Shown here: positions 1 through 64,000 of the stretch, one piece after another
Layout: every line of letters starts with the position of its first letter
Position numbering within the stretch: the stretch's first letter is position 1
Source: Longimicrobiales bacterium
GTDB lineage: Bacteria > Gemmatimonadota > Gemmatimonadetes > Longimicrobiales > Gaopeijiaceae
Direction of reading: 5' to 3'
NCBI GenBank assembly: GCA_963664435.2
Contig: CAXXKM010000003.1
Coordinates: forward strand, 352,001-416,000
Length of the DNA: 64,000 nt
Notes under the pieces: model-generated
Databases searched by the model: none
Told to the model about the DNA's origin: nothing
What the model saw: the letters and a program-made list of their open reading frames with translations, nothing else
Made by a program: the position numbers and the translations under genes

Positions 1-519
1 GCGCGCTTCAGCCCCATCGTGGAGGCGGTGAAGCGCTACGCCGGGGGCGGCGGCATCGTGCTCGGCATCTGCAACGGCTTCCAGATCCTGTGCGAAGCCG
101 GGCTGCTTCCGGGCGCGCTCCGGCGCAACGACTCGCTCAAGTTCCGAAGCCACGACGTGCACGTGCGCGTCGAGACCACCGACACCGCGTTCACCCGCTC
201 GTACCGGCCCGGCCAGGTCCTGCGCATTCCGATCGCGCACGCCGAAGGCAACTACATCGCCGACCCGGCCACCCTCGAACGCCTCGAAGCCGACCGGCGC
301 GTGGTCTTCCGCTACACCACGCGCGAGGGAGCGCGCGGGGAGGGCGGCAACCCCAACGGCTCCGCCAACGACATCGCCGGGATCATGAACGCCGCCGGCA
401 ACGTGCTCGGGCTCATGCCCCACCCGGAGCGGGCCGCGGAGGGCGTCCTGGGCTCCACCGACGGGCTCGGCGTCTTCGAATCCCTGGTCGCGCACTGCGC
501 GCGGGAGAGGGTGGCATGA
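1..519 (+). CDS. purQ: phosphoribosylformylglycinamidine synthase subunit PurQ (5' end outside window)
   Basis: GICNGFQIL nucleophile motif, [23 protein letters not shown] overlap with purL. Confidence 0.96.
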
Positions 520-2807
520 TCGCGCCCGCGGCCGGAGGCAACGGCAGCGCGCCCGCAGCGCCCGAGCCACGTCCCGGAGACCCGGAAGTCACGCCGGAGC
601 TCGTCGCCGACCACGGTCTTTCGCCGGAGGAGCACGACAGGATCGTCGGCCACCTCGGGCGCACCCCGACCTTCACCGAACTCGGCGTCTTCTCGGCGAT
701 GTGGTCGGAGCACTGCGGGTACAAGAACTCCAAGCGCCTGCTCCGGCTCCTGCCCACCCAGGCGCCCTGGGTCATCCAGGGACCGGGGGAGAACGCGGGG
801 GTGATCGACATCGGCGGCGGATACGCGCTCGCCTTCAAGATCGAGTCGCACAACCACCCCTCCGCGGTCGAGCCCTACCAGGGCGCGGCCACCGGAATCG
901 GCGGCATCCTGCGCGACGTCTTCACCATGGGGGCCCGCCCGGTCGCGGTCCTCGACTCGCTCCACTTCGGGGACCTGGACTCGAGCCGCGTGCGCTACCT
1001 CTTCGACGGCGTCGTGCGCGGGGCCGGCGACTACGGCAACTGCGTAGGCATCCCCAACCTCGGCGGCGAGGCCTACTTCGACCGCGGCTACGAGGGCAAT
1101 CCCATCATCAACGTTATGTGCCTCGGCATCATGAAGCGCGAACAGCTGATCCGGGGCGAGGCCCACGGGGAGGGCAACACGCTGATGGCGGTGGGCGCGC
1201 GCACCGGGCGCGACGGCATCCACGGGGCGACCTTCGCCAGCGAGGAGCTGGGCGAGGACTCCGACGCCAGCCGGCCCCAGGTGCAGGTGGGCGATCCCTT
1301 CACCGAGAAGCTGCTGCTCGAGGCAAGCCTGGAGCTGATCCGCAGCGGTCACATCGTGGGCATCCAGGACATGGGCGCCGCGGGCATCACCTCCAGCGCC
1401 GCGGAGATGGCGGGGCGTTCGGGGAGCGGGGTCGTGATCGACACCGCACTGGTGCCGGTGCGCGAGCCGGGGATGACGCCGTACGAGATCCTGCTCTCCG
1501 AGAGCCAGGAGCGCATGATGGTGGTCGTGCACAAGGGCCGGGAGGACGAGGTCCGGAAGATCCTGAACAAGTGGGAGCTGGAGGCGGCGGAGGTGGGCCA
1601 CGTCACCTCCGATGGACGCTTCCGCATCCTAGAGGACGGGCGCCCGGTCGCCGACATCCCCGCCCTGCCGCTGACCGACGGGTGCCCGACCTACGAGCGC
1701 GCGGGCATCGAGGGCGAGGAGGTGCGCGCGCTCAGGGAGATGGACCTGGCGCCCTACGCGGGCGGCGAGGGCGACCGCACCGCCGACTTCCTCCGCCTGC
1801 TCGCCTCCCCCAACCTCGCGTCGCGCCGCTGGATCCACGACCAGTACGACACCACCGTGCGCACCGCGAGCGTGGTCCAGCCCGGAGGGGACGCGGGCGT
1901 CCTGCGGGTGCGCGGCACGCCGCGCGGCATCGCCGTGACCACCGACTGCAGCGGCCGCTACACCTACCTGGAGCCCGGCACCGGCGCCCGCATCGCCGTC
2001 GCGGAGGCCGCGCGCAACCTGGCGTGCGCGGGGGCGCTGCCCATGGCGGTGACCAACAACCTCAACTTCGGCAACCCGCTCAAGCCGCACATCTACTACC
2101 AGCTGCGGGAAGCCGTGCTGGGAATGGCCGAAGCCTGCGCCCTCTTCGAGACCCCGGTGACCGGCGGCAACGTCTCGCTCTACAACGAGACCAGCGGGAC
2201 GCCCATCTACCCCACGCCCGTCATCGGCATGGTCGGCATCATCGACGACCTCGAGCGCGTCACCCGGCACGCGTTCCGGGACGAAGGCGACGTCATCGTG
2301 CTGCTGGGCCGCAACACCGACGAGCTGGGCGCCTCCGAATACCTGTACGCGATGCACGGCATTGTGGGCGGAAAGCCCCCGCGGGTGGACCTGCTCGCGG
2401 AACGCGTGCTCCAGCAGGCGCTGCTGGCCATGATCGGCGAGGGGCTGCTCCGTTCGGCGCACGATTGTTCGGAGGGCGGCCTGGCGTGCGCGCTGGCGGA
2501 GAGCGCGCTGCATGACGGCGAGAACCCGGTCGGCATCCACGTGCGACTGGCGGACCCGCTGCCCTCTACCGCACTATTCTTTGGAGAGGCCCAGGGGCGC
2601 GTGGTGGTTTCGTGCGACCCCGCGAGCCTCGACCGGGTGCGCCGGCTGGCCGATCGGTACGGCGTGCCCTGCACGGAGATCGGCACGGTCGGAGCAATCG
2701 GCGGCAGTTTCGTCGTGGAGAGCGCGGACGCTCGCATCGAGGCGGAAATCGGGGAGGTGGGTGCGGTGTATTTCGGGGCTCTGCCCGAGCGCATGGACGC
2801 ACAGTAG
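516..2807 (+). CDS. purL: phosphoribosylformylglycinamidine synthase subunit PurL
   Basis: [45 protein letters not shown] motifs; ATG at 516 overlaps the purQ stop. Confidence 0.97.
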
Positions 2808-2891
2808 AAGGAGATGGCAGCCCGTGGACGAAACACGCCCGGCATGGGAGCGGCGATGGATCCACGAACTGCCGGCGCCCGGAGGCGGCAC

Positions 2892-4391
<1,500 letters not shown>

Positions 4392-4403
4392 CGAAGCGCC
4401 TTG

Positions 4404-5105
4404 TCAGCCGCCCGGCGGCACCACCGCTTCCGCCGTGTAGATGAAGTCGCCGAGCGGCGAGTTGTCGCCATTGGCGGAGTTGCCGGTCACGTGGAACACG
4501 ACCGGCGACGGTTCCTCTGGCGCCACCCACTCGAAGCTCCAGCTGGCCACATCGCCTGGACCGAGCTGGCTGCCCTCGACCGTGTGGTTGATGTAGTCGA
4601 CGCCGCCCTCGCTTCGCACGACGGTGCGGCCGTCCAGCGACGCCAGGCGCCCGGCCGGCGCGCCCGGCCGCTCGCCCTCCTGGAAGCGCGCTGCGGCCTG
4701 GAAGCCGGCGCTCCCCATCCCCTCCCCTTCCACGATCACCGTGACCACATAGACCGCGCCCGGTGTGAACGAAGCGGGCACGCCGTCGAGCAGGAGCGCG
4801 CCGCCCAGTGCGTTGAGCTCAAGGTCGAGGTGGCACTCGATGCAGGTGAGTTCGCCGAAGCCGCCGGTGCGCGCGAGGGGCGGGCCGTCGGCGTGGGGGA
4901 TGGGGGCGCGGAGCGTGGGGGTGCTGGGACCGGCGGCGGCGAAGGCCGGAGCCGCCGCAAGGGCAGAGCTCGCAGAGAGGGCGTAGCTCGCGACTCCAGC
5001 GCCGGCGCTGGAGTCGCCCGCGGAGGATGCTCCCGCACCGGAAACGGCTACCCCGGCAAGCGCGCCGGCGAGAAGCCACCGGTTCGCTATACGCAAATTA
5101 CGCAT
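4404..5105 (-). CDS. secreted Reeler/choice-of-anchor V-like domain protein
   Basis: signal peptide MRNLRIANRWLLAGAL; RTGGFGELTCIECH, WSFEWVAP, GNSANGDNSPLGD. Confidence 0.65.
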   Translation of the reverse strand: MRNLRIANRWLLAGALAGVAVSGAGASSAGDSSAGAGVASYALSASSALAAAPAFAAAGPSTPTLRAPIPHADGPPLARTGGFGELTCIECHLDLELNALGGALLLDGVPASFTPGAVYVVTVIVEGEGMGSAGFQAAARFQEGERPGAPAGRLASLDGRTVVRSEGGVDYINHTVEGSQLGPGDVASWSFEWVAPEEPSPVVFHVTGNSANGDNSPLGDFIYTAEAVVPPGG

Positions 5106-5187
5106 TTTACGCAAAATACGTAAAACGCGACCGGCCGGGCCGGCCTCCCCGCCGGCCCGGCCGATCCGTTCCGCAGCCTGCGGGCGC

Positions 5188-6222
5188 CTAGAAGCTGACT
5201 GGCCGCGAAGGCGGCAGCACCGCCCGGCCGATGGTGTTGGTGTCGGCGCCGAACCAGACCACGTTGGTGTTCGGGTCGTAGTACATGTGGCGGATGGTCC
5301 CGCCCCCGCTCTCGACCGCCACCGAGCTGATGTACTCCTCGGTGCGCGTGTCGAAGCCCACGAACATGTTGGGCTGCACCCCCGTCTCGACGAACCAGAC
5401 GCGGTCGTCGTTGTCGATGGCGACGCCGTAGGGGCGCGCATCGCCGCCGCTCGGGTTGGCCCACTCGGTGACCTCGCCGGTGTCCGGGTCGACGCGGCCC
5501 AGGAAGCCGCGCGCGTAGTCCACGTACCAGACGATGTCGTCGGAGTCGATGACCAGCCGCCGGGGGCGCGAACCCTCGGGAAGCTCGAAGTAGGTGGGCT
5601 CGAAGCTCTCGGGGTCGACCATGACCAGCAGGTTGGTGCCGAAGAGCGACGCCCAGGGCCGGTCCTGCGAGTCCATCTTCAGGCCGTAGGGGCGGGTCGA
5701 CCCTCCGCGCGCGCCGGGGTTGGCCGGCATCTCGACCAGCCGCACCTCTCCGCTCTCCTTCCAGAACTTGCCCACGAAGTTGCCGCCCTGGACGGTGAAC
5801 CAGAGGTCGCCGGCGGCATCGAAGGCGAAGGTGTGCGGGTCGCGGGCGCGCTCGTCGGGCATGGGGAAGATCTCGATGTCGCCCGTCCCGGGATCGAGCC
5901 GGCCGAGGTTGCCGACCAGGTTGCCGGTGTACCAGACCATGCCGTCGTCGGCCACGACCACGGTGTGCGGGCCGGCGCCGTCCGGCAGGTCGAACTTCTC
6001 CATCTCGCCGGTCTCGGGGTCGAGGACCGCGGCGTAGTGCGAGCGCTGGCCGGCGAACCAGACGCGGCCGTCGGGGGCCACGTACGGGTCACGGGGCCGG
6101 CTCTGCTCCCACGGCACCTGCCACTCCTCCAGGGTCGGGTCGTTCTCTTGCGCGAAGCCGCTGACGGGGACCGCCAGCAGCATCAGGGACACCGCTACCA
6201 TCGCACTGCACAGGAATTTCAT
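5188..6222 (-). CDS. virginiamycin B lyase (Vgb)-like secreted beta-propeller protein
   Basis: signal peptide MKFLCSAMVAVSLMLLAVP; repeated P..I..D.DG.VW blades. Confidence 0.85.
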   Translation of the reverse strand: MKFLCSAMVAVSLMLLAVPVSGFAQENDPTLEEWQVPWEQSRPRDPYVAPDGRVWFAGQRSHYAAVLDPETGEMEKFDLPDGAGPHTVVVADDGMVWYTGNLVGNLGRLDPGTGDIEIFPMPDERARDPHTFAFDAAGDLWFTVQGGNFVGKFWKESGEVRLVEMPANPGARGGSTRPYGLKMDSQDRPWASLFGTNLLVMVDPESFEPTYFELPEGSRPRRLVIDSDDIVWYVDYARGFLGRVDPDTGEVTEWANPSGGDARPYGVAIDNDDRVWFVETGVQPNMFVGFDTRTEEYISSVAVESGGGTIRHMYYDPNTNVVWFGADTNTIGRAVLPPSRPVSF

Positions 6223-6492
6223 GATTCGGCCCTCCCGCCGGATTCCGGAGACGTTCTGCGCACGTTGGGACACTCGGACAACACTGTGAATCGAAGGTTC
6301 GGGCCGCGGCGCGGCAAGGAAGCGAGGCGCCTGCGTTTTCCCACTCCCTCGGCACTCTTCCCCCACCCGTGCCCACACGCTTGCTTCGCCCACGCAGACG
6401 CCCCGCCTCGCGCACCGCCTTACGCTTTGCAAGGACACATGGGCTTCGTCCGGCGTTGAAGCGGGTGGCCCGGGTTTCTATCTTGCGGAGAT

Positions 6493-6576
6493 GGAGGGGT
6501 GGCAGAGCGGCTAATTGCACCGGTCTTGAAAACCGGCGGGTCTTGACCCACGTGGGTTCGAATCCCACCCCCTCCG
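6493..6576 (+). tRNA. tRNA-Ser(TGA)
   Basis: GGAGGGG/CCCCTCC acceptor stem, D arm TGGCAGAGCGGCTAATTGC, anticodon arm CCGGT-CTTGAAA-ACCGG, long variable arm, GGTTCGAATCC T loop; CCA not encoded. Confidence 0.95.
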
Positions 6577-6605
6577 TTGCCGGGCAAGGCCCGGCCCCTG
6601 AAGGG

Positions 6606-6825
6606 CTGTGATTCGAACCCAGGGTTGAGCCTCCGGTGCTTCGCATCCTCGGCTCACCTTCGGCGCCGCTGCGCGGCCCCTCGGTTGCGAATCCCACCCC
6701 GGTCGTCTTTCGGACCGGCGGCAGGGCAACCTGTGATGCGAACCCAGGGTTGGGCCTCCAGGTGCTTCGCGTCGTCGGCTCACCTTCGGCGCCGCTGCGT
6801 GGCTCCTCGGTTGCGAATCCCACCC
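6606..6825 (+). repeat. two ~95-bp direct repeats (6606-6700, 6731-6825), each ending in a copy of the tRNA 3' end
   Basis: both read CTGTGAT(T/G)CGAACCCAGGGTTG...CGGCTCACCTTCGGCGCCGCTGCG...CTCGGTTGCGAATCCCACCC. Confidence 0.85.
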
Positions 6826-6868
6826 GCTTCGCTTGTGATGACGACATGAATGCCTGAGGAGGGCGCTC

Positions 6869-7942
6869 TTGGAATACCGCTCTTCGGTGCCCTTGTTCGT
6901 GATGGTCGCCGGTCTCCTTGCCATTGCATCCTGCACCTCCGAGAAGGGTTGGGTTGAGGCGCAAGCGGCTTTGACGTGGGATGACGTCGGAGTGATTTCG
7001 ACGTTCGGGGAAGTGGAGCAAGCCGGTTGGCTGTCGCTTCTGCGAAGGCCCCGCGACGCGGTCATTCATGGAGAGGATGTCCTTATCCTCGATGCTTCGC
7101 CTCCATGGATTCGCGTGTTCAAGCGCGATGGCGAGTTCCTGGAGGCGCTGGTCTCGGTCGGCGAAGGACCTGGCGAAGCCGTTCGTCCGTCTTCGCTGGC
7201 GACGGCCGGTGGTGACGGCTTCGTCCTCACCGATCGACTCGGAGTCTCTCGCTTCAACCGAGAGGGCCGGTTGCTTGCATTCTCCCGGCGTACCGCATAC
7301 GTAGCGATGGGAGCCGTGGAGGCCTGTGCAAGCCGACTGTTCGTTGTGACGCGGGCCACCTTGCCGGAAGCTGCTGCGGTCCTGGGGGAGATCATGCCGG
7401 GAGGATCGCTTGACACTCTCCTCGTCTTCGCCCCGTCACGTTTGAACAGCAGGACACATCACACATGGTTCAGCCACGGAGACGCGTCCGGGCTGTTGGT
7501 GTACACCGAAGAGGCTGGGCGTCCTCGTCTTCTTCGTATCGATTGTGATGGCGAAGTACTCCAAGAGGTCACCCTGGATCCTCTTGGCAACGGGCAGAGG
7601 GCGGAGATGCTGCAGTCGGGGACGATCGAAGTCACCGCAGCGGAACCTCCGTTCCCAGCAGGACTCGCACTGGTTGACGGCTTCATGCTGTGGGCTGTGC
7701 AGGAGGATGATTCGACGACTTCGATCACGGCATACGGATCGGACGGCGCCCGTCGTCGGGTAACCATCGAAGGATGGTACCAACTCCTGGACCATGGGCC
7801 CCAGGGAGACTTGCTGTTTGGCAATTCCTTCTCGACAAGGGGGACGTGGGGTTTCATTCCGTCCGTAGTACTTGTTGATGGCCGACAGCTGTTGGGACAC
7901 ATGAGGGACATCGACCAGGAGTCGACGCGGGAAGACTTGTGA
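6869..7942 (+). CDS. 6-bladed beta-propeller lipoprotein
   Basis: lipobox LAIASC; GEGPGE motif typical of this propeller family; GAGGAGG RBS. Confidence 0.7.
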   Translation: MEYRSSVPLFVMVAGLLAIASCTSEKGWVEAQAALTWDDVGVISTFGEVEQAGWLSLLRRPRDAVIHGEDVLILDASPPWIRVFKRDGEFLEALVSVGEGPGEAVRPSSLATAGGDGFVLTDRLGVSRFNREGRLLAFSRRTAYVAMGAVEACASRLFVVTRATLPEAAAVLGEIMPGGSLDTLLVFAPSRLNSRTHHTWFSHGDASGLLVYTEEAGRPRLLRIDCDGEVLQEVTLDPLGNGQRAEMLQSGTIEVTAAEPPFPAGLALVDGFMLWAVQEDDSTTSITAYGSDGARRRVTIEGWYQLLDHGPQGDLLFGNSFSTRGTWGFIPSVVLVDGRQLLGHMRDIDQESTREDL

Positions 7943-8216
7943 CTCCGCGATGGCGGGTCACATGGAGCCGTTTCACTGACGATGTCGTCCGGAGCTGCCG
8001 TCCTGAGCCGCATGACCACCGGAATGGCGTGTGACGGAGCGCCGCCGCCGAAGTAGCCGATAACGGCTGAGGAACCCCACATACCGGGTGGATGGTATGC
8101 CCACGGAAGCGGTACAGTGCGCCTCGCCGGGCGAGTTGGTAAACGGGCGGATGGCGACGGCATGGGGAGGCGGCGGTTCGGGTGGCTGTTCATCGGCACT
8201 TCAAGGGGGTGCAACC

Positions 8217-9296
8217 GTGGCGTTCCCACGATCCATTTCTCGTGTGGTGATTCTTCTTGCCGTGACGGCGTCACCTGGCGTTGGTCAGGTCGTCGAGGGG
8301 CCGGAGGGACCCGTCGAGTTCATTGGGCTCGAGCGCTGGAAAGCGTCGGCGTTGCTGGAGGCGATTCAGGAGACCGCGCCCGGCCAGCTCCTCGGCGCCT
8401 GCGCGGGCACGATGAAGAGAGAACTGGGCTTCGCCGACGCCGGCGTCTTCGGCTATCTCGAGTCGACTACATCCAGGTCCGAACGATACACGGTCATCAT
8501 CGGCATCGAAGACCGGGCTCGAGTCCGGTACCGCACCGTCGGAAGCGAGACCATCGAGCTGCCGGCATCCTGGCAGGCCCTGAAGTCCTTAGTCAACGAG
8601 GACTTTCGGTCTCTGGACCTGGCGAGGGAATTGTTCGATCTCAGACATGATCGCGAGACCGCGCGGAAGTTTGCGGACCTCTTCGACTCCAACCTGGCCG
8701 CCATCGAGCCCGTCTGGGAACTGATCGCGGCCCTGGATGGCGAGCGGGATCGGCGCCTGGCCGGGGAGATACTCGCCAACGACGCGTCCTGGAGGTCGCG
8801 CGCGATCGCGGCGACGGTCCTCCTGAACTTCGGCGAGGACGATACCGCCTGGCACGACCTGGTTTCTGCGGCGATCGATCCTCACGCGTGGGTCACCAAC
8901 GCCGCAATATCGGTTCTCCGGAGCTGGGGCCGGATGGAGAACGTCCGCCCTGTCCGTTGGGAGGGAGCGCGGGAGCCGCTCCTGGCGGTGCTCGATGGCA
9001 CCAACCCGTTCGCGTTCGGCGCGGTTGTGAGTGCCCTGACCGCCACCGGGATCGAACCCGCGTTGGGAAGGCAGCTGATCCGGGAAGCGCCGGACCTCCT
9101 CTTGGCGCACGTCGACGCCGAGCATGAGAGCACACGGGAATCCGCGCTGGGCCTCCTGACGGCCGTCAGCGGCGAGGACTTCGGAGCCGATTCCGAAGCC
9201 TGGGCGGAATGGCTCGACGATTCGCCTCGAGGCGCTCACCGCTCCACGCTCATCCCCACGATCAGGCGCTCCTTCCTGAACAGATCGATGCCCTGA
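8217..9296 (+). CDS. secreted HEAT-repeat-like hypothetical protein
   Basis: signal-like N-terminus from GTG 8217; helical repeats; GEDFGAD..AW..W terminus; start uncertain. Confidence 0.6.
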   Translation: MAFPRSISRVVILLAVTASPGVGQVVEGPEGPVEFIGLERWKASALLEAIQETAPGQLLGACAGTMKRELGFADAGVFGYLESTTSRSERYTVIIGIEDRARVRYRTVGSETIELPASWQALKSLVNEDFRSLDLARELFDLRHDRETARKFADLFDSNLAAIEPVWELIAALDGERDRRLAGEILANDASWRSRAIAATVLLNFGEDDTAWHDLVSAAIDPHAWVTNAAISVLRSWGRMENVRPVRWEGAREPLLAVLDGTNPFAFGAVVSALTATGIEPALGRQLIREAPDLLLAHVDAEHESTRESALGLLTAVSGEDFGADSEAWAEWLDDSPRGAHRSTLIPTIRRSFLNRSMP

Positions 9297-11308
9297 TGGG
9301 CGATGTAGAGATTCAGGGGCTCGCCCCAGGCGGCGCGCACGCGTGAGAGCTGGAGGTTTACGCCCCAGGAGGCGTTCACCACGAGCTCGGAGCCGTCCTG
9401 GTTCAGCACCCCGAGGCCGAATGAGGTGACCGGGCTGATCCACCAGGTGTCGCGCTGGTAGAGCCACGGCGGCCGGTACTGCAGGTTGGCGGCCACCATC
9501 CAGCTGGGTTTCCCCTGCCCCAGGGAGAGGGACGCTTCCGGGACGACGTTGAACGCCCCGAGGTGATCGCTCGGGCCCCAGTCCGCGGCAACTCCGAAGA
9601 TCCACTGGGTATGGGGTCCTCCCAGGACGCCCGTGTAGGGGCGCAGTTCGCGGGCCGGGAAGCCGAGGGAGGGATCGAGGCGGCTGTCGCCGTAGACCTG
9701 TGCAGGATGATCGAGGTCGGGTTCCATGGGGGCGAGTTCGGATTCAGTCAGCACGGGCACGCGCTCGGCTTCGGTCGGCACGGGCTCGGGCGGGGCTTCG
9801 ATTGGCGCGGGCGCCGGTTCCGTTTCGGTCGGCGCGGGCGCGAACCCGGGCTCAACCGTCATCGCCGGCACATCCTCGGGTCGGGCCTCGACCGCGGGGG
9901 CAGCATCGGCGCGAGCCGTCTCCTCCAGCGTCCTCTCCATCTCGTCCAGGCGCGCGTCCACTCGCTCCGCCAGGCGGTCTTCCATCTCCGCGAGGTCGCC
10001 CCGGCTGAGGTCCGGACGGCGGCGGCCGCGGTTACCCCCCACGAGGATCTTCAGGCCGGCGGACAGCTGCCAGTTGTGGACGAGGTCGCCGGGATCCCTG
10101 ACGTCTTCGAAGTCCACGGCGGCGGCATCGAGGTCCGGGCGCGACATGATGTAGTCGCGCGCGGCCGCCGTCAGCCGCAGATGCCGGCCCAGTCCGAGAT
10201 CGACGCCCCCTCCAACGATCAGCGCCGTGCGATCGGAGGGGACGCTCGCCGCATCCGGAGCCAGGTCCGGGCCGAACTCCATCCTGCCGGCGCCGGCCAG
10301 CAGATGGGGCGAGAACAGCGACGGCCCTCCCAGGTTGAACTGCGCTTCCCCGCCGTACCCCTTGATCCCCTCCTCCCAGGCGTGTCGGTCGTCGACGCCC
10401 CGCCAGTAGAAGCCGCGCAGCCCGACGAGGGGACCGACCTCGAGGCCCGCGCGGAAGCCGGCGATGGGCTGATCGTCGATGCCGAAACCGGGATCGAATG
10501 CCTGTGCGCCGCCGAAGGGTTCGAACAACACGGCGCCGCCGGACGACATGGGCCGGTAGTCGCGGTCGCCGGCCCGATACCGGTTCGACCACGAAGTGTA
10601 GTCCGGCCCGCCGAGTTGCAGCATCAGCCCGACGCGGATGGCCAGGTTCCGGCGCAGGGCGCCCGCATCCGGATCCTCGGGAAGCGCGGGATCTCCCACG
10701 GACACGGGGACGGCCAGCTCCAGTGGATCGAGATAGTACCGGCTGCGCGCCACCATCACCTCGCCGTCGAACAAACCCAGCACCCGGGTTCGAAGTCCCA
10801 ACCCGTACCTGAGCTGGACGCGCCGGAGGTCGCTGCCAGCCTCCGGCCGGAACCGCAGGATGCCCGCTCCGCCCATGAGCACGGGCACCAGGGAGCCCCC
10901 GGCAAGTCCGACGGATACTTCGGCTCCGTAGGAAGCGATATCCAGCAACTGGTCGGGCGGCGGCGTCCGCATGCCGGCCGCGAACGGAAGGCGGGACAGG
11001 TGGGTCGGGCGGGAGTCGCTCTTCCGGTAGAAGGCCGTCAGGTCCACGTACTCTCCGAACCCGAGTCCCGCGGAACCGCCCAGGGAGCGCGCCTTGCCGA
11101 GACCGAGAGACTCGTCCCACTCGGTCCAGGCGACGGAGGGACGGAGGTGGTAGCGCAGTTGCTGGGCAGCGAGAGGCGCGGAAGTGGATGCGAGGGCGCC
11201 CGCGAGTAATCCGGCCAGCAGCAGGCTGCGGGATGCGGGATGTCCCGCAGGCAGTTGAATTGATTTTCTGACTGTAACCGGTATAGTCACCACAACTATC
11301 CTCCTCAT
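9236..11308 (-). CDS. outer-membrane beta-barrel domain protein with coiled-coil and Pro-rich linker
   Basis: signal peptide, alternating beta-strand pattern in repeated barrel-like segments, PAP-rich linker; start uncertain. Confidence 0.7.
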   Translation of the reverse strand: MRRIVVVTIPVTVRKSIQLPAGHPASRSLLLAGLLAGALASTSAPLAAQQLRYHLRPSVAWTEWDESLGLGKARSLGGSAGLGFGEYVDLTAFYRKSDSRPTHLSRLPFAAGMRTPPPDQLLDIASYGAEVSVGLAGGSLVPVLMGGAGILRFRPEAGSDLRRVQLRYGLGLRTRVLGLFDGEVMVARSRYYLDPLELAVPVSVGDPALPEDPDAGALRRNLAIRVGLMLQLGGPDYTSWSNRYRAGDRDYRPMSSGGAVLFEPFGGAQAFDPGFGIDDQPIAGFRAGLEVGPLVGLRGFYWRGVDDRHAWEEGIKGYGGEAQFNLGGPSLFSPHLLAGAGRMEFGPDLAPDAASVPSDRTALIVGGGVDLGLGRHLRLTAAARDYIMSRPDLDAAAVDFEDVRDPGDLVHNWQLSAGLKILVGGNRGRRRPDLSRGDLAEMEDRLAERVDARLDEMERTLEETARADAAPAVEARPEDVPAMTVEPGFAPAPTETEPAPAPIEAPPEPVPTEAERVPVLTESELAPMEPDLDHPAQVYGDSRLDPSLGFPARELRPYTGVLGGPHTQWIFGVAADWGPSDHLGAFNVVPEASLSLGQGKPSWMVAANLQYRPPWLYQRDTWWISPVTSFGLGVLNQDGSELVVNASWGVNLQLSRVRAAWGEPLNLYIAHQGIDLFRKERLIVGMSVER

Positions 11309-11729
11309 ATTGGTTGCCACGCGCTCGCGCCCGGGCTCGCTTACGTTGCGCCGGCCCGAAGGTTTCGGGTTCCCGAAGGCTTGATTCGAGGCTCCGAAGA
11401 CCCGATTCGTGACTTGCGGTCCCGGCGCCAGGTCGTGGCCGTTGCCTGCCCATGGGTTAAGCGTCCGAGAACGGGCGAAATACCATGGCCCGCGAGCTGT
11501 GCGTCTCGTGGTGCGCGCCCTTCTTCGTCCGCACCGAGCACGCTCCCGGGGACGAAGTCGGCAACCATCTCGCGCTCCAGGGGCAACCATCTCGCGTCCC
11601 GGGCAACCGACCCGGAAGGGAAAGCGTCAGAGCTACCGATGAGGGCCGAAGGGGCTCCGGCGGGTTGACCGAGAGACCACGGCGGAAGATTTCGGGACGG
11701 CATCGCCAGCTCTGGCCAGGAGGACACCG

Positions 11730-12521
11730 TTGGTACACAACGATCACGGCGGGTTGCACGAGGACCTGAAGCTGACGGGAGCCCGGATCGGGCGTCGCGA
11801 AATGCTCCGGCTCGCCGCCGGAGGAATGAGCGCGCTATACCTGTTGGGATGCTCTGACGGCGTGCTCGGGGTCGGCGAGGGCGATGGCGACGGCGCGTGC
11901 GACGCGATCCCCGAGGAGACCGCGGGCCCCTTTCCCGCCGATGGCTCGAACGGGCCCGACGTCCTGAGCCAGGCCGGGGTGGTCCGTTCGGACATCCGGT
12001 CGAGCTTCGCGGGTCTTGCCGGGGTGGCCGACGGCGTGCCGCTCACCGTGACTCTGCAGCTCGTCGATGGGCGGAACGGGTGCGGGCCGGCGGTGGGTCT
12101 GGCGGTGTACTTGTGGCAATGCGACCGGGAAGGCCGTTATTCGCTCTACTCGAGCGGCGCCACTCAGCAGAACTATCTGCGCGGCGTCCAGGAGAGCGAC
12201 TCGAGCGGGAGCCTGTCGTTTACGACCGTCTTCCCGGGCTGCTACCCGGGCCGCTGGCCCCACATCCACTTCGAGGTCTACCCGAGTCTCGCCGCCGCGT
12301 CTGACGCGCGCAACAAGATCGCGACCTCGCAACTGGCATTCCCGGAAGATGCCTGCAACGCGGCGTACGCGACGCAGGGATACGAGGGCAGCGTCGACAC
12401 CCTCGAGCGCGTTTCGCTCGCGAGCGATGGCGTGTTCAGGGATGGTGTGGACCAGCAGCTCGCCACCATGACCGGGAACCCGTCATCGGGGTTCACCGCG
12501 CAGTTGACGGTCGGGGTGTAG
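11730..12521 (+). CDS. intradiol ring-cleavage dioxygenase family protein (Tat-exported)
   Basis: GRREMLR twin-arginine signal; ETAGPFP, YLRGVQ, PGCYPGRWPHIHFEV. Confidence 0.88.
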   Translation: MVHNDHGGLHEDLKLTGARIGRREMLRLAAGGMSALYLLGCSDGVLGVGEGDGDGACDAIPEETAGPFPADGSNGPDVLSQAGVVRSDIRSSFAGLAGVADGVPLTVTLQLVDGRNGCGPAVGLAVYLWQCDREGRYSLYSSGATQQNYLRGVQESDSSGSLSFTTVFPGCYPGRWPHIHFEVYPSLAAASDARNKIATSQLAFPEDACNAAYATQGYEGSVDTLERVSLASDGVFRDGVDQQLATMTGNPSSGFTAQLTVGV

Positions 12522-12525
12522 CCGG

Positions 12526-12700
12526 ACGCGTGGAAGCCACCGTCAGTACTGGCACCCGGTCAAGCCCGGAACCGTCACCATTGCTGGCAGAAGGAGCAAA
12601 GACCTGGCCCCCGGAACCTGAAGAGTATTCTCAGGCAGGCCGGACTCGATAATGAGAAGCACCGTGACCTACGCCATCGTCATTGAGCGAACCGACGTCG
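12526..12700 (+). pseudogene. hicAB: hicA C-terminal remnant (frameshifted) and hicB N-terminal remnant
   Basis: RGSHRQYWHPVKPGTVTIAG..SKDLAPGT then a frameshift to (L)KSILRQAGL; ATG 12652 MRSTVTYAIVIER then truncated. Confidence 0.75.
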
Positions 12701-12802
12701 GTCAGGTTGGTGGAGGTCCCTGCCGCGTCATAGGACGGATCCACATCGCGGCAAGTTGGGTCGCGCCGTGATGTTCCTGTCGAGCTGCCCGCCGTGCAGG
12801 GG

Positions 12803-13852
12803 CTACCGTGGCCGCGCCAGCGGTCTTCCATCCAGCTCCCATCCCGGGTCGATTCCGATTCCGAGGTGATCCAGTGCCGTCGCGGCCACGTCCACGATGA
12901 ATGCGGGTCCGGGGGGCGGCCAGTTCGCGGTGTCGGAGCCGCTCGCAAGGATGAAGATGGTCATCTCCTCGGGTGAGTCGCCGCCGTGGCCGCCGTCCGC
13001 GCGCCTGCCGTGGTCGGTGCTGATGAGCACGAGCCAGTCCTCGTTCATGTAGCCGGGCCGCGCCCTGACCGCCTCGACCAGCATGCCCACATGCCGGTCC
13101 GCGAGCGCGATCGCGTCCCGGTACTCCGCGCCGATGGAGCCGTGCTGGTGGCTGGTCTCGTCGGGGTTGCCGAGGTAGACGAACATGGCGTCGGGGTCGG
13201 CGATGGCGAGATGGCGCACGGCCTGCGCGGTGAGTTCGGCATCGGCTTCGGCCCAGCCCAGGTCGTAGCCGTCCAGCACGACCCGGGTATCGACCGAAGG
13301 CGGGAGCACAGGATCGCCGCCTTCGAGTTCCGCGAGGGGCAGCCAGTCCAGGGCGGCGAAGGTGGCCAGAGCGGGGCGCTCCTGCTCCACGCGCGTCAGG
13401 AAGCTCGGCCAGGCGTCGTAGTCGCGGCCGGTGAAGTTGTTGTCGGTGACCCCGTGCTTTTCGGGCCAGACGCCGGTGAGCATCGAAGACCACGACGGGC
13501 CGCTCACCGACGGAGTGGTCGTGCGCGCTTCCGCCGTGTACCACCCGCTCGCCGCCAGCGCGTCCATGTTGGGCGTCGGGACCTCGGCGAGCACGTCCGG
13601 CCGCACGCCGTCAATGCCGATGAGGAGGACCTTGGGGGTGGCCTGGGTCGCGGCGGGCGTGGGTGAGGCGCAGAGGAGTGCGGCCATGGCAGCAGCACCA
13701 CAGAGTAGTGCGGCCCTGCTCCACGCCCGGGCGAGCACCGCAACCGTCCCCGACGCCCGGATGAGCGCCACGAATCCCGGTCCGATCGTCCGCGGGCATG
13801 GGCATGTGGCCCTCCCGCTGTGGCCGGCAGGCCGGCGAATCACTGTGGTCAT
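12803..13852 (-). CDS. alkaline phosphatase / nucleotide pyrophosphatase family protein
   Basis: KVLLIGIDGVRPD, SGPSWSSMLTG, PDETSH, STDHG; start uncertain. Confidence 0.85.
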   Translation of the reverse strand: MTTVIRRPAGHSGRATCPCPRTIGPGFVALIRASGTVAVLARAWSRAALLCGAAAMAALLCASPTPAATQATPKVLLIGIDGVRPDVLAEVPTPNMDALAASGWYTAEARTTTPSVSGPSWSSMLTGVWPEKHGVTDNNFTGRDYDAWPSFLTRVEQERPALATFAALDWLPLAELEGGDPVLPPSVDTRVVLDGYDLGWAEADAELTAQAVRHLAIADPDAMFVYLGNPDETSHQHGSIGAEYRDAIALADRHVGMLVEAVRARPGYMNEDWLVLISTDHGRRADGGHGGDSPEEMTIFILASGSDTANWPPPGPAFIVDVAATALDHLGIGIDPGWELDGRPLARPR

Positions 13853-14057
13853 CGCTCGCTCATCAGCTCCACAAGCCGCTCCACGCAGATGTTCCATCCC
13901 ACTTCGTGCCCTTCCCTGTCCTCCGGAGTGGGAAAGCCCTCGTGGGAAAGCCGGACTTCGGTGCCGTCCTCGGCCCGCGCGAACTCTACCGTCACCAGGG
14001 TCTCCGCCCTCATCGGGTGCGGCTCCTTCCAGCTCCAAGTGTAAGCCAGCCGACGCG
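13849..14057 (-). pseudogene. SRPBCC/AHSA1 family gene, 3' half (split by element 1)
   Basis: RRLAYTWSW...TLVTVEF...TEVRLSHEGF...HEVGW; joins in frame to the 5' half at 18169-18407. Confidence 0.88.
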
Positions 14058-14151
14058 ACATGATTAGTCGATTTTGCAACTCGTTGTAATCAGTGAACTT
14101 GCGAGTTTCGTGGGCCGGATTCCCGCCGAATGATTCCCGCTGACCGGGATT

Positions 14152-15315
14152 TCAGCCGCGAACGTTTCTGCGGCCTTCCAGTGCCGTCCTGAGTTGTCCG
14201 GCGTCCGGCCTCTGGTAACACCTGAGCACCGTCTGTGCATCCTTCCACCCGCCAAGCTCACATAGCACCTTGAGCGGAAGGTCCATCAGGTCGCTGGCGA
14301 ACTTGCGCCTCAGCGAGTGCCAGCCCCGCCGCGGCTTCGGCTCCAGTCCCGCGAGCGTCTGGGCCTTCCTCCACCACTGAAAGGCGGTAACGCGGTGCAT
14401 GCACCGCGTGGCATCCTTCGACGAAGGCAGTACCGGCGTGTTGCCTTTCCCGGTGCCCATCCCGCGCGCTTCCTCCAAGGCGGCGAGGGCCTCGTCGGTC
14501 AGCGGCGTGACGTGCTCGTAGCCCGTCTTCTCGTGTTCCGCCCGCCAGCGTACTTCACGGCCCTCGAAGTCGATGTCCTCCCACCTGAGGTTGCGGATGG
14601 CTCCGATTCGGTGCCCGGTTTCGTGCGCGAGCACGAGGGCGACGTGGAACCGCCAACCGACCTGCCGCGAAACCCCGAGCATTGCCCGGTACTCGTCCTC
14701 GGTGAGGACGACCCGGGCGGGGTTCTTCTCCCTGGGCTTCCTGAGGCCCTTCAGCGGGTTCCTGTCGAGCAACAGGCGGCCCCGCTCGTCCTTCGACCTC
14801 TCGGCCCAGTTGAAGACCGCCATGAGGAACGTCAGGTCCCACTCGATCGTCCGGTTGCCCACGGGCCTGCCCGAACGGCCGGCCCTTCCGGCCCGGCGCG
14901 CTTGGATGAACCGATCCCAATCGCGCTGTGAGAAGGTGGCGGGGTCGCGGTCCCGTCCGAAGAAGTCGAGGAACATCGCGGTCGCGACCCTGTCGCGCTC
15001 GCGCGTCCGCTTCCCCTTGGTCGGGGTGACCTCCTCTCCGTAAATGTCAAAGAGCGTGCCCAGAGTGAGCGGCTCGGGCTCGGCCTCGGCCTTGCCGTTG
15101 GGCTCGTGGACCGCGAAGCCCGCGGCGGCCTCGTCGGCCTGCCGCTTCGCGCGAGCCCAATCGCGGTGCCCCAGCGACCGGCTCCGCCTGCGCCCGTTCT
15201 CCCTCCACTCGATCTGGAGCAGGCCGGTTTTCGGATCCGGAAACACCCGGACCCGGTTCCGGCCCCATTCTCCGGCGCTGTAGCTGCGCCGGCTTCGTTT
15301 CGTGCGTGCCATCAT
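14152..15315 (-). CDS. site-specific tyrosine recombinase/integrase
   Basis: ETGHRIGAI (R), HEKTG (K), WHSLRR (HxxR), LGGW, CYQ (Y); N-terminal arm-binding-like region. Confidence 0.93.
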   Translation of the reverse strand: MMARTKRSRRSYSAGEWGRNRVRVFPDPKTGLLQIEWRENGRRRSRSLGHRDWARAKRQADEAAAGFAVHEPNGKAEAEPEPLTLGTLFDIYGEEVTPTKGKRTRERDRVATAMFLDFFGRDRDPATFSQRDWDRFIQARRAGRAGRSGRPVGNRTIEWDLTFLMAVFNWAERSKDERGRLLLDRNPLKGLRKPREKNPARVVLTEDEYRAMLGVSRQVGWRFHVALVLAHETGHRIGAIRNLRWEDIDFEGREVRWRAEHEKTGYEHVTPLTDEALAALEEARGMGTGKGNTPVLPSSKDATRCMHRVTAFQWWRKAQTLAGLEPKPRRGWHSLRRKFASDLMDLPLKVLCELGGWKDAQTVLRCYQRPDAGQLRTALEGRRNVRG

Positions 15316-15339
15316 TCGATTCCTCCGAGTGATGGACTG

Positions 15340-16445
15340 CACGATCCGCCTGCCCGAAAGCTCGCGGGGAAGCGGCTTGTCCGCCAGTCGCGTGCGGAAG
15401 GCGGTTTCCGGCCCCGAAACCGCCACCGGGGCCGTAGCGGGAGTGTCCGTCCGACATCGGAGGCGGGCGGACACGAAAACGTCCTCTCAGCGGACACGCC
15501 CGCGATTCCCAATGTCGCTGCCCAACTTTCGGTTGCGAGATGGCCACGGGAGCGGCCGTGGCGCGCGGGAGCCTGCGGGAGTGACCGGAGCAACCCCCCT
15601 CTTTCGATGCCTGGCGTGCCATCGGGGAGGATCGACATGGACAGGCCCATGCCGTCCTCCGAGGGAGGGTTGCTCCGGTCCAGCGATCCTTGGCAGGAAG
15701 GCTTTCAAGACAGAATGGGCGAGCGCGTGCGGAGCACTCCGTCCGCGACCGTGGCCTGCCTCTCCCTTGCGGTGAGGGGCGGCCGGCTCGGACCCTCGTT
15801 CGGGCGGCGGGTCTCCCGGCGTCCGAACGAGGGTGGGCAAGCGAAGCGCGGCAGCCCGGTCCGGGGCCGGGAGGTTCTGGTCGAGGGCCGGAGCGAGGAT
15901 CTCGACCGATACCAGAAGGGCGAGCGGGCCGTGCGCCGACAGCGCCCGGTAAATCGAGCGTGCGGCACGCGACCGGTGGCGAACCCGGTTCCCGTCAAGC
16001 GAACGGCAACCATGGTCGTGCGGGCGGCCACCCGATCGGGATGGGCCGCCACGGGGGGACGGGGGGCGACGCCCCCGCCCGCGCAATCCACCGGAGCGCG
16101 GGTCTGTTGGGGATCGAAGGGGCAACGTCCCTCGCCAGCCCGAATGTATTACTTCGGGTAGGCTGGCTTGTGCGCCTAACGGTGCTCCAAGCCAGCCCTG
16201 CGGCCGCCCCGCAAGAGACGCTCCCGCGAGCCGCCCGAGAAGGCGGTGGCCGGGCTGTCGCGGGCAAGCTCCTCAGGCCTCTCGGTTGTCGACCGCACGG
16301 ACGGCGGGAGGCAACGGGCAACCCGTCACTTCTTTGCGACGGCGGCGCTCCGAGCCGCGCACCGATTTCACCCTACTCCCTCCTCGGAGACCCGGGGGCT
16401 CGTCGGTCCTGGGCGATCCTACGGCCGTAGGTTTTTCGAAGACCA
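15340..16445. other. structured non-coding region of element 1 (modules A 15750-15860, B 15966-16230, C 16341-16443)
   Basis: dense inverted repeats; modules recur in element 2 with compensatory changes; no credible ORF. Confidence 0.7.
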
Positions 16446-16529
16446 GTCCGGCGCGCCGCCTCTGGAGGGTCACCGGGAAGGTGACGGGCTTCCGCTATCC
16501 GACAGCGGTGCGCCGGACTGAGTGAAGGC

Positions 16530-17084
16530 CTACGTGGTCACTCGGCCCTGGAAGTAGCAGAACCCGCCGGCGTTGGTCCAGAACGTGATGTCCGTCAGCC
16601 GATTGGAATTCCACTTGACGTACCGCACTGCCAAGCTGCTCGTGTTGGTGTCCGGGTCGTAGGTCCAAGGGGAACCGGAATGGTCACCGTACCTGCTCCA
16701 CCGCGTTCCCGCGATGTAGTAGCAGGCGTTCGTGTTGGTCCCAGTTCTGCCGTCAATGCGTTTGCAGTCGCCCCCGGACGCGACGCCGACGCCATTGTTG
16801 CCGGGGGGACTCGCGTTCGTGAAGTAGACGCGGAAGTGATGGCCGTGGCTGGCGGTCCGCCCCGGCACCGTCACGTTCAGATCACCGAGGAGAGTGTTGG
16901 TCAGGTCGCGGTCCAGCGACACTTCGCAGCTCCCAGCCTTGGCGTCGGCGGCGGTCTGCGTCGCGGCGAGCCTCTCGCCCTCGACGGGCGTGGCGTTCTG
17001 GTCGGCGGGGATCGCCTCGGTCGGCATGTCGGCGCACGAGGACAGCGCCACGGCGGACAGGGCACAGAGGATGGTCTTCTTCAT
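16530..17084 (-). CDS. hypothetical lipoprotein (element 1 cargo)
   Basis: MKKTILCALSAVALSSC lipobox; AGGAG RBS; ATG overlaps the upstream TGA. Confidence 0.7.
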   Translation of the reverse strand: MKKTILCALSAVALSSCADMPTEAIPADQNATPVEGERLAATQTAADAKAGSCEVSLDRDLTNTLLGDLNVTVPGRTASHGHHFRVYFTNASPPGNNGVGVASGGDCKRIDGRTGTNTNACYYIAGTRWSRYGDHSGSPWTYDPDTNTSSLAVRYVKWNSNRLTDITFWTNAGGFCYFQGRVTT

Positions 17085-17685
17085 CGCTTCTCTCCTTGGG
17101 TCGGGGGGTGTTTGAAGTGGTTGATGTCGGATAGGTGAGCCCATCGGGCATCCCTTGACACGAAAATCAGGCGGAACGTGTCGCCGGGACCCAATCCGCT
17201 GGGGATCAGCGCCCAGTCGTCGGGCACCACGGTGGCGTTCTGCTGCCGGGCCTGCATGGCCATGGCGTTGGCTGCGACGGGGAGCGGCACGTCGGCCAAG
17301 GACAGCTCGGCTTCGTCGGCGAACGGCGCGGCGGTCGGGATCTCGCCGCACGAGACGCCTGCAAGGCCAGCCAAGAGGAACGGGAACGCCCGAAGCGGGC
17401 GGCGCTCCGCTAGCGGCGGAGCCGGTTCCGTGGTTGGAAGGGTGCCGCAGGCGTCGCCGCGGCGGAAGGAATCAGGCGGAGCGGCTAGAAGCCGAAGGCG
17501 CTTCCATCGAGACGTACGACAGGCTCGGCTCGGCTCGGCTCGGCTCGGCTCGGCTCGGCTCGGCTCGGCTCGGCTCGGCTCGGCTCGGCTCGGCTCGGCT
17601 CGGCTCGGCTCGGCTCGGCTCGGCTCGGCTCGGCTCGGCTCGGCTCGGCTCTTAACGGTGCTGCGTAATCGATACCCATGGCCAT
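17081..17685 (-). pseudogene. lipoprotein-like gene, out of frame across the GGCTC tract (possible phase-OFF state)
   Basis: GGAGGGAG RBS + ATG 17685; downstream frame LLAGLAGVSCGEIP..VPDDWALIPSGLGPGDTFRLIFVS is open through the tract but out of frame with the ATG. Confidence 0.55.
17522..17651. repeat. perfect pentanucleotide microsatellite (GGCTC)26
   Basis: 130 bp of uninterrupted GGCTC. Confidence 0.97.
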
Positions 17686-18168
17686 GTCAACTCCCTCCGC
17701 TACCATCGGCTCCTCAGGACCATGAAAGATAACCGACCGTTCCCGCCGGGAGCAAACTACTCCCCCGGGTGACCGGCGGAGTTCCGGAGAAAGCGGCCGC
17801 TCCCGAATCGGGCGGCGCGTTTGGGTTGGGCTAGTGGCCAGCGCCGCCTCGGCGACCTCCGTCCATCGACACGCGGAGCATGTCCCGGTTATCGGCGGTG
17901 CAAGTGTCCCGGAACGGCGAGTCCCGCGCAGTATGGGCGGTGCCGTTCGCCTCGGGAGCGACGAGGGAGTCGTCCGCGTCGCCAACGCCCCGAATCCCCT
18001 CGGATCCGTGTCGGGCGGCTCCCTCGATTTCCCGTCAAACGATTCCGGCTTTCCGGTCATTCCGGCACGATCCAGCAAGATCCAGCACAACGGCAGAAAG
18101 GGCGGATCATGCAGTCCTGTATGACTTTAGATGATTCCCTGCCGTGATTCTGGCCTCTGGCGTTCCGC

Positions 18169-18407
18169 CGACGCGGCGGATCGACCTCGCGGTAGGTGCC
18201 GTGGGCGGTCACGTGACCGTCCTCGACCTCCAGGCAAATCGAGTAGCGCCCGCCTACGCGCAGATCGACATCCACCTCCACACCCGCGCTCGGATCGGGA
18301 TGCGTCCAGCGTTCCACTTTCTCTCTGCCGGTCCAGGCCGCGAAGACCTGCTCGGGCGTTGCCGGGATGGTGCTGAGAAGGTGCAGGGATGTCGAGTTGC
18401 GACTCAT
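18169..18407 (-). pseudogene. SRPBCC/AHSA1 family gene, 5' half
   Basis: MSRNSTSLHLLSTIPATPEQVFAAWT...DLRVGGRY...HGTYREVDPPRR. Confidence 0.88.
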
Positions 18408-18451
18408 GGAACTCGCTCTGTGGTGTTGCATAGGATTCCGGGGCTCAGTTC

Positions 18452-18640
18452 GTGAGGCGGGCCAGACGATACGCCAGACGAGCCGACCTGGAGGTACGCT
18501 TCGACCCCAGCCGCGGCAAGGGAAGCCATGGGTTGCTCTACCTCGGAGAGCATCGCACGGTCGTAAAGCGCGGCGAACTGCGCCGGGGCACGTTTCGAGC
18601 AATGCTGAAGCAGCTGGATGTCCGGGAGGAGGACTTGTGA
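18452..18640 (+). CDS. hicA: HicA-family toxin (possibly 5'-truncated)
   Basis: RGKGSHG catalytic His; ELRRGTFRAMLKQL; TGA overlaps the hicB ATG. Confidence 0.75.
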   Translation: MRRARRYARRADLEVRFDPSRGKGSHGLLYLGEHRTVVKRGELRRGTFRAMLKQLDVREEDL

Positions 18641-18894
18641 TGCGGTACGCCTATCCATGTGAGATGACCCCTGAGGCGGACGGCGGGTACTCTGTCTCGT
18701 TTCCGGACGTGCCGGAAGCCTTGACCTGCGGCGACGATCAGGTCGAAGCACTGGCTATGGCGGAAGACGCGCTGGCGGTTGCGCTTGGGGCCTACGTTCG
18801 TGCCCGGGAGGACATCCCGACGCCGGGACCTCTGCTGCCTGGGCAGGTCATGGTTGCGGTACCGTCGGCGGTGGCGGCCAAGCTCGCGACGTAG
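18640..18894 (+). CDS. hicB: HicB-family antitoxin (no C-terminal HTH)
   Basis: YSVSFPDVPEALTCGD...EALAMAEDAL; ends at VAAKLAT. Confidence 0.82.
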   Translation: MRYAYPCEMTPEADGGYSVSFPDVPEALTCGDDQVEALAMAEDALAVALGAYVRAREDIPTPGPLLPGQVMVAVPSAVAAKLAT

Positions 18895-18898
18895 CCGC

Positions 18899-20182
18899 CT
18901 ACCGCAGAAAAACGCTCTTGGGGATGAACCCCGAGACGACCTGGGTGATGTCCACCACCTCGTTGATGCGGAAGTCCACCGCTATGCTCGCCAGCGAGAG
19001 CGCCTTCGCCGGCGTGAGCCCCTTTTCCTCGACCAGGAAGTCGACGACGGCCCGGGTGGCGTGGCGCGTGGCCCGGTCCAGGTCGACATCGATGCCCATC
19101 AGGATGTAGTGCTCGTCGTTCTCGGCCATCGGCGCCTCGATGGACCGGTCCTTGTGCACGGCGAGGCGGAAGGTGCCGGTGAGCGATTGCTCGATGGCCG
19201 TCCCGCTCACCTCTCCGTCCCCCTGAGCTCCGTGCGGATCGCCCACGTAAAAGAGGCCCCCGGGGTGGAACACGGGCAGGTAGACGGTCGTGCCGGCCTT
19301 GAGGTGCTTCACGTCGAGGTTGCCCCCGAAGGCTCCGGGCGGGGTCGATCCCTGCACGCCGGGCGCGGTCACGCCGGGCTGGCCCATCACGGGATCCGGC
19401 GCCACGGCCAGGATGCCCATGAACGGCTCGAGCGGCACGTGGATGTCGTCGGCGAGGAACGCGACCTCCACGCCGTCCACCTCACCCGTGTGAATCACGT
19501 GGCGGCCGCTCTCCGGCGGGATGTCTAGCGCCGGGTCGCCCTCCCGAAAGCCGGGATACGAGGTCGAGAACACGCCGCTGCGCGCGCCCGTGCTGTTGAT
19601 GCCCCAGTTCGCCCGCGTTTCGACGGAGAGAATCTCGATCTCCAGCACATCCCCGGGCTCCGCGCCCTCGACATGGATGGGGCCGGTGATGATGTGGCTC
19701 CCCTGCCGGTCACGAAGCCGTCCGTCGCGCGAGGCCCAGAAGTCCAGCACGTCCTGGTGGATCTCTTCCCGCGCGATGCCCAGGCCGGTGAGGAAGGCAA
19801 CCGGCTCTTCGTCCTGGCCCGCCCCCGCCGAGGTCAGCGTGTTGACGCGAACGGTCTCCCCGGACTGCATCCGCAGCACCGGCTCCTTGTCGATGGGGAA
19901 CCAGCCCCAGGCCACGTTCTCGGGGGTCGAGGGGACGAAGTGGTCGGCCTCGATGGGCTGGGTGGCGGCGCCGGGCCGGGTGGCGGAAGCGGGCTGGCCG
20001 CCGGCCTCGTCGGCGCTCGCGGCGTCGTCCGCCGGCCCGGCGCAGGCGGCCGTGACGGCGAGAGTCAGAGACGCGAAGAGGCCAGCGCGGGAGGCGAGCC
20101 GAGCGAGCCATGCGCGCGATTCGCCGTTCGAACGGGTCGGTGTCCGGTGGCTGTTCCCGGGATCATTGTTCGACATACTCAT
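18899..20182 (-). CDS. acetamidase/formamidase family lipoprotein
   Basis: HIITGPIHVEGAEPGD, GGNLD, VGDPHGAQGDGEVSGTAIE. Confidence 0.9.
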   Translation of the reverse strand: MSMSNNDPGNSHRTPTRSNGESRAWLARLASRAGLFASLTLAVTAACAGPADDAASADEAGGQPASATRPGAATQPIEADHFVPSTPENVAWGWFPIDKEPVLRMQSGETVRVNTLTSAGAGQDEEPVAFLTGLGIAREEIHQDVLDFWASRDGRLRDRQGSHIITGPIHVEGAEPGDVLEIEILSVETRANWGINSTGARSGVFSTSYPGFREGDPALDIPPESGRHVIHTGEVDGVEVAFLADDIHVPLEPFMGILAVAPDPVMGQPGVTAPGVQGSTPPGAFGGNLDVKHLKAGTTVYLPVFHPGGLFYVGDPHGAQGDGEVSGTAIEQSLTGTFRLAVHKDRSIEAPMAENDEHYILMGIDVDLDRATRHATRAVVDFLVEEKGLTPAKALSLASIAVDFRINEVVDITQVVSGFIPKSVFLR

Positions 20183-20213
20183 TCCTTGTTCGGCTGTTGC
20201 GGAGCACTGGGTG

Positions 20214-20831
20214 TCATGTGGAGCGTCGACCGGCTCGCATCCCGTCCAGGAGTGTCGAGGTGGTCTGCCGGATCAGCTCATCGGCATCCACGGCAGTGAG
20301 GATCTGTCCCTCGATCAGCAGCGACGCCAGACCGTGCACGGCACCCCATGCCACGTAGGCCTGCAGGTGGGGATCCCGTCGCTCGATCGTTCCGCTCCGC
20401 TGGTGGGTCTGGACGATGCGCACGAGTTCGTCGAACAATGCGTTCGCGGCCTCGCGGAGATCGGGTCGGTCCTCGCGGGTAACCGCTTCCTTGCCGTACA
20501 TCAGGCGATAGTGCCCCGGGTTCTCGAGCGCGAACCGCACATATTCCTCACCGACCTGCCGGAGCCGCTCGATCCCTGCTCCGGGGGCTCCCGCGCCCAC
20601 TGCCTCCAAGCGGTCTCGAAGGCGGTCGAAACCGGCAGCGGCGACCGCGACCAGGAGCGCGGACTTGTCTGCGAAGTGGCGATAGGCGGCGGACCGCGAC
20701 ACGCCCAGGCGTCGCCCGATCGCGCGCATCGTCACGCTCGAAGTCCCTGCCTCGTCGATCATCGCAGCGGCTTCCGCAAGCAGTGCCGCCCGCAGGTCTC
20801 CGTGGTGATACGCGCTGCCGTCGAGGGTCAT
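20214..20831 (-). CDS. TetR/AcrR family transcriptional regulator (WHG type)
   Basis: YHHGDLRAAL, GVSRSAAYRHFADK HTH, WGAVHG. Confidence 0.92.
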   Translation of the reverse strand: MTLDGSAYHHGDLRAALLAEAAAMIDEAGTSSVTMRAIGRRLGVSRSAAYRHFADKSALLVAVAAAGFDRLRDRLEAVGAGAPGAGIERLRQVGEEYVRFALENPGHYRLMYGKEAVTREDRPDLREAANALFDELVRIVQTHQRSGTIERRDPHLQAYVAWGAVHGLASLLIEGQILTAVDADELIRQTTSTLLDGMRAGRRST

Positions 20832-20864
20832 GCCCAAAGGTGATCGTATCAGACGTGATCAGCA

Positions 20865-20910
20865 ATGTTGACCGCGTCAACGTCACCGGTTATGTTGACA
20901 TCGTCAACAG
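20865..20910. promoter_or_regulatory. tandem palindromic operators GTTGAC-N3-GTCAAC, probably bound by the TetR
   Basis: ATGTTGACCGCGTCAACGT (20865-20883) and ATGTTGACATCGTCAACAG (20892-20910) between divergent tetR and barrel genes. Confidence 0.75.
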
Positions 20911-20945
20911 ACTCGCATCGATCCACCCGGGGGAGGAACAGCCAG

Positions 20946-21941
20946 ATGTCCGCCAACGAGCAGATTGCCGGGTTCCTGGAGGCAGGTCCCACCTGCGCTC
21001 GCCTCGCGGCGGCGGTTGTCCTGGTCGCCGCAGGTTGGTTCGCCGTCCCCGTGGCGGCGAGCGCTCAGGGGCGAGACGGCTTCTATTTGCGGGGCGATTT
21101 CGGGGACTCGGATGCGTTGACCATGCGGGCCCGAATGGAGGGCATCGATGAGCCGACGCGTTGTGACCGGCTGTTGTATCCCGATCCGGCCACTGTCCCG
21201 CGCGACCCTGCATGCTCCGGATATGCACCCGGCGTGTTCGCGACGATGGAGTTCGATCGGGGAGCGGAGACCATGACCAGCGCAACCGCTCTCGCCCTGG
21301 GGTACTCCCGCGGCAGGCTCCGCGTGGAAGCGGAGCTGAGCAACACAGTGCTGGGCGCAACCTCGGCGCCGATGTCGGACGCCGGGCAGCTGGCGGAGGA
21401 GAGGGGGCAGGAGTGGAGCGCGGTCGAACAGCCTCAAGCCCGGATATCGGGGTTCAGCGTCAGCGACCTGTTCGTGAACGTGCTCCTCGACTTCAGCAAT
21501 TCGTCGCGCTTCACGCCGTTCCTGGGCGCCGGAGGCGGCATCTCCACCGTCATTCTCGCCTTCGAGGGTTTGCGGGTCCGGCGCACGCTCGCCGACGGGT
21601 TCGCTCCCACTGGGGGCGTCGCCCCCGCCATGGACACGGTTGTTCCTGCATGGCAGACGCGAGCGGCAGGCACGGCCGACCGCATGTCGCTCCCTATGGC
21701 TGAATCGACACTCGGAACCAACCTGATCGGCGGGCTGGCGTTCGAAGCGAACGACCGATTCAACATCGTGCTTCGGTGGCGTTATGCGCGTTACCGCGAT
21801 GTCCGCAAATCGGGAAAATGGGACCTGGTGCGAAGCCACGGGCCGGTGCTCGCAGATGGCAGGACCCCCGCGATCTTCGGTCTGGTGCTCAGCGACATCG
21901 CGTCCTACTCGGGCGCCATCTCGTTCGTGTACGGGCTCTGA
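20946..21941 (+). CDS. opacity-porin/OmpA-like outer-membrane beta-barrel protein
   Basis: GFYLRG, RLRVEAEL, FVNVLLDF.N.SRFTPFLGAGGG, aromatic near-terminal residues. Confidence 0.75.
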   Translation: MSANEQIAGFLEAGPTCARLAAAVVLVAAGWFAVPVAASAQGRDGFYLRGDFGDSDALTMRARMEGIDEPTRCDRLLYPDPATVPRDPACSGYAPGVFATMEFDRGAETMTSATALALGYSRGRLRVEAELSNTVLGATSAPMSDAGQLAEERGQEWSAVEQPQARISGFSVSDLFVNVLLDFSNSSRFTPFLGAGGGISTVILAFEGLRVRRTLADGFAPTGGVAPAMDTVVPAWQTRAAGTADRMSLPMAESTLGTNLIGGLAFEANDRFNIVLRWRYARYRDVRKSGKWDLVRSHGPVLADGRTPAIFGLVLSDIASYSGAISFVYGL

Positions 21942-21991
21942 CCGGCTGCGTCGACAGACTCGGACCGACCACTCAAAGGAGGAAGTGCCAG

Positions 21992-22636
21992 ATGTCCGTC
22001 AACGAACAGATTTCCGGATTCCTGAAGGCAGGCCTGGAACGGGGCCTACCTCGAGGGCAACTCAAGGAGGTGCTTCTCGAGGCCGGTTGGCCTCAAGATC
22101 AGGTTCGACGCGCCCTGGGCGGTTTCGCCGACATCGCGTTTCCGATCCCCGTCCCCCGCCCCGCACCATACCTCTCCGCTCGTGAAGCCTTCGTCTACCT
22201 CGTTCTCTTCGGCACGCTGTACAGCAGCGCGGTCAGCCTGGGGAGCCTCATCTTCGCGTTCATCCATCAGGCGTTTCCCGATCCTTCCCTGGATCCGGCA
22301 GCCGCCCTGGCGTCGACGCGAGAGGAGATACGGTGGTCGATCTCCTTCCTCGTGGCGACCTTCCCCGTCTTCGCCTTCGTCTTCTGGACGAACGATCGAG
22401 CTGTCCGGAAAGACCCGGGTCGGCGGCTCTCACGGGTTCGGCAATCGCTGACGTACCTGTCGCTCTTCCTGGGTGCGGCCACCCTCATCGGCGTGGTCAC
22501 GAGCATCGTCTACAACCTCCTCGGCGGCGAATTGACGGTCCGGTTCGCCCTGAAGGTCGTCACTGTCGGAACGATCACCGGCTTGTTGTTCGGATACTTC
22601 CTCCGCGACGTGCGCAAGGAGCAGGTGGCAGAATGA
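21992..22636 (+). CDS. DUF5671-like membrane protein
   Basis: LLEAGWP..., PVPRP..SAREAF.YL, four TM helices. Confidence 0.75.
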   Translation: MSVNEQISGFLKAGLERGLPRGQLKEVLLEAGWPQDQVRRALGGFADIAFPIPVPRPAPYLSAREAFVYLVLFGTLYSSAVSLGSLIFAFIHQAFPDPSLDPAAALASTREEIRWSISFLVATFPVFAFVFWTNDRAVRKDPGRRLSRVRQSLTYLSLFLGAATLIGVVTSIVYNLLGGELTVRFALKVVTVGTITGLLFGYFLRDVRKEQVAE

Positions 22637-23136
22637 AACTCTCGCCGCAACACATCGCGTTGGCAGCCTCGGGAGCGGCCGTTGTCGCGGCGGTGGCGTT
22701 CGGGCTCGTACTCCTGGGACCTCCCGCGCAGGAGCGCGAGCGCCGCATCGACGACCGGCGCGTGGCGGACCTGCACGGAATCGCGGCAGCCACGAATCTC
22801 TACTGGTCTCGACATTCGCGGCTGCCGGCGTCCCTGGACGATCTGACGGCCGCACCCGGCTTGAGGATCAACACCCGCGATCCCGCAAGCTCGGAGACCT
22901 ACGAGTACCAGGCGCTCGACAGCTTGCGCTACGAGGTGTGCGCAACCTTCGATGGGGAGTCCCTTTCGGTGCCCGGAGAGGCGACCACAATCCCTCCCGC
23001 CGTTCAGATGAGCTGCCAGGGGTGCCATGCAGCAGCCAGGATCCGGGTCGACGATCCAGTCACTCGGCAGTTCAAGCCTCGGGACCTGTGGACACACGGT
23101 ACCGGACGGCAGTGCTTCCAGCTGCAGGCGCGGTGA
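22633..23136 (+). CDS. pilin/pseudopilin-like membrane-anchored protein
   Basis: N-terminal TM, RRIDDRRVADL, LPASLDDL, DP....YEY, YEVCATF; contains CQGCH. Confidence 0.65.
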   Translation: MKLSPQHIALAASGAAVVAAVAFGLVLLGPPAQERERRIDDRRVADLHGIAAATNLYWSRHSRLPASLDDLTAAPGLRINTRDPASSETYEYQALDSLRYEVCATFDGESLSVPGEATTIPPAVQMSCQGCHAAARIRVDDPVTRQFKPRDLWTHGTGRQCFQLQAR

Positions 23137-23229
23137 AGGCCCAGCTGGCCGGCATGGCCTGGTTCACTGAACTCGGAACCCTTCGCGGCGGGCCGGTGGC
23201 AGGCATCCGGGGCCGCCCCTGCCCGCCGC

Positions 23230-23913
23230 CTACGCCGCCTGCTCGTCGGCGCTGGCCTCCCGCAGCGCATCCGCCATGATCCCGCACGCCGACCCGATCA
23301 CCCCGATCCCGGCGAACATCGCCACGGTCGCCAGCATTCTACCGCCGGCCGTCACGGGCTGGATGTCGCCGTACCCCACCGTCGTCAGCGTGACCACCGC
23401 CCACCACAGGCCGTCGTACACCGATCCGAAGACCTCCGGCTGCACCTCGCGCTCGAGGTGGTACATGCCGAACCCGGCCGTGAACACCACGATGCTCGTG
23501 CCCGCAAACAGCGCACCGGCCTCATCCATGGCGTGCCGGAACGCCCTCGCGAGCTTGACCACGGCGTTGGTATGGGTGGCCAGCTTCGCCGTCGAGACGA
23601 AGATGCGAAACAGGCGAAAGGCACGAAGCGCCTTCAGATCGAATCCCGTGAACGCCCAGAGCGGCAGGATCGCGAGGAAATCCACGACCCCCATGAAGCT
23701 GAACGCGTACTTCTTCCAGTCCTCCGCGCGCCGGATGCGAACGCACCACTCGACCGTGTAGAGCGACCAGACGCCCACACCGGCCCAGAAGAAAAACGTC
23801 TCCGCACCGGCCATGGCGTCCGCCGTCTCCGCGGTCTGGAGCACCAGATCCACGAAAATGACGACGATCACCGCAAGTTCGATTCGTTCCGGGAGTGGAG
23901 AGGGTTGTCGCAT
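23230..23913 (-). CDS. voltage-gated potassium channel-type ion transporter
   Basis: TLTTVGYGD selectivity filter; S4-like LRAFRLFR. Confidence 0.92.
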   Translation of the reverse strand: MRQPSPLPERIELAVIVVIFVDLVLQTAETADAMAGAETFFFWAGVGVWSLYTVEWCVRIRRAEDWKKYAFSFMGVVDFLAILPLWAFTGFDLKALRAFRLFRIFVSTAKLATHTNAVVKLARAFRHAMDEAGALFAGTSIVVFTAGFGMYHLEREVQPEVFGSVYDGLWWAVVTLTTVGYGDIQPVTAGGRMLATVAMFAGIGVIGSACGIMADALREASADEQAA

Positions 23914-24089
23914 TGGGGGTCTCCTGCGGGGTGGGTGGGGGTCGGGGGGTCGGGTGGAGGTTGCTGGTGGGGTGGTGGCGGGGACAAGGGAGGGAGTGGT
24001 GCACGCGAACAGCGCTCGGACCCGCTGATGGTCTGCTGAGCCCGAGGTATTAGCTTCCGGCGACTTGTGTTCGCCGATGAGTGAGCCAA

Positions 24090-24266
24090 CACCTTTAGGC
24101 GAATGGCTACGCCAAGGTGTACCAACGACACCGGAAGAACCAGAAGACCAGAGCCGCCGCGGATATCGCCTTCGAGATGGAGGCCCTTGGCGAGGCTGGA
24201 GTCACCGCGGAGATCCGCGCCGTGCTGCAAGAGGTCGTTTGCCTCGCGAGAGCTGGCTCGCAATGA
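24090..24266 (+). pseudogene. probable C-terminal remnant of an OLD/TOPRIM ATP-dependent nuclease
   Basis: HL*ANGYAKVY...KTRAAADIAFEM....GV..EIRAVLQEVV ending in a TGA that overlaps the helicase ATG; family call from motif resemblance only. Confidence 0.45.
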
Positions 24267-26131
24267 TCACCTTCGAGAATCTCAACGAGAATCAGCGCCG
24301 CGCCGTGGAGTGGAACGACGGACCGCTTCTCGTGCTCGCCGGACCGGGTTCGGGCAAGACTGGGGTCCTGACCCTACGGGTGGCTCGGCTGCTCGAAGAG
24401 GATGAGGATGCGGCGGCCTTGGCCCTTACCTTCACCACCAAGGCCGCCGCGGAAATGCGTGAGCGGGTGGACCAGCTCCTGGGCGAGCGCAGCGACCGAG
24501 CCCAGCTGTGCACCTTCCACTCCTTTGCGGCCGATGTTCTCGGACAGCACGGAAGCCATTTGGGAATCCGGCCCAACTTTCATCCGCTGACTCGGGACGA
24601 AGATCGGATTGCCATCCTCGAAGAGGTCATCAAAGACCTGCCGGGTGGTGGGTGGGAACTGCCACCGGATCGGAACAACGTCCTCAAACTCATTGATCGG
24701 CTATTCTCGGAATCGTACCCGGGCACAGGCGAGTCCGTCTCGCTGACCAACACTCCCGCATGGCTCCCACGACTCTTTCGACGCTACTGCGGCGCTCTGG
24801 TTCAGGCCAACCGGCTCGACTTCGGGAGCCTGCTCTACTTCGCAACCCGGCTCCTCAGAGCAAAGCCGGCCGTGGCGCGCGTGGTTCGCCTGGGTTGGAC
24901 GCACATCTGTGTCGACGAATTCCAAGACACCAACATGGCACAGTACGATCTTCTGCGACTCGTCGCGCCCGCCAGCGACCACAATCTGTTCGTCGTCGCG
25001 GATGACGACCAGATCATCTACCAATGGAACGGTGCTAGTCCAAAGCGCTTTCGAGACCTTCGCCGGGACTACGATCTGAAGGGCATTCAGCTACCGGAGA
25101 GCTACCGCTGCCCGGCTGCGATTATCGCACTCGCGAACCGCCTGATTTCACACAACAAACAGCGATTCAGCGCCAAGAAGGCCCTTTCAGTACATGATCC
25201 GGGAAGTCCTTACGGTGGAGCCGTGCGATTTGCCGATTTCCCGTCACCCGGGAGGGAGGCGGCGTTCGTGGCAAAGGACATTAGGGAACGCGGACTTCGG
25301 CCCTCTGAATGTGTTGTCCTCGGCCGAACCAACCAGCTGATACGAGGTGCCGCGGACACCCTCGAGAGAGCAGGGCTCGAAGCGTATTTGCCTCGCAAGA
25401 AGAGCGAGTTCGATTCGCCCGTCCTGGCAGTTCTCGTGGAGGCACTACGGTTGGCCAATTCCCGGCATGACCGGGTCATCCTCCGCAGGATTTGCCTGGC
25501 ATGGGAAGGGCTGACTGGCGTGGCCATCGACCCGAGTGGCGTCCGGGCCGCGGCGGCACTCGTGGGAGGTGACTTCCTGCGGGCCTGGGTTGACGTAGCG
25601 GCTGCCGCCAGCGGTACCAAAGGAGCGCTCAAGCAAATCCGGACCGATCTCGTGGATCGGCTGATGTTCCCGGAGATTGTCGATACCTTCCTCGACCAGG
25701 GATGGCGATCATGGAACGGGGCCGACCGCGCCGAATTGACCGACGAGGAAGTCACAACCTGGAAGGCCCTGCACCACGACATCATCACCGAGTACGGGGC
25801 GCGTGTGCCTTTGAATACCTACCTGCAGCAATTGGATCTGTCGTCAAAGACTCCGGCACCTGGACCGAACGCACTTCGGTGCATGACGGTACACGCCGCC
25901 AAGGGCCTCGAATTCAAGCATGTCTACCTGATCGGCATGGCCCAGGAGGTGTTTCCGTTCTATCGGGCCCTGAAGAAGGGAGCGACCAGCCAGGAAGTGG
26001 AGGAGGAACGAAGAAGTTGCTTCGTGGCAATCACGCGCGCGCGCAAGACGTTAACCATGACGAGATCAAGGACGTACTACGGCTACATGAAGGAGGCGTC
26101 TCAGTTCTTGCGGGAGATGGGCGGCGGGTAG
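24263..26131 (+). CDS. UvrD/REP-family SF1A helicase (GajB-like context)
   Basis: LAGPGSGKT, VDEFQD, DDDQIIYQW, SYRC, TVHAAKGLEF, FVAITRAR. Confidence 0.92.
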   Translation: MITFENLNENQRRAVEWNDGPLLVLAGPGSGKTGVLTLRVARLLEEDEDAAALALTFTTKAAAEMRERVDQLLGERSDRAQLCTFHSFAADVLGQHGSHLGIRPNFHPLTRDEDRIAILEEVIKDLPGGGWELPPDRNNVLKLIDRLFSESYPGTGESVSLTNTPAWLPRLFRRYCGALVQANRLDFGSLLYFATRLLRAKPAVARVVRLGWTHICVDEFQDTNMAQYDLLRLVAPASDHNLFVVADDDQIIYQWNGASPKRFRDLRRDYDLKGIQLPESYRCPAAIIALANRLISHNKQRFSAKKALSVHDPGSPYGGAVRFADFPSPGREAAFVAKDIRERGLRPSECVVLGRTNQLIRGAADTLERAGLEAYLPRKKSEFDSPVLAVLVEALRLANSRHDRVILRRICLAWEGLTGVAIDPSGVRAAAALVGGDFLRAWVDVAAAASGTKGALKQIRTDLVDRLMFPEIVDTFLDQGWRSWNGADRAELTDEEVTTWKALHHDIITEYGARVPLNTYLQQLDLSSKTPAPGPNALRCMTVHAAKGLEFKHVYLIGMAQEVFPFYRALKKGATSQEVEEERRSCFVAITRARKTLTMTRSRTYYGYMKEASQFLREMGGG

Positions 26132-26142
26132 AGAAACCGGCG

Positions 26143-26807
26143 TTGCGGTTCTTGTCGGAGACGGTACCCGAGCGATAGCGTTCCTCTCCCCCGAACAGGA
26201 ACCAGCCCATGCCGCCGCGATACTCGAAACCTCCCGGCACCACCTACCAACTCCGAGTCGCTCTCAAGGGGACCCGGCCCCCGATCTGGCGCCGCTTCCT
26301 CGTCTCGCCATCGATGAAGCTCTCCCGGCTGCACGATGTCCTTCAGGCCGTCATGGGCTGGTACGACAGTCACCTCCACATGTTCATCAAGGGCCGGCGG
26401 CGGTTCATGCTTCCCAACCCATGGATGGATGACATGAGCCGGTCCAGCGAGCCCCGGTTCCTCGACGAGCGCAAGTACCGGGTCGATCAGCTCCTGAAGC
26501 GGGAGAAGGACTGGATCGAGTATCAATACGACTTCGGCGACAGCTGGTACCACCGGATCACGCTGCAGAAGATCCTGCTTCGCGATCCCGCGGTACGGTT
26601 GCCGGTATGCGTCTCCGGGAAGCGCTCCTGTCCACCCGAGGACTGCGGTGGAGTCTGGCGCTTCTACGAGATGCTGGCCATTCTCGCGGACCCGGACCAC
26701 GAGGAATACGAGGAGATGGCGGAGTGGCTGGACCCGGACTTCGACCCGGAGGCGTTCAGCGTCAAAGACGTCAACGAGACGCTCCGGGCGGTGTTCGGCC
26801 GATGACC
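26143..26807 (+). repeat. ~665-bp direct repeat, copy 1 (copy 2 at 34046-34709)
   Basis: near-identical upstream region plus pRiA4b ORF-3 gene. Confidence 0.92.
26209..26805 (+). CDS. plasmid pRiA4b ORF-3 family protein
   Basis: PPIWRR, LHDVLQAVMGW..SHLH, YDFGDSW.H, CPPEDCGG. Confidence 0.9.
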   Translation: MPPRYSKPPGTTYQLRVALKGTRPPIWRRFLVSPSMKLSRLHDVLQAVMGWYDSHLHMFIKGRRRFMLPNPWMDDMSRSSEPRFLDERKYRVDQLLKREKDWIEYQYDFGDSWYHRITLQKILLRDPAVRLPVCVSGKRSCPPEDCGGVWRFYEMLAILADPDHEEYEEMAEWLDPDFDPEAFSVKDVNETLRAVFGR

Positions 26808-26857
26808 GGATCCGCCTCCTGGTGCTGCCAGCCAACCCGCGCGACGGTGCCTGGTAC

Positions 26858-27931
26858 CTAGCGCGTCGTTCCCTCGCGGTAGGCATCGGTCAGGGCAGCG
26901 AGCAGCTCATCGGTGATGGCCGTGGCGGAACTCCCCTTCCCGATCTTGTCTCCGTTGATCTTTTCGACCTTGGCGATCGAGTGCGGCGCCCGCCTCTCGA
27001 ATACGGAACGCCAGAGCGACACGTACGGCTTGCCGTTGTCATTCCAGATCGTCACGAGGCCGGCCTTCTCCGTGGTGAACCTGGGGAGAAGCGTGAACCT
27101 GTTGCCCTTGACGCCCCGGTAGGTATACAGACGTACGCCCGGCAGGTCTGCCAAGCCGTCCGCCCACTGCAGGAGGAGGCGGAACACCTTCCGGTCCTCG
27201 TCTTCCACATTGGCCAAAGAAGCCCTGAAGGCGTCGGTGCCATCCGAGAGGACACCCTGTGCAGTTCCGCGCGGCTTCATCGGCGAGTCGGCGGCGCTCG
27301 CATCCAAGCCGAGCGAAACCCTCTGGGGCAGCGCGATTTCAGCACCACCCATCGCAAACCGCGAAACAGTGATCAGGTCAATCGTGATGGCTCGTCTCGT
27401 CACTGCATCCAGGTAGGCGACAATGCGCTCGAGTTCAACCGAGGTGTCGTCCAGCAGGAGCACGAGTCGAAATGCCCCGTTGGACAGGTAGTCCTGCATG
27501 GTCTCGACAAACGCATCCGCGTCTACTTCGCTCTGCTGATCCTGGGCCTGAACGGCTTCCAGAATCGACCCGTGACCCTGCTTCTGGAGGAATCCGCGCA
27601 ACGGCCCCCGCTCCAGTTCCTCCACCCTCGATCCCCGGAGCCATGCCGCGTAGGAGAGCGCCTGAGCCACGATCGCTCGCTTGGCTTCAGCGTTCCTGGC
27701 GAGCTTGACTTCGATGATGACGGGCCGTCCCGTCGTCTCCACGGCCAGCAGGTCTGCCCACCCGGAACCCAGAGAAACCTCGCTCCCGATGACGACAAGG
27801 TTCGGAGAACCCGCCAGCGGAAGCATGTGGATGTTCTCCTCAGCGAGTTCGTGCAGGTCCTTCTCCAACCCGAACTTCTGTGACGCAGCCGTCTTCCAGC
27901 CGTCCTTGCTCTTGACCCAGATTCCGCTCAT
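26858..27931 (-). CDS. NucS-like PD-(D/E)XK nuclease domain protein
   Basis: EKDLH..., ADLLAV...IIEVKL, QALSYAAWL. Confidence 0.75.
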   Translation of the reverse strand: MSGIWVKSKDGWKTAASQKFGLEKDLHELAEENIHMLPLAGSPNLVVIGSEVSLGSGWADLLAVETTGRPVIIEVKLARNAEAKRAIVAQALSYAAWLRGSRVEELERGPLRGFLQKQGHGSILEAVQAQDQQSEVDADAFVETMQDYLSNGAFRLVLLLDDTSVELERIVAYLDAVTRRAITIDLITVSRFAMGGAEIALPQRVSLGLDASAADSPMKPRGTAQGVLSDGTDAFRASLANVEDEDRKVFRLLLQWADGLADLPGVRLYTYRGVKGNRFTLLPRFTTEKAGLVTIWNDNGKPYVSLWRSVFERRAPHSIAKVEKINGDKIGKGSSATAITDELLAALTDAYREGTTR

Positions 27932-28134
27932 GTGGTGGTTTCCCCTACCTCGATCTCGCGGATTGCCATGCCAGCGGCATTCTCGACTGCCACTTCCATG
28001 TACTCGCGGACCGCATCCGCGATGGTCGCCAGAGCTTCCTCTTCCGTCGTCGCCTGGGAGGCACAACCCGGAAGGCCTGGAACCCAGACGGAGAATCCCT
28101 CTTCAGATTCTTCAAGCGCTACCCGGTATTTCAT
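27928..28134 (-). CDS. hicB: HicB-family antitoxin (no adjacent toxin)
   Basis: MKYRVALEESEEGFSVWVPGLPGCASQ.TTEEEAL. Confidence 0.85.
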   Translation of the reverse strand: MKYRVALEESEEGFSVWVPGLPGCASQATTEEEALATIADAVREYMEVAVENAAGMAIREIEVGETTT

Positions 28135-28234
28135 CGTCCACATCCAGGGTCATCCAGATCCAAAGCCGTCAAAGTACCGTTCAATTTAGCGTTTCGGGCG
28201 ACGAGGAGATCGAGACGTAGCTGCTGCCAGTGGG

Positions 28235-28936
28235 TCACACCAGCTCTCCCCGGTCGCCCCACCGTTTCTCGAACTCACGAAGTCGTCGCCGGGTTTCTGC
28301 GTCCGGGTTGATGATGAAGAACGTCCGGTTGCTCACTCGACGCCAGTAGTAGGCCAGTGTGTCGCCCGGGAGCTGGTCCTTCCACCAAAGGATTTCGTTG
28401 CGATGGCCACCCGGGCGTCTGGTGTTGTGGTGGTAGACCACGGCGGTTCGTCCCTCCGCGAGTGCCATCGCCTCCGCGAGTGGAATTCGCTTCGCATTCT
28501 CCTTTCTCGTGGGCCTGAAACGGTCGTCGGACACGAGGCCGTTATCGGGGTCGGCGAAGACGAGATCGCAGCCGGCAAGCTGCCGCTTGACCCGGCTGAA
28601 CCACCGGTTCCGCCAGTGCTCGCGATCCTGGACCTTGATCTCGGCCACCAGAAGGCGGTCGGCGGCAAAGACCGCATCGCCAAGAACGCCGGACTCCTGG
28701 ATGTCCGCGACTGACCGCCGGTCGCCGATCAGCTTCATCAGGGTGTCGAACAACTCTGCGTCAAGGTGCCGCCACTCGTCCGGATCCTGGAGGTACGCGA
28801 TGTGCTTGCCATCCCCCGCGGGTCCAACGTTGGGGTGCAGGTACCAAGCGACACCGAGACGCCTGGTCCCGCGGATCGCCCGCAGAAGTCCGTACTTGAC
28901 AAAGTCTCCGATATCTCCGGCGTACCGATCCTGCAT
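28235..28936 (-). CDS. conserved hypothetical protein (MQDRYAGDIGDF.KYGLLR type; possible methyltransferase-like fold)
   Basis: DLVFADPDNG motif; GGAG RBS; paralogous C-terminus at 51094-51290. Confidence 0.7.
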   Translation of the reverse strand: MQDRYAGDIGDFVKYGLLRAIRGTRRLGVAWYLHPNVGPAGDGKHIAYLQDPDEWRHLDAELFDTLMKLIGDRRSVADIQESGVLGDAVFAADRLLVAEIKVQDREHWRNRWFSRVKRQLAGCDLVFADPDNGLVSDDRFRPTRKENAKRIPLAEAMALAEGRTAVVYHHNTRRPGGHRNEILWWKDQLPGDTLAYYWRRVSNRTFFIINPDAETRRRLREFEKRWGDRGELV

Positions 28937-28964
28937 GTGGTCGCTCTCCTGTCCGGGGGCGAGA

Positions 28965-29313
28965 GTGCTGCACTCGGCTTGCCGCCGGTCGTGTGCTGCC
29001 GTGGCACGAGGCCGAGCCAGGCCGAGAAGTCGCGCCCGCGCCAAAAGCTCTCCATCGGCGGTGCCAAGGCCTGCAGCGTCATCGCCGTAATCGGCCCGAT
29101 TCCCGGAATCGTCATCAGGCGCGCCGTCTCTTCGCACTCCCGCGCGCTCGCCTGGAGCTTCCGGTCGACTCCAGCGATCTTCTCATCGAGTTCATCGACT
29201 CGCGCGAGCAGCAGCCAGCCCAGCTCGACGACCGTCTCCGGCAAGCCCGAGTCCCCGTACTCCAGTACCATCTTGGCACATTGCGATGCCGTCGGGAGGG
29301 GCGTCCACTCCAT
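28965..29313 (-). pseudogene. IS110-family transposase internal fragment
   Basis: LMTIPGIGPITA, RGRDFSAWLGLVPRQHTTGGK. Confidence 0.85.
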
Positions 29314-29413
29314 CGATAGAAGACTGGGAAGGCGTCACGGTTGATGCGACCGGCCGGGTGCGGTCGCCTAATTCCCGCAAGTGGACTGCTAGCCGGACGC
29401 GATCCGCCCGGCC

Positions 29414-30931
29414 TCATCGCGATCCCCGCCCTGCGCCGACGCTAATCCCCCGGCTAATAAGCACGTCGCCGCTGTTGAAATCCGCCTTCCCGGCGACAGC
29501 TTCCGCATCCATGTATTGTACCCGTATATTGTCGGCCAGTTCGGCTTCAAGGATCTCCAGGAACATGTCTACGTAGTTGGGACCTGAGGATGGTCGGAGC
29601 CGGCGATTGAAGAGAACGACGTAGTTGATCCCGTTTCCGCGTTGCAATGCCAGCGTGTTCGTGCCGTCGAGGCTTCCCGTATGGTACCACCACCACCCCG
29701 GTCCTTCTCGCCCTGCGCGGCGGCGACCAATGTCGTCGCCAAAGACGACGAAGGCATCAAGAAACGCCAATATCGCGCGCGTGGACGCCACCAGACCGCC
29801 ATGGGCGATCTTGGCCTCGTGGTCCCACCCTCCTTCCGGGCACCAAACATCAGGCCCCGACGGGTCGAAAACGTTCCGGCATCTGAACACCCCGTCGTAC
29901 CAAGGCTCCCGGAGGCTTCGGTGCTTCGGGAAAGTCCGCCCTTGAATGAGGTCGCCTCGAGGAACGCCGAGCGGATCGAAGATGTTCTCAAGCACATAGG
30001 TCATGTAGTCCTTGCCTGACACGTCTTCGATAATGAGGCTTAGTACAAGGTATCCGATATTCGAGTAGGCGCGCCTGGAACCCGGACTGAACTGGAGGGG
30101 CTGACCCAAGACAAAGCGCACAGTGTTCGCGCGTCCCGGCGGACTCACGACCGATAGTGCTGCCGCGATTTCGATCTCCCGAAACGCGAAGTCCGGAGCG
30201 ATGTCCCGGTCCCAACCACCCCGGTGCTGAAGCAGGTGCAAGACGGTAATTTCGGCCAGCCGCCCATCGCCCAGTTGAGGGAATGGATCGAGTTTCAGCA
30301 ACCCGCCTCCGGTTTGCCCCAGATCGAAGACGCGGTCGTTCAGCGCCAGCATCCCATCGCTCACAAGCTTATGGATCGCGGCAGCCGTAATGGGCTTCGT
30401 AACACTCGCGAGCCTCATCATCATGTCCTGCCGTACGGGCACCCGGCGCTGAGCGTCCATGTAGCCGACGGCTCCATCATATATGATCTCGCCTTGCTCC
30501 ATGACACCCAACACCGCGGCTCCGATGCCGTGCAGCTCGATGAACCGTTGTAGCAGCCCCGTGAAGTCGAGGACTCTGACCACCGCAGATCCTGACGTAG
30601 ACCCGGCGCTGGCCGTGATCGTCGTCGTTCCGTTGCCCGCCGCCGTCACCAGCCCCGACCCGTCCACCGTCGCCACCGAGGCGTTGCTGCTTGACCACGA
30701 CACCGTCGCCCCAGACATCGCGTTGCCGCTCTGGTCGCGCACCTCCGCCGTCAGTTGAACGGATGCGCCGAGCGCGGAGAACTCCGCCCTGGTCGGGCTT
30801 ACCACCACCGTTGTGGGACGAGGCGTATCCGCCGGCGGCGCAATGGGGCTGTCACCGTCCCCGCATCCCTTGGTCAGGGCCACGACCGCTAACAGGGCGC
30901 ACAGCCGGATCAGCGGTCGGTAACGACTCAT
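29414..30931 (-). CDS. lipoprotein: Ig-like (BIG2) domain + serine hydrolase (beta-lactamase-like)
   Basis: lipobox LTKGC; VATVDGSGLVTA; LASVTK (SxxK), YSNIGY, HTG; start uncertain (31039 possible). Confidence 0.85.
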   Translation of the reverse strand: MSRYRPLIRLCALLAVVALTKGCGDGDSPIAPPADTPRPTTVVVSPTRAEFSALGASVQLTAEVRDQSGNAMSGATVSWSSSNASVATVDGSGLVTAAGNGTTTITASAGSTSGSAVVRVLDFTGLLQRFIELHGIGAAVLGVMEQGEIIYDGAVGYMDAQRRVPVRQDMMMRLASVTKPITAAAIHKLVSDGMLALNDRVFDLGQTGGGLLKLDPFPQLGDGRLAEITVLHLLQHRGGWDRDIAPDFAFREIEIAAALSVVSPPGRANTVRFVLGQPLQFSPGSRRAYSNIGYLVLSLIIEDVSGKDYMTYVLENIFDPLGVPRGDLIQGRTFPKHRSLREPWYDGVFRCRNVFDPSGPDVWCPEGGWDHEAKIAHGGLVASTRAILAFLDAFVVFGDDIGRRRAGREGPGWWWYHTGSLDGTNTLALQRGNGINYVVLFNRRLRPSSGPNYVDMFLEILEAELADNIRVQYMDAEAVAGKADFNSGDVLISRGISVGAGRGSR

Positions 30932-31371
30932 GGATTGGTCGTTGCGGACGAGTATTCGGCGTATGGTTTGCGCGAGCAGTGAAGAGGGCGTCACGAAGAG
31001 CGTCATCGCCAGCAAGAATCCCCTGGTTGCGGCGCGCATTGTCGATCCCCTCACGGGTGGTGGGTTCCCCGGCGCCTCGCCGCTGCTGCGGGTCGCCGTG
31101 TAGCTCGGCATGTCCTCCCGCGCCGATCCATCGGTGGCGCGCGTACACCCTGTCGTGGCCATCATATCGCGCGGTCCGTTGACGTGCGATCGGAGCGACA
31201 CGCAGCAGGTCAGCCGTATGATAGTAACACGATGATGCCAGGCTCAGGCGCAAGATCGCCCGTTGTCCACATGGCCCGACCCCCGATACATTCGACCGCC
31301 TCACACACCAGGTACTGCTGATTCGACCGGAGGGCCGCCGAATGATATAGGGGCCAGCACCCGCACGGCCC

Positions 31372-33774
31372 CTACTGCGGCCGGAGGACTTCCCGAAACA
31401 CCCGAAGGAAGTTGCCGCCGAGCAACTTGGCCAGGTCTTCCTCGCTCCAGCCTCGGGCCCGTAGCCGGGCCGTGAGCCGCACCCAGCGATCGAGAGCGGC
31501 GAGATCAGCGCTTGCGTAGTGGTGCGAACTCGGTTCCCAACCGTCCACGTATGTGTCCGTCGCGATTCCGACGTGGTCGATTCCGACCAGCGACACGATG
31601 TACTCGATGTGGGCGATCATGTCGTCCATGCCGGTGACGCCGTCGCCGTCGGTGTCGAGAAAGAGCCTGATAGGTGTCACCCCGATCACGCCGCCAGTGG
31701 CAGCGATGGCCATCAACTCCTCGTCGGTCTTGTTGCGCTCGTAGGGGTCGTCGGTCAGAGCCTTGGCGTTCGCGTGGTTGGCGAGGATCGGCTTTGTTGA
31801 CGTGGATGCCGCGTCGAGCGTCGTCTGCCGGTTGCAGTGCGAACAGTCCACGACCATCCCCAGTTGGTTCATTTCGGAAATAGCCAGGCGGCCGAGATCC
31901 GTGACGCCGTTCTCGTCTCCCTCCCCCGCGCCGTATCCGAGCCGCTCATCCGGCCCTCTCGCATCCTCTCGGTGACTGCCGTAGGCGATCTGCAAGACCC
32001 GCAAACCCTGGTCATACCAATCGCGCAGGGTTGCAACGTCCCCTCCGAGCTGCCAGCGGCCGGTGGCCGGCCGGGTCTGCAAATACCACATGATTGCAAA
32101 GTCGCCGTCCTCCCGCGCGACCTCGATGTCCGCAAATGTGCGAACGACACGGACGTTGGCGACTCTTCCGTCGCTGAACTGCTCCGGGTAGTTCCCCTGA
32201 CCTGGATTCGTCATGCTCATGTCGATTCCGGTGATTTCCTTGATACCTCCCAGGTCGCGCCGTCCGTCCCCGGGGAAGAGCGTCCTTTCGCAGTCGGCGG
32301 TGCAGTTTGGATCGACCCGGACCCCGACGTTCATGACATCGACGACATGCTGACGCGCGACGAAGTCGGCGGCCCACTCCATATCGATCACCCGAGCGTC
32401 GCACGCTCGTCCAGTGACGGGGCAGAGGTCGAGCTCCAGGCTGTCGAAGTAGGCAAGGCGGTGGGGGATCGCCGAGGTGATGGTGTCCGCCATGCCTTCG
32501 GTGATGCGGTCCCTGCGGTGCCTTACGGCCAGCCAGGCGCTGAAGCTCTCGGCCAGGTCCTCGCGACCGGGGTGATCCCTGGCATAGGTGGAGATGAACG
32601 TGGGATCGGCTGCTTGCGCCGCCAGCCAGCCGGGTGCGTCTGCATGCGCGGAATCAAGCGACGTGTGGACACCTTCGTGTACGAAAATCTCCGGGAGGAT
32701 CTCACGTTCCCGGTATTGTTGGCCGCGATCCGCGTGCACGAGCAGGGAGCGGTTGCCGCCGCCGAACGGCTCGTGGCCCCGGTGTATCCAGACGGCTTCC
32801 ATATCCTCCCGCAGTGCAACCGGAATCTGGCCGATCGCGGGTGCGTAAGCGCGGGCTACCGCCTCGGCCTCCGTCCAGGTACCGAACTCCGGATTGACCT
32901 GAAACTCGGCAAACAGCCCGTTGGCGAAGGTGACGTCGAACAGGTAGGCTTCGATTGTGATCCACCCGTGCCGCCGGTCGTAGACGAACCGCTCGCCACG
33001 GCCAGCCGGCTCGAGACCCACGAAATCAGTCGGATCCGATGGAACAATGACGTCAGGGTCCAGAAAGGCCGTCCCGCGATAAGGCGGAGCGTAGTTCGGA
33101 TTGGCCACGGCGATTCGGGCAGTTCCCTGGGCGCTCCCCGCGGTGCCGGTGATCGTTGTGGTGCCCTCGGCGATGCCGTGCACCAGTCCCGAGGGGTTCA
33201 CCGTCGCGACCGACTCATCACTCGATGTCCAGTTGAACTCCGCGCCTTCCACCCGCCGACCGTTCGCGTCGTACGCCTCCGCAGTCAGGCGCAGGGTGTC
33301 TCCGATGACGATCGTATCCGTGGTGGGCGACACCGTGACCGAATCCGCCGACTGCATCACGACCACGACTGCGGTGCCGGAGGCCGAACCCGCCGCGGTC
33401 ATGATCGTCGCTGTGCCGTTGCGCACGGCCGTCGCCAGCCCGGAAGCGTCCACCGTCGCGACCGAACCGTCGGCGCTCGACCACGTTACCGCAGCCCCCA
33501 CCATTTCCTGTCCATTCTGGTCTCGCACTTCGGCCGAGAACTGCTCCGTCGCACCCAGCGCCGCCAGTTCAGCGGTCGCCGGCGTCACCGCCACCGTCGT
33601 CGCGCGGCGCGCCTCAGGGGGTGGGGGAGAGGGCTCTATGGCTCCGTCGCCGCAAGCGACGGCCCAGCCTGCCATGGCCACCATCGCAAGCACCGGCACG
33701 ATGGTCTGCTGTGGGCTCACTCCATCTCGATGCCCACGAGAAGGCCCGCGGCCACCGATCCCAGCTCGGTTCAT
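31372..33774 (-). CDS. lipoprotein: two Ig-like domains + HExxH domain + membrane dipeptidase (M19) domain
   Basis: WAVAC lipobox; two BIG2 repeats; HEGVH..EDLAES; VDCSH, HANA, RNKTD, HVGIATD, GGNFLRV. Confidence 0.82.
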   Translation of the reverse strand: MNRAGIGGRGPSRGHRDGVSPQQTIVPVLAMVAMAGWAVACGDGAIEPSPPPPEARRATTVAVTPATAELAALGATEQFSAEVRDQNGQEMVGAAVTWSSADGSVATVDASGLATAVRNGTATIMTAAGSASGTAVVVVMQSADSVTVSPTTDTIVIGDTLRLTAEAYDANGRRVEGAEFNWTSSDESVATVNPSGLVHGIAEGTTTITGTAGSAQGTARIAVANPNYAPPYRGTAFLDPDVIVPSDPTDFVGLEPAGRGERFVYDRRHGWITIEAYLFDVTFANGLFAEFQVNPEFGTWTEAEAVARAYAPAIGQIPVALREDMEAVWIHRGHEPFGGGNRSLLVHADRGQQYREREILPEIFVHEGVHTSLDSAHADAPGWLAAQAADPTFISTYARDHPGREDLAESFSAWLAVRHRRDRITEGMADTITSAIPHRLAYFDSLELDLCPVTGRACDARVIDMEWAADFVARQHVVDVMNVGVRVDPNCTADCERTLFPGDGRRDLGGIKEITGIDMSMTNPGQGNYPEQFSDGRVANVRVVRTFADIEVAREDGDFAIMWYLQTRPATGRWQLGGDVATLRDWYDQGLRVLQIAYGSHREDARGPDERLGYGAGEGDENGVTDLGRLAISEMNQLGMVVDCSHCNRQTTLDAASTSTKPILANHANAKALTDDPYERNKTDEELMAIAATGGVIGVTPIRLFLDTDGDGVTGMDDMIAHIEYIVSLVGIDHVGIATDTYVDGWEPSSHHYASADLAALDRWVRLTARLRARGWSEEDLAKLLGGNFLRVFREVLRPQ

Positions 33775-34045
33775 CCCTCAAGTCTCCCTTGGTGGTGCAC
33801 CGGGGAGGTGCCTGGTGCAGGAACCGCGAGAAAGAATAGCATGGGGTGTAAGGAAGCTGCAGGAAAGGACTCGGAGCCTCGGGGCGCGACCTCGGAATGC
33901 CGCGCGTTCAGCGCAATGCTCACAGTGCGACTGTGGTGCCGCTGTACGCTACGCGGCATGGCCGCAATTGTCGTCAAGAGAGACCAACTCTCCGACATCA
34001 CCGGCTCGGCCCGGAGTCGCGGTCCGGCCCGCGCGGCCTCGTCCT

Positions 34046-34709
34046 TTGCGGTTCTTGTCGGAGACGGTACCTGAGCGATAGCGTTCCTCTCCCCCGAACA
34101 GGAACCAGCCATGCCGCCGCGATACTCGAAACCTCCCGGCACCACCTACCAACTCCGAGTCGCTCTCAAGGGGACCAGGCCCCCGATCTGGCGCCGCTTC
34201 CTCGTCTCGCCGTCGATGAAGCTCTCCCGGCTGCACGATGTCCTTCAGGCCGTCATGGGCTGGTACGACAGTCACCTCCACATGTTCATCAAGGGCCGGC
34301 GGCGGTTCATGCTTCCCAACCCCTGGATGGATGACATGAGCCGGTCCGGCGAGCCCCGCTTCCTCGACGAGCGCAAGTACCGGGTCGATCAGCTCCTGAA
34401 GCGGGAGAAGGACTGGATCGAGTATCAGTACGACTTCGGCGACAGCTGGTACCACCGGATCACGCTGCAGAAGATCCTGCTTCGCGACCCCGCGGTACGG
34501 TTGCCGGTATGCATCTCGGGGAAGCGCTCCTGTCCACCCGAGGACTGCGGTGGAGTCTGGCGCTTCTACGAGATGCTGGCCATTCTCGCGGACCCGGAGC
34601 ACGAGGAATACGAGGAGATGGCGGAGTGGCTGGACCCGGACTTCGACCCTGAGGCGTTCAACGTCAAAGACGTCAACGAGACCCTCCGGGCGATGTTCGG
34701 CCGATGACG
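34046..34709 (+). repeat. ~665-bp direct repeat, copy 2
   Basis: near-identical to 26143-26807. Confidence 0.92.
34111..34707 (+). CDS. plasmid pRiA4b ORF-3 family protein (duplicate)
   Basis: differs from the 26209 copy at only about 5 of 198 residues. Confidence 0.9.
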   Translation: MPPRYSKPPGTTYQLRVALKGTRPPIWRRFLVSPSMKLSRLHDVLQAVMGWYDSHLHMFIKGRRRFMLPNPWMDDMSRSGEPRFLDERKYRVDQLLKREKDWIEYQYDFGDSWYHRITLQKILLRDPAVRLPVCISGKRSCPPEDCGGVWRFYEMLAILADPEHEEYEEMAEWLDPDFDPEAFNVKDVNETLRAMFGR

Positions 34710-34770
34710 GTGGAGGATCGCGGGCAGGGCCGTGCGGTGCGAAGTGGACCTGCCCAGTTCTCGCGGACGG

Positions 34771-35718
34771 CTAAGCCCCCGATCTCCCCGGCTCCCGCGC
34801 ACCGTTCTCGACGAGCAGCTTCTCGCGTGCCTCATGATGGTTCCGGATGGCCCAGTCGAGCTGGTAGTCGAGCACCCGGCCCTTCCCCGACCGCCAGTTG
34901 ATCCGGTGCTCACAATTGAGCCCGTATTCAAGCAGCATTTCGAGGCAGCGGTCGTCGCGACTGAACATCCGGTTGTAGAGCGCCTGGCCGTCGTTGGGAT
35001 CAGCGCCCGCGTCGAGCAGGAGCCGGGCGAACTCCTTCCACTCCGGGTGCGGCGGCTGGTTGGCCGGGCCCTGCTCGCCCTCGCCGAAGGCTCCCGTCAG
35101 CGCGGTGAACCGGCAGTCACCGCCCCACATGTAGAAGGCATTTGGAGTCGCGCCGCGCTCGACGAGAAGGCGCGCCGTTGCGAGTGTCGACCGGTCAGGC
35201 AGATCGAGCCGGGAGTATGCGGCATAGAGCAGCGGCTCCCAGTCGAACCACCCGCCCCGAGCCTCAATGAGAGAGGGGTCGGCGTCGAGTATTCGCTCCA
35301 TCTCGTCCTTCTCGCCCACACATGCGGCGTGCCAGATGTCGCGCACGGCCAGTGATGGGTCGCTCAAGAGCATTTCGCGGGCCCGCCGCCGGAAGACCGG
35401 CCGATCATGGTGGTAGTTCAGGCACGCGAGGTGGAGGAAGTCCGCCTCTTCGGCGGGGACGGGCTGGTCGACGTGGGTCTCAAGTTGCCGCCAGGTGAGG
35501 AACCCGTAGCGGTGGGCGATCCGTTGGCGGGCGAGGCCGTCCGGGAGCCCCAGCGCGGTCGCCTCCTGCTCGATGGCCGGCAGGGTTGTGGGGGTGGGGA
35601 GGAAGTGGAGGGCAAGTGCCGCGGAGTTGCCGGGTTGGTCGCTCATGTGGCCAGCGTGCGACAGGTCGGCCGGTGACGCAAGGGAGCTCGCAGGGTTGCC
35701 GCCATCAGGGTTACTCAC
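34771..35718 (-). CDS. ankyrin-repeat domain protein
   Basis: WEPLLYAAYS, LLVERGA.PN, LLLDAGADPNDGQALYN; start uncertain. Confidence 0.8.
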   Translation of the reverse strand: MSNPDGGNPASSLASPADLSHAGHMSDQPGNSAALALHFLPTPTTLPAIEQEATALGLPDGLARQRIAHRYGFLTWRQLETHVDQPVPAEEADFLHLACLNYHHDRPVFRRRAREMLLSDPSLAVRDIWHAACVGEKDEMERILDADPSLIEARGGWFDWEPLLYAAYSRLDLPDRSTLATARLLVERGATPNAFYMWGGDCRFTALTGAFGEGEQGPANQPPHPEWKEFARLLLDAGADPNDGQALYNRMFSRDDRCLEMLLEYGLNCEHRINWRSGKGRVLDYQLDWAIRNHHEAREKLLVENGAREPGRSGA

Positions 35719-38700
35719 CCAGCAAGCCGGAGGACCCGCCCCTGACGTCGTCCGGCACTCGCAGCAGAGACCCTTCGCGCAGGATCGTGCCCCGCTTCAC
35801 CAGCTCGTCCAGTACTTGCCGGAAGCGTCCTACGATCTTGGGGCCGGATCTCTTGAAGCCGAAGATGCGGATCGCCTCCCCTGCCGCGTCGGCGGGCCTG
35901 ATGCCGTAGCTCACCCGGACGGCGTGCACCAGGGCGGTCCCGACTTCCTCGGAGGCGATGCGGGCGGGGTTGCGGAGGGACGAAGGGATGTCGCCATCCC
36001 GGCGCCGTACCTCGACGGCTTCGTGCTCGAGCCGCCAGAGGAAGTCGTGCTTGTCGATCCTGTATAGTCTCCGCCTCGCGCCCGCCGTTACGCCCAGTCG
36101 CATCTGCGCACGGATGCGGGAGCCGGCGCGTCCCACCCCGGCAGCCTTGCGGATCCGGAGGATCACCTCGTCGAAGTGAACCGGGCTCTCCAACTGCACC
36201 ACCTGGGCGATCCACTTCGCCAGCCGGCCAGCGGGGATCTCGTGGAGCGGCGTGCTGAGGAAGCCGATGCCGGGTCGGGCCACTCTGTAGGGAGCCGTGG
36301 GCGCGGGAATCTCCGGTTCGGGCTCGGGCACGCACTCGAGGGGCTTCGGGGGCGAGGGCTTCGGCGCGGGCCGTGGCGCGCCGCTCATTCTCGCGGATCG
36401 GACCGCCGCCGCGACCCGTTCGAGTTCCTGCTGCGGGTTGCGGAACCAGTCGGTGCTCCAGATGCGGTGGATACGCCAGCCCAGCCCCTCCAACACCTGC
36501 TGCCTCAGGCGGTCCCGGTCGCGGGCGGAACGGGAGCTGTGGTAGGTGGCGCCGTCGCATTCGATGCCCAGGAGGTAGCGTCCGGGACGCTCGGGGTCGA
36601 CCACCGCCAGGTCGACGAAGAACCCGGCCGATCCCACCTGGTGGTCGACGTCGTGGCCCAGGGCGCGCAGCCGGGCGGCGACCGCTTCCTCGAACGGGGA
36701 ATCGGCCTCTTTTCCGCTCGCCTCGGGGACGTCGATGACTCCGTGTTGCGCGTACTCCAGGAAGGTCTTGAGCGCCCGCACGCCCCTCGCGCCGGAGCGC
36801 CTGAGGTCCAGATCCGCGCCGACGAAGTTGCAGTAGACGATGCAGCGCCGGCGGGCCCGGGTGATGAGCACGTTCAGGCGCCGCTCGCCCCCGTCGCGGT
36901 TGAGCGGTCCGAAGTTCATCGGCAGATAGGCGCCGTCGATCTTGCCGTAGCCGATGCTGATGAGGATCACGTCGCGCTCGTCTCCCTGGACGTTCTCCAG
37001 GTTCTTGACGAAGAAGGGCTCCTCGGGATGGGCGGCGAAGAACTCCTCGTGCGAGGGATCGCGGCGGCGCAGGATGTCGGCCTCGTCCTCGATGCGGCGG
37101 GCCTGGACGTTGCTGAAGGCCGCGACGCCCAGGGTGAGCTCGGGGGTCTCGCGGGCGTGCTTCATGACGGCCTGCGCGATCGTCTTCGCCTCGGCGGTGT
37201 TGATGCCCCGGCGCTGGTAGTCGGCGTCGGGATCGTGGCGGAAGAGGAGGCCGGTGTCGACCTTGCCGGCGTCGGGGCTCGGGAAGACCACCAGGCGATT
37301 GTCGTAGAACTCGTGGTTCGACACCGCGATCAGCGACTCGTGGCGGCTGCGGTAGTGCCAGCGGAGCATCCTCTCGCGGGCCCCCTGGGCGCAGAACATG
37401 CCCAGGATGCTTTCCAGGTCGGCGGTCCGGCTCGCCTCCTCTTCCCCGCCGTCGGCCATGCGGTCGAAGAAGCTGGTCGGCGGCAACTGTTTGCTGTCGC
37501 CCACCACGACCGTCTGCCTGCCCCGGATGATGGCCCCGAGGGCTTCGACCGGCCGGACCTGGCTCGCCTCGTCGAACACCACCAGGTCGAAGGCGACCGA
37601 CCCGGGCGGAATGTACTTGGCGATCGAGAGCGGGCTCATCATCAAGACCGGCTTGATGCTCTGGACCGCCCGGCCCGCCTCCCGCATGAGCCGGCGGACG
37701 GCCAGGTGGCGGGTCTTCTTCTGGAACTCCCGCCTGAGGACGCCCAGCTGGCCTCCGCCTTGGTGGCGCGGAAGCTGCTCCCAGTGGCGCTCGGCGATGA
37801 CCGCCCGGTTGCGGTGGAACTGCGCCATGTCCAGCTCGCGGAAGCGGTCGATGAGCCCCCCGTGGGTCGCCCCGTCGAACCGCGCCAGCGCCTCCTGTTC
37901 GCGGAAGGCCGCGTCCAGCCAGGCGGCGTAGCAGGCGTGCTCGAAGAGGGCGGCGAGCCGGCGGTCCGCGTCCGGGCGTGACGCCGCAGCTCCGGCCACT
38001 TCCGGGATGCGCATTTCGGCGGCCTGCTTCTCCAGCTGGTTGAAGCGCACCACGTCGTACATGGAGGGAACGCGGTTGAGCGCGGCCCTGAGCCAGGCAT
38101 CCAGGGCACCACAGGCGCGCTCCTCCAGTGACTCGCCGGGGTCCAGCCGCTCCGGCCGCAGCTCCATCACATCGGCGAGGGCGTCCAGCGCTTCCGCCAG
38201 CGCCTCCATCGCGCGTTCGCAGGCGTCGGCGGCGGCGCGGAGTTCGGCCGGGTCGGAGGGATCAGCGGAGGGCGGGCCCGCCGCGTACCCGGAGCGAGGC
38301 TCGCCGGAGTGTCCATGCAGGCGGTCCAGCAGGTCGTGTATCTCGTCGCCCACGAGCCCTGCGGCCTCGTCGCGATGCAGCTGCACCAGCCAGGCCGCGG
38401 CCTCCGCGAAGGCGCGGTGCTTCTCGGCCCGGTCGCCCAGGCTCAGCCCCGGGCACAACCGGCCGATCAGGTCCCCCGCTTCCTCGACTTCCCGCCGCAG
38501 GCGCCCCGCCTCCAGGATGGCGTCCACCAGCTCGAGCTGCTCCCGGACGGCGCCGGGCATCTCCCCTCGGCAGAGCCCCGCGAGCCTCCTGCGCGCGGCC
38601 CGGAACGGAACGGACAGGAAGCGCCACCACTTGCCGCCGTAGGCGCGCAGGGCCTGACGCTCCGCGAGCACATTCTCGTCCCAGGCCTCGGGGATGAGGA

Positions 38701-40612
38701 CGGCATCGTGCCGCGAGCGGAGCTCGGCGAAGGAGCGGGCGACCTCGGCCACCTCCTCGATGCGCGCGGCCTCGGCGACCCAACCCGGGCTGCGCTGATC
38801 GGCCTCCCCGAGCGCCGGAGCGTCCAGGGCCGTGCGCACGGTGCGGATCATCCGCTCCACGTCCGCGGGCTTCTGCTCCCCGAACGTCCTGTCGCGGCCG
38901 AGCCGCCCGATCAGCTCCTCCGCCTCCCCTCCCAGGCGGCGCAACGCCCCCGATGCGGCCTCCAGGACGTGGCGCACGGCATGCTCGTCGGTGGGCACGA
39001 AGTGGAGCCGGCCGCACGGCCACCACACGTGTTTGCACGGAACGCCGATCGCGCGCACCAGCTCCTGGAGCTCGCGCGCCACCTCGCGCCGGCGAATGAA
39101 CTGCTCGTCGCTCCACGACACCGAGTCCCCGATCGGGAGCCCCGGGCCGTCGACCTCCAGCCCATCCTCCCTCAGCTGCGCCAGACGGCCGACCAGGTCG
39201 TGCGGGGTCAGGCCGCTCCGTCCGACCGGCGAGTTGACCGCGCGCGCGTAGTCGTTCAGGCGATCCCGGGCCTCCTCGAGCAGCACCCCGTCCCCGGTCC
39301 CGCGCTCGACCTTCGGCCGGCCCATCGCCAGCGTGCGCTTCAGCTCGTCCAGCACGACGCGCTTGTTGGTCTTGTGGCTGTGCAGCTCCAGGCAGGCGTC
39401 GCCCAGGTGGATCGCGTCCAGGCGCCGCTTCACGACCTCCAGGGCGGCCATCTTCTCCGCCACGAAGAGGACCGTGCGACCGCCGGCCAGCGCCTCGCCG
39501 ATCAGGTTGGTGATGGTCTGCGACTTCCCGGTGCCCGGAGGCCCCTGGATCACCAGGTTGCGGCCCTGGATCGCGTCCAGAACCGCGAGCGTCTGCGAGC
39601 TGTCCGCGTCCATCACCGGATGGAGACCCGCCACCCCCTCGGCATCGTCGATGTGCTCGTCCTCGCCGATGTCGGGCGGCCCCGGCGCGAATCCGTCGCC
39701 GCCGAAGAGCTGCTGCACCAGCGGGTGATCGGCCGGCCGGCCTCCTTCCGGCCAGGTCTCGGCATCGAGGTCCTTGTAGATGAGCAGCTTGCTGAAGGAG
39801 AAGAAGTTCAGATGGACCTCGTCGTGCTCGACCGCCCAGCGCTCCCTGCGCGCGACCGCCTTCCCGACCCGCGACAGGTAGTCGTCCACGTCGAGATCTT
39901 CCTCGGCCGGCATCTCCGGCAACCGGATGCCGAAGTCCTGCTTGAGCTTGGCCTCGAGCGAGAGGTTCGCCTCGATGTCGTCCCCGGTCCACCTGAGCTT
40001 GAAGCTCTCCCGCACGCCGGATCTGTCGAGTTGCACCGGGATCAGGATCAGCGGCGCGCGGCGCGCGGTGCCGCTGCTCTCGGACTCGTACCAGCGGAGG
40101 ATCCCGAGGGCTAGATAGAGGATGTTGACCCCCTGTTCCTCGATCGAGAGGCGGGCCTGACGGAAGGTCTCGCGCAGGCGCAGATTGAGCGCGGCGCGGG
40201 CAAGCGCCGTCTGGAGCTTGTTGTCGGTGTGGCGCGCGGCGGCTCCGTCGGGGTCGTCGTCGGGCTCGCCCAGCATGGCGAGGAGCTCGGAGGGGACGTC
40301 GTCGAGGTCGTCCGTGGCATCGATGTCGTGCCTGGCGTTGAGGGCGTCCGTGGCCGGCTGTCCGGTTGCCGGGATCGCCGTCTCCGCGGAGGCGGGCAGG
40401 AAGTACATGACCCGCGGGCTCCGGGACGAGGATCCGTCGGGCACGGGACCGCCCACGAGGATCCGGAAGAGCTCGCGCGAGCGCTCGTCCACGACCTCTA
40501 TGCCGCGCCGCTTCGTCGGGCGGAAGTTGAGCAGCGGGTTCGTGAGGGAGAGATCGAGGACGTCGCGGCGGGATTTCTCGAGTTCCTGCCGGATCGAGGA
40601 GAGGTCGGTCAT
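35711..40612 (-). CDS. DUF4011 - SF1 (Upf1-like) helicase - very-short-patch-like REase - DUF3320 protein (Hhe-type defence)
   Basis: LDLSLTNPLLNF, QGPPGTGKSQTI, FDEASQ, GDSKQLPP, VQGDERD, NVLITRAR, IECDGATYH..RDRDRLRQ, RIWSTDW. Confidence 0.9.
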   Translation of the reverse strand: MTDLSSIRQELEKSRRDVLDLSLTNPLLNFRPTKRRGIEVVDERSRELFRILVGGPVPDGSSSRSPRVMYFLPASAETAIPATGQPATDALNARHDIDATDDLDDVPSELLAMLGEPDDDPDGAAARHTDNKLQTALARAALNLRLRETFRQARLSIEEQGVNILYLALGILRWYESESSGTARRAPLILIPVQLDRSGVRESFKLRWTGDDIEANLSLEAKLKQDFGIRLPEMPAEEDLDVDDYLSRVGKAVARRERWAVEHDEVHLNFFSFSKLLIYKDLDAETWPEGGRPADHPLVQQLFGGDGFAPGPPDIGEDEHIDDAEGVAGLHPVMDADSSQTLAVLDAIQGRNLVIQGPPGTGKSQTITNLIGEALAGGRTVLFVAEKMAALEVVKRRLDAIHLGDACLELHSHKTNKRVVLDELKRTLAMGRPKVERGTGDGVLLEEARDRLNDYARAVNSPVGRSGLTPHDLVGRLAQLREDGLEVDGPGLPIGDSVSWSDEQFIRRREVARELQELVRAIGVPCKHVWWPCGRLHFVPTDEHAVRHVLEAASGALRRLGGEAEELIGRLGRDRTFGEQKPADVERMIRTVRTALDAPALGEADQRSPGWVAEAARIEEVAEVARSFAELRSRHDAVLIPEAWDENVLAERQALRAYGGKWWRFLSVPFRAARRRLAGLCRGEMPGAVREQLELVDAILEAGRLRREVEEAGDLIGRLCPGLSLGDRAEKHRAFAEAAAWLVQLHRDEAAGLVGDEIHDLLDRLHGHSGEPRSGYAAGPPSADPSDPAELRAAADACERAMEALAEALDALADVMELRPERLDPGESLEERACGALDAWLRAALNRVPSMYDVVRFNQLEKQAAEMRIPEVAGAAASRPDADRRLAALFEHACYAAWLDAAFREQEALARFDGATHGGLIDRFRELDMAQFHRNRAVIAERHWEQLPRHQGGGQLGVLRREFQKKTRHLAVRRLMREAGRAVQSIKPVLMMSPLSIAKYIPPGSVAFDLVVFDEASQVRPVEALGAIIRGRQTVVVGDSKQLPPTSFFDRMADGGEEEASRTADLESILGMFCAQGARERMLRWHYRSRHESLIAVSNHEFYDNRLVVFPSPDAGKVDTGLLFRHDPDADYQRRGINTAEAKTIAQAVMKHARETPELTLGVAAFSNVQARRIEDEADILRRRDPSHEEFFAAHPEEPFFVKNLENVQGDERDVILISIGYGKIDGAYLPMNFGPLNRDGGERRLNVLITRARRRCIVYCNFVGADLDLRRSGARGVRALKTFLEYAQHGVIDVPEASGKEADSPFEEAVAARLRALGHDVDHQVGSAGFFVDLAVVDPERPGRYLLGIECDGATYHSSRSARDRDRLRQQVLEGLGWRIHRIWSTDWFRNPQQELERVAAAVRSARMSGAPRPAPKPSPPKPLECVPEPEPEIPAPTAPYRVARPGIGFLSTPLHEIPAGRLAKWIAQVVQLESPVHFDEVILRIRKAAGVGRAGSRIRAQMRLGVTAGARRRLYRIDKHDFLWRLEHEAVEVRRRDGDIPSSLRNPARIASEEVGTALVHAVRVSYGIRPADAAGEAIRIFGFKRSGPKIVGRFRQVLDELVKRGTILREGSLLRVPDDVRGGSSGLLGE

Positions 40613-40950
40613 GGGCGGGGGGGGGGGGTCGGGCAGGCCGGGCGGCGGGACGGGAGGCTGTACCGGTCGTTGGCCGGTCTGACGGGGGGCGTGGGAGAGG
40701 GACGGTGGGGAGGGTGCAGGGATTGGGGTTCGGGGCGCAAGGGTGGCGGGAGGGGTTAAGGGCTGTAATGCGGATAGTCGTCGTGGTATCCCAACGTTCC
40801 TTACCCTCTCGGGGTTAGCCAAGAAAGTCATGTCTACATCACATGATGTAATGTTGACATGATATATCTGCTCCTCGGGTGCGGCGCTCGGCGGCGACTA
40901 CTGGCTGGAACCGGACGAATCCGAGTGGTCAGTCAGCGCTTGAGGGGGCT

Positions 40951-41163
40951 TCAAAGGAGTTCGCTGAAATGCCGTTCAGTAAGGCCGGCGTCTTGAACGA
41001 TGCCGCCCATCGTGAAGGCATTGACCGGATTGTTGCGCGGAACCGTAAGGATACCCTCGCCATCGGTCATGACGATGTGCTTGCCTTGGCGAGCGACCCG
41101 GAAGCCCGCCTTCTCAAGCGCTCACACGGCCCGGAGGTGGTTGACACCGGGTATCCTGGGCAC
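40951..41163 (-). pseudogene. hicA: hicA toxin with internal TGA at codon 14
   Basis: MPRIPGVNHLRAV*ALEKAGFRVARQGKHIVMTDGEGILTVPRNNPVNAFTMGGIVQDAGL; directly downstream of hicB. Confidence 0.85.
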
Positions 41164-41166
41164 GGC

Positions 41167-41364
41167 CTATACGGCGACCTCGATCTCGCGGATTTCCATG
41201 CCAGCGGCATTCTCGACTGCCACTTCCATGTACTCGCGGACCGCATCCGCGATGTTCGCCAGGGCTTCCTCTTCCGTCGTCCCTTGGGACGCGCAACCCG
41301 GGACGCCTAGAACCCAGACGGAGAATCCCTCTTCGGACTCTTCAAGGGCTACCCGGTATTTCAT
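41167..41364 (-). CDS. hicB: HicB-family antitoxin
   Basis: close paralog of 27928-28134, including the upstream region. Confidence 0.87.
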   Translation of the reverse strand: MKYRVALEESEEGFSVWVLGVPGCASQGTTEEEALANIADAVREYMEVAVENAAGMEIREIEVAV

Positions 41365-41555
41365 CGTCCACCTCCAGGGTCATCCAGATCCAAGGCCTTC
41401 AACGAACGTTTCAATCTAGCGTCTTCAGGCGTAGCCCGCGCTGTTCACCCCCTCATGCGGAATCGTCGCAGACCGCCGCTCCGTTTGCTTGTCGGAGGCA
41501 GTGTCGTGCGATAGCGTTTGGGCGACAACTGATCACGCTGCAGGAGGCACGGGGA

Positions 41556-41829
41556 ATGGCGGGAAAGAGACGGCGGTTCACGCCGGAGTTCAAGGCGCGG
41601 GTTGCGCTGGAAGCGCGACAGCGTGCAGGAGACCGCCGCGCGGCCCGAAATCCATCCGACCCAGGTGAGCCGCTGGAAGCGGAAGCTGACCGAAGGACTG
41701 CCCGAGGTGTCGTCCGGGGACGCGGGCCGCAAGCTCGCCGAGGAGCGCGAGGCGGAGATCCGGGACTTGGAGACCAGGATCGAGAAACTCACGGACCAGC
41801 GGGATTCCCTTTCAGCGCGTGCTGGATAG
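41556..41829 (+). pseudogene. IS3-family transposase OrfA remnant (frameshifted)
   Basis: KRRRFTPEFKARVALEA then a shift to ..IHPTQVSRWKRKL..EIRDL...IEKLT; no OrfB. Confidence 0.8.
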
Positions 41830-41982
41830 CTGATGCAGGGTGCCGTGGGCGGCATCTCTGGAATGGGCAGCTTCAGCCGCATCTGCATGCGGGATACGGG
41901 TTCCACCGGTCTCCGTCCTGACGGTGGTGGATCCGGAGGGACGTGAGGGGCTGGTGAGCTTGTCAACGGGTCTTACTCGACC

Positions 41983-44900
41983 TTATTGGTGCCACGTCCG
42001 GAGTCTCGACAGACTATTTCGGTCGACTAGCCACACGCCGCCGGCTCTTGCCAAGTCTTGGGCGGGGGCTGTGAACCCTGCCGCGTTGCTGACAACCATC
42101 GGCCTTGGCTCCCCGATGACATCGTACTTGGACAGAGACGCGAGGACCTCCCGCACGGCACCAACGCCGCACTTGGCCTCGGGCTGCATGTGTTTGCACT
42201 GCACGACAATCGTGTGCGACGCGCCAGGCATGCGGGAATAGGCCAAGCCGTCAGCACCGCGGTCACCGCTCCGAGGAGTTTGTCGGGTCTCGTAACCAGC
42301 CGATGCCAGTTGTTGGAGAACCCAGGATTCGAAAGCTGTGGGCTCCAGCAGGTCGACGGCGGGTTGACCTTCGGGGCGGTCGTCACCGTCGGCTGACGCC
42401 TCGGTCATCGTGCTCTTGTAGAGGTCGCTGACGTCCGCAGGTGTTGCCGCAGCGGGCGCAAGGACTTGGCGATTCATCTCCCGCTTTCGTTCCATCAAGC
42501 TGTCGAGCTTCAGATCAAAGCTGAACTCGCCGAAACGAGGATGCTTCGCAAGCGGTAGGTAGACGTGAACAGTTCGCTCTTGGCCGATTCGGAAAGCCCG
42601 GTCCGTACACTGGTCCTCGACTGCCGGATTCCACCATCGCGAGAGATGGATGACGTGGTTCGCGGCCGTCAATGTCAGGCCAACGCCGCCCGCACGCGGC
42701 GATAAGATCATCACGTCAAACGCTTTCCGATTCTGAAACTTGTCAACGCGCGCCTTACGTGCCCGACCTGAAACCGCTCCATTGATGACGAGCACGTCCT
42801 CCCGGAGTTCAAACCGTCGCCGGAGCGCTCCGATGAGGAAGTCTTGCATTTGGCGAGATTCTACGAAGAGGAGCGCCTTTTCGCCCTGCGCTGCGATTGA
42901 ATCGAGAATCTTGAACGTCTCGGATAGCCGAGCGGATTCCGCGATGTAGTCGTCGATGTCTCCGTCGCCTGGAGCACGCGGATGCAGCGAGATGCTGCGA
43001 AGGTAATGGAGCGATTGGAGCATGCTGCGACGCTGCTGGGGATCCAACACGATGTTGGCGTACCGATTTGCTTGCCCTGACGGCATCTCGACTACCCGTC
43101 TGTGGACAAGCTCTTGGGGCAGTCTCGGGATCCGTTCTTCCTTGAGTCGGCGCAGCATGAGCGCCGGACCTGACTCCTCGCTCGGCTGCGTAAGAGCGCG
43201 ATGCAAATCAGGCAGTGAGGACGCCACGCCCGTCTCGCGCTCATAAAGCGCACTGAAGTCCTTCAGGGTTCCGAACCGCCCTGGCTCCGCGCGGTCGAGC
43301 AGCGACCAGATATCCGCCGGCCGATTCTCGACAGGAGTTCCCGTCATGAGAAGAGCAAAATCAATATCCATGGCCAACGCCGCCTCCGTGAGGCGTATGT
43401 TCGGATTCTTGATTTTTTGTGCTTCGTCGAGGATGCTTGCTCGCCACCGGATCCTGCCAAAGCTGTGTTGATAGTCGCGAAGAGTCTCGTAGGTGGTAAG
43501 CACCCAGTCCGCATCCTTCAGGATCTCGAGACGCAAGAGCGGTTGACCAAGAGCTAGCTCGCCGCCACGTCCAACCGGAGCACGCCTTCGCATTCGCCGC
43601 AAGGCGGCGCCATGGGCCTCAACGGCGCGGCCAAGCCCACGCCCGGACAAGTGCTTGTCGTGCTCATCCTGCCAGTTGCGGAGGAGTCCGGTCGGGGCCA
43701 CGACCAACATCGGCTGCGGCTCCAGCTTCTTCGCCCGTGCGTACGTTTGCAAACAGGAAAGAAACGCCAATGCTGTCAGCGTCTTGCCGAGCCCCATGTC
43801 GTCAGCCAGGAGTGCGCCCCAGCTCCCTGCGGCCCAGTGCGTGCACAGCCACGATAGTGCTTCCTCCTGATGCGGCATGAGCGAAGTACGGAGTACTGGC
43901 GCGACGTTCGCGATCCCCCGTTTCCGCCTTCTTCTCTGCCGCTCGAATCCGATCGCTTCAAGGTTGTCGATGACAAGTAGGACCTGGTCGGTATCGTCCG
44001 AATCCACCTTCTCGCGTGGTTCAACATCGAGCTTGGGGCGTTGAACCGGCGGCGATTTCCGAATCAGTTCGTCAATGGCCTCCAACGTGGTCGAGTTTGC
44101 GGGGATACTGGTGCCCTCGTCGACTTCCACCGTGGCATCGCCCCGCTCCATCGCAGCCTGTGTTCGCTCGCGAAGCGATGGCAGGTCATCGGCCGATATC
44201 ACCACGATCTGGGAACCGAACCGAAGTCCCAGTTGTTCTGGTGGCAGCCACGGTTCTGAAGCTCGCTTGATCCATGGAAGCGCTCTATCCTCCCAGATGC
44301 CGATGCCCCTGACGCGCTCGCTGAGTCCATCGTCGCTGAATACACGGTCAAGTTCGACCTCTGCATCCTCATCCGTGTCCAGCGCGCCACGCAGGTATCC
44401 CGAGACGTTGCGCAGGAAGTCTCGACGTTCGTTTGCGGTGCCACCTTGTGCACGTCGTACGGCGCGAAGAGACCGTTCTACCTCCGGAGTTAGTACGACA
44501 TAGGCGCTTCCTCCCACGGCATACCGATGCCTGACCCGGGATAGTCCGCGGAACTTCCGTGCGAATTGTTCTTGCGGAGCCGTTGGCAGGACTGGAGCGA
44601 ACACCTTTTCATCCTCTCCTACGTCCGTCGTTCGTGTTTCACGTCTACCGACAATGGGGTCGAAATCCGGTTCACCTTCCTCGTTAACGAAGGGATTCAG
44701 GGCAAAAGTTGAGGCAACGACGATCTTGAGTGAGCGCAGGTGTCGATTATCAACTACCGTGTCGTCCGGCAGCAGCTCGGCGATCTGCCCCCATCGGAGC
44801 ATTCGTGATTCGATATCCGTCCGACCAGTCCGGTTGAATTCATCGATGGCTTCTGTGATGGCGTACAGTGGGTCGAGCAACACAAAATCTTTTTCCCCAA

Positions 44901-45300
44901 CCCACAACCACGCACCCCTACGGTTTACACCCAGGATCCGCCGACCCTTTCCTATGTAGCCGTAGTGGATCTGGAAGTCTGCATCGTTGATCGAGCCGTC
45001 CGAGACGACTTCGAGTGCGAAGGGCATCGCGTCCGGGAGGCCGATGTACCGCAACTCCTTCGTCGTCAACCCAGCGACACCTCGCCATGAGACCAGCAAC
45101 GCCCGGCCGTTGTCGTGCTCGACAGCCTCCCCGTCGTCCCGAAGCCGCATCAATGCCCCCACGCCAGGTCCCTGCTTGTGCAGCGTCCAATCCTCCACCG
45201 GGCACGGCTGATGGCCGCTCCATTGGACGTGAAGACCGTCCAGCGTCGGTTCGAAAGCCAGGTTGCTCACGCCAGTCTCAACGGGGTGGCGAGGCTCCAC
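41983..45300 (-). CDS. zorD: Zorya type I ZorD: SNF2 helicase with C-terminal Mrr-like nuclease
   Basis: LADDMGLGKT, LDEAQKIKN, TGTPVEN, WWNPAVEDQCTDRAFRIGQ, GDRGAD..VQCK; operon context; start may be 45270. Confidence 0.88.
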   Translation of the reverse strand: MEPRHPVETGVSNLAFEPTLDGLHVQWSGHQPCPVEDWTLHKQGPGVGALMRLRDDGEAVEHDNGRALLVSWRGVAGLTTKELRYIGLPDAMPFALEVVSDGSINDADFQIHYGYIGKGRRILGVNRRGAWLWVGEKDFVLLDPLYAITEAIDEFNRTGRTDIESRMLRWGQIAELLPDDTVVDNRHLRSLKIVVASTFALNPFVNEEGEPDFDPIVGRRETRTTDVGEDEKVFAPVLPTAPQEQFARKFRGLSRVRHRYAVGGSAYVVLTPEVERSLRAVRRAQGGTANERRDFLRNVSGYLRGALDTDEDAEVELDRVFSDDGLSERVRGIGIWEDRALPWIKRASEPWLPPEQLGLRFGSQIVVISADDLPSLRERTQAAMERGDATVEVDEGTSIPANSTTLEAIDELIRKSPPVQRPKLDVEPREKVDSDDTDQVLLVIDNLEAIGFERQRRRRKRGIANVAPVLRTSLMPHQEEALSWLCTHWAAGSWGALLADDMGLGKTLTALAFLSCLQTYARAKKLEPQPMLVVAPTGLLRNWQDEHDKHLSGRGLGRAVEAHGAALRRMRRRAPVGRGGELALGQPLLRLEILKDADWVLTTYETLRDYQHSFGRIRWRASILDEAQKIKNPNIRLTEAALAMDIDFALLMTGTPVENRPADIWSLLDRAEPGRFGTLKDFSALYERETGVASSLPDLHRALTQPSEESGPALMLRRLKEERIPRLPQELVHRRVVEMPSGQANRYANIVLDPQQRRSMLQSLHYLRSISLHPRAPGDGDIDDYIAESARLSETFKILDSIAAQGEKALLFVESRQMQDFLIGALRRRFELREDVLVINGAVSGRARKARVDKFQNRKAFDVMILSPRAGGVGLTLTAANHVIHLSRWWNPAVEDQCTDRAFRIGQERTVHVYLPLAKHPRFGEFSFDLKLDSLMERKREMNRQVLAPAAATPADVSDLYKSTMTEASADGDDRPEGQPAVDLLEPTAFESWVLQQLASAGYETRQTPRSGDRGADGLAYSRMPGASHTIVVQCKHMQPEAKCGVGAVREVLASLSKYDVIGEPRPMVVSNAAGFTAPAQDLARAGGVWLVDRNSLSRLRTWHQ

Positions 45301-45337
45301 AGGCGATCAACGGGTCCTCGGTGTCGAGCGAGAAACA

Positions 45338-46879
45338 TCACCGCCGCCAATAGTACGAGCTTCCGTATTGTCGCGACTTGCGCATGCCGGCACGACTCCT
45401 TGGTGAAGAAGACGGAAACGCTCGCAGCTCACGAGGAAAGTAGAGGTTCCTGTCGACGGTGAGGTCTGTATTGTCCCGTAGCCAACGTGCGATCGCGTCC
45501 TGCCAGCGTCCGGCTTGGCTGCCGTCATGTCTTTGTGAGTGAGCCCCGTATTCCTTGGGATACGGGTACGGGCGCCTGACCTGGTGGGCATGATACTTCC
45601 GTTCGTAGAGCTTGGGCGCACCAGGCATTCCGTCGAGCCACATGTGGCAAGAGCCGCTATGGCTCCATTCAGCGATGACGACACCCGGCATGCGAAGGAG
45701 GAGGACCGACTGATCCGACTGGGCTCCTTGGAGTTGTCCGGTAGTCTGGAGGGCAGGTCGGTCACGGTTCATGTTTCTGAGAAGGCGCGCAGCACCCCGG
45801 CCGAGCGCGAACCAAATGTCATCGATCAATCCCTCCTCAAGGAACGCTCTCCAGAACGCTGCCCGGTACCGCCAGTGCTGGTCGTAGGCAGTTTCCTCTA
45901 GAAGCATGAAAAACTGCTCCAGGACACGTTCGACCAGCCATCGGATCATCACTCGCCGCACGGTATCCGGAACGCCGAACCACTTGTGTTTTCCCGAGGG
46001 AAGGCGCGGATCACGATAGTGCCGGAGGAAGAAGGACTGCAGAGATTCCTTACTCTCAGGAGGCGGTGAACGTTCGGCAAATGGGCCCAGCAATGCCGTG
46101 GCGATTTCCTCGCGAGTAGTCCCTTCGTCAAAGCGAAGCTTGCCCTCGAATTCGAGGAGTGTCAGCAGCCGCCGGAGCTGGCCATTGTCGAGTGCGTTCT
46201 GCGTCAGTTGCCTGCTACAGGTTGGGAGCGCGGTACGGATTCCGGATTTCAAGAAGCGGCTGCGCGAGAGTCCGGCATCGAATCCAGCTTCCTTCAGGTG
46301 GTCGTTACACCGCACGGTAGCTGACAAGTAATCTTGGACGAATCCATGCCCCCTGTCTGCATCGAGGAGCCGGAAAGTCCTGCAACGCTCCTGCCACTTC
46401 CGCACCGACGGCAACGGAGCCCGGCGGCTGTCCTCAAGGGATCTTCGCAGGAACCTCCGTAGATCGTGGAAGGTTCGTAGATCGGTTGGGTACACGCGCA
46501 GGAACTCGTGTAGCAGAGCCAACGAAGACCGTGTTCTCCGGCCATTGAAGAGCCAGCCGATGTACTTCCGTACCAGTCGAGAGTCTGCTCCAAACCAGCG
46601 GTTGGAACGCCAATCCGGCGGATAGAACAAGACCCAAGGGAGTTGTCTGAGGTCTCGGGGACTGATCCTATCAAGCGAGTTGTCCCGAGCCCACGCACGT
46701 CCTACTCGCAGGTGCAGCTCTTGAAGGTCGTAGCGGGATGGCTCCTTGGGCTGCACATCCTGAAACAGTTTCGTCGTCTCACGGGCCGCGCGAGAAGTGA
46801 AACTCGGCTGGAATGCGGATCCCACCTTCGGGAACCCCGTCCAGTGCGTCAACGAATCCTTTAAGGACTTGGCTCTCAT
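45338..46879 (-). CDS. zorC: Zorya ZorC, EH-signature domain protein
   Basis: DPR....W.GV, W.YRAAFW, VIAEWSHSG; ATGA-coupled to zorB. Confidence 0.85.
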   Translation of the reverse strand: MRAKSLKDSLTHWTGFPKVGSAFQPSFTSRAARETTKLFQDVQPKEPSRYDLQELHLRVGRAWARDNSLDRISPRDLRQLPWVLFYPPDWRSNRWFGADSRLVRKYIGWLFNGRRTRSSLALLHEFLRVYPTDLRTFHDLRRFLRRSLEDSRRAPLPSVRKWQERCRTFRLLDADRGHGFVQDYLSATVRCNDHLKEAGFDAGLSRSRFLKSGIRTALPTCSRQLTQNALDNGQLRRLLTLLEFEGKLRFDEGTTREEIATALLGPFAERSPPPESKESLQSFFLRHYRDPRLPSGKHKWFGVPDTVRRVMIRWLVERVLEQFFMLLEETAYDQHWRYRAAFWRAFLEEGLIDDIWFALGRGAARLLRNMNRDRPALQTTGQLQGAQSDQSVLLLRMPGVVIAEWSHSGSCHMWLDGMPGAPKLYERKYHAHQVRRPYPYPKEYGAHSQRHDGSQAGRWQDAIARWLRDNTDLTVDRNLYFPRELRAFPSSSPRSRAGMRKSRQYGSSYYWRR

Positions 46880-47760
46880 CGTTGCCTCCCACCAACTCGC
46901 TCACGAACTTCAGCCTGAATGTCGGACTCGTCCGCTGCGAGTGCGTCTCTGGGTGGTTCCAGGAGGAAACGCAAGTCGATGCGGCGGTTATCATCCGAGC
47001 GTTCCGGGTCGCGCGTCGCCGGCCGAGTGTTTCCGTACCCGCTGGTGCTAAGAATGGCGTAACCATCGCTGTTCAGCAGATTCTCCACCCCTGGTTCGCA
47101 GGCCGTGATCATCCGATGGACGGTGGCTGCCCGCATCGACGACAGCTCCAGGTTGTCTCTGAATCGCTGGCCGGCCGCGACCGGCACATGGTCGGTATGG
47201 CCCTCGATCAACAACGTCTCGAGTAACCAGGGGTATTGTCGCTCGCGACAATCGTAGGCATACGGATCGGCAGCCATCTCACAGTAGGCCGGGTCGCCGC
47301 CGTCACCACCCGCCATCGTGTCGAGGGCATGCCGTGTTGAGAACGTGTTGTCCTCGGGGACATAACAGGGGACAACTTCGGCGATGGCCCTGGCTACGCG
47401 CCCGACGTTGACGCGATGGTCGATGATCGGAGTTTCGCTCCCGGATGGGAAATTGATGGAATTTTCCGATAGCCGCAGTACGCCTTGGTCCAGCAACACC
47501 TCGACACGGATCTCAGATCTCTCAAGCCGATCGGCGATTGCCGTGAGTATTCGAGCGCGCGTCTCGTCCGCTGCCCTCAGTTCTTCGGTGACGCTGGCTT
47601 GTTCCTCTGTCGCCGTCGCGAGCTGGTACGCGAAAATCGCAAGCATGATAATGAACACAAAGATGAACGCGGACACCAGATCGCTTACGGTGGCAAGATA
47701 ATTCTGGCCACCTTGACTCTGGCCCGTACCCGAAGACGGTCGCCATTCGCCCGTTGTCAC
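46876..47760 (-). CDS. zorB: Zorya ZorB, MotB/OmpA-like
   Basis: SDLVSAFIFVFII TM with conserved Asp; IEGHTD, NLELSSMRA, NRRIDLRF. Confidence 0.88.
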   Translation of the reverse strand: MTTGEWRPSSGTGQSQGGQNYLATVSDLVSAFIFVFIIMLAIFAYQLATATEEQASVTEELRAADETRARILTAIADRLERSEIRVEVLLDQGVLRLSENSINFPSGSETPIIDHRVNVGRVARAIAEVVPCYVPEDNTFSTRHALDTMAGGDGGDPAYCEMAADPYAYDCRERQYPWLLETLLIEGHTDHVPVAAGQRFRDNLELSSMRAATVHRMITACEPGVENLLNSDGYAILSTSGYGNTRPATRDPERSDDNRRIDLRFLLEPPRDALAADESDIQAEVRERVGGRQR

Positions 47761-47762
47761 CC

Positions 47763-49514
47763 CTACCTCCCTAGATGTGCTGTCAAGTCTTCGATGGACT
47801 GGCTGAGTTCATGCGTAGCTCCGCCTAGCTCCTGGATGGTCTTGGAGGTCGTCCGATCCAGTTCGTTGGCAAACTCCTTCACCTGCTCACAATAGCCCGA
47901 TAACCCCTCGTCGATTTGCTGGAAGACCAAGGCAAGAGAGCTGTCGATCCCTTCGAAGCGGTCCTGGTATCGGGTCCAAGCCTCCGTTACTTCGGATTGG
48001 TGCTCCTCCAGCTTATTGACGCTCGAATCGATCCGGTCGACTAGCGCATTCGTACTTGTCACGGCATTGGCTGTCCTGTCGCTGGCTTCTTCGATCTCTC
48101 GAGCCGCTCGCGCGATCGGCGCTGCCGCGTCTGCTATCCGTCTCTGTGACATATCAATCGTCTCGCGAAGGACGTTGATTCGGTCGACAAACGTCGTCAT
48201 GTCGGCCAGAACTCGTTCGCTCTGCCGCGTGGACCGGTCAAGGCTTGCGGCTGCACCCTCCAGCCCGCGCAGCGAACCGGATATCCGGGAAGCAGCGTCG
48301 ACGGCCGACTCAGCGAGGTCGTTCGTCGCTGCCCCAACTGTCTTCTCCAGTTCTGCGGCAGCGGCGTGGCTCGACGTTGCAAGCTGGTCCGCCAATTGCG
48401 AAGAAGCCGTCGCCATCTCTTGGGCCACCGCTTGAAGCGATCGCTGTAGGGTCTCCGTCATCGCGCTCGCGCCAGCGTCCATGGATGTCGTCACGGTCGC
48501 CACGACCTCATCGAGCACCACCTTTATTTCGCGCTGCGACTGCGCCATTCCATCCGCTGACTCCTTCAGCGTGCGGTTCAAATCAGTGATGATCGAGGCC
48601 ATCTCCTCAAACTGCGATCCGGTACGTTCCTGCATAGCATCGGTGAACTGGCCAAGCACCTGCTCGATCATCCGCCCGGCGTCGCTTGATCGATCGGCGC
48701 GAAGTTCTTGTACTGCCTCTACCAGGCGGTCGAGCTGTGGCGACAGCCTACCGGCGATCTTCTCTTCCAGAGCCTGTTCGAGGGAGAAGATCAGATCGGT
48801 GTTGAACATTTCAAGTTGGTGGGTCGCGCGCTTCGCCTGTTCGAGCTGGTCCAGAGCGACTCCCTCCGAAGTGACCCTATTCACACAGGACTCGATTGAC
48901 TTGACCCAGTCATCCACCGCGAGATGAAGCTTGCGGGATACGCGCCGTTCGAAGAAGACGAAGATCATCGAAGACGAGATACCGACGACGGAGGTTACGA
49001 ACGCCAGAGAAGCACCGCTCAGTAGCTGTCGCAGGGACTCGGTGACTTGGACGGAGTCCCCGGAAGTAAGACCGGCACTCGCTGCTCCGACACCGGTCGC
49101 CAGTCCGGCGAAGGTGCCGAGGATTCCGAAGCCGGTTAGCAGATTGGGGACGGATCGGTAGAAGTCGAACGAGATCTTGGGGAAGATGATGCTCGTATCG
49201 TTCAGATAGCGGGAGACCGACTGCGTGTTCCGGATCGGCTCATCGGAGCCTGTGGGAAGCACCAGTGTCTCGACGAATTCCTTCCAGGGAGTACCGAAGC
49301 TCTCCTCCATCCTGGAATCGTAGCGTTCGAATTCATTGGCAAATCCTGATTCGCCACCGAACCCGTCGATCTCCTTTTTGCAATCCTTGAGCTTGGAACT
49401 CAGCGGGCGGGCTTCAAACCACGTCAGTTTGCCGATGCAAACCACGAGGAAGGCCCCGATCCCAGCGCAGTACGACCAGACGAAGATGCTCGTGAGAAGG
49501 ATGTCGAAGGTCAT
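47763..49514 (-). CDS. zorA: Zorya ZorA, MotA-like TM domain with long helical tail
   Basis: PNLLTGFGILGTFAGL, AFVTSVVGI TM motifs, long coiled tail; start could be 49580. Confidence 0.88.
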   Translation of the reverse strand: MTFDILLTSIFVWSYCAGIGAFLVVCIGKLTWFEARPLSSKLKDCKKEIDGFGGESGFANEFERYDSRMEESFGTPWKEFVETLVLPTGSDEPIRNTQSVSRYLNDTSIIFPKISFDFYRSVPNLLTGFGILGTFAGLATGVGAASAGLTSGDSVQVTESLRQLLSGASLAFVTSVVGISSSMIFVFFERRVSRKLHLAVDDWVKSIESCVNRVTSEGVALDQLEQAKRATHQLEMFNTDLIFSLEQALEEKIAGRLSPQLDRLVEAVQELRADRSSDAGRMIEQVLGQFTDAMQERTGSQFEEMASIITDLNRTLKESADGMAQSQREIKVVLDEVVATVTTSMDAGASAMTETLQRSLQAVAQEMATASSQLADQLATSSHAAAAELEKTVGAATNDLAESAVDAASRISGSLRGLEGAAASLDRSTRQSERVLADMTTFVDRINVLRETIDMSQRRIADAAAPIARAAREIEEASDRTANAVTSTNALVDRIDSSVNKLEEHQSEVTEAWTRYQDRFEGIDSSLALVFQQIDEGLSGYCEQVKEFANELDRTTSKTIQELGGATHELSQSIEDLTAHLGR

Positions 49515-49811
49515 CAGGGAGAAGCTCGGGAGGAGAGGGGATCGCAGACTAGTGGTGACACAACCGGTGCAGGATACCACGTGAACTTCGGGACCGCCAT
49601 CGCGACTCGCCCTTAGCCGAACAGGACGCTTCTCCAGAATCGCAACCGCTCTGCCAAGGGCACCGCCCCGTCGCGAGTCCCTACTCGCAATCTATTCCGA
49701 TCATCGACGCAGTCGAGCCGGAGTTCTGAAGCCCAGTCGGGCTGACGAACCCGAGGATGTCACAGGATGCGAGCGGCAGCCTGGTCCTGGTGACCTCTGT
49801 CTGATCCGGTC

Positions 49812-50885
49812 TCAGCTCGCCGACGCCTCCCGGTAGGCGTCGGTCAGGGCCTTGAGTAGCGCGGGGGTGATGGCCGTGGCGGAGCTCCCCTTTCCGATCT
49901 CCTTTCCGTTGATCCGTTCGACCTTGGCGATCGCGTTTGGCGCCCGCCTCTCGAATACTGACCGCCAAAGGGACAGGGATGGCTTCCCGTTGTCGTTCCA
50001 GATCGTCACCAGACCGGCCCTCTCCGTCGTGAACCTTGGGAGGAGAGTAAACCGGTCGCCATTCTTGCCCCGGTAGGTATAAAGGCAAACACCAGGCAGG
50101 TCCGCCAGCTCATCCGCCCAGCGCAAGAGCCGGCGGAATACTTGCCGATCTGCTTCTTCTGCCGCTGCCAAGGAAGCCTCAAACACCTCAGCGCCATCCG
50201 AGAGGACGCCTTGCGCAGTGGCGCGCGGCTTCATCGGTGAGTCGGCGGCGTTGGCGTCCAGGTCGAGCGAAACCCTTTGGGGCAGTGCGATTTCAGCACC
50301 ACCCATCGCAAACCGCGAAACAGTGATCAGGTCGATCGTGATGCCTTGTCTCGTCACGGCATCCAGGTAGGCGACGATTCTCTCCAGCTCAACCGAGGTT
50401 TCGTCCAGCAGTAGCACGAGTCGAAATGCCCCGCTGGACAGGTAGTCCTGCATGGCTGGCACGAATGCATCCGCGTCTACTTCACTCTGTTGATCCTGCG
50501 CTTGAACGGCCTCCAGAATCGACCCGTGGCCCTGCGTCTGGAGATACCCGCGCAACGGGCCGCGCTCCAAGTCCTCCACCTTCGATCCCCGGAGCCACGC
50601 GGCGTAGGAAAGCGCCTGAGCAACGATCGCCCGCCTGGCTTCGGCGTTCTTCGCAAGCTTGACTTCGATGATGACCGGGCGCCCCGACATCTCCACCGCC
50701 AACAGGTCCGCCCAGCCGGAACCCAGAGAGACCTCACTCCCGAGGACGACGAGGTTCGGAGAACCCGCCAACGGCAGCATGTGGATGTTTTCCTCGGCGA
50801 GTCCGTGGAGTTCCTTCTCCAACCCGAACTTCTGCGACGCTGCCGTCTTCCAGCCGCCGCTGCTCTTGACCCAGATTCCGCTCAT
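49812..50885 (-). CDS. NucS-like PD-(D/E)XK nuclease domain protein (paralog of 26858-27931)
   Basis: MSGIWVKS..GWKTAASQKFGLEK; ADLLAV, IIEVKL. Confidence 0.75.
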   Translation of the reverse strand: MSGIWVKSSGGWKTAASQKFGLEKELHGLAEENIHMLPLAGSPNLVVLGSEVSLGSGWADLLAVEMSGRPVIIEVKLAKNAEARRAIVAQALSYAAWLRGSKVEDLERGPLRGYLQTQGHGSILEAVQAQDQQSEVDADAFVPAMQDYLSSGAFRLVLLLDETSVELERIVAYLDAVTRQGITIDLITVSRFAMGGAEIALPQRVSLDLDANAADSPMKPRATAQGVLSDGAEVFEASLAAAEEADRQVFRRLLRWADELADLPGVCLYTYRGKNGDRFTLLPRFTTERAGLVTIWNDNGKPSLSLWRSVFERRAPNAIAKVERINGKEIGKGSSATAITPALLKALTDAYREASAS

Positions 50886-51093
50886 GTGTCGTCGCCCTTT
50901 TCCGTGCTGCCGAAACCAACAGGAATCAAACTGGTGCGGCAAGAGTAAGACGGAGCGGTCGTACCTGCGGAGGTTGCGGTGTTCGTAACCGTGCGCGACG
51001 GGATTGCCGCAACCGGCGACGCAGTCGCGCTCCGCAACGCTATCAGATCTTCCTACCATCGGGAGTGGTACGGAAGCGGTCGCGGACCGTCGG

Positions 51094-51290
51094 TCACACC
51101 AGCTCTCCTCGATCACCCCACCGCTTCTCGAACTCGCGAAGGCGCCGCCGGGTTTCCGCGTCCGGACTGATGATGAAGAACGTCCGGTTGCTCACCCGGC
51201 GCCAATAGTCGGCCAAGGTGCCGTCCGGAAGTTGGCTCTTCCACCAAGAGATCTCAGCGCGATGGCCACCCCGGCGTCTGGGGCGTGAGT
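51094..51290 (-). pseudogene. C-terminal remnant paralogous to 28235-28936
   Basis: GGHRAEISWWKSQLP..YWRRVSNRTFFII.PDAETRRRLREFEKRWGDRGELV. Confidence 0.8.
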
Positions 51291-51423
51291 GCTGTAGTAA
51301 CCCAAGAGGGGCAACCATAACGTAACGGCATGCGGTGTCAGGTTGGCATCTTTCTGTGAGCGTTAGAGTTATGGAATTGGAAGGCCGGATTCCCGCTATT
51401 TGACTCCCGCCGAATGGCGAGCC

Positions 51424-52314
51424 TCAGCCGCGAGGTCTCGGACGGGCTTCCAGTGCCTTCCGAAGCTGTCCCTCGTCGGCTCGCTGATAACACTGGAGCA
51501 CCGTCTTGGCGGTCTTCCGGCCTCCGAAGTCGCAGAGGACCTTGAGCGGCAGGTCCATGAGGTCGCTGGCGAACTTGCGCCGCAACGAGTGCCAGCCCCG
51601 CCCACGCCTGGGTTCGAGTCCCGCGAGCTTCTGGGCTCGGTTCCACCAGAAGCGCACCAGCGTCCGGCCCGCGCACCGCGACGGATCTCGTGGTGCGGGG
51701 AGCACCGGAGCAACCTCGATCCCGGCGCTCCGCTCTCGCGCCTGCTCAAGGACGGCGACCGCCTCGGCCGTCATCGGAGTCCGGTGTTCGTAGCCTGTCT
51801 TCTCGTGTTCGGCCCTCCACCGGATGGCTCGGGCTTCAAGGTCGATATCCGACCACCTGAGGTGGCGGATGGCCCCGATTCGGTGCCCGGTCTCGTGCGT
51901 CAGCACGAGCGCGACGTGAAACCGCCAATCGACCTCCCGGGACACCCCGAGAAGCGCCTGGTATTCCTCTTCGGACAACACGACCCGGGTCGGGTTCTTT
52001 TCAGTGGGCGTCTTCAGACCCTTCAGCGGGTTCGAGCCGAGGAGCAGCCGGCCCTCCTCGTCCTTCGACTTGCCGGCCCAGTTGAACACGGCGATCAGGA
52101 ACTTCAGATCGTGTTCGATCGTCGCGTCGGACACCGGTTTGCCGCTCGCTCCGACCTTGCCCGCGCGCCGCGCCCGGATGAACCGGTCCCAGTCGCGCCG
52201 GGAGAGCGTTGAAGGCTTGCGGCCTCGTCCGAAGAACCCGAGGAACATCCTCGTCGCGGCCCGGTCGGCCCGCTGGGACGCCTCCGCCTTGGTGGGCGTC
52301 ACCTCTTCACCGTA
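51424..52314 (-). CDS. tyrosine recombinase, paralog of 14152-15315, lacking the N-terminal ~90 aa
   Basis: ETGHRIGAI, WHSLRRKFASDL, CYQR; homology stops at YGEEVTPTK; LGGW changed to FGGR. Confidence 0.85.
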   Translation of the reverse strand, partial: YGEEVTPTKAEASQRADRAATRMFLGFFGRGRKPSTLSRRDWDRFIRARRAGKVGASGKPVSDATIEHDLKFLIAVFNWAGKSKDEEGRLLLGSNPLKGLKTPTEKNPTRVVLSEEEYQALLGVSREVDWRFHVALVLTHETGHRIGAIRHLRWSDIDLEARAIRWRAEHEKTGYEHRTPMTAEAVAVLEQARERSAGIEVAPVLPAPRDPSRCAGRTLVRFWWNRAQKLAGLEPRRGRGWHSLRRKFASDLMDLPLKVLCDFGGRKTAKTVLQCYQRADEGQLRKALEARPRPRG

Positions 52315-53439
52315 GGGAAGGTCGCGGCATCGAGGCTTCTCCGGCAGTCGCGGCCCGACCGATGCGCTACCTTCCCGGGGCGGGTTTGTACGCGCGCGAT
52401 CCGCTCCAGCCCTGAGGGCGCGGTCACGGCTTGCGGGGCAGTTGCGGTCGCCGACCGGGCGGGTGAGCGGCTGATCGCCGTTTGATGGCGTGACACGGCC
52501 CCGCGCTTGCGGGGTTTCCGTGGAGCCAGATGTGTTTTCGCTTCACGAAAACCTCTGGCCGGGGGGTATCCCCCCGGACCCCCGAACGACATTCCGCGCG
52601 CCACCCAAAGGAAGGCCGCCCGTCATGGTTCGTCCCCGGAAGCCCGAGGCCGAACGCAGGACCCGCACGATCGGCGTGCGCGAGGAGCAGGCCTCCATGC
52701 GCTTGAGATCTTGACCTCCGATCGGCCGGGGGTCGGTGGCGTACCGCGCGTGCACATCGACATCGGGGTGCATGTGCACGGAATCCACCGCGTCCATGTG
52801 CGCGGGCAGGGGCTCCGTATGTCGCTGCCCGCGTTGCGGTTGTACCACGGCCGCACGAACGGCGGTGCCGTTCCAGAGTGTGCGGCCGTGGCGGGAGCGA
52901 CCCCGCCCTTCGGGTGCCTGGTACGGCACGGCGACGTTCAGGATGTGCACGGCCTATCCCAACCTCGCCTGGGGTCGCTCCCGGTCCATCAATCCCATGC
53001 GGGAAGGCCAACGGCACGTCGTTCCGACGGTCGGATCCGGCTGAACGCCGGGGCTGCCGACGGCCAGCTCCCCTCGCCGTTCAAGATGGGAGTGACCCCC
53101 GTCGGAGGCCTCTCGGAGGTGGAGGGTGAAGCGCGCGCCCTAGCGCCGTCCGAACGTCAGGCTCGGCCCTGCGGCGGTGGGCGAAACATCTCCAGCGTCG
53201 TACTCGATGCCCGCTCTCACCGCCGTGCGGACGAACCACCGGGCGCGTCCGAGCCGGCGGATTGCCTTCGATGGCGCTGGACTTGGTTCGGACGGGTAAG
53301 ACGGATCGGCCATTCCCGCCGTGTCTTCGCCGTGTGGGCAGCCCCGGCAATGGGATTGAAGATTCTTCTGATTCTAAGGATCGCTGTCACGGTGCAGAAA
53401 GGCTCACCTCGAGTCCACCTTCAGCCGCCAAGTGTCGCG

Positions 53440-53916
53440 CTAACGTCGGCGGTCTGGATCCGGCTCGGTAAGCGCTTCACCTGCTTGCGCCTCGCCTATG
53501 CCGGCAGCCTGCCTACCTGCCGGAGTAAGCGCGAATTCGTCTTCCGTCAGGTCGCCGTAGAGATAGGCCCAGTTCTCGCCATTGTGCTGGCTCACGATCA
53601 TGACCGAAGTAGTGTCCTGGAGATACGACCTAGGCCTCACGACGCAGTTCCGCCACGCTCCCAACACATAGGTCAGCCTGTACAGAGACTCGCGGGTCTT
53701 GTGGTCGTCCCACAACAACCCATTGACCCTTACCTCTGGTATGTATCCACCCCCAACCTCACCCGCCTCCACCATCCGCAAACGACCGCCAGCATTGAAC
53801 CTTTCGATGGCGTCCTCAGCGGCCTCGACAACCCGTTCGTCGTCGCATCTCCACTGCGCCTCAACCGGCGCAGCCAGCACGCCCAGCGCCCCAAGTCCTA
53901 CCAGCAGCTTTCTCAT
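53440..53916 (-). CDS. secreted hypothetical protein (element 2 cargo)
   Basis: TAAGGAGG RBS; signal peptide MRKLLVGLGALGVLAAPVEA. Confidence 0.7.
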   Translation of the reverse strand: MRKLLVGLGALGVLAAPVEAQWRCDDERVVEAAEDAIERFNAGGRLRMVEAGEVGGGYIPEVRVNGLLWDDHKTRESLYRLTYVLGAWRNCVVRPRSYLQDTTSVMIVSQHNGENWAYLYGDLTEDEFALTPAGRQAAGIGEAQAGEALTEPDPDRRR

Positions 53917-54577
53917 TTCGAAGCCTCCTTACACTTCGGACAGGTGGAAAACTCAACATGCCCGTTCACGAACGCTTCCTTCACGTATGCAATGCCGCAA
54001 GCGAGCCCACGTGACTTCGCTAGAACAAGGTGGGTCAGCAGGCCAGTCTTCTCCACGAAAGCCGGATTGCGGCAGCAGTGCCAACAGGTCACGTCGCGAC
54101 CGATTTCCGTCAACCGCCCCCTCACCCTTCTCCTGCAAACGGCCTTTCGGTCGCCCGCGTCGAAATGTGTTTTTGCCAATCGTTTCGTCCTGGATTGCTC
54201 CCCGAACCGAATCCTCGAGGGCCTGTCGAGCGCCACGCCATCAAACAGGTCGGCTTGCCGAACCGGGATGAGCTCTTAGGTGGAAGGTGGGACTTGGTCG
54301 ACCGGGTGGCAACAGCGACCGCACCACCCCTAGGATCATCCTGCCCAATCGCCCTCCGGAACGCCCAGAATCGCCTTGTGAGCGTCTTTGTCGGCCTCGG
54401 CGGGGATGCGCGGGGGGCTGTGGCCTCGATGGTCGCCACTGTCGGTCGTCAGTCCAAGCCTGAAGGCCCACCGCCAGCCGCATCGCCCCCAGTTGATCGC
54501 CCGCGCCTGAGTCTGCCGTCTTGCGGTAGAGTTAGATGGTGATCGAGACCAGCGGCGCATGGGGACTTGCCGGGGGC

Positions 54578-55240
54578 GGCGCGCGACCGGTGGCGAACCC
54601 GGTCCCGGCACGCGGACGGCGAATCGCCGGGCGGGCGGCTACCCCATCGGGATGCGCCGCCACGAGGGAACGGGGGGCGACGCCCCCGCCCGCGCAATCC
54701 ACTGGAGCGCGGGGCTTCCAGGGTTCGAAGGGGCGGAGTCCCTCGCCAGCCCCGGTGTATTACACGGGGTAGGCTGGCTGAACCACGTTAGCGTGGCTAA
54801 GCCAGCCCGGTGGTGCCGCCGAGAAACGCTCCGGGCACCGCCCGCAACAGTGTCCACCGGGGCGTCGCGAGCAGCCCCTCGGCGCTGCGGTCGCCAGTTG
54901 TCTCATGGGCGGCGAGCGCGCGGTCGCGTTCCGCCCTGCCTTCGACCCCCTCGGGAACCCGAGATCGTCGATCTCGGGCGATCCTGCGGCCCGCAAGTTA
55001 CCCGAAAACGCTCCGGAACCCGCGGAAATGGCCTCTGAGCCGAGCATGGAAAGAACGCCGGTTGCGCAACATGGACCTGCCCCGCTTTCACGGACGGTTG
55101 GTTCATGGGGTTGATGGTGTCTGATGTGGTTTGCCTCTCCCTTGCGGAGAGGGGCGGCGGAATTGGACCCTCGGTCGAACGGTGGGTCTCCCGGCGTCCG
55201 ACCGAGGGTGGGCAAGCGAAGCGCGCCAGCCCGCCAGGCC
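54578..55240. other. structured non-coding region of element 2 (modules B 54578-54836, C 54907-55010, A 55126-55235)
   Basis: homologous to the element 1 modules, with hairpins preserved. Confidence 0.72.
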
Positions 55241-55335
55241 CGCCGGCACGCGAGCCGGATCCGTGGCATGGCCGGGATGCTGGCACGAAGCCTATCGCGT
55301 AGGTGCGGGAACGTGGTGAGGGCGATCCGACGGCG

Positions 55336-56364
55336 TCATCGCCAGGGAGGCGTAGCAACTCCCAACTCCCGCGCAACCTGCAGGAAGTAGGTTGCTCTTC
55401 TACTACTCATCCGACTCTCCAATAACTCAAGCTCGATCCGCTCCGACTCGGCTTGAGCTGCGGCCCTTTGCCTGGCTGCTTGCCTAAACGCCTCGGCGTC
55501 CGCCTCGGCGATCCGGGTCTGATCCTCAGCAAAGAGCCGTAAGCTATCCATCCTAGCAACAAAATCGGACCTGAGCCGGTTCCATTCCAACTGAGATTCG
55601 ACCACGGGGCACCAGAAACGCACCGAGTCTGCGGCTGCCGGCAACCCCGCCAATGGGAATTCGACGACGCCTTTGAGCTCGATGCCCACCGTATCTCGGC
55701 CGAAATAGTGGGCTGCCGCGTAGTCGTGAGCTTGATGCCATCCCTCACGGACGACCGCTTCAAGGCGATCAAACTCGCTACGTGCCCTTTCCCCTTCAGC
55801 GCGCATGCGTCTGTCATCGGATCCGAGTGTGCTTAGGTACCGGTCATGATATACCACGGCCAGACCCATAAGGCCGTCACGCGCCTCCTGCGTAGCGTTC
55901 CTCGTAGTGAATCTCGGGGGCCCGAGGCCCGTCTGGCCCTCGAGATACCAGCCTCCAACGGTGGGCCGCGGCTGATACTCCCACGCGTAAACACGGCCAT
56001 CCACGGCCATGCGCGCGGCATCCAGCAGCCCGAACTGTCCGCGGAGCTCCTCGAACGCTTCCTCATCATCCACGAGCAACGACGTATCCGGCAGGGATAT
56101 GCGGAAAAACAGACCATCCCGGTGCCACGGTGGTTCGCTCACCTGATCCACTCGACACCAATAGCCCACGGTAACCGGAATTGTATCGCGGCCGGCGACC
56201 AGATTCTCCGTAGGACCGTAGGTACGAAACAGGCCGGTTCGCCGGCCGGTCAGGTTGTCGACGTCCGCCTCAACGGAGCCGGGCCAAGCAACCTGATCCG
56301 CCGGATCACTACAACCGCAGAAGGCAAAGCTAACCGCAAGCGCAACGACAGCGCCTCTCGCCAT
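55336..56364 (-). CDS. hypothetical lipoprotein (element 2 cargo)
   Basis: MARGAVVALAVSFAFCGC lipobox; GGAG RBS; C-terminal coiled coil. Confidence 0.65.
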   Translation of the reverse strand: MARGAVVALAVSFAFCGCSDPADQVAWPGSVEADVDNLTGRRTGLFRTYGPTENLVAGRDTIPVTVGYWCRVDQVSEPPWHRDGLFFRISLPDTSLLVDDEEAFEELRGQFGLLDAARMAVDGRVYAWEYQPRPTVGGWYLEGQTGLGPPRFTTRNATQEARDGLMGLAVVYHDRYLSTLGSDDRRMRAEGERARSEFDRLEAVVREGWHQAHDYAAAHYFGRDTVGIELKGVVEFPLAGLPAAADSVRFWCPVVESQLEWNRLRSDFVARMDSLRLFAEDQTRIAEADAEAFRQAARQRAAAQAESERIELELLESRMSSRRATYFLQVARELGVATPPWR

Positions 56365-56695
56365 TACTTCTCCCGAGTGAGTGGGTCCGAAGGGTCACCA
56401 CAACACCGAGATTGCTGCGGTTTGCCCGGCCTGCGCAAGGGAGGCCACGGGAGAGTTGTTGTGGGTGCAGCTGGATTCGCGCGCTGAGTGCAACCCATCC
56501 TGCGGGACGCTGGACGGGCGGTTGGCTCAGAACGGCTGCGACGAGTCTGCGGAGGAACCATGCTTACGAGTTCTGCACGGAAGGTGCCTTGTCCCGAAGG
56601 GCACCTGTTGCCGGCACGCCATTGCGCCGAACCATCCGTGCTGGCATCCTTGGCGTCGGTCCTCTCCGGCGTCGTAATCAACCTTAGGATCCGAA

Positions 56696-57430
56696 ATGAG
56701 CAAGAGCTACACTTCCGATCTTGACGCAGCCCACCACCGCTTTTTCCACAAGCTGAGGATTGACCACGAGACGGGATCAATCTCGAAGGACCGTAAGTTC
56801 GCCGGTTATCCGTACGTGGGCGCGCGATATGGCGTCGATCCCCGATGTAACAAACTCCTTGTGGTCGGTTTGGATTCCGGCAAGGACAAGAATCCCGGTG
56901 GTGGCCCTTTTCGAGATCGCGGAGAGTTTGAGAGGGCGGCCGTTGATCCGAAGCTCAATGCTCACATGGCGGGAGTCTACTTCGCCGCGCTTCGTTACGC
57001 GTGGCCGCCGGATTGGGGTTGGAGGCATGTGGAGGCTCAACAGGAGACATGCGAAAGGTTGCTCAAGAAACGCGGGTGGGGTCTCGTACTGGAAGAGCTG
57101 AAAGGGAACCCGCTACAGTACATCGCCTTCACGAACTTCTACAAGTGGGTCACGAAAGGGCGGGAAAACCGGGCGGGCGAGAAGGATCGTACGCACTTCG
57201 ATCGCCAAGCTGAGATTGCGCTTTTTCACGAGGAGGTGCGCGTCTTGCAACCCGACATCGTCGTGTTCCAGAGCAAACGGTTCGTAGAACCCGAGTTCGC
57301 CAACACCCGCCGCTTCGTCGAAGGAATCGCTCACTGTTATGTTCTCGTGCATCCCTCCAATCGAGAACGAGGTGGGCGTCGTCCGCGTAGCGTCGTGACA
57401 CCCCTTTATCGACGCACCAAGAGGGCGTAA
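56696..57430 (+). CDS. uracil-DNA glycosylase superfamily-like protein (element 2 cargo)
   Basis: KLLVVGLD, FTNFYKW, EVRVLQPDIVVF, VHPS match UDG-fold motif spacing. Confidence 0.6.
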   Translation: MSKSYTSDLDAAHHRFFHKLRIDHETGSISKDRKFAGYPYVGARYGVDPRCNKLLVVGLDSGKDKNPGGGPFRDRGEFERAAVDPKLNAHMAGVYFAALRYAWPPDWGWRHVEAQQETCERLLKKRGWGLVLEELKGNPLQYIAFTNFYKWVTKGRENRAGEKDRTHFDRQAEIALFHEEVRVLQPDIVVFQSKRFVEPEFANTRRFVEGIAHCYVLVHPSNRERGGRRPRSVVTPLYRRTKRA

Positions 57431-57705
57431 CGTAACGGGGTCTTGGCTCCCGCCAATCGAACCCGTTTTCCCGCTGTCGCGGCACGATCCAGCGGGGTCC
57501 AGTCCAACGGCAGAAAACGCAGATCGTGCAGTCCTGTAAGACTTTAAACGATTCTCTGCCGGGATTCGGACCTCGTGTGCTCCGCCGTAACGTCAGGGTT
57601 GCTCACCCGATCCCGGCATCCCCTGAACCCCTCAACGGAGGTCGCAGTCATCCCGTATATTGGACAGCCTGACCAAGACGGGAACGGACCAGGGAGCCAC
57701 AGGCC

Positions 57706-58281
57706 ATGACACCACGATCCACCTACCAACTCAGAATCGCCCTCAAGTGGGCCAAGCCACAAATCTGGCGCCGTTTCCTCATAGACCCGACCATGACGCT
57801 CGCCGACCTTCACGAGGTGGTACAGGTGGTCATGGGCTGGGAAGACTGCCACCTGCATGTCTTCGTCAAGCAGACGCATCGCTTCAGCGTCCCCAGCCCC
57901 TGGGACGACGAGTGGACCCCGCCCGGAATGCCCAGGGACCTGGACGCCAGGAACTTCCGCATCGGCCAGCTCCTGACGCGGGAAAAGGACTGGATCGATT
58001 ACACGTATGACTTCGGCGACAACTGGAAGCACAGGATCACGCTGCAGAAGATCCTGCCGCAGAATCCCCGGCAGCGTCTTCCCGCGTGCATTTCGGGGAA
58101 ACGCCGGTGTCCGCCGGAAGATAGTGGCGGCGTGGGGGGCTATTACCACATGCTCTCGGTCCTGCAGGATCCGAAGGATGGGGATCACGCGCATATCTCG
58201 GAGTGGATGGGCGAAGACTTCGATCCGGACGAGTTCAGCGTGGACGCCGTCAACCGGCGGCTCCGGCGGATGTACGGGTGA
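57706..58281 (+). CDS. plasmid pRiA4b ORF-3 family protein (third, diverged copy)
   Basis: IWRRF, LHEVVQVVMGWEDCHLH, YDFGDNW, CPPEDSGG. Confidence 0.9.
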   Translation: MTPRSTYQLRIALKWAKPQIWRRFLIDPTMTLADLHEVVQVVMGWEDCHLHVFVKQTHRFSVPSPWDDEWTPPGMPRDLDARNFRIGQLLTREKDWIDYTYDFGDNWKHRITLQKILPQNPRQRLPACISGKRRCPPEDSGGVGGYYHMLSVLQDPKDGDHAHISEWMGEDFDPDEFSVDAVNRRLRRMYG

Positions 58282-58459
58282 GGATCCGCGCAAGCACTTG
58301 GACGGAGCGATCAACTTTCCCGAGGACCGTACCCAATGAGGCGCCAACCCGACGTGCGCGAATGCGCCATGCTCCGCCAGCCACCGCGTCGGACTCTACT
58401 TGGAACAACCGCCGTTCCTGCAATTCAGCGCCAGCCCCTTCACACGCGCCGAGTCCGCG

Positions 58460-58802
58460 GGCGGCGGGGTTCCGGGGACCTGAGGCTGTGGTTCGACGGG
58501 GCGTCTACCGGCAGCGGCCCACGGCCGCTGGCTCGCGCAGGCCAGGTGGTCGGGCGATGTCGCCACCCAGGCCGAAACCAACTTCAGCCGTCCGACCCTG
58601 GAGGCCGGTGCGTCAAGTCGCCGGCTGGTTCGACGAGGGGATGAACCGAGTCTCCGGTTGGTATCGCCGGCAGACCCAACTGATCATCTTCGCGATCGGC
58701 GCCATCGTGGCCGGATCGCCCAACGCGATCACCGTGCACGTCGTGCAGGACCTCTGGGGAGCAGGCCGCGCGGTGGATGAGTGGGGCGGTCCTCAGGCTT
58801 GA
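58460..58802 (+). pseudogene. fragment of a membrane protein gene
   Basis: WFDEGMNRVSGWYRRQTQLIIFAIG segment without a plausible start or full-length context. Confidence 0.45.
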
Positions 58803-58923
58803 TCAGCGCTCAGAACCAGCCCAATTGATCTGAGGCGGCTCTACACTAACGTTAACCGGTCCGGCTGCGGCCTCGTCGAGGCTCGTGGGAGCCTTTGACC
58901 AACCCTGTTGGCACGTACTCGCC

Positions 58924-59879
58924 ATGTTCTTTCCCGACATCCACGACCGGGACTTCATCGAACTGCTTGGAGCCCTCCCCAGTTCACCGGCAACGACTCG
59001 CGCACACATCCTTGACGCATTCGGCGTCCTGGTCACCGGCGACGATCCAGTCGGGTGGTGGGACGCACTGACGCTCGATCGGGGCGACGAGGGCGCTGCT
59101 CAGGCCGTAGCACAGCTGATCATCTCGAGGGGCGGGAAACGCGTTTTGGCATTGATAAGGGCCGAAGCCGCCGGTCGGAGCGTCACACCCCGAGCGGATG
59201 ATTCGAAGCTTGTGAGACTGCTCTTCGACGAGGCCATGGAGGACTTCCTCTACGATCAGTGGGGCTTGCAGTACGGCGTGTGCGAGTATTACAAGGAGAC
59301 GCAGGTGGTTCTGGAGGATGAGGACCCTAATCTTCCGGAGCCTGAAGACGACTACGATCGGGATGACCTCGAACAAGACGAGGAGGACGCGGAGGATGGC
59401 CCCAGTATCTTCGATCTGTTCTCAGGCAAGCCGCGACCGAGCGCACAACGGGGCGCCAAGTGGGTCCTGGAGCGCGTTCAAAACCCATCGAGGGGGTTTC
59501 TCACCGTTCCCGATCTATGGAAAGAGAGGGACCTGGAGGAGTTCCTTTGGTCCCAATGGGAGTCCATCGACTTTGGCTTCGACCGGCCGATCTACCTCGT
59601 CGGTAAGCAGCAGCGCCTGAGCGACGGCACCAGCGACCGGGTCGATCTCCTCGCCAACGGCAGGTCAGGCGAGAAGATCGCAATCGCACTGAAGATCGTC
59701 GAGGCACAGCCCGGGGACTACACCCAGCTCACGTCCTACATGGGAAACCTGGAGTCGAGCGGTGTACCCGCAGACAAGGTGCGCGGCGTCCTTCTCGCGC
59801 CTGCCTTTCCTCAAAGGTGCTCAACTCAACGGCGATCGAACCCCGGATAACCCTCCTCCGGTTCAACAGAGGACCTTAA
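58924..59879 (+). pseudogene. protein with C-terminal NucS-like endonuclease domain, frameshift near 59806
   Basis: ERDLEEFL, RVDLLA, IAIALK, QLTSYM, RGVLLAP; alternative frame continues SKVLNSTAIEPRITLLRF to TAA 59879. Confidence 0.65.
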
Positions 59880-60002
59880 GGAACACCACACCGGCGCGGC
59901 GCACCCCTGCGGCGTTACAGATTCCGGAGGATCACCTTCTTCGAAGTGAGCCGGGCTCTCCCTCTCGACCACCTGCGCCCGGAATCGCGATAATCCGTTT
60001 GT

Positions 60003-60206
60003 TCAATTGAAGCCGCCTCTTGTCTTGCTCCCTTTTGAGCGGCGTTCCAGCAGCCAGCACACCACAAACAGGACCACCGCAATGGTTCCGAGTACCACCC
60101 AGGATGCTCCAGTGACTTCCGCGATAACGATACCCATGATCACGGTGATCACGATGTTGGGAATCCCAAAGACACGGCCTCTGGCTGACTTCTGCTTGGT
60201 TAGCAT
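60003..60206 (-). CDS. small two-TM membrane protein
   Basis: AAGGAAG RBS; two hydrophobic segments. Confidence 0.55.
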   Translation of the reverse strand: MLTKQKSARGRVFGIPNIVITVIMGIVIAEVTGASWVVLGTIAVVLFVVCWLLERRSKGSKTRGGFN

Positions 60207-60619
60207 CGTTTCTTCCTTTCTTGGTGGCGGGCCTCGTCCCGGTGCGGAAGCCTCGGAGCCCATGCTAGAAGGTAGATTCTGTCAGAGCAAGAGTAGATGC
60301 CTGGCTGACGGCGAGCTCAGCTGCTACCCGGTAGCTGCACGGCCATTGCAGCTCTTACGACAGCCCACCGAGCTCTCCTCCCGTATTCTCCGCACAGCCT
60401 CGATCCAGCGCCGCGTACTCCTCTGGTCGAAAAACGTCACGCATCCGCGGAATATCTGGGCAACTGATTTGAAGCATTCCAGGTCCATCAAGGATACCCA
60501 ACTCTCTGTGAGCAGCATTCGGCACGCCACGCCATGAACACTGGGATTTGAGGATAAATGTCATCAGGATCCGTTATCCAACCCCGGCGGACCCAGAGGC
60601 GCCGAGCTGGTCACCAATT

Positions 60620-61302
60620 CTAGTCGTCGTCCGGCGCCTCATAAACATAAAGCCCGGTCGGCCCGGATCGCTGTGGTGGAGAGGAAGGGATGTCGCTCGG
60701 AAGTTCAGGTGGGGGTATGTCGTCTAAGGGATGAGATAATCCAAGGGCAGGTAGCAGGAAGACAATGTCGGCATCCTCCGGCGGTACCGACGTGGCTCCC
60801 ATGGTTCCAAGGTTTCCGGTGGCGGCGTGGACCGATCTCGAACTTCCAGGCAGGATTAAGTCAACATACTGGCTGAACACACGCAGCCGCCACCGTGGAT
60901 GACGGCGGAACTTGTCGTGAAATCCCTCGAGTTGTGACCCGCCTCCGACTAGAACCACGCGAATGTCTTTCCAGTTATCCGAATTCCTATCTCTCTTGTA
61001 TGCTTCGCCAAAGCTCCGAACGTAATCGCCAAAACAGTATCCAGCCACTTCGTCCACAGCTCGACCTAAGTCATCTGGGACAAGAGACCGACACTCCCTC
61101 CCAAGGTCCACGCACCGGTTGGCAGCGAGCTCCCGCTTCGCCGCCCGGACCGCAGGAAATAGGCGCGGTCTGTCGTTGTCGGGAGCTCCCGAGGTTACAA
61201 GAAGCCTTTCGTCAACTTCATCGCATCCAACGAGACAAGTCTGCGCGGAGAAGAAGTATATACGGTCTCCTTCCTCGCGGGTGACCCATCTGAACCATCC
61301 TA
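60620..61302 (-). pseudogene. actin/Hsp70-fold ATPase, 3' part (split by IS630)
   Basis: in frame from LGWFRWV...AVRAAKREL...VVLVGGGSQL (adenosine motif) to the stop at 60620. Confidence 0.8.
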
Positions 61303-62379
61303 GTGTTGTGCCGCTAAAGCGGTGTTGGCACGGTTGACCTTAGCCAGGATGTCGCGAACGGTGGCGGTCCAGACGAAGGGTTTCGGGGCGCGGTTCCTGT
61401 GGTCGATGTAGGACGTGATCGCGTGGACGAGCTGGCCGACGCTGTGGACGGCGAGGCGTTTGAGCTGGCGCTGCGTGAGTTCGGAGAAGAAGCGCTCGAC
61501 GAGATTGAGCCACGAGGACGAGGTGGGCACGAAGTGGAAGTGGACTCGGGGGTGCCGGTCCAGCCAGTCCTTCACTCGGGCATGCTTGTGGGTGGCGTAG
61601 TTGTCGAGGATGAAGTGCAGGTCGAGTTCCGGGTCGCATTGTTTTTCGACGGTGCGCAGGAAGCGGAGGAACTCCTGGTGCCGGTGACGGGGCAGACACT
61701 GGTGGATGACCTCTCCGGTGGCGACGTCCAGCGCCGCGAACAGCGTCGTGGTCCCGTGGCGCTTGTAGTCGTGCGTCATGGTGCCCGCCCGTCCCTTCTT
61801 GAGCGGCAACCCCGGCTGGGTCCGGTCCAGGGCCTGGATCTGGCTCTTCTCGTCGAAGGAGAAGACGATCGCCCGCTCCGGCGGCGCCACGTAGAGCCCC
61901 ACCACGTCGCGGAGCTTCTCGACGAAGCGGGGATCGGTGGAGAGCTTGAAGTAGCGCACCCTGTGGGGCTTCAGTCCGTGGGCGTTCCAGATCCGCCCCA
62001 CCTGGCTGTGATGCAGCCCCATGCCCTCGGCCATCAGGCGGGTGCTCCAGTGCGTCCCCCGCGGCGGTTTCTCCTCGAGCGTGCGGCGCACGACCTCGGC
62101 CTCGACTTCGGGCGTGATCGTACTTCGCGGCCGACCGGGGCGGGACCGATCCTCAAGTCCCGCGAGCCCCTCTTCGTCGTACCGGTCCAGCCATCTTTGC
62201 ACGGTCGGCAGCGAGACGCCGATCTCGCGGGCCAGCGTCCGGCCCGGCAAACCTCCGGCCGAACCCAGTATGATCCGGGCGCGCTCCACGCGCCGCTGCG
62301 GGGTCGTGCGGGCTCGAACCCATCCCTCGAGCTCCTTGCGGTCCCCGGGTCGCAATCGAATCCTTCGCAGAGCAGGCAT
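61300..62379 (-). CDS. IS630-family transposase
   Basis: DEKSQIQALDR, YKRHGTTTLFAALDV, LDNYATHK, PTSSSWLNLVERFF. Confidence 0.96.
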   Translation of the reverse strand: MPALRRIRLRPGDRKELEGWVRARTTPQRRVERARIILGSAGGLPGRTLAREIGVSLPTVQRWLDRYDEEGLAGLEDRSRPGRPRSTITPEVEAEVVRRTLEEKPPRGTHWSTRLMAEGMGLHHSQVGRIWNAHGLKPHRVRYFKLSTDPRFVEKLRDVVGLYVAPPERAIVFSFDEKSQIQALDRTQPGLPLKKGRAGTMTHDYKRHGTTTLFAALDVATGEVIHQCLPRHRHQEFLRFLRTVEKQCDPELDLHFILDNYATHKHARVKDWLDRHPRVHFHFVPTSSSWLNLVERFFSELTQRQLKRLAVHSVGQLVHAITSYIDHRNRAPKPFVWTATVRDILAKVNRANTALAAQH

Positions 62380-62438
62380 GCATGGAAGATAGCGGCTTCT
62401 CCATGCGTTAACCCTGCCACTTATGCGACACTACACTA
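61301..62438. mobile_element. IS630-family insertion sequence with TA duplication
   Basis: TA at 61301-61302 and 62437-62438 (CTAG context); imperfect terminal inverted repeats TAGTGT(T/A)GTG(C/T)CGC. Confidence 0.92.
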
Positions 62439-63387
62439 GGTCCGTGGTACCAGCGCCGATATCCACGATTGCGGTGTATCGGAGACTGTCCGGCAGGATC
62501 GACGCCAATGCCGCTTCCGCGCCCTTCACGGTGGCTGACGACTCCGGGATCAACGCCCACCGCTTGACCTCGAGATCTGGCAAGCCGGTATTCTCTCTTT
62601 CCAGGACGTCCATCCATCTAGTCCAAAGGGCGGAGTAGTCTTCCAAGCGCAGATCATCCGTCTCTGCGAAGTCGACGGCGGCATCGAGAGCCATCTGGAA
62701 TCCTTTCTGGATGGGACCATCGTCGAGTTGCGACACTGGAATGTCGAGATTGTAGTAGAAAGCCACGGAATCCGCACCATACTCTTGTGCCACCAACTGC
62801 CGGACTCGACGGAGCACTGAACCGAGGAAGGCGGCTACAAGGAAGTGGGGGTAGGCAGCGAGGCCTTGCGGCCGCCGAGGTAGTTCGGGCGATGCTGGGT
62901 ATCGAATGTCTCCGTCAGCGCCCAACAGCGTTCGCTTGAGTGAGCGAAACACGATGCCCTTCTGGTGTCGCTCGGCATCGCCACCGAACAGCAAACGAGC
63001 ATCGTCAAGTGCCACGGTCGACGGAAAGCTGAACCGTGAGAATCCGGTCAGGGTGGTACCGAAGTCGATGGCCGATGCCAACCGATCCTTGTCCAACCGG
63101 CGTACGACGACCTTGGTCCCGGAGGTTCCAAAATCGAGACCGATTACTACGACAATGGTCGGAGGAGTCCTTCCAGGAATGGTCGTTTCCGTCGGCCCGG
63201 AAGTGGCCGCTTCGGTCGGCGCGGGAGAGGGCTCCACCGCTGGTTCGGGAGCGGTTGCCTCCGTCGACTTGGGAGTGAACCCCTCCGTTAGCTGGGAAGT
63301 TGCCGTTTCTGCGGATTCAGAAGGTACCGCTGTCCTACGCGAGAAACCAGTGCGAAGAAATCGGCGTAGGGTGCGGAACCAACTCAT
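62437..63387 (-). pseudogene. actin/Hsp70-fold ATPase, 5' part
   Basis: IGLDFGTSGTKV (phosphate 1), IPES.A, IVDIGAGTTDL (phosphate 2) cut at the IS end. Confidence 0.85.
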
Positions 63388-64000
63388 CTTGACTCTCCAA
63401 TTCGAACCACCCCGGCACCAACGAGTTGGGGTTCCATGCTGATGTTCATGTCTCTTTTGAGTTCACTCCGACGAGCTTCATAGTCCTGCAACATGTTTCG
63501 AATCTGACCACGATAAAGACGAATAATGCTCGGAGCCTGCTGCAAGTCTTCCGCGTGTGCGAGCCGCTCCTGGACCCGCCTCAAGTGGGCCTGATGCCTC
63601 TTTTCGAGACTCGCCAGCCGGGTTTGCACAACCGCGCGGTTACGATCCTCAGCGCGCTGCCGGATATCCGAGACGCGAACCTCAAAGGCATCGTATCCGT
63701 GGTCCAAGGCGTGCTCAAGGCCGGGGAAATCCCAATCATCCTCCCGACGGGCGATTCTTCCGTCTCGAATCAGTTCACCTAGAAGGAGTGAACACGCCCC
63801 TTCGTCAAGGACCGCTAACCCCTCGACACCGTTGCGCAGCCGGATGAATATTGCGTCCATTCGCTTACGTTTGGTTCCCGCTTCGATGCGTACGTCAAAT
63901 AGCAGAAAGAGATAGGAGCCCGCGTGGGCATGGCGTGATTGCGCAAGCTCGAACCGGGATACCGGATGAAGCTGGTCGCGGTTATTCCGATAGTATTCGA
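63384..64000 (-). CDS. C-terminus of a larger protein, possibly an SNF2/RapA-like helicase (5' end outside window)
   Basis: frame is open to the window edge; coiled coil then a terminal beta strand; ATGA-coupled to the actin-fold gene; no helicase motifs visible here. Confidence 0.55.
   Translation of the reverse strand, partial: EYYRNNRDQLHPVSRFELAQSRHAHAGSYLFLLFDVRIEAGTKRKRMDAIFIRLRNGVEGLAVLDEGACSLLLGELIRDGRIARREDDWDFPGLEHALDHGYDAFEVRVSDIRQRAEDRNRAVVQTRLASLEKRHQAHLRRVQERLAHAEDLQQAPSIIRLYRGQIRNMLQDYEARRSELKRDMNISMEPQLVGAGVVRIGESR

Follow-up and report, generated by a model that had tools for sequence, protein, structure and literature searches.

A multi-copy ICE/IME family of Gemmatimonadota with apparently inherited 7-bp cores, and two of its minimal members

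Several described systems are comparable with the elements considered here. Within the iOriT/iMOB/ICE hierarchy, a chromosome carries up to nine integrative elements, and IMEs of low specificity reach 2-6 copies (bioRxiv 10.64898/2026.01.13.699239; PMC5704250). The integrases of mv4 and lambda bind arm-type sites and exchange a 7-bp overlap that is bordered by degenerate core-binding sites in inverted orientation, and mv4 Int will recombine whatever 7-bp overlap it is given, provided attP and attB agree (bioRxiv 2023.11.06.565760). Streptococcal IME_oriT elements insert in the nic-containing stem-loop of the oriT of other elements, with occasional secondary sites in the chromosome (PMC7563843). 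The tRNA anticodon-loop integrators replace the 3' half of the gene (PMC8371274), and the same source cites a secondary-site model of specificity change (Rutkai et al. 2006). Tn916/Tn1549 and CTnDOT combine an arm-binding tyrosine integrase with many insertion sites per family (PMC8138268), and the site-promiscuous integrase clades of the TIGER survey (Mageeney 2020) receive a brief mention in PMC12884075.

The two elements described here lie in a 64-kb window, the whole stretch of DNA analysed from the genome of a Longimicrobiales bacterium (Table 1). An earlier note on this DNA had described them as two copies of a tyrosine-recombinase family and had given 14051..57592 as one finding. Both elements are real, and the family is indeed a multi-copy tyrosine-recombinase family with arm-type repeats. 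The 43-kb span is made up of two separate elements, which belong to a set of about 30 copies of one ICE/IME family in this genome. Such abundance from one integrase family, with up to 47 matches per genome and elements covering 8.8% of the source genome, distinguishes it from the hierarchy as described above. The family, one of sponge-type bacteria, is present in 17 of the 18 other genomes of the genus, the remaining one (G008, 96% complete) having no match to it, and the named relatives that carry it are Gemmatimonadota. None of the conclusions depends on the unpublished genome G025. More than 100 natural insertions span an identity range of 65-99%, and the cargo includes defence, surface-protein and CRISPR genes. 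At about 9% of the genome and with cargo so varied, the family is probably a major channel of gene flux for these bacteria. Our main reading, to which we give a probability of roughly 0.7, is that elements 1 and 2 are minimal members of this family, whose lambda-type integrase would need core homology, while rare mismatched insertions would let the cores drift.

Table 1. Features of the two elements and their surroundings, in window coordinates
Feature	Position	Strand	Remarks
Element 1	14051-18175		CGACGCG at both ends; end identity reaches 9 bp
Host gene AHSA1/SRPBCC, 3' half	13849..14050	-	interrupted by element 1
Left core of element 1, 7-bp overlap CGACGCG	14051..14057	+	read from sequence; register fixed family-wide
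Left arm of element 1, in the register of a putative decayed tRNA 3' half	14058..14090	+	weak here, z 1.8
Two direct repeats of element 1, TTCCCGC-type, presumed arm-type sites	14119..14140	+	putative function
Tyrosine integrase of element 1, 386 aa	14152..15312	-	intact
GATCGTGCAGTCC motif upstream of integrase start, element 1	15334..15346	-	also in right end
Shared internal module M1, element 1 copy	15512..15702	.	13 BLAST matches in genome
Shared internal module M2 with inverted repeat, element 1 copy	15751..15858	.	
oriT-like module of element 1	15962..16237	+	covarying hairpin 16134-16167
Cargo ORF of element 1, 184 aa	16530..17084	-	lipoprotein-like N terminus; no Pfam/NCBIfam family
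(GGCTC)26 microsatellite in element 1	17522..17651	+	
Right end of element 1	18028..18168	+	degenerate arm repeats, conserved block of ~105 bp, core-binding half TCCGC
Right core of element 1, CGACGCG	18169..18175	+	
Host gene AHSA1/SRPBCC, 5' half	18176..18407	-	interrupted by element 1
Element 2	51321-57592		intergenic; CGTAACG at both ends
Palindromic target of element 2, left half	51311..51320	+	8/10 bases complementary to 57593-57602
Left core of element 2, CGTAACG	51321..51327	+	
Left arm of element 2, resembling a decayed tRNA 3' half	51328..51360	+	z 3.7
Two direct arm-type repeats of element 2	51389..51410	+	
Integrase gene of element 2	51424..52315	-	5'-truncated
Module M1, element 2 copy	52819..53008	.	
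Cargo ORF of element 2, 158 aa	53440..53916	-	signal-peptide-like start; no family
oriT-like module of element 2	54576..54844	+	hairpin 54745-54778
Module M2, element 2 copy	55126..55233	.	
Cargo ORF of element 2, 342 aa	55336..56364	-	lipoprotein-like; no family
Cargo ORF of element 2, 244 aa	56696..57430	+	weak uracil-DNA-glycosylase-superfamily match, E 0.0024, below cut-off
Right end of element 2	57447..57585	+	two arm repeats and conserved block
Right core of element 2, CGTAACG	57586..57592	+	
Palindromic target of element 2, right half	57593..57602	+	

Much of the earlier description of the ends stands. The 7-bp direct repeats are exact and differ between the elements, the left-end motifs are as written in both, the common right end is 81% identical over 108 bp, and one element sits in a protein-coding gene while the other is intergenic. 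The two halves of the interrupted gene match PF08327 profile positions 2-58 and 60-124, and inspection of this locus in 5 relatives shows the gene unbroken at the insertion point in all 5. The left junction of element 1 is spanned without differences by contigs from runs X15 and X19, in a comparison that covers contigs of 4 of 19 runs over 13000-17500, runs with small word shares being left out, and in which X15 or X19 may be the source sample. Neither a circle junction nor an empty site is seen in these contigs, which reach over the left part of element 1. That neither element is at a tRNA gene holds for these two, the sole Rfam match in the window being a tRNA at 6493, but does not extend to the family, some members of which are at tRNA genes. 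Since Rfam, at the gathering threshold and over the 64-kb window, places no structured-RNA family in either element, guidance by RNA is unsupported. The cargo had been called unrelated, yet the elements share three internal modules of 67-88% identity, one of them oriT-like. Nor is the integrase shared intact: the gene in element 2 stops at 52315 and lacks about its first 90 codons, the arm-binding domain included. The left 995 bp of element 2 are 96-97% identical to three further copies in the genome.

In the integrase of element 1, the catalytic residues R235, K262 and Y366 are invariant in 80 homologues, and H332, R335 and W356 are at least 90% conserved in the same set. Its model (pLDDT 91.9) has N-terminal strands at 21-25, 32-38 and 41-46 followed by a helix at 52-68, and the best Foldseek match to it is full-length lambda Int; a Pfam arm-domain match is absent, and the protein falls under every NCBIfam cut-off. 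The model, with the site features of heterobivalent integrases seen in the sequence (a 7-bp overlap, inverted core-binding sites and arm-type repeats), points to an arm-binding (heterobivalent) lambda-type tyrosine integrase, as in mv4 and lambda. An extra β-hairpin between strands 2 and 3 is the hallmark of IntTn916 (PMC8138268) and is also found in mv4 Int (bioRxiv 2023.11.06.565760), whereas the present model has no β-stranded insertion of this type between catalytic-domain strands 2 and 3; its strands 253-256 and 267-270 are joined by a short loop that holds K262. Three adjacent recombinases, the feature of RIT elements, are not found, as one family integrase lies beside each left end. Elements of the Tn554/TnpA subgroup have a simple recombinase that lacks an arm-binding domain, with tnpB and tnpC as companions; elements 1 and 2 have no second recombinase, an arm-type domain is present, and the features of that subgroup are not seen. 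The integrase matches PHROG 1 and its fold is lambda-like, as would be expected if the ends were those of decayed prophages, an explanation already largely refuted, because tblastn finds no match to the family integrase in a phage collection of 50,697 records, and 96 cargo proteins include no capsid, terminase or tail families, with conjugation genes present instead. The marks of a prophage or phage satellite, namely genes for virions, packaging or phage replication and phage relatives of the integrase, are thus not seen in these scans. A tblastn search of a plasmid collection also gives no match, and no description of this element family was found in the literature searched.

The earlier note had seen no wider mobility system. 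The family is a hierarchy of ICEs and IMEs whose members carry a T4SS, a relaxase or an oriT, all three classes having one integrase family, and several of its clades are site-specific. Among the 22 paired elements of the source genome, a relaxase match is found in 8 and VirB4, VirB6 and VirD4 together in 3. Sibling cargo matches the Pfam families MobC, Relaxase and VirB2/6/8/9/10, with NCBIfam MbeA and MbeD below cut-off, and the sibling relaxase matches are to PF03432 and MbeA-like. Relaxase and MPF genes are absent from elements 1 and 2. In siblings with a relaxase, mobC has the shared oriT-like module upstream of it. The hairpin of the module is paired to 95.5%, and 0 of 500 shuffles reach its covariation; its presumed nick position follows ColE1-type oriTs, the nick sequence of which did not turn up in the text searched. 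With an integrase, att sites and a putative oriT, called from position and structure, and with no relaxase, elements 1 and 2 belong by gene content to the iOriT class of IMEs, beside siblings with a relaxase alone or a full T4SS, as in the described hierarchy (bioRxiv 10.64898/2026.01.13.699239; PMC5704250). Streptococcal IME_oriT (PMC7563843) is like the clade of element 1 in its type of target; those elements use MobT oriTs in Firmicutes, whereas here the siblings' oriT lies upstream of a mobC/MbeA-like operon; there is no Rep_trans (MobT) match among the 96 cargo proteins, and neither a MobT relaxase of the element's own nor a MobT-oriT target is found. Elements 1 and 2 have no recognisable excisionase, and the ICE-type members have a weak HTH excisionase candidate (a 13% HTH_17 lead).

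The 111 independent sites on which the core and flank statistics are based have 68 different 7-bp cores, whereas mv4, with its single natural target, has been retargeted in vitro (bioRxiv 2023.11.06.565760). The CG-NNN-CG pattern proposed earlier fits 9 of the 22 paired elements in the genome and 22 of the 111 sites, 16 of these being one palindrome, and was rejected as a rule. The conserved bases are not CG edges of the core but lie outside it, with G at -2 in 86% of the 111 sites and C at +2 in 82% of 50 sites. Of the 74 left ends for which a candidate right end lies no more than 70 kb away, 57 have a 7/7 partner, against a mean of 5.8 and a maximum of 14 in 2000 sets of permuted cores, and pair identity outside the core drops to 56% at -1 and 44% at +1. 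Assigned pairs are identical in 57 of 60 cases; since pairing by core match favours perfect pairs and 17 of the 74 left ends are without a 7/7 partner, mismatches may exceed 3/60. Pairing with the nearest right end in fetched loci, a few of which repeat G001/G005 sites, gives 7/7 in 17 of 20. Tn916-type transposons have non-identical coupling sequences and AT-rich targets. If the present enzyme tolerated heterology in the manner of Tn916 or CTnDOT, with the ends homogenised later by repair or by repeated excision and reinsertion, the mismatched pairs, the unpaired ends and the fast core drift of the oriT clade (core identity 0.57 among 14 members) would be accounted for. We consider this highly improbable, given the predominance of perfect pairs under both pairing schemes, the predicted absence of the extra β-hairpin, and targets that are not AT-rich; the same features separate the family from Tn916/Tn1549 and CTnDOT.

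The centre of the core, which had been thought variable, is not freely so and is inherited with the element. Integrases at least 95% identical (39 pairs) have 0.26/7 core differences versus 2.72/7 in the flanks, and integrases 70-80% identical have 4.5 core differences. Among non-specialist elements with a neighbour of at least 90% identity, 26 of 36 share the neighbour's core, with unrelated flanks. The CTACGCG, TACCGCA, TGCACCA and TGGTGCA lineages keep the core at a 7-bp flank identity of 0.29-0.48, and CTACGCG is found at 10 unrelated sites in one lineage, in agreement with the transposon-like spread proposed earlier. Each element appears, from these sequence comparisons, to carry its own 7-bp address that sets the insertion site. 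The alternative closest to the earlier note is a true target-site duplication, in which a low-specificity transposon copies any 7 bp; the 68 different cores, the exact duplications and the many insertions seen in unrelated genes speak for it, but it is very unlikely, because near-identical elements at unrelated loci share a core, arm-type repeats accompany a tyrosine recombinase, left and right ends give no inverted match in BLAST, and one mismatched pair differs as exchange between element and target predicts.

A further alternative is that specificity is encoded in the protein, the integrase reading the whole target, core included, so that the core changes with the protein. Core distance does track integrase distance (Mantel r 0.37 over 63 sites, with 0 of 2000 permutations as high), a result that also speaks for inheritance of the core, the tRNA and palindrome clades keep both core and flanks, and some right and left arms mimic their own target palindrome. 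Because the flanks are conserved in the palindrome clades as well (arm identity 0.81-0.88), protein readout contributes there. As an account of the family this alternative is nevertheless unlikely, since the four lineages named above keep their cores amid diverged flanks, integrases 96-97% identical have cores that differ at 2 bases, and characterised integrases match the overlap DNA to DNA and do not read it.

The drift of cores can be followed among close relatives of element 1. An integrase 97% identical to its own has the core CGACTCC. The element G005_3899074 (93% identical) has CGACGTG on the left and CGACGCG on the right, and the orthologous empty site in the source genome is CGACATG, closer to the left copy. 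A 5/7 core pair (L127) lies on a split oriT. Only 1 of the 3 pairs matching at 6/7 has flanks that map to one empty site; the other two, G005_1169493 and G001_2653603, were set aside as possibly mispaired, so that the drift mechanism rests on two cases. Within the oriT clade, 9 different cores occur at 13 sites and track the varying hairpin.

On the main reading, in which core homology is needed, the integrase would excise the element as a circle in which a single 7-bp core links the right end to the left end, and this circle would be nicked at oriT by an MbeA-like relaxase of a sibling and moved by the T4SS of a sibling ICE. Insertion occurs where a chromosomal 7-mer equals the core of the element, a pattern that suggests a homology requirement, within a loose inverted repeat of about (T/A)GC-N7-GC(A/G), in which no bases but G at -2 and C at +2 are well kept. 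A rare insertion with 1-2 mismatches would give the element two unlike cores, one at each end; on excising later it could carry off the new core, changing the target and leaving the integrase as it was. More tentatively, and at somewhat short of even odds, these may be naturally retargetable integrases, in which the 7-bp address of the element sets nearly all of the insertion specificity, the protein reads only about two flank bases and the address is rewritten by occasional mismatched insertion, so that elements follow shifting targets, for example the diversifying oriT hairpins of their siblings, with the enzyme unchanged. If this is true, the switches of target since a tRNA anticodon-loop ancestor can be read from the genomes. 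Target switching by integrases is an old question, pursued so far mostly in single phages. In this family one can see what is likely the ancestral state, at tRNA genes, together with intermediates that have mismatched ends and, as endpoints, operators, oriT and sibling genes. Given that range, overlap drift and protein change should be separable by phylogeny and a simple assay. Should its flank requirements be as lax as they seem, this would be a candidate enzyme for inserting cargo in a DNA-programmed way.

Four of the 111 sites are classed as tRNA and 73 as other targets. Lineages use tRNA genes, operator-like palindromes (the clade of element 2), sibling integrase genes and the oriT of siblings (the clade of element 1). 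An oriT hairpin end follows 11 of 118 right ends, and integrase sequence follows 16, 3 of which are left ends of neighbours and were left out. On the best reading, element 1 is a member of the clade that targets oriT, having inserted at a 14-bp oriT look-alike within the SRPBCC gene, in the 3' half of which AGCCAGC abuts the core, as in the oriT target. Element 2 is best read as a member of a clade that targets a MerR-operator-like palindrome, and it would need an integrase in trans. For some members of the family the target is the 7-bp anticodon loop in a gene for tRNA-Val, -Pro or -Ala, whose 3' half the element replaces, as anticodon-loop integrators do (PMC8371274), but unlike these, most members lie off tRNA genes and yet keep what looks like a decayed 3' half in register. 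The left-arm tRNA score over 70 arms has a mean z of 2.6, and of 0.7, 0.5 and -0.4 on shifting by 1-3 bases, the scores coming from related sequences that are not independent. The left arms look like the decayed 3' half of a tRNA, and the family likely descends from a tRNA anticodon-loop integrator, whose replacement 3' half would persist as the left arm, while lineages would later have settled on multi-copy symmetric sites or come to roam among unrelated ones. One member targets the same tRNA-Val in reverse, with the 5' half carried.

The two elements in the window (element 1, with core CGACGCG, and element 2, with core CGTAACG) belong to a family that is real, is more extensive than the earlier note reported and is governed by a different rule. 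The positions, exact 7-bp repeats and end motifs described for both elements are all present in the sequence. Element 1 (4125 bp) carries an intact integrase of 386 aa (PF00589, Pfam) and interrupts an AHSA1/SRPBCC gene, the two halves of which match consecutive stretches of the Pfam profile. Its flank is matched in 7 of the 18 other genomes of the genus, and in the best-matching five loci, which were inspected, the gene is uninterrupted and has a single core-like 7-mer. Element 2 (6272 bp) is intergenic. Its integrase gene ends abruptly at 52315, with the arm-binding domain gone. Over its left-hand 995 bp, the element shares 96-97% identity with three further copies in the same genome (G000). 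A near-copy of its left flank and core is possibly the scar of an earlier insertion. The two elements, whose cargo had been called unrelated, have three internal modules in common. Element 1 also includes a (GGCTC)26 microsatellite; G000 has four (GGCTC)n arrays of 18-26 units, each inside or next to a family element. Of the 52 G000 matches to a 14-bp motif seen in element 1, 51 are upstream of an integrase or at a right end, and the remaining one is an interrupted integrase leader.

In G000, tblastn with the element 1 integrase gives 33 matches, representing about 30 loci at 55-91% identity and one distant fragment, and profile searches give 46 right-end and 29 left-end matches. An identical 7-mer in a fixed register links each of 22 left ends to a right end, and the elements so defined total 396 kb, or 8.8% of the assembly. 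Of the 18 other genomes of the genus, 17 contain matches to the integrase, up to 47 in a single genome; the search of G008 (same genus, single contig, 96% complete) gave no match. Outside the genus, strong matches occur in few genomes. Most named relatives belong to the Gemmatimonadota (Longimicrobiales, Ca. Palauibacter), and some come from bins assigned to Gammaproteobacteria, Terriglobia and Vicinamibacteraceae, where they lie on short contigs that may be misbinned. Remoter relatives are found at 38-57% identity, and the phage and plasmid collections searched gave no integrase match.

Among 86 left ends, with those of two other genomes (G001 and G005) included only if located by protein or right-end pattern, 57 have a partner core identical at 7/7 positions, three pair at 6/7 and 26 are unpaired. 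For the 74 with any candidate partner, the permutation mean is 5.8 against the 57 observed. With 76 more loci added, and duplicate and orthologous sites dropped, 155 integrase-bearing left ends yield 111 independent sites with 68 different cores. The CG-NNN-CG pattern proposed earlier fits only 22 of these sites and 8 of the cores. The conserved positions are outside the core: G at -2 in 86% of the 111 sites, and C at +2 in 82% of 50 host arms and 98% of element arms. The core travels with the element, while the flanks are loose: pairs with integrase identity ≥95% have 0.26 core differences versus 2.72 flank differences, and the core difference rises to 4.5 at identities below 80%. One lineage has the core CTACGCG at 10 unrelated sites. 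Since G000 sites meeting a fuller consensus number 1-28 per core (ten cores tried), lineages of this kind act as transposons of moderate specificity.

The 111 sites fall into 16 CGT(A/T)ACG-centred palindromes, 13 oriT-like sites, 5 palindromes of the TCTGC-CATTTTG-GCAGA type, 4 tRNA genes and 73 others, at least 11 of which match family integrase genes. One CGT(A/T)ACG palindrome is enclosed by a -35-like and a -10-like hexamer with a 19-bp spacing, upstream of a putative MerR/TipA-type regulator gene that gave no profile match. The head-to-head right ends in G005 indicate that this palindrome is used in both orientations. The TCTGC type is often paired, in some cases upstream of what are presumably, from their translations, clpB-, uvrA- and argR-like ORFs; the paired 17-bp palindrome looks like the operator of some regulator. 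In G000, family right ends interrupt two upstream regions of mobC, a gene of relaxase-bearing siblings, just within a conserved GCTGGCT motif, and the oriT hairpin end follows 11 of 118 right ends. Members of element 1's clade are mostly preceded by AGCCAGC, and their cores vary along with the hairpin. Because element 1 stands at this motif inside a host gene, its insertion in the AHSA1/SRPBCC gene is best read as an off-target event.

The catalytic residues of the integrase are conserved. The structure model has an N-terminal domain of the arm-binding type, and its best structural match is lambda Int (18% identity). The model lacks the Tn916 hairpin (PMC8138268). The family does not fit the Tn916 type, nor does it belong with RIT, Tn554 or prophages. 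Each end has two TTCCCGC-type direct repeats inside. The 33 bases 3' of the left core match, in register, the profile of G000 tRNA 3' halves (mean z 2.6, 70 arms); leaving out the first five bases gives 2.2, and shifting the register gives at most 0.7. Anticodon-loop members have a true tRNA 3' half at the same position. The left arm is probably a degraded remnant from an ancestor that targeted tRNA genes; with the integrase tree only midpoint-rooted, this direction of descent is provisional.

A Pfam scan of 96 of 108 representative proteins, with 20 fetched regions covering part of the elements, gives conjugation families (VirB2, VirB4-type, VirB6, VirB8, VirB9, VirB10, VirD4-type, ArdC, MobC and relaxase) and, as cargo, restriction-modification, Cas and surface-protein families; no virion family occurs among the 96. 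NCBIfam matches to MbeA and MbeD are both below cut-off; the ColE1 gene order, according to PMC9282650, is mobC-mobA/BDE. Relaxase matches occur in 8 of the 22 paired G000 elements, and VirB4, VirB6 and VirD4 matches together in 3. Over 11 copies, which are related and from which the structure itself was drawn, the oriT-like hairpin shows 95.5% pairing and 13 compensatory cells; 0/500 shuffles reach this, and it is far above slid controls. Since the module common to both elements of the window corresponds to the region upstream of mobC, with this paired hairpin, both appear to fit the iOriT class.

In its proposed matching of a 7-bp overlap the family resembles mv4 and lambda Int (bioRxiv 2023.11.06.565760), and its backbones are of the ICE, IME and iOriT types outlined in bioRxiv 10.64898/2026.01.13.699239 and PMC5704250. 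Two further papers provide a streptococcal precedent for oriT targeting (PMC7563843) and an earlier proposal of a secondary-site route to new specificity (PMC8371274). The literature search found no description of the family; the TIGER clade lists, the TIGER database and the PMC8138268 supplements may already include these integrases.

The exact cores, their inheritance, the loose flanks, the classes of target and the content of the modules are seen directly in the sequences. They suggest a mechanism, with activity predicted, in which the element would be excised as a circle, homology between element core and target core would be checked, a mismatched insertion would be followed by core replacement, and transfer would occur in trans. 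The case for core replacement consists of two credible mismatched pairs. In one of them, G005_3899074, the core at the left end is closer to that of the empty orthologous site and the one at the right end is that of element 1, in agreement with the heteroduplex exchange prediction. Two points count against the mechanism: the end pairing is biased towards perfect cores, and flanks are conserved in specialist clades, which shows that the protein also selects the target.

Coordinates of the elements and associated features (G000, genome holding the window; G005, another genome; C1-C3, contigs; L207, a fetched locus)
Feature	Location	Remark
Element 1	window 14051-18175	
14-bp motif	window 15334-15346	upstream of integrase start
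(GGCTC)26 microsatellite	window 17522-17651	
14-bp motif	window 18105-18117	right end
Element 2	window 51321-57592	
Near-copy of left flank and core	window 57415-57441	CCAAGAGGG...TAACGTAACG; just before right end of element 2
Paired 17-bp palindrome	G000 C1:72058, C2:148196, C2:182714, C3:225511 and others	
Head-to-head right ends of two elements	G005:C1:4300927-4300935 and 4320515-4320523	across one CGT(A/T)ACG core
Two elements in one tRNA-Val gene	G000:C3:1131978-1202465	opposite orientations; one gives the 3' half, the other the 5' half
Right end fused to left end	G000:C3:~811	near contig start; three bases under expected length; putative attP-like or tandem junction
Cas3, Cas7-like (DevR) and Cas5-like cargo genes	L207:5575-10998	G000:C2, relaxase-bearing element at 463881
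tRNA-Ser gene	window 6493-6576 (+)	
Recurring pRiA4b ORF3-like genes and two related NucS-like/PDC-S11 genes	window 26101-28422, 34111-34707, 49812-51116, 57706-58281	one pair flanks element 2
DUF4011/DUF3320 helicase-nuclease	window 35711-40831 (-)	1706 aa; PADLOC PDC-S37 and Hhe
Complete Zorya type I system	window 41983-49580 (-)	ZorA, ZorB, ZorC, ZorD (PADLOC)
IS630-like transposase	window 61300-62379 (-)	DDE_3

Follow-up and report, generated by a model that had tools for sequence, protein, structure and literature searches.

Why do two integrase-bearing elements of one chromosome share three hairpin-rich non-coding modules, A, B and C, that follow each other in a different order in each element? 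Both elements lie in the window, a stretch of 64,000 nucleotides (C3:352001-416000) from a host genome of 4.5 Mb with 68% GC, and a 711-nt region of it is matched in 23 of the 61 genomes searched, including 17 of the 18 others of the same genus. Self-comparison of the window by blastn recovers A (15751-15858 and 55126-55233, 88% identity over 108 nt, E 3e-32) and B (15962-16237 and 54576-54844, 80% over 276 nt, E 8e-59) as shared segments; C (16340-16440 and 54920-55005) aligns in multiple alignments but is absent from the blastn self-comparison. The order given in the original prediction, A-B-C in element 1 and B-C-A in element 2, is right, and all motifs quoted there are found at their places. 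The explanation favored here, with a probability of roughly 0.7, is that both elements are integrative hitch-hikers devoid of a relaxase, in which B would be a predicted origin of transfer (oriT) left after the loss of mob genes, A the stranded end of an IS3-family insertion sequence and C a conserved sequence on the leading side.

The limits and integrases of the two elements can be read directly from the DNA:

14049 to 14057, plus strand: left att site of element 1, a 9-bp direct repeat with a 7-bp core
14152 to 15315, minus strand: intact tyrosine integrase of element 1, 387 aa (PF00589, E 1.5e-21)
18167 to 18175, plus strand: right att site of element 1, the same 9-bp repeat as at 14049-14057
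51321 to 51327, plus strand: left att core of element 2, the same 7-mer as at 57586-57592
51424 to 52302, minus strand: integrase of element 2, N-terminal part missing, match limited to residues 145-440 of the element 1 long ORF
57586 to 57592, plus strand: right att core of element 2, the 7-mer shared with 51321-51327

Element 1 (14049-18175) interrupts a gene with an AHSA1/SRPBCC domain, and its integrase has 32 tblastn matches in its own genome. The relative G005 has the empty site for element 1 and, elsewhere, a twin that is 92-95% identical; as judged from these sequences, element 1 has moved between sites. Contigs of four sequencing runs over 13600-17500, a stretch that excludes the right att site, provide coverage and many paralogous variants and no excision joint. 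Element 2 spans approximately 51321-57592 and is delimited by its 7-bp repeats alone. Neither element contains a secretion system, and none of the 13 relaxase-domain (PF03432) matches of the genome falls in the window, where only gene fragments are present. Judging by its gene content, element 1 is likely an oriT-only integrative element. Integration of the two window elements into tRNA genes was considered and ruled out, as the cores lie in a gene or in intergenic DNA. The cargo of element 1 includes a short tandem repeat array at 17522-17651, and a 13-bp inverted repeat with three other copies in the genome is located at the end of a cargo gene (16450-16590).

The origin of module A is revealed by alignment to other copies:

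15751 to 15856, plus strand: module A of element 1, non-coding tail of an IS3-family right end, aligning to the IS3 end in locus L044, tip of the terminal repeat lost
15857 to 15945, plus strand: coding fragment of a second (VirD2-like) relaxase, aligning to the intact gene in locus L073
55072 to 55285, plus strand: module A of element 2, IS3-family right end with the terminal inverted repeat kept at 55072

Members of the IS3 family have terminal inverted repeats, an orfA/orfB DDE transposase and a short target duplication. Extended to the left, the A alignment has a sharp common start. From this start onward, three loci of the relative G008 (L050-L052) share 1353 identical nt between differing flanks, and these copies encode orfA/orfB with HTH_Tnp_1, HTH_21 and rve domains; the single complete copy inspected has an inverted repeat at its far end and a 3-bp duplication. 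The best plasmid matches are annotated as 'IS3 family transposase' (NCBI). Complete relatives thus share terminal repeats, orfA/orfB, all three domains and the 3-bp duplication with the IS3 family, whereas the window holds only the right end, of about 110-210 nt, and neither a complete IS3 element nor a pair of ends. At the sequence level, A is shown to be a stranded right end of an IS3-family insertion sequence. The adjoining scrap belongs to a relaxase gene of which two other loci have intact copies (PF03432, E 1.3e-25 for an intact copy).

The long hairpin tail is limited to one sub-lineage, and other IS3 relatives carry different tails. Among the 27 terminal-repeat matches examined, a transposase lies within 700 nt in seven; the other 20 are tails without transposase, three of which stop at a contig edge. 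The stem of A folds more stably than shuffled sequences (z -4.55 and -4.19), and 8 of the 27 pairs of the long stem show a double change among 17 sequences (0 of 500 shuffles), every change occurring in a single sequence. This covariation is real but shallow, and the compensatory changes first noted in the window hold for this stem. A tail kept without its transposase, with double changes, leaves room for co-option as a single-strand structure (priming site or terminator), with A, B and C forming a functional cassette. In favor of co-option, each of the four A copies in the genome has an integrase within 10 kb, the closest IS3 transposase remaining there is just 31-32% identical and double changes are found in copies that lack the transposase. 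However, none of 40 independently selected C loci carries A within 2.5 kb, and the A copies represent few lineages with common junctions, as one or two old insertions would produce. Double changes can also arise without selection, by single-step template switching in palindromes, which could explain those of A. Co-option is therefore regarded as very unlikely, and the idea that the three modules form one functional unit is not supported, given the same 40 loci and their separate origins. Blastn with A against plasmids gave no match, and a literature search on IS3 tail hairpins returned nothing relevant.

Module B is made up of a former gene start and a structured core:

15934 to 16037, minus strand: left part of module B in element 1, decayed 5' end of mobC, aligning to an intact sibling mobC (C3:44019-44354)
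16038 to 16107, plus strand: stretch between the mobC start and the oriT core, with G/C hairpins, near-identical in siblings with an intact mob operon
16108 to 16200, plus strand: core of module B in element 1, predicted MOBP5-like oriT with a G-run hairpin, a variable inverted repeat, GCTGGCT at 16162-16168 and a downstream hairpin
52500 to 52590, minus strand: second predicted oriT (B*), belonging to the second relaxase family and aligning to the region before intact mobC2-relaxase2 in L073
52625 to 52682, plus strand: decayed 5' end of mobC2, identified by alignment
54547 to 54650, minus strand: left part of module B in element 2, decayed 5' end of mobC, identified by alignment
54715 to 54812, plus strand: core of module B in element 2, predicted oriT with GCTGGCT at 54773-54779

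In both elements the initial codons of mobC are recognizable by alignment in the left part of B, and the intact sibling gene at C3:44019-44354 matches PF05713 and PF21983. Intact siblings carry, in this order, oriT, mobC, relaxase and ORFs resembling MobB and MobD, and in most of them the integrase comes next. At E<1e-3, a B-core profile matches the genome 29 times, and nine of these copies have a mobC start on the opposite strand directly 5' of the core, at a distance of up to 200 nt. Nineteen of the 29 lie within 10 kb of an integrase, compared with 11% of random positions; the other ten are more than 10 kb away from any integrase match. The two G/C hairpins of 16038-16107 are present in 9 and 4 of 27 oriT copies. 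The ACCGG..CCGGT hairpin, which was called invariant, occurs beside two of the 27 oriT copies only, both in the window, and lies within decayed mobC coding sequence that is no more stably folded than shuffled sequences (z +0.64 for the left part of B); it is common to the two window copies by descent. Conservation of pairing rather than coding frame, as put forward for all modules, likewise fails for the mobC-derived parts B1/B2 and for 15857-15945, which are gene remnants, and a conserved peptide, named with the prediction as something that would refute it, is to some extent present, in so far as part of B once encoded MobC. In element 2, B* and the mobC2 stump (52500-52682) stand in place of the front of the integrase gene; B* has nine copies in the genome.

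Comparison with mobilizable plasmids specifies the type of origin. With the 711-nt region as query, the sole plasmid matches lie just upstream of annotated mobC in two Aeromonas plasmids. In seven plasmid loci picked by relaxase similarity, the oriT plan upstream of mobC consists of a G-run hairpin, CCAG, a variable inverted repeat and CTGGCT. The B-core HMM detects four of the seven at E<=1e-4, Crocosphaera at 5e-3 and ColE1 at 0.19, and misses the Polaromonas oriT; in plasmids of Aeromonas, Citrobacter, Methylomarinovum and Crocosphaera, the same core lies ahead of an annotated mobC (E 1e-8 to 5e-3). The CTGG/CT motif is the same in ColE1 and four other plasmids as at 16162 and 54773. By analogy to ColE1, which we take to be nicked inside a CTGGCT-type motif (CTGG/CT), the predicted nick of element 1 would presumably fall between 16166 and 16167. 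The inverted repeat beside this predicted nick covaries, with 26 double-change cells in 24 sequences (0 of 500 shuffles); counted by pair, 6 of 18 pairs show double changes (21 of 500 shuffles). The B core also folds better than shuffles in both elements (z -3.60 and -3.25). For the MOBP5 group, an oriT motif upstream of mobC has been predicted, and the G-run hairpin of the B core agrees with it as far as the motif is given in the available part of that publication (PMC3832669). The sibling relaxase scores above the cut-off for PF03432 and below it for NF047848 (MbeA, E 2e-27); its motif III reads H...HxH where ColE1 has H...ExN, and the H-E-N signature of the MOB-HEN subgroup is absent from it. 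Module B is hence predicted, from sequence comparison, to be a ColE1-superfamily (MOBP5-like) oriT joined to a decayed mobC 5' end. The proposed candidate of a transfer origin used in trans suits this module, and such use is probable.

A rolling-circle replication origin served by a Rep protein in trans was also considered for B, since the loop TGTATTAC, found at the hairpin apex in both window copies, resembles CRESS-type origins. Among siblings, however, the apex varies freely and GCTGGCT is kept, the neighbors are mobC and a MOBP relaxase, and no Rep ORF cluster lies beside the 25 copies examined, among the matches listed. A rolling-circle function is hardly conceivable on this evidence, and the variable apex speaks against a CRESS-like origin in particular. 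A reading of the GTAG-palindrome as REP/BIME was rejected too, its copies being tied to mobC and integrases (19/29 within 10 kb versus 11%).

Module C follows the predicted oriT in both elements:

16215 to 16440, plus strand: modules C0 and C of element 1, conserved stretch 3' of the predicted nick (leading side)
54825 to 55005, plus strand: modules C0 (partly deleted) and C of element 2

Relaxase genes enter the recipient last (PMC11541004); by this rule, the strand predicted to be transferred is the plus strand, with C on its leading side. C is also found past the end of the second relaxase gene, where it lies on the opposite strand, again the one predicted to be transferred. Its sequence is conserved around a short central palindrome. 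RNAalifold finds no consensus pairs in 34 C copies, folding does not depart consistently from shuffles (z +1.41 and -1.45) and the TACGG/CCGTA stem, for which compensatory changes had been noted, is kept in only 9 of the 34 copies. Covariation, suggested for the modules as a whole, is accordingly found in the stem of A and the inverted repeat of B but not in C. A -35/-10 core is present on the predicted transferred strand in one of 38 C copies. When loci are picked by C alone (n=40, independent), an oriT core precedes C by 130-300 nt in 28 of them, on the same strand. The 40 exact matches to a module-C pattern come from 33 Gemmatimonadota/Longimicrobiales, five Acidobacteriota and two Gammaproteobacteria records; blastn of C against plasmids gives weak matches to unrelated coding DNA only. 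As a guess, C may serve second-strand priming or protein binding.

These distributions bear on whether the modules could be dead debris, in which the oriT is a leftover of a mob operon, movement is restricted to integrase-only relocation within the genome and conservation reflects recent common descent. In line with this, mobC, mobC2, relaxase 2, the IS3 element and the integrase of element 2 are all broken, and decayed copies are abundant in the genome. On the other hand, the oriT core and C are kept together without mob genes in many genomes and three phyla (28/40 C loci) with the adjacent mobC decaying, the oriT inverted repeat covaries and a near-identical twin of element 1 occupies a different site in G005. 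Debris is thus an improbable account of the family, albeit one that deserves consideration. For the two window copies themselves, the many broken copies in the genome and the truncated integrase of element 2 mean that they may be dead.

An integrase-associated non-coding RNA, the other candidate of the original prediction, would be in keeping with the stable folds predicted for A and for the B core. Nevertheless, A is an IS3 end that is also present on complete IS copies, B includes a broken gene, the modules arose separately at the DNA level, their order is not kept and C has no consensus fold. Using Rfam 15 with the gathering score as cut-off, only a tRNA is matched in the window, next to three chance matches with E 0.35-0.92. 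An RNA function of the modules can be considered extremely unlikely.

For the hitch-hiker reading, the permuted order is most simply explained, as far as the known arrangements suggest, as a relic of rearrangement. An IS3 element would have landed just after C (B-C-A), a second B-C block would then have joined behind it via relaxase and mobC scraps (C-A-scrap-B-C), and trimming of the front would have left A-B-C. The order B-C-A (or B..A) is seen in element 2 and two other genome copies. In the twin of element 1 (G005; L033), B is preceded by the tail of C and the IS end, and the metagenome loci L185 and L192 contain P (a further structured element described below), C, A, the relaxase scrap and the oriT, with a second C in L185. 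Because of these intermediate orders in the twin, L185 and L192, the A-B-C of element 1 is viewed as a trimmed partial tandem rather than as shuffled functional modules.

Mobilization in trans would draw on genes located elsewhere in the genome, where the 13 PF03432 matches are of MOBP type and four VirB4-like loci are present. At least two inspected conjugation operons encode VirB2, a VirB4-like protein, VirB6, VirB8, VirB9, VirB10, a coupling protein and ArdC, and adjoin the same integrase family. These divergent operons (L200, C3:1153500-1173400; L201, C1:1574000-1593900) are missed by PF03135 and PF02534. The view that the genome has no helper (PF03135 in 0/19; PF02534 in 3/19, with the own genome not among them) can be dismissed, given that the divergent operons are present. 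The L200 and L201 operons also encode two uncharacterized proteins of about 300 aa, one of them Replic_Relax-like; the resemblance of this ICE protein to Replic_Relax (score 0.89) is to be taken as a lead only. In another genome of the same genus (G012:C257), loci L091-L092 comprise a full F-type conjugation region with a MOBF relaxase. Nicking, transfer, the identity of the helpers and any role of C are inferred. The integrase would excise the element at the 7-bp cores, sibling elements would supply the MobC and relaxase that bind to the inverted repeat and cut at CTGG/CT, and a resident ICE would export the plus strand with C first and the mobC stump last. C may act in second-strand priming or protein binding, and the integrase would re-insert the circle.

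Some siblings are inserted in the oriTs of other elements. Their right ends abut the left half of an oriT in 4 of the 45 cases from the genome and 2 of the 12 from related loci, after two flagged rows had been dropped and one unflagged row added upon inspection:

C2:913757, C3:430068, C3:623016, C3:625372, L033:5753 and L083:306: right ends in oriTs, seven bases 5' of the nick motif

The 7-bp cores of these siblings are similar to the heptamer directly 5' of GCTGGCT in intact oriTs. The twin of element 1 in G005 is inserted in an oriT and neither window copy is; the chromosomal target of element 1 itself resembles the nick region.

A further structured non-coding element, P, of about 290 nt, accompanies the integrases:

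15405 to 15705, plus strand: element P in element 1
52711 to 53010, plus strand: element P in element 2

Thirty-two of its 34 genome copies lie within 10 kb of an integrase. Double changes are found in 9 of 17 consensus pairs, a covariation stronger than that of any of modules A, B and C, and P folds equally on both strands. It is often found in convergent pairs, upstream of integrases and inside ICEs (L200:5986-6290), there between a 310-aa gene and the coupling protein gene. Of the metagenome matches to a P pattern, 33/34 fit the P profile, and 21 of these have an integrase or oriT within 2 kb. None of 36 P copies has a -35/-10 core, the P pattern has no matches in viral contigs and blastn with P against plasmids gives no match. 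A broader proposal, which is tentative and rather doubtful at present, holds that one integrase family serves ICEs, relaxase-bearing and oriT-only elements, that a sub-lineage of it lands at the seven bases beside the MOBP5 nick motif and that C and P are new signals of the single-strand phase (a priming site, or an origin for the Replic_Relax-like protein of the ICEs).

Several known systems can be compared with these elements. The mob region of the ColE1 superfamily (MOBP5; ColE1, Aeromonas pAsa1/pAsal2, Paracoccus pMARC2/pAES4), as presented in the available parts of PMC3832669 and PMC5935869, has the same oriT core upstream of mobC and the same gene order as the intact siblings. The sibling relaxase is 45-53% identical to those of these plasmids over its N-terminal half; in contrast to the plasmids, the elements described here are chromosomal, integrase-borne and likely of Gemmatimonadota, show no HEN signature and, in the window copies, lack mob genes. 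Integrase, att sites, oriT, cargo, the absence of a relaxase and potential helpers in the genome are features in common with the iOriTs, which are reported from six hospital pathogens and are said to have nothing but the oriT in common with their helpers (Ares-Arroyo et al., bioRxiv 10.64898/2026.01.13.699239). Unlike iOriTs as portrayed there, the integrase family here is shared with relaxase-bearing siblings and ICEs, derivation by gene loss is visible and element 2 has two oriTs. Insertion into the oriT of another element, seen for the siblings and the G005 twin, parallels the IME_oriT of streptococci and Staphylococcus aureus; compared with the accessible account of these, the target oriTs are MOBP5-like and not MobT, targeting is partial (4/45) and element 1 in the window sits in a gene (Libante et al. 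2020, PMC7563843). Like the Frpo/ssi single-strand promoters and priming sites of leading regions (PMC11541004), C directly follows the nick on the strand predicted to be transferred, but neither C nor P has the -35/-10 core and C has no consensus fold.

What these results add is useful annotation rather than discovery, with about 29 naturally occurring versions of a ColE1-type oriT from a single uncultured genome. They suggest that oriT-only integrative elements arise by gene loss from relaxase-bearing siblings, beyond the pathogens so far cataloged, and they illustrate that hairpin-rich 'modules' near integrases may turn out to be the ends of insertion sequences and remnants of pseudogenes. 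If C or P were new priming or transfer signals, or if oriT targeting were adaptive, this would bear on how gene-less hitch-hikers are re-established after transfer. Among the papers listed by literature searches on Gemmatimonadota and sponge symbionts, none deals with these elements.

The remainder of the window contains further features, listed here as separate observations. A complete Zorya type I-like operon with ZorA-D is located at 41983-49580 (minus strand), a large DUF4011 helicase-nuclease (PDC-S37/Hhe) at 35711-40831 (minus strand) and two paralogous NucS-like proteins (PDC-S11-like) at 26858-28066 and 49812-51116 (minus strand). Three copies of a segment of about 600 bp, 98% and 70% identical, occupy 26143-26806, 34046-34708 and 57719-58277, and a DDE_3 (IS630-like) transposase gene is found at 61300-62379 (minus strand). 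Just past tRNA-Ser, two repeats of about 95 nt (6606-6699 and 6731-6825) contain a tRNA-like T-loop sequence; elsewhere in the genome, C2:689401-692178 is an array of 17 tRNA genes.
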